Shown piece after piece: positions 1-32,000 of a DNA stretch of 32,000 bases. The number at the start of each line of letters is the position of its first letter. The first letter of the stretch is position 1. Origin of the DNA: Corynebacterium glutamicum ATCC 13032 (GTDB taxonomy: Bacteria; Actinomycetota; Actinomycetes; Mycobacteriales; Mycobacteriaceae); contig NC_003450.3 of assembly GCF_000011325.1 (NCBI RefSeq), positions 570,001 to 602,000 of the forward strand. Reading direction: 5' to 3'. Below the pieces are notes generated by a model. The model made no database searches and had not been told where the DNA came from. It was given only the letters and a program-made list of their open reading frames with translations. Position numbers and translations under genes: made by a program.

Positions 1-774
1 GTGGGCAATGGTATGTCGTTGCTGATTTTCGCTGGTATCGCAACTCGCCTCCCAACTGATGGCATGAACATTCTGGGTAACTCCGGCGGCGTGGTTTTCG
101 CTGTTGTTCTGGCTTCCGTTCTGATCCTGGTCATTGGTGTTGTATTCGTTGAGCAGGGCCAGCGTCGTATTCCAGTGCAGTACGCAAAGCGCATGGTGGG
201 ACGTCGCCAGTACGGTGGTTCTTCCACTTACCTGCCATTGAAGGTCAACCAAGCTGGTGTTATCCCAGTGATCTTCGCGTCTTCGCTGATTTACATGCCA
301 GTGCTGATTACTCAGATCGTGAACTCTGGTTCGCTGGAAGTGTCTGATAACTGGTGGCAGCGCAACATCATTGCGCACCTGCAGACGCCTTCTTCCTGGC
401 AGTACATTGTTTTGTACTTTGCACTGACCATCTTCTTCTCTTACTTCTATGTTTCCGTTCAGTATGATCCAGCTGAGCAGGCTGAAAACATGAAGAAGTA
501 CGGTGGATTTATCCCTGGTATTCGTCCGGGCCGCCCGACTGCTGAGTACTTGGGATTCGTCATGAACCGCCTGCTGTTTGTTGGTTCCCTGTACCTGGCT
601 GTCATTGCTGTGCTGCCAAACATTATGCTGGATCTAGGTGTTGACGCCGGTTCGGCCGGAGCAACTCCATTCGGCGGAACCGCAATCTTGATTCTTGTAT
701 CTGTTGCACTGACCACAGTGAAGCAGATTGAGAGCCAGCTCCTGCAAAGCAACTACGAAGGACTTCTAAAATAA
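1..774 (+). CDS. secY: Preprotein translocase subunit SecY, C-terminal 257 codons (5' end lies outside the window)
   Basis: Frame is open from base 1. Multi-TM protein with a conserved SecY C-terminal half ([23 protein letters not shown]). Sits directly before adk-map as in the bacterial spc cluster. Stop TAA 772-774 overlaps the adk ATG. Confidence 0.93.
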
Positions 775-1319
775 TGCGACTCGTACTCCTCGGACCTCCC
801 GGTGCTGGTAAGGGCACCCAGGCTGCAATTCTCTCTGAGAAGCTTGGCATTCCTCACATTTCTACTGGCGATCTTTTCCGCGCCAACATTGGCGAAGGTA
901 CCCCTCTGGGTATCGAGGCCAAGCAGTACATCGACGCTGGCAAGCTGGTTCCAACCGACGTGACTGCACGTATGGTTGCTTCCCGCCTTGCTGAGTCCGA
1001 TGCTGCAGAAGGCTTCCTTTTGGATGGTTTCCCACGCACCGTTGAGCAGGCTGACATCTTGGCTAACCTGCTTTCCGAAGCTGGCCAGACCCTCGATGGT
1101 GTTGTTAACTACCAGGTTTCTGAAGACGTCGTCGTGGAGCGCATGCTGTCCCGTGGTCGCGCTGATGACAACGAAGAGACCATCCGCACCCGTCTCGGTG
1201 TCTACCGCGACGAGACTGCTCCTCTGATCGATCACTACGGTGACAAGATCATCAACATTGAGGCTGAAGGCGAAGTCGAAGAGATCAACGCTCGTACCCT
1301 CAAGGCACTGGGCAAATAA
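774..1319 (+). CDS. adk: Adenylate kinase
   Basis: 181-aa ORF with P-loop [10 protein letters not shown] near the N-terminus and typical Adk core (LLDGFPRT, RxDD). TAATG overlap with secY. Confidence 0.96.
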
Positions 1320-1392
1320 GATTTCTTCTCTAGTGCTGCTGAATCTACGATGATAGGTAGATAGCAAGCAGTGACGTGGAAGTACTCACCTC

Positions 1393-1442
1393 AAGGTGGC
1401 CGGAACCGCATGCATTGTGCGGTGCCGGCCACCTTTGGTTTT
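1393..1442 (+). terminator. Rho-independent terminator after adk
   Basis: Long GC-rich hairpin: AAGGTGGCCGG...CCGGCCACCTT, with inner stem ACCGCA/TGCGGT, followed by TGGTTTT. Confidence 0.7.
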
Positions 1443-1475
1443 AACAGTTTAATTTGAAGAAAGAGACGTGGAAGC

Positions 1476-2270
1476 ATGGGTTTCCGTTCCAAGAAGAAGG
1501 TTATTGCGGCAAAGACCGCCGCTGAGCTGGACGCGATGCAGGCGGCGGGTGAGATCGTCGGCAAGGCTTTGCAGGCTGTGCGCGCTGAGGCTAAAGCTGG
1601 CATGAGCACGTGGGATCTGGATCAGATCGCGGAGCAGGTTATCCGCGATGCTGGCGCCGTTCCTACATTCCTGGGTTACCAGGGTTTTCCGGCATCAGTG
1701 TGCGCTTCGGTCAATGAGGTGATTGTTCACGGCATTCCATCCAAGGAGACCATCTTGGAGGAAGGCGATCTGGTGTCCATCGACTGCGGCGCAACCTTTG
1801 ATGGTTGGGTCGGCGATTCCGCGTGGAGCTTCGGCATCGGCGAGCTGGACGAGGACGTCCAGGGTCTCAACTTGGCTACCGAGTGGGTCCTCATGGAAGG
1901 CATGAAGGCCATGGTTCCAGGCAACCGTTTGACCGATGTCTCCCACGCTCTCGAGGTCGCAACCCGCAAGGCTGAGTCCAAGTTCGGCGTCGCGCTCGGC
2001 ATCGTCGATGGCTACGGCGGACACGGCATTGGCCGCCACATGCACGAGGAGCCATACTTGGCTAATGAGGGCAAGGCCGGCAAGGGCCCTGTGATTCAGG
2101 AGGGCTCCGTGCTCGCCATTGAGCCTATGCTCACCCTCGGCACCGAAGATTCCGCAGTGCTGGAAGATGATTGGACTGTCGTGACTCTCGACGGTTCATG
2201 GGCATCACACTGGGAGCACACCGTTGCAGCCACCAAGGGCGGCCCGCGCATCCTCACGCCGCGTTATTAA
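1476..2270 (+). CDS. map: Methionine aminopeptidase, type I
   Basis: 264-aa ORF with MetAP metal-ligand contexts ([24 protein letters not shown]). Canonical position after adk. Confidence 0.95.
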
Positions 2271-2416
2271 AATGATGCTTTTCGACGCATCCCCACGTTT
2301 TGGGGCTAAAAGTTGCCCGGTTGAGCAAAGGTTTGCGACCTCCCCGGCGTGCCGCCAGGGGAGGAGGCGATAAAACTTTTTTACCTTTCGAATATCAAAA
2401 TCATAAAACAGCCTTA

Positions 2417-2422
2417 TATACT
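2417..2422 (+). promoter_or_regulatory. Candidate -10 box (TATACT) giving a leaderless transcript for the L,D-transpeptidase gene
   Basis: TATACT fits TAnnnT and lies exactly 7 nt upstream of ATG 2430. No Shine-Dalgarno sequence in between (tcaacgt). Confidence 0.4.
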
Positions 2423-2429
2423 TCAACGT

Positions 2430-3179
2430 ATGGCGAAGAATTCTCGAATCCGATACAGCGCGTCAATCAAGCGTGCCGCAGCTGCAATCCTCACCGCAGC
2501 TGCTACCTCAGTCGCGTTGATCGCTGTGCCAGCAACTGCTTCAGCACAGGACCTCGCAACCGGCAGCTCCCAGATCCAGACTGATGCTCGTGAAGGTGCG
2601 TGGGCAACCCGCAACACCATCCAAGACCAACTTGCCTCCATTGGGCCAGCAGCCCTCCCAGTCCGCGCAGCGGTAGACAATGCCATCAACGGCATGTTCC
2701 CAGGACTTGTTGATGAAAAGGTTGCAGCAGAGCAGGAAGCTGCACGCGCAGAAGCTGAGCGCGAAGCAGCAGCTGCACGTGAAGCAGAAGCAGCCCGCGT
2801 AGCCGCAGAAGAAGCCGCACGCTTTGACCGCGGCTCTTGCCCAGCAATCGCTGATGTCTGCGTGGACATTGATGGTGGACGTACCTGGCTGCAGGAAAAC
2901 GGTCAGGTCACCTACGGTGCAGTCCCAGTTTCCTCCGGCGGAGTTGGCCAGGAAACCCCTCGCGGAACGTTCTACATCAACCGCAAGGTCAAGGATGAAA
3001 TCTCTTACGAGTTCGGTAACGCCCCAATGCCGTACGCCATGTACTTCACCTACAACGGCCACGCATTCCACCAGGGCAATGTTGCGACTACTTCCGCTGG
3101 TTGTGTTCGCCTAAACACTCAAGATGCCATCTACTACTTCAACAACGTTGGCATCGGCGACATGGTGTACATCTACTAA
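2430..3179 (+). CDS. Secreted L,D-transpeptidase (YkuD domain) with Ala/Glu-rich coiled-coil linker
   Basis: The track ORF starts at 2349, but M28 (ATG 2430) begins a clear Sec signal peptide (MAKNSRIRYSASIKRAAAAILTAAATSVALIAVPATASA-QD). The C-terminus carries the YkuD catalytic motif HQGNVATTSAGCVRL. Confidence 0.85.
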   Translation: MAKNSRIRYSASIKRAAAAILTAAATSVALIAVPATASAQDLATGSSQIQTDAREGAWATRNTIQDQLASIGPAALPVRAAVDNAINGMFPGLVDEKVAAEQEAARAEAEREAAAAREAEAARVAAEEAARFDRGSCPAIADVCVDIDGGRTWLQENGQVTYGAVPVSSGGVGQETPRGTFYINRKVKDEISYEFGNAPMPYAMYFTYNGHAFHQGNVATTSAGCVRLNTQDAIYYFNNVGIGDMVYIY

Positions 3180-3193
3180 AACTCACCGTTGCT

Positions 3194-3247
3194 AGCAGGC
3201 GCGTTTTCAGATCATGATTGATTGGGCGTGCCTGCTTTTGTGTTTTT
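3194..3247 (+). terminator. Probable intrinsic terminator after the L,D-transpeptidase gene
   Basis: AGCAGGC (3194-3200) pairs with GCCTGCT (3229-3235) and is followed by TTTGTGTTTTTT. The loop is long, so confidence is moderate. Confidence 0.5.
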
Positions 3248-3280
3248 TAGGGACCCCAATGCGCGTGATTCAACTCATGT

Positions 3281-3309
3281 TTGATATGTGCTCCTAAGGT
3301 GTGTAACCT
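3281..3309 (+). promoter_or_regulatory. Candidate sigma-A promoter for infA
   Basis: TTGATA (3281-3286), 17-nt spacer, TAACCT (3304-3309, fits TAnnnT), about 100 nt upstream of the infA ATG. Confidence 0.35.
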
Positions 3310-3406
3310 ATATCGATGGTGTGCGTACATCTTGAGTGACGCAACCATTTTGAAGTGGAAAAACTTAAGGCCTCCCGCAGGGGAGTGTTCTGGAAAAGCG
3401 GAGGAT

Positions 3407-3625
3407 ATGGCTAAGGAAGGCGCTATTGAAGTTGAGGGTCGCATTGTCGAACCTCTGCCGAATGCAATGTTCCGAGTCGAGCTCGACAACGGACACAAGG
3501 TACTCGCCCACATCAGTGGAAAGATGCGCCAGCACTACATCCGTATCCTTCCTGAGGACCGCGTCGTTGTAGAGCTGTCGCCCTATGATCTGACTCGTGG
3601 ACGAATCGTTTACCGCTACAAGTAA
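3407..3625 (+). CDS. infA: Translation initiation factor IF-1
   Basis: 72-aa product [41 protein letters not shown]...RIVYRYK. SD GGAGGA 5 nt upstream. The track ORF from 3281 is an upstream extension. Confidence 0.96.
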
Positions 3626-3815
3626 AAATAAGCTTTAAGCCTCCATATATCAGGGCCAGTCGGGGATATCCCGGCAGGCTGACACACCTTCAGGCAACGA
3701 TGGCTGAAGCCTTGCGAATCACAATCCACCTCCCGGTTTCCGTCCGGGGAAAGTATTGCTTGGCAGGGGCGATTATGGGGAAAACCATCGCAACAACCGG
3801 AAAGGTAACTGCCAC

Positions 3816-4184
3816 ATGGCACGTCTAGCTGGTGTTGACCTCCCACGCAACAAGCGTATGGAAGTCGCTCTCACCTACATCTACGGAATCGGCCCAGCCC
3901 GTTCCAAGCAGCTTCTCGAGGAGACCGGAATCTCCCCAGACCTGCGCACCGACAACCTCACTGATGAGCAGATCGCTGCTCTTCGTGACGTTATTGAAGG
4001 CACCTGGAAGGTCGAGGGTGACCTCCGCCGCCAGGTACAAGCTGACATCCGTCGCAAGATCGAAATCGGCTGCTACCAGGGTATTCGCCACCGCCGTGGC
4101 CTGCCTGTTCGTGGTCAGCGCACCAAGACCAATGCGCGTACTCGTAAGGGTCCTAAGAAGACGATCGCCGGAAAGAAGAAGTAA
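3816..4184 (+). CDS. rpsM: 30S ribosomal protein S13
   Basis: [26 protein letters not shown]... 122 aa. ATG 3816 is preceded by GGAAAGG. The track ORF from 3756 is an extension. Confidence 0.96.
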
Positions 4185-4186
4185 AA

Positions 4187-4591
4187 ATGCCTCCTAAAGC
4201 ACGCACTAACGCGCGCCGCACAGGCCGTCGCGTTGTAAAAAAGAACGTTGCTAACGGCAACGCTTACATCAAGTCCACCTTTAACAACACCATCGTTTCG
4301 ATCACTGATACCAACGGTGCTGTAATCTCTTGGGCTTCCTCTGGGCACGTCGGATTCAAGGGCTCACGTAAGTCCACTCCGTTCGCTGCTCAGATGGCTG
4401 CAGAGAACGCTGCCCGCAAGGCAATGGATCACGGCATGAAGAAGGTTGACGTTTTCGTCAAGGGCCCAGGATCAGGCCGCGAGACTGCAATCCGTTCCCT
4501 TCAGGCTGCAGGCCTGGAGATCGGTTCAATCTCCGACGTGACCCCACAGCCACACAACGGCTGCCGTCCACCAAAGCGTCGTCGCGTTTAA
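4187..4591 (+). CDS. rpsK: 30S ribosomal protein S11
   Basis: 134 aa with the S11 core [16 protein letters not shown]...[11 protein letters not shown]. Starts 2 nt after the rpsM stop. Confidence 0.97.
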
Positions 4592-4614
4592 TAGGGAAGG
4601 AAAGGTAATACAAA

Positions 4615-5220
4615 ATGGCTCGTTATACCGGCCCAGCAACCCGTAAATCCCGTCGTCTGCGCGTCGACCTTGTTGGTGGAGACATGGCGTTTGAGCGCCG
4701 TCCTTACCCTCCAGGACAGGCAGGCCGTGCACGCATCAAGGAGTCCGAGTACCTGCTGCAGCTCCAGGAGAAGCAGAAGGCTCGTTTCATCTACGGCGTC
4801 ATGGAAAAGCAGTTCCGTCGTTACTACGCCGAGGCTAACCGTCGCGCAGGCAAGACCGGTGAGAACCTGGTCGTCCTGCTCGAGTCCCGCCTCGACAACG
4901 TCGTGTACCGCGCAGGTCTGGCAAACACCCGTCGCCAGGCTCGTCAGCTTGTTTCCCACGGTCACTTCACCGTGAACGGCAAGGCAATCGACGTTCCATC
5001 TTTCCGCGTTTCTCAGTACGACATCATCAATGTTCGTGAGAAGTCCCAGAAGATGAACTGGTTCGAAGAGGCTCAGGACAACCTGGCCGACGCAGTCGTC
5101 CCAGCTTGGCTCCAGGTCGTTCCTGAGAACCTTCGTATCCTCGTGCACCAGCTCCCAGAGCGCGCACAGATCGATATCCCACTGCAAGAGCAGCTCATCG
5201 TCGAGTTCTACTCGAAGTAG
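4615..5220 (+). CDS. rpsD: 30S ribosomal protein S4
   Basis: 201 aa, MARYTGPATRKSRRL... with an S4 RNA-binding domain. SD GGAAGGAAAGG. Confidence 0.97.
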   Translation: MARYTGPATRKSRRLRVDLVGGDMAFERRPYPPGQAGRARIKESEYLLQLQEKQKARFIYGVMEKQFRRYYAEANRRAGKTGENLVVLLESRLDNVVYRAGLANTRRQARQLVSHGHFTVNGKAIDVPSFRVSQYDIINVREKSQKMNWFEEAQDNLADAVVPAWLQVVPENLRILVHQLPERAQIDIPLQEQLIVEFYSK

Positions 5221-5337
5221 TTTTTGCTTACCCGGCTGCCCCGGGTGCACAGGAATCTTTCGATTTTCCAAACATCCTTCATGGTTTTAGAAACCTTTAC
5301 CGACGTCAAATAGCGGTCGTCACTCAAGGAGAGTTCA

Positions 5338-6354
5338 ATGCTCATTTCACAGCGCCCAACCATCACCGAGGAATTTGTTAATAACGCACGTTCCCGGTTT
5401 GTCATCGAGCCACTGGAGCCAGGTTTTGGCTACACCCTCGGTAACTCCCTGCGCCGTACCCTGCTGTCCTCCATTCCTGGAGCAGCAGTAACCAGCGTCA
5501 AGATTGACGGTGTACTCCACGAGTTCACCACCATCAGCGGTGTTAAGGAAGATGTCTCTGACATCATCTTGAACATCAAGGGATTGGTTTTGTCTTCTGA
5601 TTCCGATGAGCCAGTTGTTATGCAGCTGGTCAAGGAAGGCCCAGGAGTTGTAACTGCAGGTGACATTCAGCCACCAGCAGGCGTGGAGATCCACAACCCG
5701 GATCTGCACATTGCAACCCTGAACGAGACCGCCAAGATTGAGATCGAGCTCATCGTCGAGCGTGGACGTGGCTACGTTCCCGCAACTGTTACTGCAACCG
5801 GTGGAGAGATCGGCCGCATTCCGGTCGATCAGATCTACTCCCCAGTACTGAAGGTCAGCTACAAGGTTGAAGCTACTCGTGTTGAGCAGCGCACCGACTT
5901 TGACAAGCTGGTCATCGACGTTGAGACCAAGAACTCTATTACCGCACGTGACGCCCTGGCGTCGGCAGGTAAGACCCTGGTTGAGCTGTTCGGCCTCGCA
6001 CGCGAGCTGAACATCGCAGCCGAGGGCATCGAGATCGGACCATCTCCTCAGGAGACCGAGTACATCGCTGCCTACAGCATGCCAATCGAGGATCTGGACT
6101 TCTCTGTCCGTTCCTACAACTGCCTCAAGCGCGAAGACATCCACACCGTGGGTGAACTCGCAGAGCGCGCTGAGTCCGATTTGCTGGATATCCGCAACTT
6201 CGGACAGAAGTCGATCAACGAGGTAAAGATCAAGCTTGCTGGCCTGGGTCTGACCCTGAAGGATGCTCCTGAAGACTTCGATCCTTCAACTCTTGAAGGT
6301 TATGACGCCGAAACTGGTGGCTACATCGATGTCGAGGCGGAAGATTCCGAGTAA
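5338..6354 (+). CDS. rpoA: DNA-directed RNA polymerase alpha subunit
   Basis: 338 aa. NTD has [19 protein letters not shown] has [32 protein letters not shown]. Confidence 0.97.
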
Positions 6355-6409
6355 GTCGCATGGTCCAATTCATGGGCCGCGCTAAATCAACGTACAAGGA
6401 GTACATCTA

Positions 6410-6901
6410 ATGCCTACCCCTAAGAAGGGCGCCCGCCTCGGCGGATCCGCAAGCCACCAGAAGAAGATCCTCTCTAACCTGGCTGCATCTCTGTTCGAGC
6501 ATGGCGCAATCAAGACCACCGATGCTAAGGCAAAGGCTCTGCGTCCATACGCTGAGAAGCTGATCACCAAGGCTAAGTCCGGTTCCGTTGCAGATCGTCG
6601 TAACGTTCTCGCACTGGTTCCTAACAAGGAAATCGTGGCTTACCTGTTCAACGAACTTGCTCCTAAGTTCGAGAACCGTCCAGGTGGTTACACCCGCATC
6701 ATCAAGCTGGAGAACCGTAAGGGCGACAACGCTCCTATGTCCCAGATCTCCCTCGTTCTCGAGGAGACCGTCTCCGCAGAAGCATCCCGCGCAACCCGCG
6801 CATCTGCTTCCAAGAAGGCTGCTGAAGAGGCTGAGACCGAAGAGGTAGTCGAGGCTCCAGCTGAGGAGACCGCAACCGAAGAGGCTGCAGAAGAGAAGTA
6901 A
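6410..6901 (+). CDS. rplQ: 50S ribosomal protein L17 with acidic C-terminal tail
   Basis: 163 aa, [25 protein letters not shown]...[17 protein letters not shown]. Confidence 0.95.
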
Positions 6902-6921
6902 ATTTCTCTAACTCCGCATAG

Positions 6922-6959
6922 AATGCCCGCAGTGAACATTGTTTACTGCGGGCATTTTA
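6922..6959 (+). terminator. Rho-independent terminator ending the alpha operon
   Basis: AATGCCCGCAGTGAACA / TGTTTACTGCGGGCATT hairpin (one G-U pair) followed by TTTA. Confidence 0.75.
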
Positions 6960-7041
6960 CGTATCTGCACCCCGCCCGGCTGCGCTGAGCAGCCGTAAAG
7001 CGTGGGGCGTGACGTCGAAAAGCAAAAAATGAAAGGCAGAC

Positions 7042-7926
7042 ATGGACAATTCAACGGTGCGAATCCGGCTGGATCTAGCGTATGACGGCACGGATTTTCA
7101 TGGCTGGGCGAAGCAGGGGACCAGCGATCTACGCACCGTGCAAAAAGTGTTGGAAGACAATTTGAGCATGGTGCTGCGTGAGACTGTTGAATTGACTGTG
7201 GCCGGGCGAACCGATGCGGGGGTGCATGCGGCGGGCCAGGTGGCGCACTTTGATATTCCGGCACACGCTTTAGAGCAGCGCAGTATTGATGGCGATCCAA
7301 GCAAGTTGGTTCGGCGCTTGGGTCGGTTGCTGCCCGATGATATTCGGGTGCATGGCGTACGTTTTGCCGAGCCCGGGTTTGATGCGCGATTTTCCGCGAT
7401 GCGCAGGCACTACGTTTATCGCATTACGACGCATCCCGCCGGCGCGCTGCCTACGCGCCGCCACGACACGGCGCAGTGGCCAAAACCTGTCGAACTAGAG
7501 CGGATGCAATTAGCCGCCGATGCACTGCTGGGGCTGCATGATTTTGTGGCGTTTTGCAAAGCTAAGCCACATGCGACGACGGTGCGTGAACTACAAAAAT
7601 TTGCGTGGAAAGACGTCTCCACTGACATCGAACCGCAGGTGTATGAAGCACACGTGGTGGCCGATGCTTTTTGCTGGTCGATGGTGCGCTCGCTGGTCGG
7701 CTCCTGCATGGCCGTGGGCGAAGGACGCCGCGGATCAGGGTTTACTGCAGAATTGCTTGATGCAAGCGAACGCAGCCCCATGGTTCCAGTAGCACCTGCG
7801 AAAGGTTTGAGCTTGGTTGGCGTGGATTATCCTTCCGCTGATAAGTTACAGGAAAGAGCGCTGGAAACCCGAGCTGTTCGCGAGTTTCCGGACGCGTCCG
7901 CGAGCCTAAAACTAGATGATGAGTAA
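7042..7926 (+). CDS. truA: tRNA pseudouridine(38-40) synthase TruA
   Basis: 294 aa with RIRLDLAYDGTDFHGWAKQ and the catalytic-Asp motif GRTDAGVHA. Conserved position after rplQ. Confidence 0.9.
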   Translation: MDNSTVRIRLDLAYDGTDFHGWAKQGTSDLRTVQKVLEDNLSMVLRETVELTVAGRTDAGVHAAGQVAHFDIPAHALEQRSIDGDPSKLVRRLGRLLPDDIRVHGVRFAEPGFDARFSAMRRHYVYRITTHPAGALPTRRHDTAQWPKPVELERMQLAADALLGLHDFVAFCKAKPHATTVRELQKFAWKDVSTDIEPQVYEAHVVADAFCWSMVRSLVGSCMAVGEGRRGSGFTAELLDASERSPMVPVAPAKGLSLVGVDYPSADKLQERALETRAVREFPDASASLKLDDE

Positions 7927-8032
7927 AAGGGACTAAACTCGTCTCTCGTATCTTTCAGTCATTTATGTCTGATAAGCAGGCGCGTGCGCCACACAATTGG
8001 CACAATCACAAGAAAGTGAAGTGGGAACCTAG

Positions 8033-10432
8033 ATGCTGACGACACTATGGATTGCGGTGTTGGTATTTACCGTTCCAGGATTGGTCGTCTCGTGGGTTTC
8101 TGGCCTTAAAGTGCCCTGGGCTATCGCAGCCTCCATCCCAGCCACCTTCGGTATTTACGGCCTGTCCGCCTGGTTGCTGGGCTTGTGGGAGATGCGTTTT
8201 GATCTCCATTCTGTAGTTATTTCCACATTGGTTTTCGCTGCGGTTGCTTTGGTATGGCGCTTGTTTTTTGTCGGTGGTTGGCTTGTACGTCGGCGTAAAG
8301 CACGTATCCGCAGGCAGACGCTCGCGGATGAAGAGCGGGCAGAAAATGCTGAGGTATCTGCAGGGGAGCCTGCCGAATCGAGCACAAACGAAGCAGCCGA
8401 ATCTGAATCTGAAACCTCGGAGCGTCGCGGAATCTGGCGCGTGATCTTTGATTACATGCGCGACGGTGGCATCTTGGATCACCGTTGGCTGCTGCCTGCC
8501 GCAGGTGCTATCACTGGTGCGTGGCTGATCATTGATCGTGCCGTTGATCTGCTCTTGAGCACCGAGCATGGTTTGGGCGATATCGTCCAAGGCTGGGATG
8601 TCCATTGGCATGCTTCGACTGTCCGTTTTATAGATGAGACCGGCATTGCGTCATCCACGATGATGGGGCAGCTGCGCAATATTGAAACGCAGCAAGATCT
8701 GTTCTACCCAAGCGCATGGCATGCTGGTGCATGGGTGCTGTCGGATGTCGGAAATCTGACGATTGTTGAAGCCACCAACCTCACTGGCATTGTGCTGTCC
8801 GGATTGTTGCTGCCGTTAGCTGTTGCACTGATTGCATGGCGGATGATCAACAATCGTGGACTGACCGCGCAGATTGGTGCGGGCTTTGCTGGACTGATCA
8901 CCATTGCCTCTCCGGTACTGTTCTGGGTTGGTAACTACGTGGGTGCGTGGCCTTATGTTGCTGCGATCGGTGCTTCAGGTGTGGTGCTTGCGCTGTTTAT
9001 GTCCACTCCGTCTGTGCCGGTAAGAATCTTTGCCGCAGCATTGGCGTTCATGGGTATGTTCCAGCTGCATCCAGCCCCATCCACCATCGTGATCATGGTG
9101 TTGCTGCTGTGGTGGCTGCTCAAACTCGTGGTGGTTCCAAGCCAGAAAGTGAAGGGCTGGAAGGCGGGCATCGGTATCCGTTTGAAGGATGTCGGCATCC
9201 TGGCCATCACGGGCATCATCGGTGTGCTCTTCATGCTGCCTCAGGTGATTTCAGGTTCCGAACAAACCGAAGATGTGCTGTCATATTCTGCTGAGGAACA
9301 AGTCACCCGCAGCGAGTCCTGGTTGGTGTCTATTTTCATGGAGACCCGCCATGTTGATTTCTTCGGAAATATTGACATCGTCCCAGTGCTGGTATTCGCA
9401 GCAATCGGTGGCGTGGTTGCTTTGGTGTGGCGCGGAAACTTGTGGGCGCCGGTGTTTTACTTCGCCAGCGTTGCGTTGACCGCTAACTCGCTGAAGCCTT
9501 TTGAAGAGCCGTGGGGTGATTGGCTCAACATCGTGGGCGGTCTGCATTACTCCACAGGACACCGTTTGATCATGCCTGTCGCCATGTTCACTTTTGCTGC
9601 CGCAGGTATCGGCGCTGCCGCAGTGATCCGTTTGATCTGCTTGGGACCAATAAAGAAGTTCACCACTGTTTCCGGTGTTGTTTCTGTGGTGATGGCTCTT
9701 GTTGTGGCTGTGCCATTGCAGACTTGGGCGAAGGATTTTGTAGAGGAAGGATCCGAAACCACAATCCTTGCGCCACACAATGATGAACGTATGGTGAGCA
9801 ACAACGACTTGGCTGCCTGGGACTGGTTAATCCAACAGCCAGGTGGAGCTGACATGAACATCATGGGTGACCCCGCAGATGGTAACGGCTGGATGTATGC
9901 CTACAACGGCTTGCACTCCGTGGCCCGCCACTATGCATGGCCAGCAGCAGGCGAAGGCTCTGCCACCGCGATGCTGTTCTGGTGGCCTCAACTTCTAGGT
10001 GTGGGCACCGATGAAAACCCAGATCAAGTCAACGATGTGGATCAGGCTGCTCGTGATCTCAACGTCGGCTACTTCATGATCAGTCCGTGGACGTTCTGGG
10101 ATTTCCAGATCCCCAACTTCCGCCAGATCGATCTGCTGTGGCAAACCCCAGGCGTGACACCGGTGTACAAGAAGGGCGACTCGGTGATCTTCGCAGTCAA
10201 CGATATGTTCACTGACGCCGAACTGGATCAGATGCGTGCACCTGGTAATTCTCCAGAACCACTGCCAGAGCTTCCTACCTTGGGCGAGCTTGGGTTGGCT
10301 GAAACTGAAGACGAGGTAGATCAGACTTATTACCATCGTCCAACGGTTCCTGCTGGTGTGAACTCAGAGATGCCTTCAGCCGAAACTCTGTATGCACCGG
10401 ATCCAACGAAGCCGCATACGGTCCCTAACTAA
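8033..10432 (+). CDS. rptA: Polytopic GT-C family glycosyltransferase, probably the arabinogalactan terminal rhamnopyranosyltransferase RptA
   Basis: 799 aa with at least 13 hydrophobic helices plus a C-terminal soluble domain. Contains the RxxDE motif (RFIDE, nt 8624-8638) that I recall being reported for C. glutamicum RptA/NCgl0543, the gene directly after truA. The name is assigned from recollection and synteny. Confidence 0.65.
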   Translation: MLTTLWIAVLVFTVPGLVVSWVSGLKVPWAIAASIPATFGIYGLSAWLLGLWEMRFDLHSVVISTLVFAAVALVWRLFFVGGWLVRRRKARIRRQTLADEERAENAEVSAGEPAESSTNEAAESESETSERRGIWRVIFDYMRDGGILDHRWLLPAAGAITGAWLIIDRAVDLLLSTEHGLGDIVQGWDVHWHASTVRFIDETGIASSTMMGQLRNIETQQDLFYPSAWHAGAWVLSDVGNLTIVEATNLTGIVLSGLLLPLAVALIAWRMINNRGLTAQIGAGFAGLITIASPVLFWVGNYVGAWPYVAAIGASGVVLALFMSTPSVPVRIFAAALAFMGMFQLHPAPSTIVIMVLLLWWLLKLVVVPSQKVKGWKAGIGIRLKDVGILAITGIIGVLFMLPQVISGSEQTEDVLSYSAEEQVTRSESWLVSIFMETRHVDFFGNIDIVPVLVFAAIGGVVALVWRGNLWAPVFYFASVALTANSLKPFEEPWGDWLNIVGGLHYSTGHRLIMPVAMFTFAAAGIGAAAVIRLICLGPIKKFTTVSGVVSVVMALVVAVPLQTWAKDFVEEGSETTILAPHNDERMVSNNDLAAWDWLIQQPGGADMNIMGDPADGNGWMYAYNGLHSVARHYAWPAAGEGSATAMLFWWPQLLGVGTDENPDQVNDVDQAARDLNVGYFMISPWTFWDFQIPNFRQIDLLWQTPGVTPVYKKGDSVIFAVNDMFTDAELDQMRAPGNSPEPLPELPTLGELGLAETEDEVDQTYYHRPTVPAGVNSEMPSAETLYAPDPTKPHTVPN

Positions 10433-10891
10433 TCACAAAGAGTATTCAGTAAATCGACCGCAGTCGGTGAATCCTAGTTTGCGATAAACGGGCTCACCAT
10501 CTTCGGAAGCTTGCAACACGGCGGTGTCACACCCTGCGTTACGTGCGGTATGCAACGTGGCTAAGGTGATGGCTCCGCCGTAGCCACGCCGGCGTTTGTG
10601 CTCAAGGGTGGAGATATTGTAGATTCCAACTACGCTCGCGTGTATGAATGCTTCCGCAGAACACACTGCGCGGTTGCCCGCATAACCCACCAGATAAAGT
10701 GCGGGCGAGTTCTTTCTCAGTGCGTATTCAGCTGCTTCGGTATAGAAACGCTGCACAGTTTCGGCGGGTGGATTCCAATTCGCAGAAAGAACTGCAGCGT
10801 AATCTGCCAGCTCTTCGGGAGATTTAACCACCCGGATCTCTAAGCCCTCAGCGCAAGCTTCGGGCAGCGGTTCGGTTAAGTCTTTCCACAT
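10433..10891 (-). CDS. GNAT N-acetyltransferase, C-terminal catalytic part (downstream half of a gene split by an in-frame TGA)
   Basis: 152 aa with acetyl-CoA motif [15 protein letters not shown]...VYRKLGF. Same frame as ORF 10916-11221. Its stop abuts the rptA stop. Confidence 0.8.
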
Positions 10892-10915
10892 GCCTGTTTC
10901 TGTTTCGGAGGCATT

Positions 10916-11221
10916 TCATTGGGCCTCAACGAGCAGCTCTCCGATATTTCTAGGGCTGGATGCGGGGCCGACCCACCAGGAAAACGGACGGAGTGCATGT
11001 TCTACAAAAGCGGTGGTTTCAGCAATCCGCGCAGCTGCAATCTCAGGGGTAAAGCGTGCGCCCGCAATAATGTTGAACGTGTCATCGTCGAGGCTACTGT
11101 CTGCGATGAGCAGGCCATCGGTGTGCGTGATTGTTGCGGATGCAAGATGCCGGTGGAGATGGCAGAAATGCTCCGCTAAGTTCTCTTCGATTGCGCGTTG
11201 TAATTTACCGAGGTCCTTCAT
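10916..11221 (-). CDS. GNAT-associated N-terminal domain ORF (upstream half of the split acetyltransferase)
   Basis: 101 aa, ends at TGA 10918-10916, in frame with the ATG at 10891. Preceded by ECF-type promoter copy P1. Confidence 0.6.
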   Translation of the reverse strand: MKDLGKLQRAIEENLAEHFCHLHRHLASATITHTDGLLIADSSLDDDTFNIIAGARFTPEIAAARIAETTAFVEHALRPFSWWVGPASSPRNIGELLVEAQ

Positions 11222-11269
11222 AAAACTTCATTTTAGGTATCACAAAGGTGCCATAAGTCGCACCCTTTG

Positions 11270-11299
11270 TTAGACTGCAAAACTCGCCTTTTGGTTCCC
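11270..11299 (-). promoter_or_regulatory. ECF-sigma-type promoter copy P1 (GGGAAC-N18-GTCTAA), directed at the GNAT gene
   Basis: The minus strand reads GGGAACcaaaaggcgagttttgcaGTCTAAca. Same architecture as P2-P4. 48 nt before ATG 11221. Confidence 0.6.
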
Positions 11300-11405
11300 T
11301 CAAAAGCAAATCTGAGAATCTTCCCACTTTCACTAGTCTTATCCCGGACCAGCGCACTACAGTTCCTGGATTAGGGGATGTAAAGATCTAAAGCTGGGGG
11401 AATAC

Positions 11406-12665
11406 ATGGCTGAAGGCATGTTGATGCCCACGACATCGGCGCAGGTGTCGGGGCATAAATTTCTGGTGCGGCGCATCGAACATGGGTTGGTGATGGGCGA
11501 TGTGCGCATGATTCATGATCCACTTGGTAGGCGCCGGCGGGCGTTGGTGTTTGGGGTGGTGGCGTGCGTGATGTTGGCGGTGGGATCATTGGCGTTGGCT
11601 ATTTTTCGACCCGCGAAGGATCCGGCCGATGCGCCGTTGATCCGCTCTGAATCCGGCGCGCTCTTTGTGCAGCTGGATGGGTCGGTGCATCCGGTGGCTA
11701 ATGTGGCCTCGGCTCGGTTGATTGTGGGGGAGCCGGTGGATCCGGTGAACGCCAGCGATGCGATCATCGCGGGCATGCCGCGCGGAGTGCCGGTGGGGGT
11801 TCCTGATGCGCCGGGGCTTTTCAGCAGCACCGAAGAACCCGAGCAAGATTGGTTTGTGTGCCAGGATGTCGGCACTGGGGATCTACACATTACGGTTCCT
11901 AGGGGCGGACTAGGGCCCACCCTGATTGCGGAAGGAAATGGGTGGCTGGGGGCGTCGAAAAGCGAAACCGGCGAGGTCACCTGGAACCTGATTACCGCGG
12001 ACGGGCGCCGCGAACTGCCGGCGTGGGGCAGCGAACATGGGCGCATTATGCGCCGCCACCTGGGGATTTCCGAGGACACCCCGCGCGTATACCTGACCAC
12101 TGAGCTGCTCAACGCGATCCCCGAGCACGACGCGGTCCGCTTCCCAGCCCCGCTGCCCGAGCTTGTCGACGCCTCCACCCGCAACTGGTTACGGCTCGAC
12201 GGGGCGCTCGCCGAAATCACGCCGCTACAGCGCGGGTTGCTTATCGACGCCGGTTCCGGTGTTTTCCCCGACCCCACCGCGCTTCTTGGTGTGCATGAAG
12301 AAACAGCCAACACCTTGACGCTGCCCGAGCAAACAGTTTCTTGGCAAGATCTGGACGGTGGTTTTGCCTGCGCGGATGGTGAAGGCCAGATCGGTTTCCT
12401 GGAAACTCTGGAATCGGGGGTGGCGCTATCTGGTGATTCCAGGGCGAAAAGTTTCAGCACAAACGCTGGTGGGGCAGTGGGCGTGGACAGTGGCTTTGGC
12501 TACTATGTGGTCTCTGATTTTGGGCTGATGCACCCTGTTTCTACTGGTGAATCGATGGTTGCCCTAGGAATCACTGACGTGCAGGTCGTGCCGTGGAGCG
12601 TGCTGCGATTGTTGCCGCAGGGAAGTGAATTAGCAAAAGAGACAGCGCTCGCGCCCACCTATTAA
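11406..12665 (+). CDS. eccB: Type VII secretion system component EccB (ESX-4-like)
   Basis: 419 aa. The N-terminus TSAQVSGHKFLVRRIEHGLVMGDVRMIHDPL followed by one TM helix is the EccB signature. Large extracytoplasmic domain. SD GGGGGAA. Confidence 0.85.
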   Translation: MAEGMLMPTTSAQVSGHKFLVRRIEHGLVMGDVRMIHDPLGRRRRALVFGVVACVMLAVGSLALAIFRPAKDPADAPLIRSESGALFVQLDGSVHPVANVASARLIVGEPVDPVNASDAIIAGMPRGVPVGVPDAPGLFSSTEEPEQDWFVCQDVGTGDLHITVPRGGLGPTLIAEGNGWLGASKSETGEVTWNLITADGRRELPAWGSEHGRIMRRHLGISEDTPRVYLTTELLNAIPEHDAVRFPAPLPELVDASTRNWLRLDGALAEITPLQRGLLIDAGSGVFPDPTALLGVHEETANTLTLPEQTVSWQDLDGGFACADGEGQIGFLETLESGVALSGDSRAKSFSTNAGGAVGVDSGFGYYVVSDFGLMHPVSTGESMVALGITDVQVVPWSVLRLLPQGSELAKETALAPTY

Positions 12666-12683
12666 GGAGTATGGTGGCCTTAC

Positions 12684-14231
12684 ATGAGCGGATTAGTTGA
12701 CCCGGATAGTACTTTTTTAAAGACCATCGGAAAACTGAGCAACAGCTTGTCCATTGGTCGTGGAGTAGATCAAAAAGAGGTAATCCCCAAAGGCTGGAAC
12801 GCCCATTGGGAGGCAATTACAAAGCTTAAGAGAAGCTTTGACGCGATTCCTGCTGGGGAGCGGGTGCGTTTAGCTAAGAAAACCTCCAACCTGTTCCGTG
12901 GACGCTCCGATGCAGGTCACGGCCTAGATGTGGCAGCGCTTGGGGGAGTGATTGCCATTGATCCGGTCAATGCCACCGCCGATGTACAGGGCATGTGCAC
13001 GTATGAAGACCTGGTAGATGCCACTTTAAGTTATGGTCTGATGCCGTTGGTTGTGCCTCAACTGAAAACCATCACGCTTGGTGGCGCAGTGACCGGAATG
13101 GGCGTGGAATCCACATCCTTCCGCAACGGTTTGCCACACGAATCAGTGCTGGAGATGGATATTTTTACCGGCACTGGTGAGATCGTGACTTGCTCGCCCA
13201 CAGAAAATGTCGACCTTTACAGAGGTTTTCCCAACTCTTATGGTTCGCTGGGATACGCGGTGCGGCTAAAAATTGAGCTGGAACCAGTGCAAGATTACGT
13301 CCAGCTGCGCCACGTGCGCTTCAACGATTTAGAGTCTTTGACCAAAGCGATTGAGGAAGTCGCGTCTTCTCTGGAGTTTGATAACCAACCCGTCGATTAC
13401 CTTGACGGCGTGGTGTTTTCACCCACGGAAGCCTACTTAGTTCTTGGCACGCAAACCTCACAACCTGGCCCCACCAGCGATTACACCAGGGATTTAAGCT
13501 ACTACCGCTCCCTGCAACACCCAGAGGGCATCACCTATGACCGCCTGACAATCCGCGATTACATCTGGCGCTGGGACACCGACTGGTTCTGGTGTTCACG
13601 CGCATTCGGCACCCAAAACCCCGTGGTGCGCAAACTCTGGCCCAGGGATCTGCTGCGCTCGAGTTTCTATTGGAAGATCATCGGCTGGGATCGAAAATAC
13701 TCCATCGCTGATCGCCTGGAAGAGCGCAAAGGCCGCCCGGCTAGGGAACGGGTGGTCCAAGACGTGGAAGTTACGATTGATAAACTGCCAGAATTTTTGA
13801 AATGGTTCTTTGAAAGCAGCGACATCGAGCCGCTGTGGCTGTGCCCGATCAAGCTTCGGGAGGTACCAGGTAGTTCGGTTGGTGCTGGAGAAATTTTGAG
13901 CTCCGCTGAAGCAATCGACTCCGGTGCTGCTGAACACCCTTGGCCGCTGTATCCCTTGAAGAAGGACGTGCTGTGGGTCAACATCGGATTCTGGTCCTCA
14001 GTGCCGGTTGATCTGATGGGCTCCGATGCACCAGAGGGAGCATTTAACAGAGAAATCGAACGCGTCATGGCAGAGCTAGGCGGACATAAATCGCTGTACT
14101 CCGAAGCGTTCTACACCAGGGAAGACTTTGAAAAACTTTATGGCGGAACCATCCCGGCGCTGCTAAAAAAGCAGTGGGATCCCCACAGCCGATTCCCCGG
14201 TTTGTATGAAAAGACAGTAAAAGGCGCCTAG
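12684..14231 (+). CDS. FAD-binding oxidoreductase (PCMH/FAD_binding_4 type; BfaA / DHCR24-like)
   Basis: 515 aa. FAD-binding segment is TITLGGAVTGMGVESTSFRNGLPHESVLEMDIFTGTGEIVTC. Starts 18 nt after the eccB stop. Confidence 0.8.
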   Translation: MSGLVDPDSTFLKTIGKLSNSLSIGRGVDQKEVIPKGWNAHWEAITKLKRSFDAIPAGERVRLAKKTSNLFRGRSDAGHGLDVAALGGVIAIDPVNATADVQGMCTYEDLVDATLSYGLMPLVVPQLKTITLGGAVTGMGVESTSFRNGLPHESVLEMDIFTGTGEIVTCSPTENVDLYRGFPNSYGSLGYAVRLKIELEPVQDYVQLRHVRFNDLESLTKAIEEVASSLEFDNQPVDYLDGVVFSPTEAYLVLGTQTSQPGPTSDYTRDLSYYRSLQHPEGITYDRLTIRDYIWRWDTDWFWCSRAFGTQNPVVRKLWPRDLLRSSFYWKIIGWDRKYSIADRLEERKGRPARERVVQDVEVTIDKLPEFLKWFFESSDIEPLWLCPIKLREVPGSSVGAGEILSSAEAIDSGAAEHPWPLYPLKKDVLWVNIGFWSSVPVDLMGSDAPEGAFNREIERVMAELGGHKSLYSEAFYTREDFEKLYGGTIPALLKKQWDPHSRFPGLYEKTVKGA

Positions 14232-14315
14232 GATCGCTCACTGTAGGTAGAGGCTTGTGGTCACTACTTGTGGCCACATTTTAAAAAAATGCACAAGAAG
14301 AGAAAGCAAAGCATT

Positions 14316-15623
14316 ATGAGTAACGCCGTAGCGCAGGACCTCATGACCATCGCCGACATCGTCGAGGCCACGACCACTGCACCCATCCCATTCCACATCA
14401 CTGCCTTCGATGGAAGCTTCACTGGCCCTGAAGATGCTCCCTACCAGCTGTTTGTTGCCAACACGGATGCAGTATCCTACATCGCAACAGCGCCAGGAGA
14501 TTTGGGTTTGGCACGTGCCTACCTCATGGGAGACCTCATCGTGGAAGGTGAGCATCCCGGCCATCCTTATGGGATCTTTGATGCGTTGAAGGAGTTCTAC
14601 CGCTGCTTCAAACGCCCAGATGCATCCACCACCTTGCAGATCATGTGGACTCTGCGGAAAATGAATGCCTTAAAATTCCAGGAAATTCCACCAATGGAAC
14701 AAGCCCCTGCATGGCGTAAAGCACTGATCAACGGGCTAGCATCCAGGCACTCGAAATCCCGCGACAAGAAAGCCATTAGCTACCACTACGACGTGGGCAA
14801 TGAGTTCTACTCCCTGTTTTTAGATGATTCCATGACCTATACCTGCGCGTATTATCCAACGCCAGAATCAAGTTTGGAAGAAGCCCAAGAAAACAAATAC
14901 CGCCTCATCTTTGAAAAACTGCGTCTGAAAGAAGGCGATCGCCTCCTAGACGTGGGATGCGGTTGGGGAGGCATGGTCCGCTACGCCGCCAAACACGGTG
15001 TGAAAGCCATCGGAGTTACGCTGTCTGAACAGCAATATGAGTGGGGTCAAGCAGAGATCAAACGCCAAGGTTTGGAAGACCTCGCGGAAATTCGCTTCAT
15101 GGATTACCGCGATGTTCCAGAAACTGGATTCGATGCGATCTCAGCAATCGGCATCATTGAACACATCGGTGTGAACAACTATCCCGACTACTTTGAATTG
15201 CTCAGCAGCAAACTCAAAACAGGCGGACTGATGCTCAACCACAGCATCACCTACCCAGACAACCGCCCCCGCCACGCAGGTGCATTTATTGATCGCTACA
15301 TTTTCCCCGACGGTGAACTCACTGGCTCTGGCACCCTGATCAAGCACATGCAGGACAACGGTTTCGAAGTGCTGCACGAAGAAAACCTCCGCTTTGATTA
15401 CCAACGCACCCTGCACGCGTGGTGCGAAAACCTCAAAGAAAATTGGGAGGAAGCAGTTGAACTCGCCGGTGAACCCACTGCACGACTCTTTGGCCTGTAC
15501 ATGGCAGGTTCGGAATGGGGATTTGCCCACAACATCGTCCAGCTGCACCAAGTACTGGGTGTGAAACTCGATGAGCAGGGAAGTCGCGGAGAAGTTCCTG
15601 AAAGAATGTGGTGGACTATCTAA
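14316..15623 (+). CDS. SAM-dependent methyltransferase of the cyclopropane-fatty-acyl-phospholipid synthase family (BfaB/UfaA1-like)
   Basis: SAM motif I LLDVGCGWGGM and the CMAS-family core (YHYDVGNEFYSLFLD, YQRTLHAWCENL). The start is uncertain: TTG 14268, ATG 14289 or ATG 14316. I chose 14316 because of the upstream AGAAGAGAAAG. Confidence 0.8.
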   Translation: MSNAVAQDLMTIADIVEATTTAPIPFHITAFDGSFTGPEDAPYQLFVANTDAVSYIATAPGDLGLARAYLMGDLIVEGEHPGHPYGIFDALKEFYRCFKRPDASTTLQIMWTLRKMNALKFQEIPPMEQAPAWRKALINGLASRHSKSRDKKAISYHYDVGNEFYSLFLDDSMTYTCAYYPTPESSLEEAQENKYRLIFEKLRLKEGDRLLDVGCGWGGMVRYAAKHGVKAIGVTLSEQQYEWGQAEIKRQGLEDLAEIRFMDYRDVPETGFDAISAIGIIEHIGVNNYPDYFELLSSKLKTGGLMLNHSITYPDNRPRHAGAFIDRYIFPDGELTGSGTLIKHMQDNGFEVLHEENLRFDYQRTLHAWCENLKENWEEAVELAGEPTARLFGLYMAGSEWGFAHNIVQLHQVLGVKLDEQGSRGEVPERMWWTI

Positions 15624-15822
15624 AGAAACAATGTTTCTTTTTAAGGTTCCCTAGGGGCAGGAGTTAATTGTAGGTAAACTCGACTAGCAATTAGCGACTG
15701 TCCCATTTCCCACCTGCTTTTGCGGATTTCAACACTTTCAGGATGCATCTGTAACTATGCCCATGCCACACCCCATGTTTATCGATGTCTCCTTCCCACC
15801 CGCGGAGACCTGTAGTTAACCC

Positions 15823-16251
15823 ATGGGCACGATGCGAGAAATGGTCAGTGACCGCATTGACCGACTACAAGAAGCACACGCGCGATCAAAGCAGAAGAAG
15901 TTCGGCTTCTTAGTTCGGCCAGGCACCCTGATCCTTGGATGGTTGGTCACGATCATCGGTCTGATCACCATTCCACTTCCCGGCCAAGGCTGGCTGACCA
16001 CCTTCATTGGTGTGGGCATTTTGTCTCTGGAGCTTAAATGGGCGAAGAACCTCCTGGCCTGGGGAGTGCATCAGTATGATCGCTTCTTCACCTGGTACGG
16101 CAAGAAATCATTCCGCTTCCGCATGGCGATGTTGGCACTGATGATTCTGCTGATTTGGGTGGTGTTCATCGTGACATTTTGGTTGATGTGGCACGCCGGA
16201 ACTATCCCGTGGGCAGATGAGTTCTTCACCTGGCTTGGGTTGAGCCGCTAG
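15823..16251 (+). CDS. Small membrane protein of the PGPGW type (two hydrophobic hairpins)
   Basis: 142 aa with TIPLPGQGWLTTFIGVGILSLEL, similar to the PGPGW motif family, and four hydrophobic helices. Confidence 0.6.
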   Translation: MGTMREMVSDRIDRLQEAHARSKQKKFGFLVRPGTLILGWLVTIIGLITIPLPGQGWLTTFIGVGILSLELKWAKNLLAWGVHQYDRFFTWYGKKSFRFRMAMLALMILLIWVVFIVTFWLMWHAGTIPWADEFFTWLGLSR

Positions 16252-16254
16252 CAA

Positions 16255-16392
16255 CTATTCGCTTTGAAGGCGATCCATTAATTCGGAGCGCCTGGAAAAG
16301 ATCTCATCCAAGGCATGCGATACAGATTCCTGAGTCGTTTGTGTAGTTGGTTTGGGCTCTTGCGGTTGATGGGATTCTGAACGGTGCCTCAT
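16255..16392 (-). CDS. Hypothetical 45-codon ORF 3 nt downstream of the mycP stop (not in the supplied track)
   Basis: My own translation of the minus strand gives MRHRSESHQPQEPKPTTQTTQESVSHALDEIFSRRSELMDRLQSE*. The ATG at 16392-16390 follows the mycP TAA after 3 nt. No obvious SD, so it may be fortuitous. Confidence 0.2.
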   Translation of the reverse strand: MRHRSESHQPQEPKPTTQTTQESVSHALDEIFSRRSELMDRLQSE

Positions 16393-16395
16393 AGA

Positions 16396-17640
16396 TTAAG
16401 TGATAACACTTGAGCTAGCTTTTTGAAAGGCCGAGTGATGATGAATTCGGCGTAGTCCCATCAGCACAGCTAACACTGCGAGCAACCCAACAATGATTGC
16501 GGTAACTAGGATGCCCCGCTCCCGTGGAGAATCATCCGGCGGCGTGGGAACACTTAGTGCGATCTCATGAACCAGGGGAGTGGTGGGATAGATTTCTTGA
16601 GTAAGTGCCAGGTAGGGATCAATAGCGCCTCTTGCAGGGTCGATGCTGTTGAAGATTCGTGCACGAATTTCATAGGGTGTGGCAAAGGGAAAATGCTGGC
16701 GAAGCAGTGCAGCTGTGGCGCTGACAACTGGAGCGGCAAAACTGGTGCCCTCGAAGGGGCTTTCGCCAGCGGTGGTGATCATGTGGCTGGCGAAGCCGTC
16801 GCCACGCGGTGATAGACCAGCCTGAATGTGGCTTGGTGCAGAGAGGATTTGTTGGTTGCCAGGCATGGAATATTCTGCAAGCGTGTGAGAATCAAAACGT
16901 GCCGACACAGAGAGCACAGTGTCTGAATGTGCAGGATAAACGGTAGATCCAACTGGACAATCCTGCCCGAGGTTTCCTGCTGCTGCCACCACTATCACCC
17001 CTTGAAGTTCTGCTCTGTTAAGAGCATCCGTCAGAGGCTGGAACGATGCGGCCTCGTCGGGTGATTGGGGCAAACAGGACACCACGGAAATATTGATCAC
17101 GTGGGCACCGGAATCGAGAGCTCGGTGGATGGATTCCGCCAGGGTGCTCAGCGTTCCGACGTTGGAATCTTCACGAGTACGCACATATGAGCTGGTTTGT
17201 TTAATGGAGATGATTCCGGAATCTGGGGCGACACCGATATAAGGATCGGAGCTGCCGTCATATGGCCAGCCGGTGCCGGGGTTTCCTTGGGAGGCGATGA
17301 TTCCGGCGACGATGGTGCCGTGGCCGTCGCAATCGATAAGTTCACCTGGCACATCGGGGCTTTGGTGGGCGCCCACGAAATCACCGCCGGGAATTAAGTG
17401 GGGCAGACGTGGATGCAGGGATACTCCGGTGTCGATGACTGCCACCATCACACCGGCGCCAGTTGCTAGTTGGTGAGCTTGGGATAATGACTGCGAAAGG
17501 TGTTCATCTAAAACTGCGGAGGAAGGATCGGCGATCGCTACCTCGGGGCAAGCGAGAGCTTCTACTTCCTGTGCCCTCGTCGCTGGAGTGGAAGCCAACA
17601 TAAACAGAGCGGCCAAGCTAACCGCGATGAGTCTGCGCAT
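16396..17640 (-). CDS. mycP: Mycosin, T7SS subtilisin-like serine protease MycP
   Basis: Asp/His/Ser triad contexts VAVIDTGV, DGHGTIVAGIIA and GTSFAAPVVSATAALL. Signal peptide MRRLIAVSLAALFMLASTPATRA and a C-terminal TM anchor. Start taken at ATG 17640, 1 nt after the eccD stop. The track ORF extends to 17757. Confidence 0.9.
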   Translation of the reverse strand: MRRLIAVSLAALFMLASTPATRAQEVEALACPEVAIADPSSAVLDEHLSQSLSQAHQLATGAGVMVAVIDTGVSLHPRLPHLIPGGDFVGAHQSPDVPGELIDCDGHGTIVAGIIASQGNPGTGWPYDGSSDPYIGVAPDSGIISIKQTSSYVRTREDSNVGTLSTLAESIHRALDSGAHVINISVVSCLPQSPDEAASFQPLTDALNRAELQGVIVVAAAGNLGQDCPVGSTVYPAHSDTVLSVSARFDSHTLAEYSMPGNQQILSAPSHIQAGLSPRGDGFASHMITTAGESPFEGTSFAAPVVSATAALLRQHFPFATPYEIRARIFNSIDPARGAIDPYLALTQEIYPTTPLVHEIALSVPTPPDDSPRERGILVTAIIVGLLAVLAVLMGLRRIHHHSAFQKASSSVIT

Positions 17641-17641
17641 C

Positions 17642-19024
17642 TTATCCACCGAATCCAATATCAAGACCGCGCAGCATTCCAAATACATCCAGCAAATGCA
17701 GTGCGAGTGGCAGACTAGCTGCAAGACACAGTGATTCCAACCTTTCAAGCCACACAATGGTGGTGGGTTCCAGCGTGGGGACTGTACTGATCCACAATGC
17801 CACGCTGACCAGCACAGCGATGATAACCACAGAACCGATCAGTGCAATTAGTGAACCTGATCGGCTTGCGGATAACGCCATGGAAATGAAACCAAGGGCA
17901 GATAACCCCATCAATGTCCACGTGGGAATTGGTGCTTGATGACGATTAGCGTGAAGCAGCGAAGCCACCGCGATGCATAAACTAAAAACGGTGGTTGTCC
18001 AGGTGCCCGGGGTAACCGACAACAACGCCAAAGGCCCGCTCAAAACGCCAAGGCCAAGGATCTGGGCGTCGAAAAGCGTCTTTGTTGTTTTTATTCTTTT
18101 CTCGGGATCAGTCATGGTGAGGTCGCTGACGGAGAGATCTTCGCCGGCGGTGGGAAGCGATGGGACGCGCAGGCCTGCTAGCGATGCTGCGATTTTCGGG
18201 GCGAAGCACATGGTGATGGTGGAAGCGGTGACCGTGATCGCTGCTGGACCGCTGAAATCTTCGGTAGCTTTGAGCTTCCACAGAGTGGTGGTTGCTGCAA
18301 GGACTAAGAGACCGAGCCCCAATGTGGACAGTGTTGCCACCAGAAGAATTGCTGGACGATACACCACATGAACCAGCAGCGAACTGGCAAGAATAGTGCA
18401 CGCGCCAGCGAAAATCGTCCAGGTAAGCGCGCCGGGAGAAGTCCCAGAAGTGCCTGCAACCAGCACTGATACCGCTCCGCCTGCGCCCAAGATCAGGGTA
18501 ATCGGCAGGACGTTTCGAAGGATCGGGGTGTGCGCGGGTGGGAGCCACAGAAGCAGTAGAGCGCAGATTGCGACGAAGATTCCCATGCGGCCGGGCACAA
18601 TAATTCCGGAGGCAGCAGGACTTGTCATTAACACGGCAGCCCCGATGAGCCCCGCGAAAGTCATCAATTCCACGAGGTGCCCGGCGCGGTTCGTGGAAGA
18701 AAACTCCACCAACGCTTCGGCGACATCACGCAACACGGGGGCTTCCAAGTCCCTTTCGGGTGAAAGGACCACCACGCTGCCTTGTTCCACTTGTGTTTCT
18801 GCAAGCGGAATCCCGCAATCAATGGGACTTCCCGCAGCAGTGTGAGCCACCCACGGCCTGGAAATCCGGGGTGCATCGGTGAGTTCTAAAATTTCATCCA
18901 AAATGTCCGCCAGACTCGAACCTGCAGGTAGCGCCACATCAGCCACAGCAGCGGGCGCATCGCCAACGGTGAGATCTATGCGGATGCTCACGCGCAGCGC
19001 ATTATCGATTGCCAAAATAACCAA
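17642..19024 (-). CDS. eccD: Type VII secretion system membrane component EccD
   Basis: 460 aa. N-terminal soluble ubiquitin-like segment (RVSIRIDLTVGD...ADVALPAGSSLADIL) followed by about 11 TM helices. The start is ambiguous: TTG 19024, TTG 19015 or GTG 18991. Confidence 0.85.
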   Translation of the reverse strand: MVILAIDNALRVSIRIDLTVGDAPAAVADVALPAGSSLADILDEILELTDAPRISRPWVAHTAAGSPIDCGIPLAETQVEQGSVVVLSPERDLEAPVLRDVAEALVEFSSTNRAGHLVELMTFAGLIGAAVLMTSPAASGIIVPGRMGIFVAICALLLLWLPPAHTPILRNVLPITLILGAGGAVSVLVAGTSGTSPGALTWTIFAGACTILASSLLVHVVYRPAILLVATLSTLGLGLLVLAATTTLWKLKATEDFSGPAAITVTASTITMCFAPKIAASLAGLRVPSLPTAGEDLSVSDLTMTDPEKRIKTTKTLFDAQILGLGVLSGPLALLSVTPGTWTTTVFSLCIAVASLLHANRHQAPIPTWTLMGLSALGFISMALSASRSGSLIALIGSVVIIAVLVSVALWISTVPTLEPTTIVWLERLESLCLAASLPLALHLLDVFGMLRGLDIGFGG

Positions 19025-19121
19025 CCCCCAAAATTGTCCCCCAACAAATGTGTCTTTGAGTATGCCAGCAAAAGGGGACGGGGAGCAGCGTTGGTGAGAA
19101 TTCCCCTAATTTCACATTCAA

Positions 19122-19151
19122 GGGAACCTTTTGGCCGTTTTTCCAGTCAAA
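19122..19151 (+). promoter_or_regulatory. ECF-sigma-type promoter copy P2 (GGGAAC-N18-GTCAAA) upstream of eccC
   Basis: GGGAACcttttggccgtttttccaGTCAAAca, 87 nt before ATG 19239. Confidence 0.6.
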
Positions 19152-19238
19152 CACTTATTGACAGCCTTTTCTTTTTTAGATGACTTTCTAAAAAGCACGA
19201 CACTAGGCAAGACAAGAAGAACTCGGGGGAGTTAGAAA

Positions 19239-22200
19239 ATGACAACATCAGTGGAGCGACAAGAACAATCACCAACTGGTTACATCGTGGAACCGGTGAC
19301 GTGGCCAGAACGCGATCCGGCGCCACCGCTGCCAACGGAGCCGCTGATCGCTGAAGCTGTGCCACAAGCGGTACGTCCAGCGCCGAAACCACTGCTCAAA
19401 GTATTGATGCCTGTGATCATGGTGGCCATGGTGGCCATGGTGCTGGCGATGGTGGCGCTGATGATCCTTACCAGTGGGCAGTTAAATCCTATGGTCTTGA
19501 TTTTTCCAATGATGATGGGTATGAGCGTCCTGATGATGTTCGCCCCACCTGAAGGTGACGATACTGATGAGGTTCGGCGCACCTATTTACGTCACCTGGG
19601 TGCATTGCGGGCGAAAGCGACAGATCACGCGGCGATGCAGCGCAGGCATGAATGGCACAGGCATCCTGATCCAGCAACCTTGTGGTCCACGTTGGGGACT
19701 CGGCGGATGTGGGAGCGCACCCAAGATGATCAAGATTGTTTGGAAATCCGTTTTGGTTTGGGCGTGACCAGGCTTGATCCGGCTATTAACGTGAGTGATT
19801 CGGGTGCGCCGGAGGATCTTGATCCGGTATGTGCGGTGTCGTTGCGTCACACCATTCGGGATGTGGGGTCGGTGCAGAGCATGCCGGTGTCGGTTCAGTT
19901 GCAGGCGTTTCGATTCATTGGGCTCAACGGTGCGGGCGCACATGATCTGGCGCGGGCGCTGGTTGTGCAGTTGTTGTACCACCACGGACCGGAGGTGGTG
20001 GGTATCAAAGCGATCGGGGAGTCGGGTTGGGAGTGGCTGAAATGGGTACCGCACACCCGCGATCCGGAGAAGGCAGCCTTTCGGATTTTGCTGGTGGATT
20101 CCGTGTTGACCAACGGCACCGAAAGCTTCATTGATGACCCCCAATGGACCACGATCATCAACGTTGGCGCGCAGACCAGCACCGCATTGGGCCAGCTGGC
20201 AGAGGATGAAGGGCTGCTGTTGCACGTCGATAAGCGTCTGCATGTGGCTACCGCGCACGGCGCGGAGGAGCTGGGCACGCCGGATGCGGTTAGCGCTGAG
20301 CTTGCGGAGGTTTTTGGCCGCCGTTTGACTGCTTTTCGACGCACAACCACAGCACACGCGGCGAGCTCTGGTGAATTGCTGTCCCTTTTGGGGATTGATG
20401 ACGTGGAGCATTTAACTCCAGAAACCTTATGGATGAACAAGCGCACGCAGCCTAAAACTCGTTTGGCGGTGCCCTTGGGTTTGAACGCGTCCGGTCGGCC
20501 GATGGTACTGGATCTGAAGGAATCGGCGCACGGCGGAATGGGACCACATGGGCTGTGCATCGGCGCTACTGGCAGCGGAAAATCCGAACTTTTAAGAACA
20601 CTTGTTCTAGGTTTGACGATCACCCATTCGCCTGAGGAATTGAATCTGGTGTTGGTGGATTTTAAAGGTGGCGCCACCTTTTTGGGCTTCGAGCAGCTGC
20701 CTCACACGTCCGCGGTGATCACCAACTTGGAGGAAGAGTCCGTGCTGGTGGAGCGCATGCATGATGCGATTTCGGGTGAGATGAACCGCAGGCAAGAAGC
20801 CCTTCGGCAGGCAGGTGGCTGCGCCAATGTGGATGAATACAACCAGCGTGATGGTGTGAAACCGATGCCCGCGCTGCTCATTGTGATCGATGAATTCTCG
20901 GAGTTGCTTGGCCAACATCCCGATTTCGCAGACCTATTCGTCGCCGTCGGACGCTTGGGCCGTTCCTTACACATCCATTTGTTGCTCGCTAGCCAACGTC
21001 TGGAAGAGGGGCGGTTGCGCGGATTGGATTCCCACTTGTCCTACCGGATCGGCTTAAAAACCTTTTCCGCATCCGAATCGCGCCAGGTATTAGGCATCAC
21101 TGACGCATATCAATTACCCAGCCAACCCGGCGCAGGTTTCCTCAAATCCGACGTCGACACCGTCACCCGCTTCCAAGCAAGTTATGTATCCGGCCCCATC
21201 ATGCGTCGCCATCACCTCGCACCAACGCAGTCCCGGGTGCGCCTTTTTACCAGCTGGGAGGAACCCAAAGAGGAGGTGATTGTCGAGCAAAGCACCGAGA
21301 CGCTTATCGACGCCGTGGTTGCGCGCGCCATCAGCGCCGCGAAGTTGCGGGGGTTAAGCGCTCATCGCATCTGGTTGCCACCGTTGCCGGCAGAAGTTTC
21401 GATTGGTGCTTTGGCTGATGATGTCGGTGAGCTAAGCGCCGTGATCGGGATGATCGATAGACCCTATCAACAGCGACAAGATCCATTGCTGATTGATTTT
21501 TCTCTCAACGGTGGAAGCGGACACTGGGCTATTTGTGGTGGGCCCCAAACCGGAAAGTCCACGGCATTGCGCAGCATCGTGATCTCCATGGCAGCAACGC
21601 ATAGCACAGAAAACATCCGCTTTTACGTGCTGGATTTATCTGGAACCTCCCTGGAAAATCTCTCCCGGCTGCCTCATGTTGCAGGCGTGGCAGGACGCAA
21701 AGATCCAGAGAAAGTCCGCCGAGTTGTCGATGAAGTACGAGGCCTGATCAACCACCCTGAACAACGCCACACCTTCCTTATTGTGGACGGCTGGCACACC
21801 ATCACCCAAGAATTCGACGAGCTTTTCGACGCCTTCGTAGACATCGCCGCCAACGGCCTTGCCTCGCGGGTGCATTTAGTTTTAAGCACTCAACGCTGGA
21901 GTTCCATCCGCCCCGCGGTCCGCGATCTGGTGACTGGCAGAATCGAATTGAAACTCGGCGAAGCCATGGATTCGGTGATTGATCGTAAAGCTCAGCTTCG
22001 GATCCCGTCGAAACCTGGGCGTGGCCTCAACCTGGATAAAGAACACATCCTTATTGCTCATGCGTCTGGCCAAGACATCGCCCAGGTATGCGTCATGGCC
22101 GATGGGCAAGGATGGCAGCAGGTCCCACAATTAAGCGTGCTGCCTGCGCATATCCTGCTTCACGAGCTTGAGCTTTCTGCGACACCTGGCATCCCGATTG

Positions 22201-22865
22201 CACGGGGAGGTGCTGAACTATCCACGCTGACGTGGGATCCAGAATCCAGCCGCCACCTTCTAGCTTTTGGTTCTCAAGGTTGTGGCAAATCCTCGCTGAT
22301 CCGCACGATTGTCACGGGTCTGACAATTGTGGGGCGGGAGAAAGCACGCTTGGTATTTTTCGACCTTCGACGCACCCACCTAGGCCTGGTCCCCGAAGAC
22401 ATGTTGGCTGCTTATTGTGCTACTTCCACAGCAGTCCACAACACCATCAAAGACATGGTGGCTACGCTATCCGCCAGACTTCCAGGACCTGATATCACCG
22501 CCCAAGAACTCCGCGATCGTTCCTGGTGGCAGGGGCCCGACATTTATTTAGTTATCGATGATTATGATTTGCTCCCCGCCGGCACCCTGCACCCGCTGCG
22601 CGAGATCATCCCGCATGCAAGAGACGTAGGCCTGCACATCGTGCTCACCCGCAAAGCCGGTGGCGCCTCGCGTGCGCTCTACGATCCGGTCATGTCCGAG
22701 ATCAAGGACCAATCACCGCACGTCGTGCTTTTCGACGCCGACCGCGACGAAGGCGCTATCCTAGGCATCAAACCCACAGCACAACCACCAGGACGTGCCA
22801 CGATGTCCATCCGTGGTGAAAACATCGGTGTTGCACAGATGGCACGCATAGGTGATGACTCATGA
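19239..22865 (+). CDS. eccC: Type VII secretion system FtsK/SpoIIIE-family ATPase EccC
   Basis: 1208 aa. Two N-terminal TM helices. Three P-loops: GATGSGKSE, GGPQTGKST and GSQGCGKSS. Walker B is canonical only in domain 1 (LLIVIDEFSEL); domains 2 and 3 have LIVDGW and LVIDDYD. Confidence 0.93.
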   Translation: MTTSVERQEQSPTGYIVEPVTWPERDPAPPLPTEPLIAEAVPQAVRPAPKPLLKVLMPVIMVAMVAMVLAMVALMILTSGQLNPMVLIFPMMMGMSVLMMFAPPEGDDTDEVRRTYLRHLGALRAKATDHAAMQRRHEWHRHPDPATLWSTLGTRRMWERTQDDQDCLEIRFGLGVTRLDPAINVSDSGAPEDLDPVCAVSLRHTIRDVGSVQSMPVSVQLQAFRFIGLNGAGAHDLARALVVQLLYHHGPEVVGIKAIGESGWEWLKWVPHTRDPEKAAFRILLVDSVLTNGTESFIDDPQWTTIINVGAQTSTALGQLAEDEGLLLHVDKRLHVATAHGAEELGTPDAVSAELAEVFGRRLTAFRRTTTAHAASSGELLSLLGIDDVEHLTPETLWMNKRTQPKTRLAVPLGLNASGRPMVLDLKESAHGGMGPHGLCIGATGSGKSELLRTLVLGLTITHSPEELNLVLVDFKGGATFLGFEQLPHTSAVITNLEEESVLVERMHDAISGEMNRRQEALRQAGGCANVDEYNQRDGVKPMPALLIVIDEFSELLGQHPDFADLFVAVGRLGRSLHIHLLLASQRLEEGRLRGLDSHLSYRIGLKTFSASESRQVLGITDAYQLPSQPGAGFLKSDVDTVTRFQASYVSGPIMRRHHLAPTQSRVRLFTSWEEPKEEVIVEQSTETLIDAVVARAISAAKLRGLSAHRIWLPPLPAEVSIGALADDVGELSAVIGMIDRPYQQRQDPLLIDFSLNGGSGHWAICGGPQTGKSTALRSIVISMAATHSTENIRFYVLDLSGTSLENLSRLPHVAGVAGRKDPEKVRRVVDEVRGLINHPEQRHTFLIVDGWHTITQEFDELFDAFVDIAANGLASRVHLVLSTQRWSSIRPAVRDLVTGRIELKLGEAMDSVIDRKAQLRIPSKPGRGLNLDKEHILIAHASGQDIAQVCVMADGQGWQQVPQLSVLPAHILLHELELSATPGIPIARGGAELSTLTWDPESSRHLLAFGSQGCGKSSLIRTIVTGLTIVGREKARLVFFDLRRTHLGLVPEDMLAAYCATSTAVHNTIKDMVATLSARLPGPDITAQELRDRSWWQGPDIYLVIDDYDLLPAGTLHPLREIIPHARDVGLHIVLTRKAGGASRALYDPVMSEIKDQSPHVVLFDADRDEGAILGIKPTAQPPGRATMSIRGENIGVAQMARIGDDS

Positions 22866-23764
22866 GCACCCAAACAATCACCATCACAGTCCTAGAAACC
22901 GCCACCATCTTTGACGGCCCTGAAACCATCTACCGCTATGACCTGGCTGCCGAAGGCATCCTTGATGGATGGGCTCACTCTGCTGTGCTGGATCAAGTGA
23001 AACAAATAGCAGGTGAAAACTGGCCGACTGTTGAGATCGTGGTGGATGGCACCGACAACGTAGTCAATGCACTCACCTCCATGTTTGCTTCCAAAGGCGT
23101 GACCTGCGGTGGGGTTGGAGTAGAAGCACCTCCCGTTGCGGAGGAACCACCGAAAATTAAACGGCCCACGAGTGGAAAACAAGTCCGCCAGTTCTACGGC
23201 ATCAAGCCACTACACCTGTTGTTGGTCAGCATATTGGTTGGTTCTATTGCTGGTATTTGGGTGATTTCGGGTTTCACTGGGCCAGTGGACTCACGGCCGG
23301 TAGATAAGGTGGCGGAGATTTCAACGCAGGGGGAGACGTCGATAAGCAATCAACCCCAACCCCAGCCCACCGTGCTCGTGACCGAGGACCTGCTTATTGA
23401 GGCGCCATTTGGTTTTGAAATGCGAAGCGACGAACAGTCGCGCTACCTGGAAGGCCCCGACCCGAATCTGCGCATCCACGTGGGCGTCGATCCGCTGCAC
23501 GGCGCGGACGCCGCGCTGGTTGCCGAAGAGCTGCGCCGCCTGATCACCGAGGATCCTTCGCTGGAGGAAATTCCCGCAGGGGAGTGGGGCGAGAAAACCA
23601 CCATCGACTACCGCGAAACACCCGGCGATGGCTCTCATGTGCTGTGGGTGACCTGGTTTGACACCGACCGACAACTCAACGTTGGGTGCCATAGCAAAGC
23701 CGCCGAAACCCTTGTTCACAAGGCACAATGCCGAAATGTGATTGAGCATCTGACGCTGAAATGA
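22862..23764 (+). CDS. T7SS-associated single-pass membrane protein (Rv3446c-like by position)
   Basis: 300 aa. ATGA overlap with eccC. One TM helix (LLLVSILVGSIAGIWVISGF). It occupies the slot held by Rv3446c between eccC4 and esxU in mycobacterial ESX-4 (from memory). Confidence 0.55.
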   Translation: MSTQTITITVLETATIFDGPETIYRYDLAAEGILDGWAHSAVLDQVKQIAGENWPTVEIVVDGTDNVVNALTSMFASKGVTCGGVGVEAPPVAEEPPKIKRPTSGKQVRQFYGIKPLHLLLVSILVGSIAGIWVISGFTGPVDSRPVDKVAEISTQGETSISNQPQPQPTVLVTEDLLIEAPFGFEMRSDEQSRYLEGPDPNLRIHVGVDPLHGADAALVAEELRRLITEDPSLEEIPAGEWGEKTTIDYRETPGDGSHVLWVTWFDTDRQLNVGCHSKAAETLVHKAQCRNVIEHLTLK

Positions 23765-23814
23765 TGCCGGTTTCTATCCGGAATAGGGCCGGAATAAAAA
23801 AGTTTTGAAAAATA

Positions 23815-23844
23815 GGGAACCAAAACGCGACTTTCACAGTCCAA
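23815..23844 (+). promoter_or_regulatory. ECF-sigma-type promoter copy P3 (GGGAAC-N18-GTCCAA) upstream of the WXG100 pair
   Basis: GGGAACcaaaacgcgactttcacaGTCCAAca, 90 nt before ATG 23935. Confidence 0.6.
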
Positions 23845-23934
23845 CATAAATAGGAAAGGCAAAAAGCTTTTCCGGGGGAACACCAGAGAAACTGGTGAAC
23901 TTTAAAATCATTTCGTTCGAGGAGGGGCGAACCA

Positions 23935-24261
23935 ATGTCAAATCTTTTCAGGACAGAATCCGATGTGATGCTCGCGACGGCGAGCCAGGTAGACGACATT
24001 AACGATCAAGTTCAGGGCGAACTGAGCCGACTTCGCGGAGTTGTTGATTCCGTACGCGGCAGCTGGGCCGGCCAAGCACAGGTCAGCTTCGACTCCCTGA
24101 TGAACCGCTGGAACTCATCAGCACGCCAACTGCAGGAAGCACTGGCGTCCATCTCTGACAACATCCGCCACAACGCGCGCAGCTTCGAAAACACTGAAGC
24201 CGACAACTCCCAGGCATTCAACGCTGTCGGTGCTGGCGACGGCGCTGGACTCCCACTGTAA
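23935..24261 (+). CDS. WXG100 family T7SS substrate (EsxB/EsxU-like, longer partner)
   Basis: 108 aa. W44-A45-G46 at the helix-turn-helix position. C-terminal FENTEADNSQAF fits the hydrophobic-xxx-D/E-x7-hydrophobic export motif. SD GAGGAGGGG. Confidence 0.88.
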   Translation: MSNLFRTESDVMLATASQVDDINDQVQGELSRLRGVVDSVRGSWAGQAQVSFDSLMNRWNSSARQLQEALASISDNIRHNARSFENTEADNSQAFNAVGAGDGAGLPL

Positions 24262-24292
24262 AACTCTCAAAGAAGAATAAGGAACCAAGAAC

Positions 24293-24583
24293 ATGGACAT
24301 GATCCGCTATGAATTCGGTGCCATCCAAGGTGCCGCAACCGACATCAACTCCACCTCAGGTCGAATCAACTCTCTACTTGATGGCCTGAAATCTCAACTG
24401 CAGCCGATGGTAGCCAGCTGGGAGGGCGAATCCAGCGAAGCATACAGCGAGGCGCAGCTGAAGTGGGACCGCGCAGCAGCAGAACTCAACACCATCCTTG
24501 CCACCATCTCCAACACCGTTGCCCAAGGCGCTGAACGTATGTCTGATGTGAACCGCCGCGCAGCAGCAAGCTGGGGTGCATAA
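24293..24583 (+). CDS. WXG100 family T7SS substrate (EsxA/EsxT-like, shorter partner)
   Basis: 96 aa with W43-E44-G45. Starts 31 nt after its partner gene. Confidence 0.88.
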   Translation: MDMIRYEFGAIQGAATDINSTSGRINSLLDGLKSQLQPMVASWEGESSEAYSEAQLKWDRAAAELNTILATISNTVAQGAERMSDVNRRAAASWGA

Positions 24584-24722
24584 GGGCTAGTTGTAAAGGC
24601 TGGCTTTGATTGCTAGCGGGGTTGCTGCACTTTTTAAAAAGGCAAAAAATAGCGAAAACACACCCCAGGTTTTTCCCGTAACCCCGCTAGGCTATGCAAT
24701 TTCGGTTTAACCCAGTTTTTCA

Positions 24723-24768
24723 AAGAAGGTCACTAGCTTTTCCGCTGGTCACCTTCTTTTTGGTTTTT
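24723..24768 (+). terminator. Rho-independent terminator of the esx transcript
   Basis: AAGAAGGT (24723-24730) pairs with ACCTTCTT (24751-24758) and is followed by TTTGGTTTTT. Confidence 0.65.
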
Positions 24769-24938
24769 CAACGCAGAGATAGTACACTTTACTCTTTGTG
24801 TGTGGAGTCAAACCTCCCCTTTAAGGGGTGCGCTTGGACAGCAGGACAAATTCGGGTCACCACCGGCCGCCGAATTTAGCTTCCTTCCGAACATATTCCT
24901 GGCTGGCAGTTCTAGACCGACTAATTCAAGGAGTCATT

Positions 24939-25382
24939 GTGTCTACTTACCACCCGAAGAGCGGTGACATCACCCGTAAGTGGTACGTCATCGACGCCAC
25001 TGACGTGGTTCTGGGTCGCCTGGCAACCCACGCCGCTGACCTACTTCGCGGCAAGGGCAAGCCTTTGTACGCACCTAACGTTGACTGCGGCGACCACGTA
25101 ATCGTGATCAACGCTGACAAGGTTGCAGTTACCTCCAACAAGCGCGAGCGCGAAATGCGTTACCGCCACTCCGGTTACCCTGGTGGCCTGAAGTCCATGA
25201 CCCTGGGTCGTTCCCTGGATCTGCACCCAGAGCGCACCATCGAGGATTCCATCGTCGGCATGATGCCACACAACAAGCTCACTGCTGCTTCCGCAAAGAA
25301 GCTGCACGTTTTCTCCGGCTCCGAGCACCCATACGCTGCTCAGAAGCCTGAGGCCTACGAGATCAAGAAGGTGGCCCAGTAA
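24939..25382 (+). CDS. rplM: 50S ribosomal protein L13
   Basis: GTG start preceded by AAGGAG. (M)[28 protein letters not shown]..., 147 aa. The track ORF from 24828 is an extension. Confidence 0.95.
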
Positions 25383-25930
25383 TGTCAGAGCCTATCCAGA
25401 ACGAGAACGTAGAGAGCAACGTCGCAGACGCTGCTGACATCGCTGCAGCAACCGCTGCAACCGAGGAGTTCACCAACACCATCGGCGATGCAATTGCTAC
25501 TGCTTCCGAAGAAGAGACCATCGAGGCTGCACCAGTAGTACTCGACGGCCCAATCCAGACCGTTGGTCGCCGTAAGCGCGCCATCGTTCGCGTCCGCCTT
25601 GTAGCTGGCTCCGGCGAGTTCAAGTGCAACGGTCGCACCCTGGAAGAGTACTTCCCTAACAAGCTGCACCAGCAGCTGATCAAGGCTCCTTTGGTCCTCC
25701 TGGACCGCGAGAACCAGTTCGACATCGTTGCAACCCTGAAGGGTGGTGGCCCAACCGGACAGGCTGGCGCATTCCGCCTCGCAATTGCACGTGCACTGAA
25801 CGCATACAACCCAGCAGAGCGCGGCGAGCTGAAGAAGGCTGGCTTCCTCACTCGTGACGCTCGTGCAGTTGAGCGTAAGAAGGCTGGTCTGCACAAGGCA
25901 CGTCGTGCACCTCAGTACTCCAAGCGTTGA
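25382..25930 (+). CDS. rpsI: 30S ribosomal protein S9 with acidic N-terminal extension
   Basis: 182 aa. The C-terminus ...[16 protein letters not shown] is the S9 signature. TAATG overlap with rplM. Confidence 0.95.
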
Positions 25931-25950
25931 TATTTACTCAACGTTTGCGC

Positions 25951-25990
25951 AAACCCGTTTCGCCGAATTTCTCGGTGGGGCGGGTTTTCC
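25951..25990 (+). terminator. Probable terminator after rpsI
   Basis: AAACCCG...CGGGTTT with inner CGCCGA/TCGGTG stem, followed by a T-rich stretch. Confidence 0.5.
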
Positions 25991-26095
25991 GCATTCTTGG
26001 GGTTTCTTGTGACTTAGGGACTTGGGTTTACACAGCTCAACCGAAGAAAAATTGTTCAATAGAGTTTTGAACAATGCGATCTTGGCCAGGCCGTG

Positions 26096-26101
26096 CATAA
26101 T
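26096..26101 (+). promoter_or_regulatory. Candidate -10 box (CATAAT) giving a leaderless glmM transcript
   Basis: CATAAT ends 7 nt before ATG 26109. No SD in taatcgc. Confidence 0.4.
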
Positions 26102-26108
26102 TAATCGC

Positions 26109-27452
26109 ATGACTCGACTATTTGGAACTGATGGCGTCCGCGGACTAGCCAATGAAGTACTCACCGCACCTTTGGCCTTGAAGCTGGGGGCCGCTGCAGC
26201 TCACGTACTTACCGCAGAGAAACGGGTAGATGGACGTCGCCCGGTTGCGATCGTTGGTAGGGATCCTCGAGTCTCTGGAGAGATGCTCGCGGCAGCACTT
26301 TCAGCAGGCATGGCCAGCCAGGGTGTTGATGTCATTCGTGTTGGTGTCATCCCAACCCCTGCTGTTGCATTCCTCACCGATGATTATGGCGCTGACATGG
26401 GCGTGATGATTTCTGCATCCCACAACCCAATGCCGGACAACGGAATCAAGTTCTTCTCTGCAGGTGGACACAAGCTTCCAGACCATGTGGAAGACGAGAT
26501 TGAGCGTGTTATGGACAGCTTGCCAGCAGAAGGCCCAACAGGGCATGGAGTTGGCCGTGTCATCGAAGAAGCAACCGATGCACAGGACCGTTACCTAGAG
26601 CACCTGAAGGAAGCTGTTCCTACGTCACTTGAAGGCATCAAGATTGTTGTGGATGCAGCCAATGGTGCGGCAAGTGTTGTAGCTCCAACGGCTTATGAGG
26701 CTGCGGGTGCAACTGTAATTGCTATTCATAACAAGCCAGACTCATACAACATCAACATGGACTGCGGTTCCACCCACATTGATCAGGTGCAGGCGGCAGT
26801 CCTGAAGCACGGTGCTGACCTTGGACTCGCGCATGACGGTGATGCTGACCGTTGTTTGGCTGTGGACAAGGATGGCAACCTTGTTGATGGTGACCAAATC
26901 ATGGCGCTGTTAGCCATTGCGATGAAAGAAAACGGCGAGCTGCGCAAGAACACCCTCGTGGGCACTGTCATGAGCAACCTGGGATTGAAGATTGCTATGG
27001 ATGAAGCCGGAATTACACTGCGTACCACCAAGGTAGGAGACCGCTACGTGCTGGAAGACCTCAATGCAGGTGGATTCAGCCTGGGCGGCGAGCAATCTGG
27101 CCACATTGTTCTTCCAGATCATGGCACCACTGGCGATGGAACTTTGACTGGTCTTTCCATCATGGCGCGCATGGCTGAAACCGGAAAGTCCTTGGGCGAG
27201 TTGGCACAAGCTATGACGGTGCTGCCACAGGTTCTGATCAATGTGCCAGTTTCGGATAAGTCCACCATCGTGAGCCACCCAAGCGTTGTGGCTGCGATCG
27301 CGGAAGCAGAAGCTGAGTTGGGCGCCACCGGTCGCGTTCTTCTTCGTGCTTCTGGCACCGAAGAGCTTTTCCGCGTGATGGTTGAGGCTGGAGACAAGGA
27401 ACAAGCTCGTCGTATCGCGGGACGTCTTGCTGCAGTGGTTGCAGAAGTCTAA
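26109..27452 (+). CDS. glmM: Phosphoglucosamine mutase
   Basis: 447 aa from [12 protein letters not shown]. Phosphoserine loop [22 protein letters not shown]-type metal loop (AHDGDADRC). The track ORF from 26022 is an extension. Confidence 0.95.
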
Positions 27453-27539
27453 TTCACTTCAGTCACAGCGCAACGCGATCTGCGGGGTCGAACCTGCCCA
27501 AAGGCTACTTATATCGAATTAGGCAGGTTTGACGCTTGA

Positions 27540-27587
27540 GGGGCCACATATAGCATCACCAAATGTGCATATGTGACCCCTTTTTCT
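27540..27587 (+). terminator. Rho-independent terminator after glmM
   Basis: GGGGCCACATAT (27540-27551) pairs with ATATGTGACCCC (27569-27580), one mismatch, followed by TTTTT. A second hairpin lies just upstream at 27489-27533. Confidence 0.7.
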
Positions 27588-27789
27588 CGCCTGTTAACTT
27601 GCTGGTCAAGGATCCGTCCCCGGGGAAGTGGGAAATGCTAAAATGGAACGAGCATTCGCATAATGGTCATAAATTAGCGCGAATATTCGATCAATTTTGG
27701 CGGAAAGTTCAGAAAATGATCGAGAATTTGCATTGCCAGTCCTGCGCAGGACTGGAACACACATCCTTCGAGAAAAGTTTCCCCAAATT

Positions 27790-27819
27790 GGGAACCTAAA
27801 CGCCTTTGAGACAGTCAAA
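27790..27819 (+). promoter_or_regulatory. ECF-sigma-type promoter copy P4 (GGGAAC-N18-GTCAAA) upstream of the orphan three-gene operon
   Basis: GGGAACctaaacgcctttgagacaGTCAAAcc, 72 nt before GTG 27892. Confidence 0.6.
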
Positions 27820-27891
27820 CCATAGTGGAGGGCAAAAATACTGCCACGAAACTGACATTGGTTGACACATCTTAAAAAGGGGGACTTTTAG

Positions 27892-28197
27892 GTGTCTGGA
27901 TTCGAACTTAAAATTGGGGAATCTTTAGCGACACTGCGCGGGCTTCTGGGGGAAACCGCGCAGCAACACAGCATTCACCGGCAACGCGTGCCTTACTATT
28001 CACCTTCGGCCTCTGGCCGAGGATTTAGCGCGCACGGCGTGGCCTTGGCGGACATGTTTGAGGGGCTGCACAGGGGCGTCGAGAAGCGTATCGACGCTTT
28101 TACCCAAACAACCCAAGCCGCCGAGGAAGAAGTTAAACGATTCGACAATACCGACAAAGTTTTTGGTGCCGGATTTGATGGGATTGATCCGAAGTGA
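27892..28197 (+). CDS. Hypothetical 101-aa helix-loop-helix protein (size and layout of small T7SS substrates; no WXG)
   Basis: GTG start preceded by AAGGGGGA. Two amphipathic segments separated by PYYSPSASGRGFS. GTGA overlap with the next gene. Confidence 0.6.
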   Translation: MSGFELKIGESLATLRGLLGETAQQHSIHRQRVPYYSPSASGRGFSAHGVALADMFEGLHRGVEKRIDAFTQTTQAAEEEVKRFDNTDKVFGAGFDGIDPK

Positions 28198-29705
28198 ATG
28201 ATCCTTTAGCCGGCTACGGAGCAGTGATCTCCGCACTACAAGGCGCCAGTGGTGGGATGTATCGCGGACCGGCGAAATCCGAAGGCCAGTTGCGCGAGAT
28301 GTACCAAACCATCGAAGGGCTAGACACCAGCTCGTTGCGCGAAGCTGCCGAAGCAGCAGTGGGCGGAACGAACGAAGCCAGAATACAAGGGTGGGTCGGC
28401 CCGCTCTTGAAATTCTTCGGGACGGTTGGCGGGGGAATGATCGCCACGGAGATAGCTGAACGGGCAGTCGATTGGTTCAAAAACCGTAATGATGTGGAAG
28501 AAGTCAGCGAAGCCGCTGATAAAGCCGCCGATGCGATCGACTCCACTGTCACAGAGTCCGACCAGGGCATGATGCACATTATCCAGCAGCTCTTGGACAT
28601 TGTGTCTACGTTGACGCAGATTCTTGGCAGCATGGATCGGGGGAAATTTCCTCAAGAATTCCGGGACTGTGTCCAAACTGGAGCTGATCTTATTGACCAG
28701 GCAGGGGACATGCTTGAAGGATTGTGCGCTGATCGAGATGATGCGATTTCACAGTGTTTCTCCGCGTTGACCGATCATGGAAAACAAGTTTGTGAAACTG
28801 AGCCAAAGCCGTTGTGTAGTGCAGCTTCTGGGGGTTCATCTGGTGGAGCGACTTCTTCGGCTGCGGCCTCTTCAGGTGGTTCAAGCTCGAGCACTGCTAG
28901 CTCTGGGAGTTCTGGCGGATCGAGCAGTGCTGCGGATAGTTCGACGTCGACCAATGCTGAATCCAGTGTTGAAAAGGAAAAGACCACACCTGCTGCCGTT
29001 GAGAAACCTGACGAGAAACCAGTGGAGAAGCCGGTTGAAAAGACGCCAGAAAAGCCGGTAGAAAAACCTGTCGAGAAGCAAGAGTGTGAAGAAAAGCCTG
29101 ACCCTGACCCGGAAAAATGCAAAACAGAGCCGGTCGAGTGTGAGCCAACACCGAAACCTGAAACAGAGCCTGAACCAAAACCGACACCCACGCCCACACC
29201 CGGAACACCAACACCAATACCTGAGCTAGAGACTGAGGATTGTGAACCTGGCAAGGAGACGGGCACAGACTCAGAATCTGAATCGGAAGAGTGCGCCCCC
29301 GAGCTCAATGACGTTCCAGAAGAGTCGGATCTGATTGGGCAACTCATCAAGGGAGCAATCGGTATTGGGATTGTTGTTGTAGGCGTTGGGCTGTTGGTGA
29401 ATTTCCTGGAGCAGTGCGTCCCTGTGATTGAAGAAGTACCTGTGCCGGAGCCCGAGCCTATACCTGAACCCGCTCCGCAGCCTGAGCCAACTTCAGTGAA
29501 ACCACCAGAGTCTGAACTAGATAAGGTGGCTGAGCCTGCGCCGAAGCCAATTCCACAAGCTAATTACACTGCTGCTGCAGCAACTAACTATTCCGCTCCC
29601 GCGCACGCTCCCGTTGTCCCAATTACGCCGGCAGCACCTGAAGTTCCGGCAGCACCAGAAGTGCCTGCACCGGCGGTTAATCTTCACAAGGCCGGCGGGT
29701 GGTAG
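28194..29705 (+). CDS. Hypothetical 503-aa single-TM protein: helical N-domain, Ser/Gly tract, PVEK repeats, acidic Cys-containing spacer, Pro-rich tail
   Basis: Long ORF translationally coupled on both sides. TM helix LIGQLIKGAIGIGIVVVGVGLLVNFL. 11 Cys. No N-terminal signal peptide. Confidence 0.7.
   Translation: MNDPLAGYGAVISALQGASGGMYRGPAKSEGQLREMYQTIEGLDTSSLREAAEAAVGGTNEARIQGWVGPLLKFFGTVGGGMIATEIAERAVDWFKNRNDVEEVSEAADKAADAIDSTVTESDQGMMHIIQQLLDIVSTLTQILGSMDRGKFPQEFRDCVQTGADLIDQAGDMLEGLCADRDDAISQCFSALTDHGKQVCETEPKPLCSAASGGSSGGATSSAAASSGGSSSSTASSGSSGGSSSAADSSTSTNAESSVEKEKTTPAAVEKPDEKPVEKPVEKTPEKPVEKPVEKQECEEKPDPDPEKCKTEPVECEPTPKPETEPEPKPTPTPTPGTPTPIPELETEDCEPGKETGTDSESESEECAPELNDVPEESDLIGQLIKGAIGIGIVVVGVGLLVNFLEQCVPVIEEVPVPEPEPIPEPAPQPEPTSVKPPESELDKVAEPAPKPIPQANYTAAAATNYSAPAHAPVVPITPAAPEVPAAPEVPAPAVNLHKAGGW
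28998..29078 (+). repeat. In-frame 12-nt tandem repeat encoding VEK-PDEK-PVEK-PVEK-TPEK-PVEK-PVEK
   Basis: The units use different synonymous codons (cca gtg gag aag / ccg gtt gaa aag / ccg gta gaa aaa / cct gtc gag aag). Conservation is therefore at the protein level. Confidence 0.85.
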
Positions 29706-29935
29706 CGGTGGAGTATGCGGAATTTCTCCAGCAGTTTCGGGAGCGCACAGCTAAGCGGATGGAAGAGTTCGAAAAGGCGATCGCTTCGACTCAACGAAAG
29801 CTTGATGATGTGGCGGAAGAGGTGGAAAAGAAGAAACAGCCTGTTGTGGTTGAGTCTCTGGAAAAACCGATTCGGATGGCAAGGCGACAACAGAGAGGTC
29901 GGGGGCCTGTGAAATCGGTACTGCGGGAAGCCTAA
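29699..29935 (+). CDS. Hypothetical 78-aa charged coiled-coil protein
   Basis: GTG 29699 (or in-frame GTG 29708) overlaps or abuts the TAG of the 503-aa gene. Heptad-like EEFEKAIASTQRKLDDVAEEVEKKK and a basic C-terminus. Confidence 0.5.
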   Translation: MVAVEYAEFLQQFRERTAKRMEEFEKAIASTQRKLDDVAEEVEKKKQPVVVESLEKPIRMARRQQRGRGPVKSVLREA

Positions 29936-29945
29936 AACTAGAAAG

Positions 29946-30003
29946 GGGTGATTTTGGTTGGTACAAAACCGCAAGACCGCGTTAGTACCAAACAAAATCA
30001 CCC
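29946..30003. terminator. Long hairpin between convergent genes (bidirectional terminator candidate)
   Basis: 19-nt arms GGGTGATTTTGGTTGGTAC / GTACCAAACAAAATCACCC (one mismatch) with a 20-nt loop. Confidence 0.6.
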
Positions 30004-30018
30004 ACTAAGAAAAGCGAA

Positions 30019-30876
30019 CTACTTCTCGTTAAGGAACGCGAATGGGGACGTGTCCTTAGGGAAGGCATGTTCCTGCAGCTCCTGGCCGAAGTAGGAGACA
30101 ACTTTCTTAGCTTCAGCGTCTGGTTCGGAGAATGCTTTGTATTTCTTTTCTCCGGCAAGTTGGTGGAGAAGGAATCCGGTGAGGAGGCCGCGGACGGTTT
30201 CTTGAGCTCCGGTTTGTGGGCTGCCGATTCCTGCGACAAGTTTGAACATGGTGTCTTCAGAGAAGCCCTGTTGGTTGCCTTTTTCTGATTCGCGGTAGCA
30301 GACATCGCCGGCCCAGTTGGCTGCGAGTTTTGCTGGCTCGCCGGATTCAAAGAGGCCGAGGCTGGAGGATCCGATGACTAGGCCTGGGGCTTTGACAGCG
30401 AAGGCGGCGTCGATTGCTGAGGGGGAGGTTTTCGCTGGGTAGATTGCTCCGACTGCGCGCACGAGGTCGCGGTTTGCTGCGGATAGTACTGCAGCCCCAG
30501 CACCCATGCCGTGGCCTACTACACCGAGGCAGGCTGGGTTGACGGTGACGTTTCCGGAGCCGAGTTTTACGCCGCCGAGAATCTGAATGGAGGATTCGAG
30601 GTCAGAGGCGAAACCTTTGTGGTCTGGCATGAAGCCATTTTCGGTGTCTGGGGCGGCAACAGCGATGCCCCAGGACGCGAGGTGTCGCAAAGTTTGGTGG
30701 TAGTACTTGATGGATTTCATCCAGTCGTGGCCGAAAGCTACACCTGGGATGCCGTCGCCTTCTGCTGGGGTGTAGATTTTGCCCGGGATGCCGGCGTAGT
30801 TCATATCGCCTACCAGCACGCGGTGCGGTCCGCGCTTGGACAGTTTGGACAGGTGTTTGTTCAGATTCTCAGCCAC
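30019..30876 (-). CDS. Cutinase/lipase-like alpha/beta-hydrolase-fold protein lacking the catalytic triad (probable pseudoenzyme)
   Basis: 285 aa, GTG start. The nucleophile elbow reads GVVGHGMGAGA where homologues have GxMGHSMGGGG. No signal peptide. Confidence 0.75.
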   Translation of the reverse strand: MAENLNKHLSKLSKRGPHRVLVGDMNYAGIPGKIYTPAEGDGIPGVAFGHDWMKSIKYYHQTLRHLASWGIAVAAPDTENGFMPDHKGFASDLESSIQILGGVKLGSGNVTVNPACLGVVGHGMGAGAAVLSAANRDLVRAVGAIYPAKTSPSAIDAAFAVKAPGLVIGSSSLGLFESGEPAKLAANWAGDVCYRESEKGNQQGFSEDTMFKLVAGIGSPQTGAQETVRGLLTGFLLHQLAGEKKYKAFSEPDAEAKKVVSYFGQELQEHAFPKDTSPFAFLNEK

Positions 30877-30970
30877 GTGTTTAAGGATAGTTGAAAGCGT
30901 GGGGCAATACTGGCACTAACCCCGGCACCAATCGTATTTCTGTCCGCGGTTGGTGGCACAATAGTTCAAC

Positions 30971-32000
30971 ATGAACTTGCTGACCACCAAAATTGACCTG
31001 GATGCCATCGCCCATAACACGAGGGTGCTTAAACAAATGGCGGGTCCGGCGAAGCTGATGGCGGTGGTGAAGGCGAATGCATATAACCATGGCGTAGAGA
31101 AGGTCGCTCCGGTTATTGCTGCTCATGGTGCGGATGCGTTTGGTGTGGCAACTCTTGCGGAGGCTATGCAGTTGCGTGATATCGGCATCAGCCAAGAGGT
31201 TTTGTGTTGGATTTGGACACCGGAGCAGGATTTCCGCGCCGCCATTGATCGCAATATTGATTTGGCTGTTATTTCTCCCGCGCATGCCAAAGCCTTGATC
31301 GAAACTGATGCGGAGCATATTCGGGTGTCCATCAAGATTGATTCTGGGTTGCATCGTTCGGGTGTGGATGAGCAGGAGTGGGAGGGCGTGTTCAGCGCGT
31401 TGGCTGCTGCCCCGCACATTGAGGTCACGGGCATGTTCACGCACTTGGCGTGCGCGGATGAGCCAGAGAATCCGGAAACTGATCGCCAAATTATTGCTTT
31501 TCGACGCGCCCTTGCGCTCGCCCGCAAGCACGGGCTTGAGTGCCCGGTCAACCACGTATGCAACTCACCTGCATTCTTGACTCGATCTGATTTACACATG
31601 GAGATGGTCCGACCGGGTTTGGCCTTTTATGGGTTGGAACCCGTGGCGGGACTGGAGCATGGTTTGAAGCCGGCGATGACGTGGGAGGCGAAGGTGAGCG
31701 TCGTAAAGCAAATTGAAGCTGGACAAGGCACTTCCTATGGCCTGACCTGGCGCGCTGAGGATCGCGGCTTTGTGGCTGTGGTGCCTGCGGGCTATGCCGA
31801 TGGCATGCCGCGGCATGCCCAGGGGAAATTCTCCGTCACGATTGATGGCCTGGACTATCCGCAGGTTGGGCGCGTATGCATGGATCAGTTCGTTATTTCT
31901 TTGGGCGACAATCCACACGGCGTGGAAGCTGGGGCGAAGGCCGTGATATTCGGTGAGAATGGGCATGACGCAACTGATTTTGCGGAGCGTTTAGACACCA
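30971..32000 (+). CDS. alr: Alanine racemase, N-terminal 343 codons (3' end outside the window)
   Basis: Not in the ORF track because no stop is reached. My translation from ATG 30971 is MNLLTTKIDLDAIAHNTRVLKQMAGPAKLMAVVKANAYNHG... (PLP-lysine motif), continuing ...VPAGYADGMPR...GRVCMDQF. Confidence 0.92.
   Translation, partial: MNLLTTKIDLDAIAHNTRVLKQMAGPAKLMAVVKANAYNHGVEKVAPVIAAHGADAFGVATLAEAMQLRDIGISQEVLCWIWTPEQDFRAAIDRNIDLAVISPAHAKALIETDAEHIRVSIKIDSGLHRSGVDEQEWEGVFSALAAAPHIEVTGMFTHLACADEPENPETDRQIIAFRRALALARKHGLECPVNHVCNSPAFLTRSDLHMEMVRPGLAFYGLEPVAGLEHGLKPAMTWEAKVSVVKQIEAGQGTSYGLTWRAEDRGFVAVVPAGYADGMPRHAQGKFSVTIDGLDYPQVGRVCMDQFVISLGDNPHGVEAGAKAVIFGENGHDATDFAERLDT

Follow-up and report, generated by a model that had tools for sequence, protein, structure and literature searches.

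Four conserved two-box motifs at the ESX-4 locus of Corynebacterium glutamicum as candidate promoters of a sigma M regulon

Four copies of a two-box motif, designated P1 to P4, were identified in the single ESX-4 locus of Corynebacterium glutamicum ATCC 13032. These sites are quite likely to be promoters read by the holoenzyme of an ECF (group 4) sigma factor, most likely sigma M, whose gene sigM (cg3420), located outside the DNA analysed, is the orthologue of mycobacterial SigM. The comparisons described below suggest that a SigM-ESX-4 regulon, already known in mycobacteria, extends to Corynebacterium. A link between sigM and a type VII system was not found for Corynebacterium in the literature searched, and P1 to P4 provide a C. 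glutamicum sigma factor that had no known targets with its first concrete candidates.

The DNA analysed (the window) comprised 32,000 nucleotides, corresponding to positions 570002-602001 of the genome. It encoded EccB, EccC, EccD, MycP, an Rv3446c-like protein, and a WXG100 pair adjoining rplM-rpsI-glmM, all with NCBIfam matches above cut-off (Table 1). The gene order of this ESX-4-type locus was that of M. tuberculosis Rv3450c-Rv3441c and matched that of an M. tuberculosis-like locus (L028). The WXG100 pair was identified as Cgl0579 and Cgl0580; P0002 was 100% identical to cgp_0672, and cg0671 corresponds to ExsI of PMC12607788.

Table 1. Motif copies and associated genes in the window (positions counted from the first nucleotide of the window).
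Feature	Position	Strand	Details
P1	11269..11299	-	GGGAACC 11299-11293, 15-nt spacer, CAGTCTAAC 11277-11269
cg0660 + cg0659, GNAT frame, putative P1 target	10433..11221	-	
P2	19122..19152	+	GGGAACC 19122-19128, 15-nt spacer, CAGTCAAAC 19144-19152
eccC (cg0668) and Rv3446c-like T7SS-associated cg0669	19239..23764	+	Unit downstream of P2; eccC 19239-22865, TIGR03924/TIGR03925; cg0669 22862-23764, TIGR03931 (NCBIfam)
P3	23815..23845	+	GGGAACC 23815-23821, 15-nt spacer, CAGTCCAAC 23837-23845
WXG100 pair cg0671 (EsxU position) + cg0672 (EsxT position)	23935..24583	+	TIGR03930
P4	27790..27820	+	GGGAACC 27790-27796, 15-nt spacer, CAGTCAAAC 27812-27820
Three-gene unit cg0676-cg0678-cg0679	27892..29935	+	P4 72 nt upstream of cg0676 GTG
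eccB (cg0661)	11406..12665	+	TIGR03919; ESX-4 core gene without motif copy
mycP (cg0665) + eccD (cg0666)	16396..19024	-	TIGR03921 and TIGR03920; ESX-4 core genes without motif copy

The pattern GGGAAC-N18-GTCNAA occurred exactly four times in the window (11299..11270 on the minus strand; 19122..19151, 23815..23844, and 27790..27819 on the plus strand). In 100 dinucleotide-preserving shuffles, the mean was 0.04 matches and none of the shuffled sequences reached four. The four sites shared GGGAACC-N15-CAGTCnAAC, were all intergenic and sense-oriented toward a start codon, and lay 48, 87, 90, and 72 nt from the start codons for P1 to P4, respectively; the spacers of P1 and P3 were identical at 14 of 18 positions. 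On each of these points (copy number, shared sequence, start distances, spacer identity, intergenic position, and orientation) inspection of the sequence confirmed the sequence-only reading that the analysis followed up. Identity among the copies was 89-100% in the boxes, 17-47% in the upstream flanks, and 26-36% in the downstream flanks. Since the likeness of the flanks was approximately at the level of random sequence, P1 to P4 constitute a two-box motif and not a dispersed repeat. A mobile element was likewise rejected, as the flanks were only 17-47% identical and every copy was sense-oriented upstream of a gene.

As the pattern had been defined after the sites were seen, an independent test was run in other species. 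The pattern used was GGAACC-N17-GTC, for which the chance of a match is approximately 0.001 per region. Each of the species-level loci (13 of 13) had a sense-strand copy no more than 250 nt ahead of the first esx gene, and 12 of 14 had one in the 250 nt following glmM. The two exceptions at glmM were the window itself, in which the distance from glmM to the copy is 338 nt, and locus L002, in which the spacing is N18. Across nine distinct Corynebacterium loci, the pattern occurred 19 times, against 2.5 expected, with all 19 occurrences at orthologous promoter positions and none elsewhere.

Conservation of P3 and P4 reached beyond the genus. Positional orthologues of P3 included sites in L028 (position 9183) and in Mycolicibacter terrae (L029, position 9037), and a positional orthologue of P4, located between glmM and a gene of approximately 100 codons, was present in every Corynebacterium and Mycobacteriaceae locus examined. 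GGAACC-N17-GTC[CTA][AGT]A was found in the window and upstream of both esxU and the glmM-adjacent gene in L028 and L029. The L028 sites read GGAACC-N17-GTCCTA before esxU and GGAACC-N17-GTCCGA between glmM and an Rv3440c-like gene, and M. terrae carried GTCCAA and GTCTTA at those same positions. The -35 box GGAACC was present in mycobacterial loci L025, L028, and L029, and GTCTAA followed glmM in three Mycobacteriaceae loci without esx4 adjoining rplM. From Corynebacterium to Mycobacterium, boxes and 17-nt spacing were conserved and spacers diverged. These results showed that, in two genera, it is specifically the boxes that are conserved at orthologous positions, with box sequences and spacing identical to those of mycobacterial loci. 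As far as sequence comparison allows, the proposed ECF-type -35/-10 promoter held, and the proposal of one shared regulon was supported.

The distribution of P2 was narrower. The site before eccC was retained in L002, C. suranareeae (L034, position 912, minus strand), and C. faecale (L036, position 4618), and was absent from the remaining corynebacteria and from the mycobacterial loci sampled; judged by these loci, P2 is limited to the C. glutamicum clade.

SigM regulons have reportedly been studied in M. tuberculosis, by Raman in 2006 and Agarwal in 2007, and in M. smegmatis, by Clark in 2018. RNA-seq analysis of the SigM regulon of M. abscessus yielded a -35 box GGAACCG, and direct targets included esxU/esxT and the three-gene operon Mab_3747c-3745c, with SigM-induced transcripts starting immediately beside sites equivalent to P3 and P4 (PMC13491425). 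The same paper states that multiple esx4 promoters of M. smegmatis are induced by SigM. For M. tuberculosis, PMC12635105 quotes an 1800-fold induction of esxU by sigM overexpression (citing Raman 2006) as well as autoregulation of sigM. P1 to P4 shared the -35 GGAACC(G) of mycobacterial SigM promoters, and had a GTC -10 at the mycobacterial spacing, and P3 and P4 lay upstream of SigM-regulon gene positions; the GTCnnA -10 and 17-nt spacing were also those of the M. tuberculosis-like and Mycolicibacter loci. Two target positions, esxU/esxT and a multi-gene unit adjoining glmM, were as in the mycobacterial regulon. Since the positions of P3 and P4 are those of published direct SigM targets in M. 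abscessus, the suggestion of a SigM-like sigma factor gained support from the comparison.

The distribution of sites over apparatus and substrate genes also had mycobacterial parallels: an apparatus gene carries a site in M. smegmatis, as does eccC in the C. glutamicum clade, and sites are found only at substrate genes in M. abscessus, as in most corynebacteria. Differences from the mycobacterial systems were nevertheless evident. A T-run approximately 12-15 nt upstream of the -35 box in Corynebacterium contrasts with an A-rich tract in M. abscessus (PMC13491425). A GNAT gene is attached in C. glutamicum, and the glmM-adjacent Corynebacterium genes were without demonstrable homology to Rv3440c/Rv3439c-type genes. 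Moreover, Corynebacterium is another genus, for which the link is a proposed one.

The assignment of P1 to P4 to sigma M is by orthology. By inference, which covers the firing of the sites, the start positions, and the role of the P4 genes, domain 4 of the sigma factor would bind the -35 box GGAACC and domain 2 the -10 box (C)AGTCnA, which follows GGAACC after 17 nt, with transcription starting approximately 7-11 nt after GTC. P2 would drive eccC-cg0669, P3 the EsxU/EsxT-like WXG100 pair cg0671-cg0672, and P4 the conserved unit cg0676-cg0678-cg0679, with eccB and eccD-mycP transcribed by other means. Under laboratory conditions, the sigma factor is presumably kept inactive by an anti-sigma factor, which would explain why published transcript maps show no activity of these promoters.

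The transcription start site (TSS) map of C. glutamicum by Pfeifer-Sancar showed no start downstream of P2, P3, or P4, and its entry for eccC-cg0669, a primary operon of two genes, was without a detected TSS. Near P1, the sole entry was a leaderless start of the sigma A type at the ATG of cg0660, with a -10 box TAAAAT, 48 nt after P1. The motif was absent from mapped TSSs in the part of the table examined. The sequence-only reading had itself named missing start sites as grounds for giving it up and, with all four sites lacking a start, the map formally speaks against it. This result was not taken as a refutation, since sigma M-dependent promoters have never been observed under the conditions from which the RNA was obtained.

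Sigma C, whose targets are respiratory-chain genes, would be the foremost candidate if P1 to P4 were ECF promoters read by another C. glutamicum ECF sigma factor, a reading that is considered unlikely. Its promoters with mapped starts at cydA (GGGAACT-N16-CGACAA) and ctaB (GGGAACT-N16-CGACTA; both from PMC3890552 Table S1), and the consensus GGGAACT-N16-CGACTA as quoted in PMC5483222 (Toyoda and Inui 2016), have the -35 core GGGAAC of P1 to P4. In both motifs, 16 nt separate the -35 box of 7 nt from a -10 core of 4 nt whose last base is C and which is followed by xA. With equal architecture and spacing, the motif differs from that of sigma C at only three conserved positions, and sigma C is therefore a serious rival. 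In addition, purified C. glutamicum sigma M yielded no transcript in vitro from any promoter tested and no sigma M-dependent promoter had been identified in C. glutamicum (PMC5483222). However, sigma C promoters have GGGAACT and CGAC(T/A)A where P1 to P4 have GGGAACC and AGTCnA. The C at -35 position 7 and the GTC, instead of GAC, in the -10 box were found at all sites and at all of their orthologues in more than 13 species; this C fits the published mycobacterial SigM box GGAACCG (PMC13491425). Furthermore, sigma C starts are visible in the TSS map, in which starts are missing at all four sites, and the orthologous promoters depend on SigM in three species of mycobacteria.

Among the remaining C. 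glutamicum sigma factors, sigma E and sigma H resemble the presumed reader of P1 to P4 in the -35 GGAAC and a spacer of 16-17 nt. Both were rejected because they require a -10 (C)GTT (GGAACx-N16-CGTT for sigma E; a GTT -10 for sigma H, PMC5483222), whereas all copies and orthologues have GTC. Sigma D was rejected as well, as its known motif does not fit the sites. E. coli sigma E (RpoE), as presented in PMC6338062 with structures 2H27 and 4LUP, follows the same recognition logic, with a -35 GGAAC and a -10 GTC. Its regulon (envelope stress) is unrelated, and the likeness reflects a common ECF recognition mode rather than membership.

That the boxes are instead half-sites of a DNA-binding transcription factor, such as a repressor or activator of ESX-4, is very improbable. 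No TSS was mapped at the sites, PMC12607788 reports binding of a Fur-type regulator upstream of eccB, and an inverted GTTCCC or GGTTCC occurs just upstream of the -35 box in some copies, all of which would fit such a factor. Yet the two boxes differ from each other, are non-palindromic, and correspond to the classic ECF pair GGAAC and GTC (PMC6338062). In Corynebacterium, the orthologous sites are always oriented to the gene, at 60-120 nt from the start codon, and a fixed spacing of 17 nt is kept, with rare cases of 18 nt. The starts of SigM-induced M. abscessus transcripts beside the equivalent sites, mentioned above, also argue for promoters.

Within the proposed sigma M regulon, P1 is the weakest of the four members, being clade-specific (limited to C. 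glutamicum and C. suranareeae) and having a target whose reading frame a stop codon interrupts in this strain. It is located between the divergent cg0660 and eccB, approximately 107 nt from the eccB start, a setting that the sequence-only reading had not given. The position of P1 before the ATG of what had been read as a GNAT N-terminal ORF was correct, but this ORF belongs to a single GNAT acetyltransferase frame of 262 codons, of which it forms the front part; the frame consists of cg0660 and cg0659 and is interrupted by an in-frame TGA at 10916-10918. Intact homologues of 262 aa were found in C. suranareeae (75% identity) and, with 92% identity, in other strains of C. glutamicum. Identities of 64-69% were recorded for the matches ranking next, most of which came from other actinomycete genera (such as Streptomyces, Micromonospora, and Nonomuraea); the GNAT gene is, by these sequence matches, horizontally acquired.

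It is conceivable, if rather doubtful, that P3, P4, and probably P2 are real while P1 is non-functional or a relic, possibly derived from a P3-like duplication, with the GNAT gene outside the regulon. P1 occurs only where the acquired GNAT gene does and was absent from corynebacteria without it, and its 15-nt spacer is 73% identical to that of P3, as compared to 33-53% for other pairs. The GNAT gene, split by TGA in this strain, has its own leaderless sigma A start, and in C. suranareeae an insert of approximately 620 nt leaves P1 approximately 670 nt from the GNAT start. On the other hand, both boxes of P1 match perfectly and the upstream T-run is present. In the second C. glutamicum lineage (L031-33) and in C. 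suranareeae (L034, position 9305), substitutions were confined to the spacer and the boxes were intact, in spite of the divergence of the GNAT gene; this retention is weak evidence, since the intergenic DNA around P1 is likewise rather well conserved in these close relatives. If P1 is, as preferred here, a sigma M promoter, it would drive the GNAT gene cg0660/cg0659 as a member recruited only in the C. glutamicum clade.

The genes downstream of P4 had been described as an orphan operon. An operon is indeed present, but it is a conserved three-gene unit rather than an orphan. It consists of cg0676 (27892-28197, 101 aa), cg0678 (28194-29705, 503 aa), and cg0679 (29699-29935, 78 aa), whose products are probably ESX-4 substrates or accessory proteins. 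Cg0678 comprises an N-terminal helical domain of approximately 200 aa with a WxG motif, a low-complexity linker, a TM segment, and a Pro-rich tail. Its WxG occurs as QGWVGP, with a weak WXG100 match (E 0.062), and 102 homologous cluster representatives of the N-terminal domain were found. The AF2 model showed a long helical hairpin (pLDDT 84), for which Foldseek gave no significant PDB match, PPE41 appearing only at E 0.3-0.4. No YxxxD/E was evident in the sequence of Cg0676. BLAST revealed no match between the P4 genes and the mycobacterial SigM targets beside glmM. Profile alignment of the small glmM-adjacent proteins of Corynebacterium and mycobacteria with hhalign resulted in an E-value of 0.0015 and a probability of 16%, and a profile search with the large protein yielded nothing significant.

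For the other ESX-4 core genes, a relaxed scan of the window found no site of at least 9/10 near eccB and no motif site at mycP/eccD, so that the earlier statement that eccB and eccD-mycP are without a good copy is correct for this window. In Corynebacterium sp. ES2730-CONJ, a perfect copy of the motif was observed 71 nt upstream of eccD.

The pattern GGGAAC-N18-GTCNAA occurred four times in the window (P1 to P4; mean after dinucleotide shuffling 0.04), exactly where the sequence-only reading had placed it, and the longer form GGGAACC-N15-CAGTCnAAC could be read in all four copies. Every copy was intergenic and aimed at a start codon, at distances of 48, 87, 90, and 72 nt for P1, P2, P3, and P4, respectively. 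Likeness among the flanks outside the boxes was no higher than in random DNA, which indicated a two-box element rather than a repeat family. None of the four sites coincided with a housekeeping-like promoter in a sigma-70-type scan. A relaxed motif scan of the window confirmed that eccB and eccD have no good copy and showed no weaker copies either. The set is best explained as SigM-type ECF promoters of an ESX-4 regulon.

A 60-nt upstream sequence from the published TSS table was identical to part of the window and placed the latter at positions 570002-602001 of the C. glutamicum ATCC 13032 genome (offset 570001). The species has a single type VII secretion locus of ESX-4 type (PMC12607788), and the window contains it. 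Its gene order was that of L028, a M. tuberculosis-like locus, and its second WXG100 protein showed 100% identity to cgp_0672. An Rfam scan matched no families in the window. A 224-codon ORF near the window end is probably spurious; in L001, the same DNA in another assembly, alanine racemase gene alr was called there on the plus strand, extending past the window end. A GGAACC-N18-GTCTGA word antisense within cg0658 was judged a chance occurrence and was kept in a second C. glutamicum lineage only as coding sequence.

Genes, motif copies, and minor features of the window (window positions)
Feature	Position	Strand	Description	Source
cg0658	8033-10432	+	DUF6541	NCBIfam/Pfam
GGAACC-N18-GTCTGA	10321-10350	-	word within cg0658	
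cg0659 / cg0660	10433-11221	-	GNAT	NCBIfam/Pfam
TGA	10916-10918		in-frame stop in GNAT frame	
P1	11269..11299	-	motif copy before cg0660	
cg0661	11406-12665	+	eccB	NCBIfam/Pfam
cg0662	12684-14231	+	FAD oxidase	NCBIfam/Pfam
	14268-15623	+	cyclopropane-fatty-acid-synthase-like methyltransferase	NCBIfam/Pfam
cg0664	15823-16251	+	PGPGW protein	NCBIfam/Pfam
cg0665 / cg0666	16396-19024	-	mycP and eccD	NCBIfam/Pfam
P2	19122..19152	+	motif copy before eccC	
cg0668	19239-22865	+	eccC	NCBIfam/Pfam
cg0669	22862-23764	+	Rv3446c-like	NCBIfam/Pfam
P3	23815..23845	+	motif copy before esx pair	
cg0671 / cg0672	23935-24583	+	two WXG100 genes	NCBIfam/Pfam
cg0673-cg0675	24828-27452	+	rplM, rpsI, glmM (as longest ORFs)	NCBIfam/Pfam
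glmM-cg0676 intergenic region	27453-27891		439 nt	
sigma-70-like match	27529-27556		in glmM-cg0676 intergenic region	
Imperfect palindrome	27779-27794		overlaps P4 -35 box	
P4	27790..27820	+	motif copy before cg0676	
cg0676, cg0678, cg0679	27892-29935	+	three-gene unit behind P4	NCBIfam/Pfam
cg0679	29699-29935		78 aa	
cg0680	30019-30876	-	esterase	NCBIfam/Pfam
224-codon ORF	30881-31555	-	probably spurious	

Because the pattern had been chosen after the sites were seen, it was examined in other species. The eccC neighbourhoods of 19 Corynebacterium loci and four outgroups (a Micromonosporaceae MAG, Rugosimonospora, Streptomyces, and an unclassified actinomycete MAG) were compared, and loci of C. 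suranareeae, C. faecale, and C. halotolerans were added. Within the Corynebacterium loci, every occurrence of GGAACC-N17-GTC lay at an orthologous promoter position, each species having one copy before the esx pair and one shortly after glmM. With one locus counted per species, the motif was found at most 250 nt upstream of esx1 in 13/13 loci and at most 250 nt after glmM in 12/14 (chance approximately 0.001 per region for each). The two glmM exceptions were the window copy, at 338 nt, and locus L002 of the C. glutamicum clade, in which the spacing was N18. Nine distinct Corynebacterium loci together held 19 occurrences versus 2.5 expected, with 0 outside promoter positions. GGAACC and GTCnnA were constant between species and the spacers varied freely; in Corynebacterium, a run of T residues 12-15 nt ahead of the -35 box was common.

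The copy upstream of eccC was limited to the C. glutamicum clade (L002, C. suranareeae, and C. faecale). Corynebacterium sp. ES2730-CONJ carried a perfect GGGAACC-N..-GTCTAA 71 nt upstream of eccD (L024 9640-9669, minus strand), facing away from eccC. Which apparatus genes are wired to a shared sigma factor seems to differ between lineages, while a site is always present at the substrate genes. Upstream of eccC in C. halotolerans (L037 1-5000), genes for a serine recombinase and a Prim-Pol protein replace eccD and mycP; its eccC is shorter (1123 aa), and the P3 and P4 sites are still present. A mobile element appears to have disrupted this ESX-4 locus.

A profile search for EsxT-like proteins returned at least 120 matches, all of those listed being from Corynebacterium. 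Mycobacterial loci were located with M. smegmatis and M. tuberculosis uL13 sequences taken from PDB alignments, after which the contigs were fetched. The uL13 of L028 differed from the PDB M. tuberculosis protein at one visible residue, and the gene sizes of L028 agree with those of H37Rv. L028 carried GGAACC-N17-GTCCTA upstream of esxU and GGAACC-N17-GTCCGA between glmM and a 103-codon gene. The corresponding -10 words in Mycolicibacter terrae (L029) were GTCCAA upstream of esxU and GTCTTA between glmM and the next gene, and GTCTAA occurred between glmM and the next gene in three Mycobacteriaceae loci with no esx4 beside rplM (L025-L027). These three loci retain, after glmM, the SigM-type site together with a gene pair encoding an EspC-like and a large WxG protein. 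The SigM promoter consensus of M. tuberculosis is GGAAC / GTCCGA, and sigM of that species is reported to be autoregulated.

RNA-seq of M. abscessus, in which a sigM-rsmA deletion mutant was compared with a SigM-expressing strain, defined 15 direct SigM target loci with a -35 GGAACCG, among them esxU/esxT and the three-gene operon Mab_3747c-3745c (PMC13491425). Judged by locus numbers, a few genes separate this operon from esxT. Overexpression of sigM in M. tuberculosis increased esxU 1800-fold, according to PMC12635105, citing Raman 2006. Taken together, the fetched mycobacterial sites and the published SigM work indicated that P3 and P4 are orthologous, by position and by sequence, to SigM promoters with experimental support. 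A parallel to P2 is found in M. smegmatis, in which, as stated in PMC13491425, SigM induces multiple esx4 promoters. The motif stands far beyond chance, and its box-by-box conservation at orthologous positions in two genera supported the SigM-like ECF regulon proposed from the sequence.

Sigma M is the one among the seven C. glutamicum sigma factors for which no dependent promoter has been identified: a dedicated search found none, and the promoters first called sigma M-dependent proved to be sigma H-dependent (Dostalova et al., 2017; PMC5483222). A 2025 paper on the C. glutamicum type VII system proposed control by Fur and did not mention SigM (PMC12607788). Iron limitation and oxidative stress reportedly induce this system; together with cell-cell contact, as in M. 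smegmatis, they are candidate natural triggers. The literature searched yielded no paper tying sigM to a type VII system in Corynebacterium, and a locus-tag search found none on cg0671, cg0672, cg0676, cg0678, NCgl0554, or NCgl0555. Neither the sigma E motif (GGAACx-N16-CGTT) nor the GTT -10 of sigma H fits the sites, and nor does the sigma D motif GTAAC...GAT.

Sigma C, which might read the sites instead of sigma M, is a serious rival. Its promoters with mapped starts in the TSS table, cydA (GGGAACT-N16-CGACAA) and ctaB (GGGAACT-N16-CGACTA), share architecture and spacing with the GGGAACC-N16-AGTCnA of the window, so that sequence alone separates the sites from sigma C promoters only in part. 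However, three positions set the sites apart from these promoters, the seventh of the -35 box and two in the -10 box; these differences were invariant in all species, and the C at -35 position 7 agrees with the mycobacterial SigM box, unlike the T of sigma C. Moreover, the published transcription start map (Pfeifer-Sancar; PMC3890552 Table S1) shows starts for sigma C promoters, whereas none is present at P1-P4. The sequence-only reading had expected starts downstream of all four elements; none was found, and the map has no start in genome intervals 586393-594795 (holding P2 and P3) and 596110-600566 (holding P4). The sole mapped start of cg0660 is of the sigma A type (-10 TAAAAT) and coincides with the ATG, giving a leaderless transcript, and no mapped start carried the motif in the portion of the table examined. 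P1-P4 would constitute a silent regulon, kept off by an anti-sigma factor.

P3 and P4 are very likely to be functional ECF promoters, and P2 is a likely one. That the factor is sigma M is probable. We favour, with moderate confidence, the joint reading that the sites are the long-sought sigma M promoters of C. glutamicum, which is the principal model of its genus and the main one used in industry. If so, the real job of sigma M would be to switch on ESX-4 (substrates and eccC) rather than the disulfide-stress genes originally attributed to it, and SigM control of ESX-4 substrates would be older than the Corynebacterium/Mycobacterium split, ancestral to Mycobacteriales and not a mycobacterial speciality. 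The regulon core would consist of the esx pair and a fast-evolving glmM-adjacent unit, here cg0676-cg0678-cg0679, with apparatus genes wired in or out per lineage (eccC in the C. glutamicum clade, eccD in ES2730-CONJ, none in the other corynebacterial loci examined). The mechanism itself is not new. For sigma M of C. glutamicum, P1-P4 are the first concrete promoter candidates, and they are exact templates for existing two-plasmid and in vitro assays of this factor. The joint reading would also set the Fur proposal in context and single out cg0676-cg0678-cg0679 as candidate ESX-4 substrates of a non-pathogen with a single type VII system.

The unit behind P4, initially described as an orphan operon, turned out to be no orphan: it comprises three genes kept throughout Corynebacterium. 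The first protein has approximately 100 aa and the second 360-625 aa in the loci examined. In cg0678, a helical N-terminal domain of approximately 200 aa with a WxG (QGWVGP) is followed by low-complexity sequence and a TM segment. The third protein (approximately 75-105 aa) has the strongly conserved motif F.EF...F..RTAKRM..FEKA; cg0679, with C-terminal VQSVLRR, was far better conserved than its two partners, and a family match for it was not found. At the same position, mycobacteria encode an EspC/DUF7162-like protein of approximately 100 aa and a WxG protein (440-496 aa) whose tail is rich in Ala and Pro. BLAST and Pfam revealed no homology of cg0676/cg0678 to these Rv3440c/Rv3439c-type proteins, and a profile of 102 cg0678 homologues gave nothing significant against mycobacterial proteins. 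The small proteins aligned weakly by hhalign (E 0.0015, probability 16%), in a collinear alignment with a shared AGRxxxxxG loop. For the N-terminal domain of cg0678, alignment-based AF2 modelling gave a confident long helical hairpin (pLDDT 84); the single-sequence model (pLDDT 44) was unusable. Foldseek searches of the PDB with the domain model returned generic helical bundles and no significant match (PPE41 only at E 0.3-0.4). Position, co-regulation, and architecture make the products of this unit candidate ESX-4 substrates.

Of the four copies, P1 is the least certain, with functionality as an ECF promoter only somewhat favoured. Its target, cg0660 plus cg0659, forms one 262-codon GNAT frame with an in-frame TGA and is uninterrupted in other C. 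glutamicum strains and C. suranareeae. The next relatives (64-69% identical) were mostly from other actinomycete genera (Streptomyces, Micromonospora, Nonomuraea), which suggests horizontal acquisition. Both the gene and P1 were missing in corynebacteria whose DUF6541 gene directly precedes eccB; a second C. glutamicum lineage has kept P1, and so has C. suranareeae, which carries an insert of approximately 620 nt between P1 and the GNAT start (L034 ~9350-9990). This insert is rich in repeated GGTCGC/GCGACC-like words, and P1 is still approximately 100 nt from eccB.

The glmM-cg0676 intergenic region is unusually long, compared with approximately 40-110 nt in other species; it contains one sigma-70-like match, and the TSS map reports no start there. 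An imperfect palindrome, TTCCCCAAATTGGGAA, overlaps the P4 -35 box, and inverted GTTCCC or GGTTCC words directly precede GGAACC at some orthologous sites (e.g., L002 ~13505-13525 and L012 ~14858-14878); these elements could be an operator or chance. At many sites a semi-conserved tGAGA / GGTGAGAA was observed 6-12 nt downstream of GTCnnA, around the expected start, in corynebacterial and mycobacterial loci (e.g., L003 14873-14885 and L028 12500-12508), and could reflect a start-site or initial-transcript preference of the sigma factor.

Follow-up and report, generated by a model that had tools for sequence, protein, structure and literature searches.

The three genes that follow glmM in Corynebacterium glutamicum ATCC 13032 probably represent the corynebacterial form of an ancient operon of the Mycobacteriales, which is associated with ESX-4 and would encode an exported pair of proteins of the Esx or PE/PPE type. 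We put the probability of this reading at roughly 60%. Among actinobacterial type VII secretion systems (T7SS), ESX-4 is regarded as the ancestral one and, to our knowledge, its substrates beyond EsxU/EsxT are largely unproven. An earlier note on this DNA had described the operon as an orphan and as new, which does not hold for its kind, since the positionally equivalent Mab_3747c-3745c of M. abscessus has already been published, namely, as SigM-induced, as a direct SigM target and as a putative ESX-4 substrate, and has been modelled as a heterodimeric Esx/PE-PPE-like pair (Canestrari et al. 2026, PMC13491425). What is undescribed is the corynebacterial variant. In M. tuberculosis, we take the counterpart of the M. 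abscessus genes to be Rv3440c-Rv3439c-Rv3438.

Layout of the operon and its linkage to ESX-4

Within the window, that is, the whole stretch of 32,000 nucleotides that was analysed, the operon is separated from glmM by a 439-bp, AT-rich spacer (GC of 0.466 at positions 27501-28000, versus about 0.54 elsewhere in the window), and its genes are tightly coupled: gene 1 and gene 2 share a GTGA overlap at 28194-28197, and the GTG of gene 3 at 29699 overlaps the TAG of gene 2 at 29703-29705 (Table 1). The start of gene 3 may rather be the GTG at 29708, given that its homologues in other corynebacteria begin with MDFxxF. Towards the convergent hydrolase gene there is a strong hairpin (-30.8 kcal/mol, z = -5.8, with 0 of 200 shuffles equally stable), likely a bidirectional terminator at the operon end; an Rfam scan of the window returned no RNA family. 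The concrete statements of the earlier note on the operon, from the spacer of about 440 bp and both gene junctions to the sizes and regions of the three proteins, all checked out, and its observation is confirmed. As for its interpretation, the co-regulation with the T7SS, the ancient linkage to ESX-4 and, through relatives, the nature of gene 1 fared well, but the orphan status and a supposed WxG hint in gene 2 did not.

Table 1. Coordinates of the operon, its surroundings and the promoter copies, in positions of the window.
Feature	Position	Strand	Remarks
Promoter copy, GNAT-like gene	11269..11299	-	reads away from eccB
Promoter copy, eccC (19239-22865)	19122..19152	+
Promoter copy, esx (WXG100) pair at 23935-24583	23815..23845	+	Pfam WXG100 on both genes
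glmM end	27452
ECF (SigM-type) promoter copy P4, gene 1	27790..27820	+	exact pattern match
Gene 1	27892..28197	+	101 aa
Gene 2, N-terminal helical domain	28194..28808	+	aa 1-205
Gene 2, low-complexity spacer	28809..29330	+
Gene 2, hydrophobic Gly-rich helix	29331..29408	+	aa 380-405; Kyte-Doolittle scan
Gene 2, Pro-rich tail and stop codon	29409..29705	+
Gene 3	29699..29935	+	78 aa; 75 aa if the start is GTG 29708
Strong hairpin between gene 3 and the convergent hydrolase gene	29944..30007	.	RNA fold

An exhaustive phmmer search of 1.84 billion proteins recovered 102 representatives related to the N-terminal domain of gene 2 at E<=1e-3 (word-indexed searches gave one match with the single sequence and three with a 41-sequence profile), and in 20 of their clusters that were sampled the 14 named ones were all Corynebacterium 'hypothetical protein'. 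Homologues of gene 1 and gene 3 sit at equivalent positions in other species. Phage and plasmid collections gave no match, and the literature matches to cg0676-78 were CpG probe identifiers only. Missing family annotations and the long low-complexity tracts of gene 2 could suggest chance ORFs, or pseudogenes decaying within a low-complexity region, yet such a reading is already refuted by conservation: the N- and C-terminal motifs are conserved in the 102 representative homologues, and the order of the three genes and their overlapping junctions are kept across species. The confident AF2 model of gene 2 also speaks against it.

For an unbiased sampling of loci in genomes and metagenomes, the C-terminal 200 aa of glmM were used as anchor. 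The operon and ESX-4 were concordant in 54 of the 58 informative loci (both present in 20, both absent in 34, ESX-4 alone in two and the operon alone in two), counts that are phylogenetically non-independent and hold few informative contrasts, namely, the Dietzia loci and the loci L038, L054, L052 and L014. Three Dietzia loci have neither module at this site: the hydrolase gene directly adjoins glmM, and neither esx nor eccC was found in the available upstream sequence (8 kb, 3.5 kb and 1 kb, depending on the locus). Besides the window, 20 ESX-positive loci have the small-large-small gene order downstream of rplM-rpsI-glmM and beside ESX-4; a metagenome scan with the Rhodococcus large protein returned nothing. 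Overall, the linkage is seen in Corynebacterium, in Rhodococcus and in many high-GC loci, the latter assigned to Mycobacteriales by glmM similarity only, and this distribution supports the view that the association of the operon with ESX-4 beside glmM is ancient.

The promoter and its regulon

Four exact copies of the pattern GGGAACC-N16-AGTCNAAC are present in the window, against 0.01 expected, and 0 of 100 shuffles reached this number; they include those that the earlier note had reported for the operon, eccC and the esx genes. Copy P4 consists of a GGGAACC -35 element, a 16-nt spacer and the -10 element AGTCAAAC, and ends 72 nt upstream of the gene 1 start. A strict regular expression detects the motif ahead of the gene 1 homologue at 27 of 34 loci, most of the others having near-variants, and the motif is conserved there in Corynebacterium, Rhodococcus and other (high-GC) Mycobacteriales; upstream of esxA-like genes it was found in 12 of 21 loci. 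Since one ECF-type promoter recurs at the operon and at esx genes across genera, their predicted co-regulation is strongly suggested.

The -35 element of P4 matches that of the M. abscessus SigM site, GGAACCG (PMC13491425), a likeness that was judged on this element. A published study attributes T7SS regulation in C. glutamicum to Fur and makes no mention of SigM. The pattern of the window is neither the SigC site published for C. glutamicum (GGGAACT/CGACTA) nor the SigH-like 'SigM' consensus (GGAA/GTT), and thus the real corynebacterial SigM regulon may be the ESX-4 regulon, with Fur then accounting for only part of T7SS control.

The same promoter is compatible with another reading, in which an envelope protein would belong to an ECF (SigM-type) stress regulon and have its sigma factor and its place in the chromosome in common with ESX-4, but would not depend on the T7SS and would be inserted or exported by another route. 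The copy upstream of an unrelated GNAT gene, which that copy would drive, indicates that the regulon is not purely T7SS; moreover, L038 and L054 have the operon but no esx genes directly ahead of it, and the WXG100 and EspC models do not match the corynebacterial proteins. We nonetheless judge this explanation improbable in view of the tight association with ESX-4 at the level of loci, which includes Dietzia loci without either module, of the relatives in the WXG100/EspC clan that bear canonical export motifs, and of the absence of a Sec or Tat signal peptide.

The encoded proteins and their relatives

Gene 1 is predicted by AF2 to form a helix-turn-helix hairpin of about 100 aa (helices 3-32 and 47-94, pLDDT 73), with an SGRGF loop (S41-F45, nt 28012-28026) and the C-terminal end ...KRFDNTDKVF. 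Across the family the loop reads S/F-G-x-G-F, with G42 and G44 conserved and Trp absent, and gene 1 contains no W-x-G, the turn between its helices included. Where the T7SS motif YxxxD/E would lie, gene 1 has F84-D-N-T-D88 (nt 28141-28155); D88 is invariant in the family, and as the first residue corynebacteria have F, V or I, the high-GC relatives mostly Y. An F is also found there in the EsxA-type protein of the window, onto whose SFENTE hhalign registers the RFDNTD of gene 1.

Direct searches with the corynebacterial proteins did not assign them to a family. First, gene 1 and five other corynebacterial homologues matched no Pfam family at E<=1, WXG100 (PF06013) included, and no Pfam or NCBIfam model reached threshold on the operon's proteins in the window. 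Second, Foldseek gave nothing at E<=0.001 for gene 1 (best E 2.6); nine of its 25 weak matches are T7SS hairpins, none of them significant. Third, comparison of gene 1 with the Esx profiles of the window itself was not significant (hhalign, P=0.0085); the two local Esx families compared with each other gave P=1.6e-10.

The N-terminal domain of gene 2 (503 aa, 11 Cys) has conserved positions at G21, P26, G42-L-D, W94, C178-x-D-R-D-x-A-I-x2-C188 and C200, and its AF2 model is all-helical with a long hairpin, 81-146/153-201 (pLDDT 90.2, pTM 0.78). Foldseek found nothing at E<=0.001 for this domain (best E 0.097), and the PPE41 chains among its weak matches (E ~0.2, TM 0.39-0.44) score no better than BAR-domain proteins. 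PPE (PF00823) has no Pfam match on gene 2, whose N-terminus, MNDPLAGYG, lacks Pro-Pro-Glu; LXG has no Pfam or NCBIfam match on the N-terminal domain and is not among the 50 Foldseek matches listed; EspA_EspE (PF18879) matches neither gene 2 nor its relatives; and the PDB sequences matched by the corynebacterial domain were mostly designed helical proteins and coiled-coil constructs, none of them a T7SS protein. The W67-V68-G69 triplet (nt 28392-28400), which the earlier note had offered as a weak WxG hint, is rejected as a WxG turn, as it is unconserved across the family and falls within a predicted helix, and so is a weak WXG100 match at residues 109-143 (E=0.062), in the middle of one long helix.

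It is through high-GC Mycobacteriales relatives that both proteins can be placed. Profile comparisons relate the gene 1 family to a small-protein family with canonical YxxxD (hhalign, P=2.7e-5 over 96 columns) and the gene 2 domain to a WxG-bearing domain (P=7-8e-5 over 169-182 columns), values that, at ~1e-4 to 1e-5, are moderate and come from small alignments. The high-GC small proteins match EspC (PF10824) in 3 of 12 cases (best 31.8 bits, cut-off 23.5, over the full length of the model), as the window gene 1 does not, and their family matches the solved WXG100 proteins ESXA, EsxOP and CFP-10 over the full length of these proteins. Likewise, the high-GC large-protein domain carries a canonical conserved WxG, with W89 invariant (alignment A6), and matches CFP-10 at E=5.4e-5. 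The proposal that gene 1 resembles EspC or WXG100 proteins is therefore supported as a remote, clan-level likeness of a small partner, via these relatives only, the window protein by itself matching no model.

Gene 3 is small, highly charged and helical, with a conserved (D/E)FxxFxxQFxxRTxKRMxDFE N-terminus, and has homologues at the equivalent position in nine corynebacterial loci. A small third gene is also present in 7 of the 10 high-GC loci that have a full-length large gene, with no detectable sequence similarity between the two (P=0.15).

Among known systems, Mab_3747c-3746c-3745c (SigM-regulon operon 13) resembles the operon in its small, large and third gene, in lying a few genes from esxU/esxT and in its SigM-type promoter (-35 GGAACC...), a likeness of position and promoter, protein homology having been measured against the high-GC Mycobacteriales relatives. 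Its small EsxB-like protein bears YxxxD/E and its large PE/PPE-like protein WxG (PMC13491425), whereas in the window proteins WxG is not conserved and the Y is replaced by F. With no conserved WxG in gene 2 and F, V or I rather than Y in gene 1, the canonical bipartite T7SS signal is thus incomplete in corynebacteria. The EspC/EspA (espACD) and EspF/EspE pairs of ESX-1 also combine a YxxxD/E hairpin of ~100 aa with a WxG partner of ~400 aa and a third gene. The gene order of espACD is large-small, whereas that of the window is small-large, and the associated system is ESX-4, not ESX-1. PE25/PPE41 (PDB 2g38, 4kxr, 4w4k) shares the small hairpin and a helical domain of ~180-200 aa with a long hairpin, and PPE41 and PE25 chains are among the weak matches of the two Foldseek searches, but the window proteins have neither PE/PPE N-terminal motifs nor Pfam matches, and no EspG chaperone gene was seen among the 10 neighbouring ORFs scanned. 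Finally, the EsxU/EsxT-type WXG100 pair of the window (ExsI/Cgl0579-0580) has promoter type, locus and helical hairpins in common with the operon, but the partner of gene 1 is a 503-aa multi-region protein and not a second 100-aa hairpin.

Export, anchoring and alternative roles

Compared with its high-GC relatives, which are mostly soluble and terminate in L(A/S)EAGPL-COOH, the window gene 2 adds a Cys-rich acidic spacer, a hydrophobic helix and an RKAGxW end. The spacer comprises a Ser/Gly tract (aa 209-252), PVEK repeats (272-295) and an acidic Pro/Glu region with Cys at 298, 309, 316, 350 and 367. The helix is acidic on both flanks and is found in 57 of 76 full-length family representatives, being mostly missing from the non-corynebacterial relatives; the mean net charges of its flanks across the family, -2.8 and -3.9, give no positive-inside signal. 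Ten of the 11 Cys are N-terminal to the helix, and across the family there are 4.2 Cys per 100 aa of spacer, compared with 1.1 per 100 aa of tail. The tail contains a KPPESELDKVAEPAPKP motif (aa 436-452), AAPEVP twice (480-491) and the extreme C-terminus H498-K-A-G-G-W503 (nt 29685-29702), which conforms to the (R/H/K)KAGxW-COOH of 76 of the 88 full-length representatives. An AG-x-hydrophobic-COOH pattern is common to the corynebacterial RKAGxW and the EAGPL of other Mycobacteriales.

Two other accounts of this C-terminus were considered. That it mimics an EsxA-type tail is unsupported, as Esx tails vary by lineage and show no co-variation with the gene 2 tail. That it simply reflects the Shine-Dalgarno sequence of gene 3 and the overlap with its start (AAGG or GAGG lies ~7-10 nt upstream of this start) is probably only partly true, given its codon periodicity, its free, variable third codon positions and its persistence without a gene 3 overlap.

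The C. glutamicum T7SS is functional and secretes an Esx protein that neighbours the operon (PMC12607788). In the mechanism that we favour, the operon would be transcribed from the ECF promoter type assigned to SigM in mycobacteria, presumably by that sigma factor. Gene 1, as a ~100-aa hairpin of the EspC/WXG100 clan whose helix 2 bears the export motif (Y/F/V)xxxD at its end, would pair with the N-terminal domain of gene 2 in an Esx- or PE/PPE-like helical bundle, to be recognised by EccC and exported by ESX-4. The corynebacterial large partner would have lost the WxG turn and gained the Cys-rich acidic/Pro-rich spacer, the hydrophobic helix and the RKAGxW Pro-rich tail, and the exported module would probably stay tethered to the envelope. 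The weakest step concerns gene 3, a small helical protein that may be a co-translated partner, perhaps serving as chaperone or adaptor.

It counts against this mechanism that, among known actinobacterial T7SS substrates, it is unusual to find a hydrophobic helix and a long tail. It is possible, though we hold it only tentatively, that in corynebacteria an Esx/EspC-type ESX-4 substrate pair was turned into a membrane-tethered surface protein. ESX-4 would then export gene 1 in a pair with the helical N-terminal module of gene 2, the acidic stalk, rich in Cys and Pro and either disulfide-linked or metal-binding, would reach into the envelope, and the Gly-rich, acidic-flanked helix would hold gene 2 in the membrane, leaving the nearly invariant RKAGxW-COOH in the cytoplasm as a second docking signal for EccC or gene 3. 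We know of no description of such a class of T7SS-dependent anchored proteins with a C-terminal signal.

The same features may be read without secretion, with gene 2 as a membrane-anchored accessory or adaptor of ESX-4. Its N-terminal domain would remain cytoplasmic, bound to gene 1, gene 3 or both, and would receive substrates, offer a platform for chaperones or regulate the EccC motor, with only the Pro-rich tail outside. The helix and the lack of a signal peptide agree with this role, a docking function is suggested by the strictly conserved extreme C-terminus and the conserved linear motif of the tail, and co-regulation and synteny fit it as well as they fit a substrate; in addition, only EccB, EccC, EccD and MycP were found in the cluster, with EccE, EccA and EspG not seen among the 10 neighbouring ORFs scanned. 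We regard it as rather unlikely: the high-GC relatives carry YxxxD/WxG substrate hallmarks and mostly lack the helix, a Cys-rich spacer with nearly all Cys on the N-terminal side of the helix is more typical of an extracytoplasmic segment, and acidic flanks on both sides are unlike a classical membrane anchor.

Very improbable, in our view, is a feedback regulator of the sigma factor, that is, a single-pass, anti-sigma-like or signal-sensing membrane protein with Cys as a redox sensor. A single-pass protein with conserved Cys in a helical N-terminal domain and an ECF promoter would suit such a role, but there is neither a ZAS (HxxxCxxC) motif nor an anti-sigma Pfam match, no sigma factor gene adjoins the operon in the window or in the inspected flanks, and the relatives lack the helix and most Cys. 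Besides, the mycobacterial anti-SigM factor RsmA is encoded beside sigM (PMC13491425).

Because operon and promoter accompany ESX-4 from Corynebacterium to Rhodococcus and mycobacteria-like genomes, these genes are probably the oldest accessory or substrate module of ESX-4. Their linkage independently supports the substrate candidates that were proposed from the M. abscessus SigM regulon. C. glutamicum, a non-pathogenic species with a single T7SS and good genetics, offers a tractable system in which to address secretion, topology and the roles of F84/D88 and W503.

Gene structure and promoter of the operon

The three overlapping ORFs that the earlier note had described 3′ of glmM, here termed gene 1, gene 2 and gene 3, were borne out exactly, and all three are real genes, though unannotated and with no Pfam or NCBIfam model above threshold for any of their proteins. 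Counting on from the numbering of the 2025 C. glutamicum T7SS paper, which mentions neither these genes nor SigM, they would be Cgl0584-0586. For gene 3, two start codons are candidates, namely, GTG 29699, which overlaps gene 2, and GTG 29708, two bases 3′ of the gene 2 stop (MEYAEF..., 75 aa); sequence comparison favours the latter, because homologues start MDFxxF.... The glmM-gene 1 spacer (439 bp) has a lower GC content and is far longer than the gaps of ~80-270 bp between glmM and the gene 1 homologue in six other measurable corynebacterial loci. It contains a sigma-70-like site and a probably spurious 78-aa ORF overlapping the promoter, and no Rfam family matches it. Between the operon and a convergent PETase-like hydrolase gene sits a stable hairpin (-30.8 kcal/mol, z = -5.8).

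Features of the ESX-4-type cluster, the operon and their surroundings (window positions)
Feature	Position	Strand	Remark
GNAT-like region	10433-11299	minus	
Promoter copy	11299-11269	minus	48 nt 5′ of GNAT-like gene
eccB	11406-12665		ESX-4-type cluster
Three unrelated genes	12684-16251		
mycP	16396-17757	minus	ESX-4-type cluster
eccD	17642-19024	minus	ESX-4-type cluster
Promoter copy	19122-19152		87 nt 5′ of eccC start codon
eccC	19239-22865		ESX-4-type cluster
300-aa ORF	22862-23764		Unannotated; between eccC and esx pair
Promoter copy	23815-23845		90 nt 5′ of esx start codon
Two WXG100 genes (esx pair)	23935-24583		EsxB-type 24293-24583
rplM, rpsI, glmM	glmM 26022-27452		In this order, 3′ of WXG100 genes
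Spacer	27453-27891		
Sigma-70-like site	27529-27556		In spacer
78-aa ORF	27563-27799		In spacer
Promoter copy	27790-27820		72 nt 5′ of gene 1 start codon
Gene 1	27892-28197		101 aa
Gene 2	28194-29705		503 aa
(R/H/K)KAGxW-COOH	29685-29702		C-terminus of gene 2
Gene 3	29699-29935		78 aa
Hairpin	29944-30007		

The promoter motif said to be shared with the T7SS genes is real: GGGAACC-N16-AGTCNAAC occurs in four exact copies in the window, against 0.01 expected by chance, and none of 100 shuffles reached four. A strict regex detects a site of this type 5′ of gene 1 homologues at 27 of 34 loci, as GGGAACC-N16-AGTC(T/C/A)AA in corynebacteria and as GGGAAC(C/G)-N15-16-GCGTCCAA in high-GC Mycobacteriales, and near-variants were found by eye in four of the other seven (L035, L040, L053, L103); the site also stands 5′ of esxA-like genes at 12 of 21. 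The case for co-regulation of the operon with the T7SS rests most strongly on this conserved, shared promoter. The -35 element agrees with GGAACCG, the sequence that PMC13491425 gives for M. abscessus SigM, and the motif is unlike both the C. glutamicum SigC consensus GGGAACT/CGACTA and the SigH-like consensus formerly assigned to SigM (PMC5483222). We refer to it as SigM-type; it may be this ESX-4 regulon that constitutes the real SigM regulon of corynebacteria. A 2025 report of Fur control over the C. glutamicum T7SS did not consider the motif. The GNAT-like acetyltransferase gene behind the fourth copy, so called from a reading of its translation, is broken by an in-frame TGA (10918-10916) into ORFs of 101 aa (11221-10916) and 152 aa (10891-10433), which could reflect a nonsense mutation or a pseudogene, or else a sequencing error.

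Co-occurrence with ESX-4

The window has a GC content of ~54% and is corynebacterial in look, and its ESX-4 layout agrees with the description of the T7SS of C. glutamicum ATCC 13032 (PMC12607788). A FAD-binding oxidoreductase, a CMAS-type (mycolic acid cyclopropane synthase-like) methyltransferase and a PGPGW membrane protein, unrelated to the system, are encoded between eccB and the block of mycP, eccD and eccC. The 300-aa ORF 3′ of eccC has no Pfam match, keeps its position in corynebacterial and Rhodococcus loci at 23-36% identity, and is presumably an Rv3446c-like ESX-4 gene. EsxB-type proteins of corynebacterial ESX-4 (the window and loci L001-L013) share the C-terminus ...A(A/N)SW(G/S/A); in their EsxA-type counterparts, F/YxxxE is present and GLxL is the usual ending.

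For an unbiased test of synteny, loci were fetched with an anchor of 200 aa from the glmM C-terminus (33 genome loci) and, in a second scan, with a Rhodococcus glmM (80 metagenome loci); ESX-4 was scored upstream as an esx pair or eccC, and the operon downstream by HMMs for the two families, that of gene 1 and that of gene 2. Among informative loci, 20 had both and 34 had neither, while two had ESX-4 without the operon and two the operon without ESX-4. The clearest contrast within the order comes from three Dietzia loci, in all of which glmM lies right next to the hydrolase gene (gap ~90 bp), with no esx or eccC in the available upstream sequence (8 kb for one locus; just 3.5 kb and 1 kb for the other two). 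As for the exceptions, L038 and L054 carry the operon without esx genes directly upstream, L052 has eccC and lacks the operon, and L014 (Pseudonocardia) has two small unrelated-looking genes in its place. Because these counts are phylogenetically non-independent, the association should be read as suggestive, not as proof.

The L014 locus, from Pseudonocardia oceani, is ESX-4-like and adjoins glmM; its two small genes (10662-11422 of that locus) encode Ala-rich proteins of 102 and 151 aa with no detectable similarity to the three-gene operon, and the regex found no SigM-type motif there. Locus L003 (CAMIME010000025.1), a MAG contig labelled 'uncultured Campylobacter sp.', carries corynebacterial-type rplM-rpsI-glmM (77% identity), homologues of all three genes and a SigM-type promoter, and is probably a mis-binned corynebacterial contig.

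Protein families and their remote relatives

An exhaustive phmmer search with residues 1-202 of gene 2 (E<=1e-3) gave 102 representative proteins, nearly all matching at their extreme N-terminus and of ~400-675 aa when full length; of 20 clusters looked up, the 14 with a source name were all Corynebacterium 'hypothetical protein'. The N-domain is helical, with conserved G21, P26, GLD, W94, C178-x-DRD-x-AI-x2-C188 and C200. It is followed by a Pro/Ala/Glu/Ser-rich spacer unusually rich in Cys (4.2 per 100 aa), usually a single Gly-rich hydrophobic helix with both flanks acidic (57/76 full-length members) and a Pro-rich tail that bears a motif like VIPPPxELxxVxEPxPPPKK. Despite the hypervariable protein body, the extreme C-terminus (R/H/K)KAGxW-COOH is kept in 76 of 88 full-length representatives. 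This conservation may be owed partly to the gene 3 Shine-Dalgarno and overlapping start; third codon positions of the motif are free to vary.

With the family alignment, AlphaFold2 gave, with confidence, an all-helical N-domain (pLDDT 90.2, pTM 0.78) with a long hairpin (81-146/153-201). The W67VG that the earlier note had listed as weak evidence is unconserved in the family and W67 lies within a helix of the model, so that it is rejected as a WxG motif. Foldseek against the PDB returned nothing significant for the N-domain, PPE41 chains being among its weak matches (E ~0.2, TM ~0.4) alongside BAR-like and other long-helix proteins. Gene 1 was modelled as a helix-loop-helix hairpin (helices 3-32 and 47-94, pLDDT 73), whose weak Foldseek matches, none significant, are enriched for CFP-10, EsxGH, EsxEF and PE25. 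Direct comparison of gene 1 with the local Esx families was not significant (P=0.0085), and that alignment sets RFDNTD of gene 1 on SFENTE of the window EsxA-type protein, the YxxxD/E position; D88 is invariant across the gene 1 family.

The link to known families passes through high-GC relatives, namely, Rhodococcus loci, and metagenome loci placed in Mycobacteriales by glmM similarity only. In these, the loop of the small protein reads FGxxxxGRxY, and the protein also bears a canonical YxxxD (YEQQD, YTERD, etc); their large protein carries RYDEQRGLD and, after it, a canonical WxG whose W is invariant, has few Cys and, mostly, no hydrophobic helix, and ends L(A/S)EAGPL-COOH, so that A-G-x-hydrophobic-COOH is common to both groups. 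Three of 12 small proteins matched Pfam EspC (PF10824), the best at 31.8 bits over the full model length (cut-off 23.5), and two matched WXG100. The small-protein profile matches ESXA, EsxOP and CFP-10 at full length (E 1e-3 to 1e-2), and the large-protein profile matches CFP-10 (E=5.4e-5) and M. abscessus EsxF (E 1.4e-3). In profile-profile comparison, homology between high-GC and corynebacterial families is moderate: P=2.7e-5 over 96 columns for the small proteins and P=7-8e-5 over 169-182 columns for the large N-domains, where GLD falls on GLD and C-x-tD-x-A on C-x-DRD-x-AI. No similarity was detectable between the third genes (P=0.15).

A probable corynebacterial variant of an ESX-4-linked module

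Taken with the promoter, the synteny and the helical models, these relationships argue that the operon is a corynebacterial descendant of an ESX-4-linked module, and that its two main products would belong, remotely, to the EspC/WXG100 clan. Most likely, the operon would be co-transcribed with eccC and esx from the SigM-type promoter, the gene 1 protein and the gene 2 N-domain would pair in a helical bundle, and ESX-4 would export this bundle; we infer likewise which sigma factor acts, the membrane topology and any role of gene 3. In most Mycobacteriales, the two partners, one small and one large, share the bipartite YxxxD + WxG export signal between them, a division also found in EsxB/EsxA, PE/PPE and EspC/EspA. 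In Corynebacterium, this signal is degenerate, with F/V/I for Y and WxG lost, and the large protein has gained an acidic stalk rich in Cys, along with a hydrophobic helix and a tail of conserved sequence. Therefore, the large protein may be tethered rather than released or, as the main rival to export, may have turned into a non-secreted accessory.

The reading in the earlier note points largely the right way, and the M. tuberculosis pair that it named, Rv3440c/Rv3439c, is a plausible counterpart. Its suggestion that the module is new in kind does not stand, since Canestrari et al. (2026) described such a module in M. abscessus, made up of Mab_3747c ('EsxB-like', YxxxD/E), Mab_3746c ('PE25/PPE41/EspG5-like', WxG + YxxxD/E) and the uncharacterised Mab_3745c (PMC13491425). 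In their account, SigM targets it directly, it lies within a few genes of esxT/esxU, and a heterodimer was modelled for it. We found no literature on the corynebacterial operon genes; neither this variant nor the C-terminal motif that it conserves has been described, and both lend themselves to experiment.
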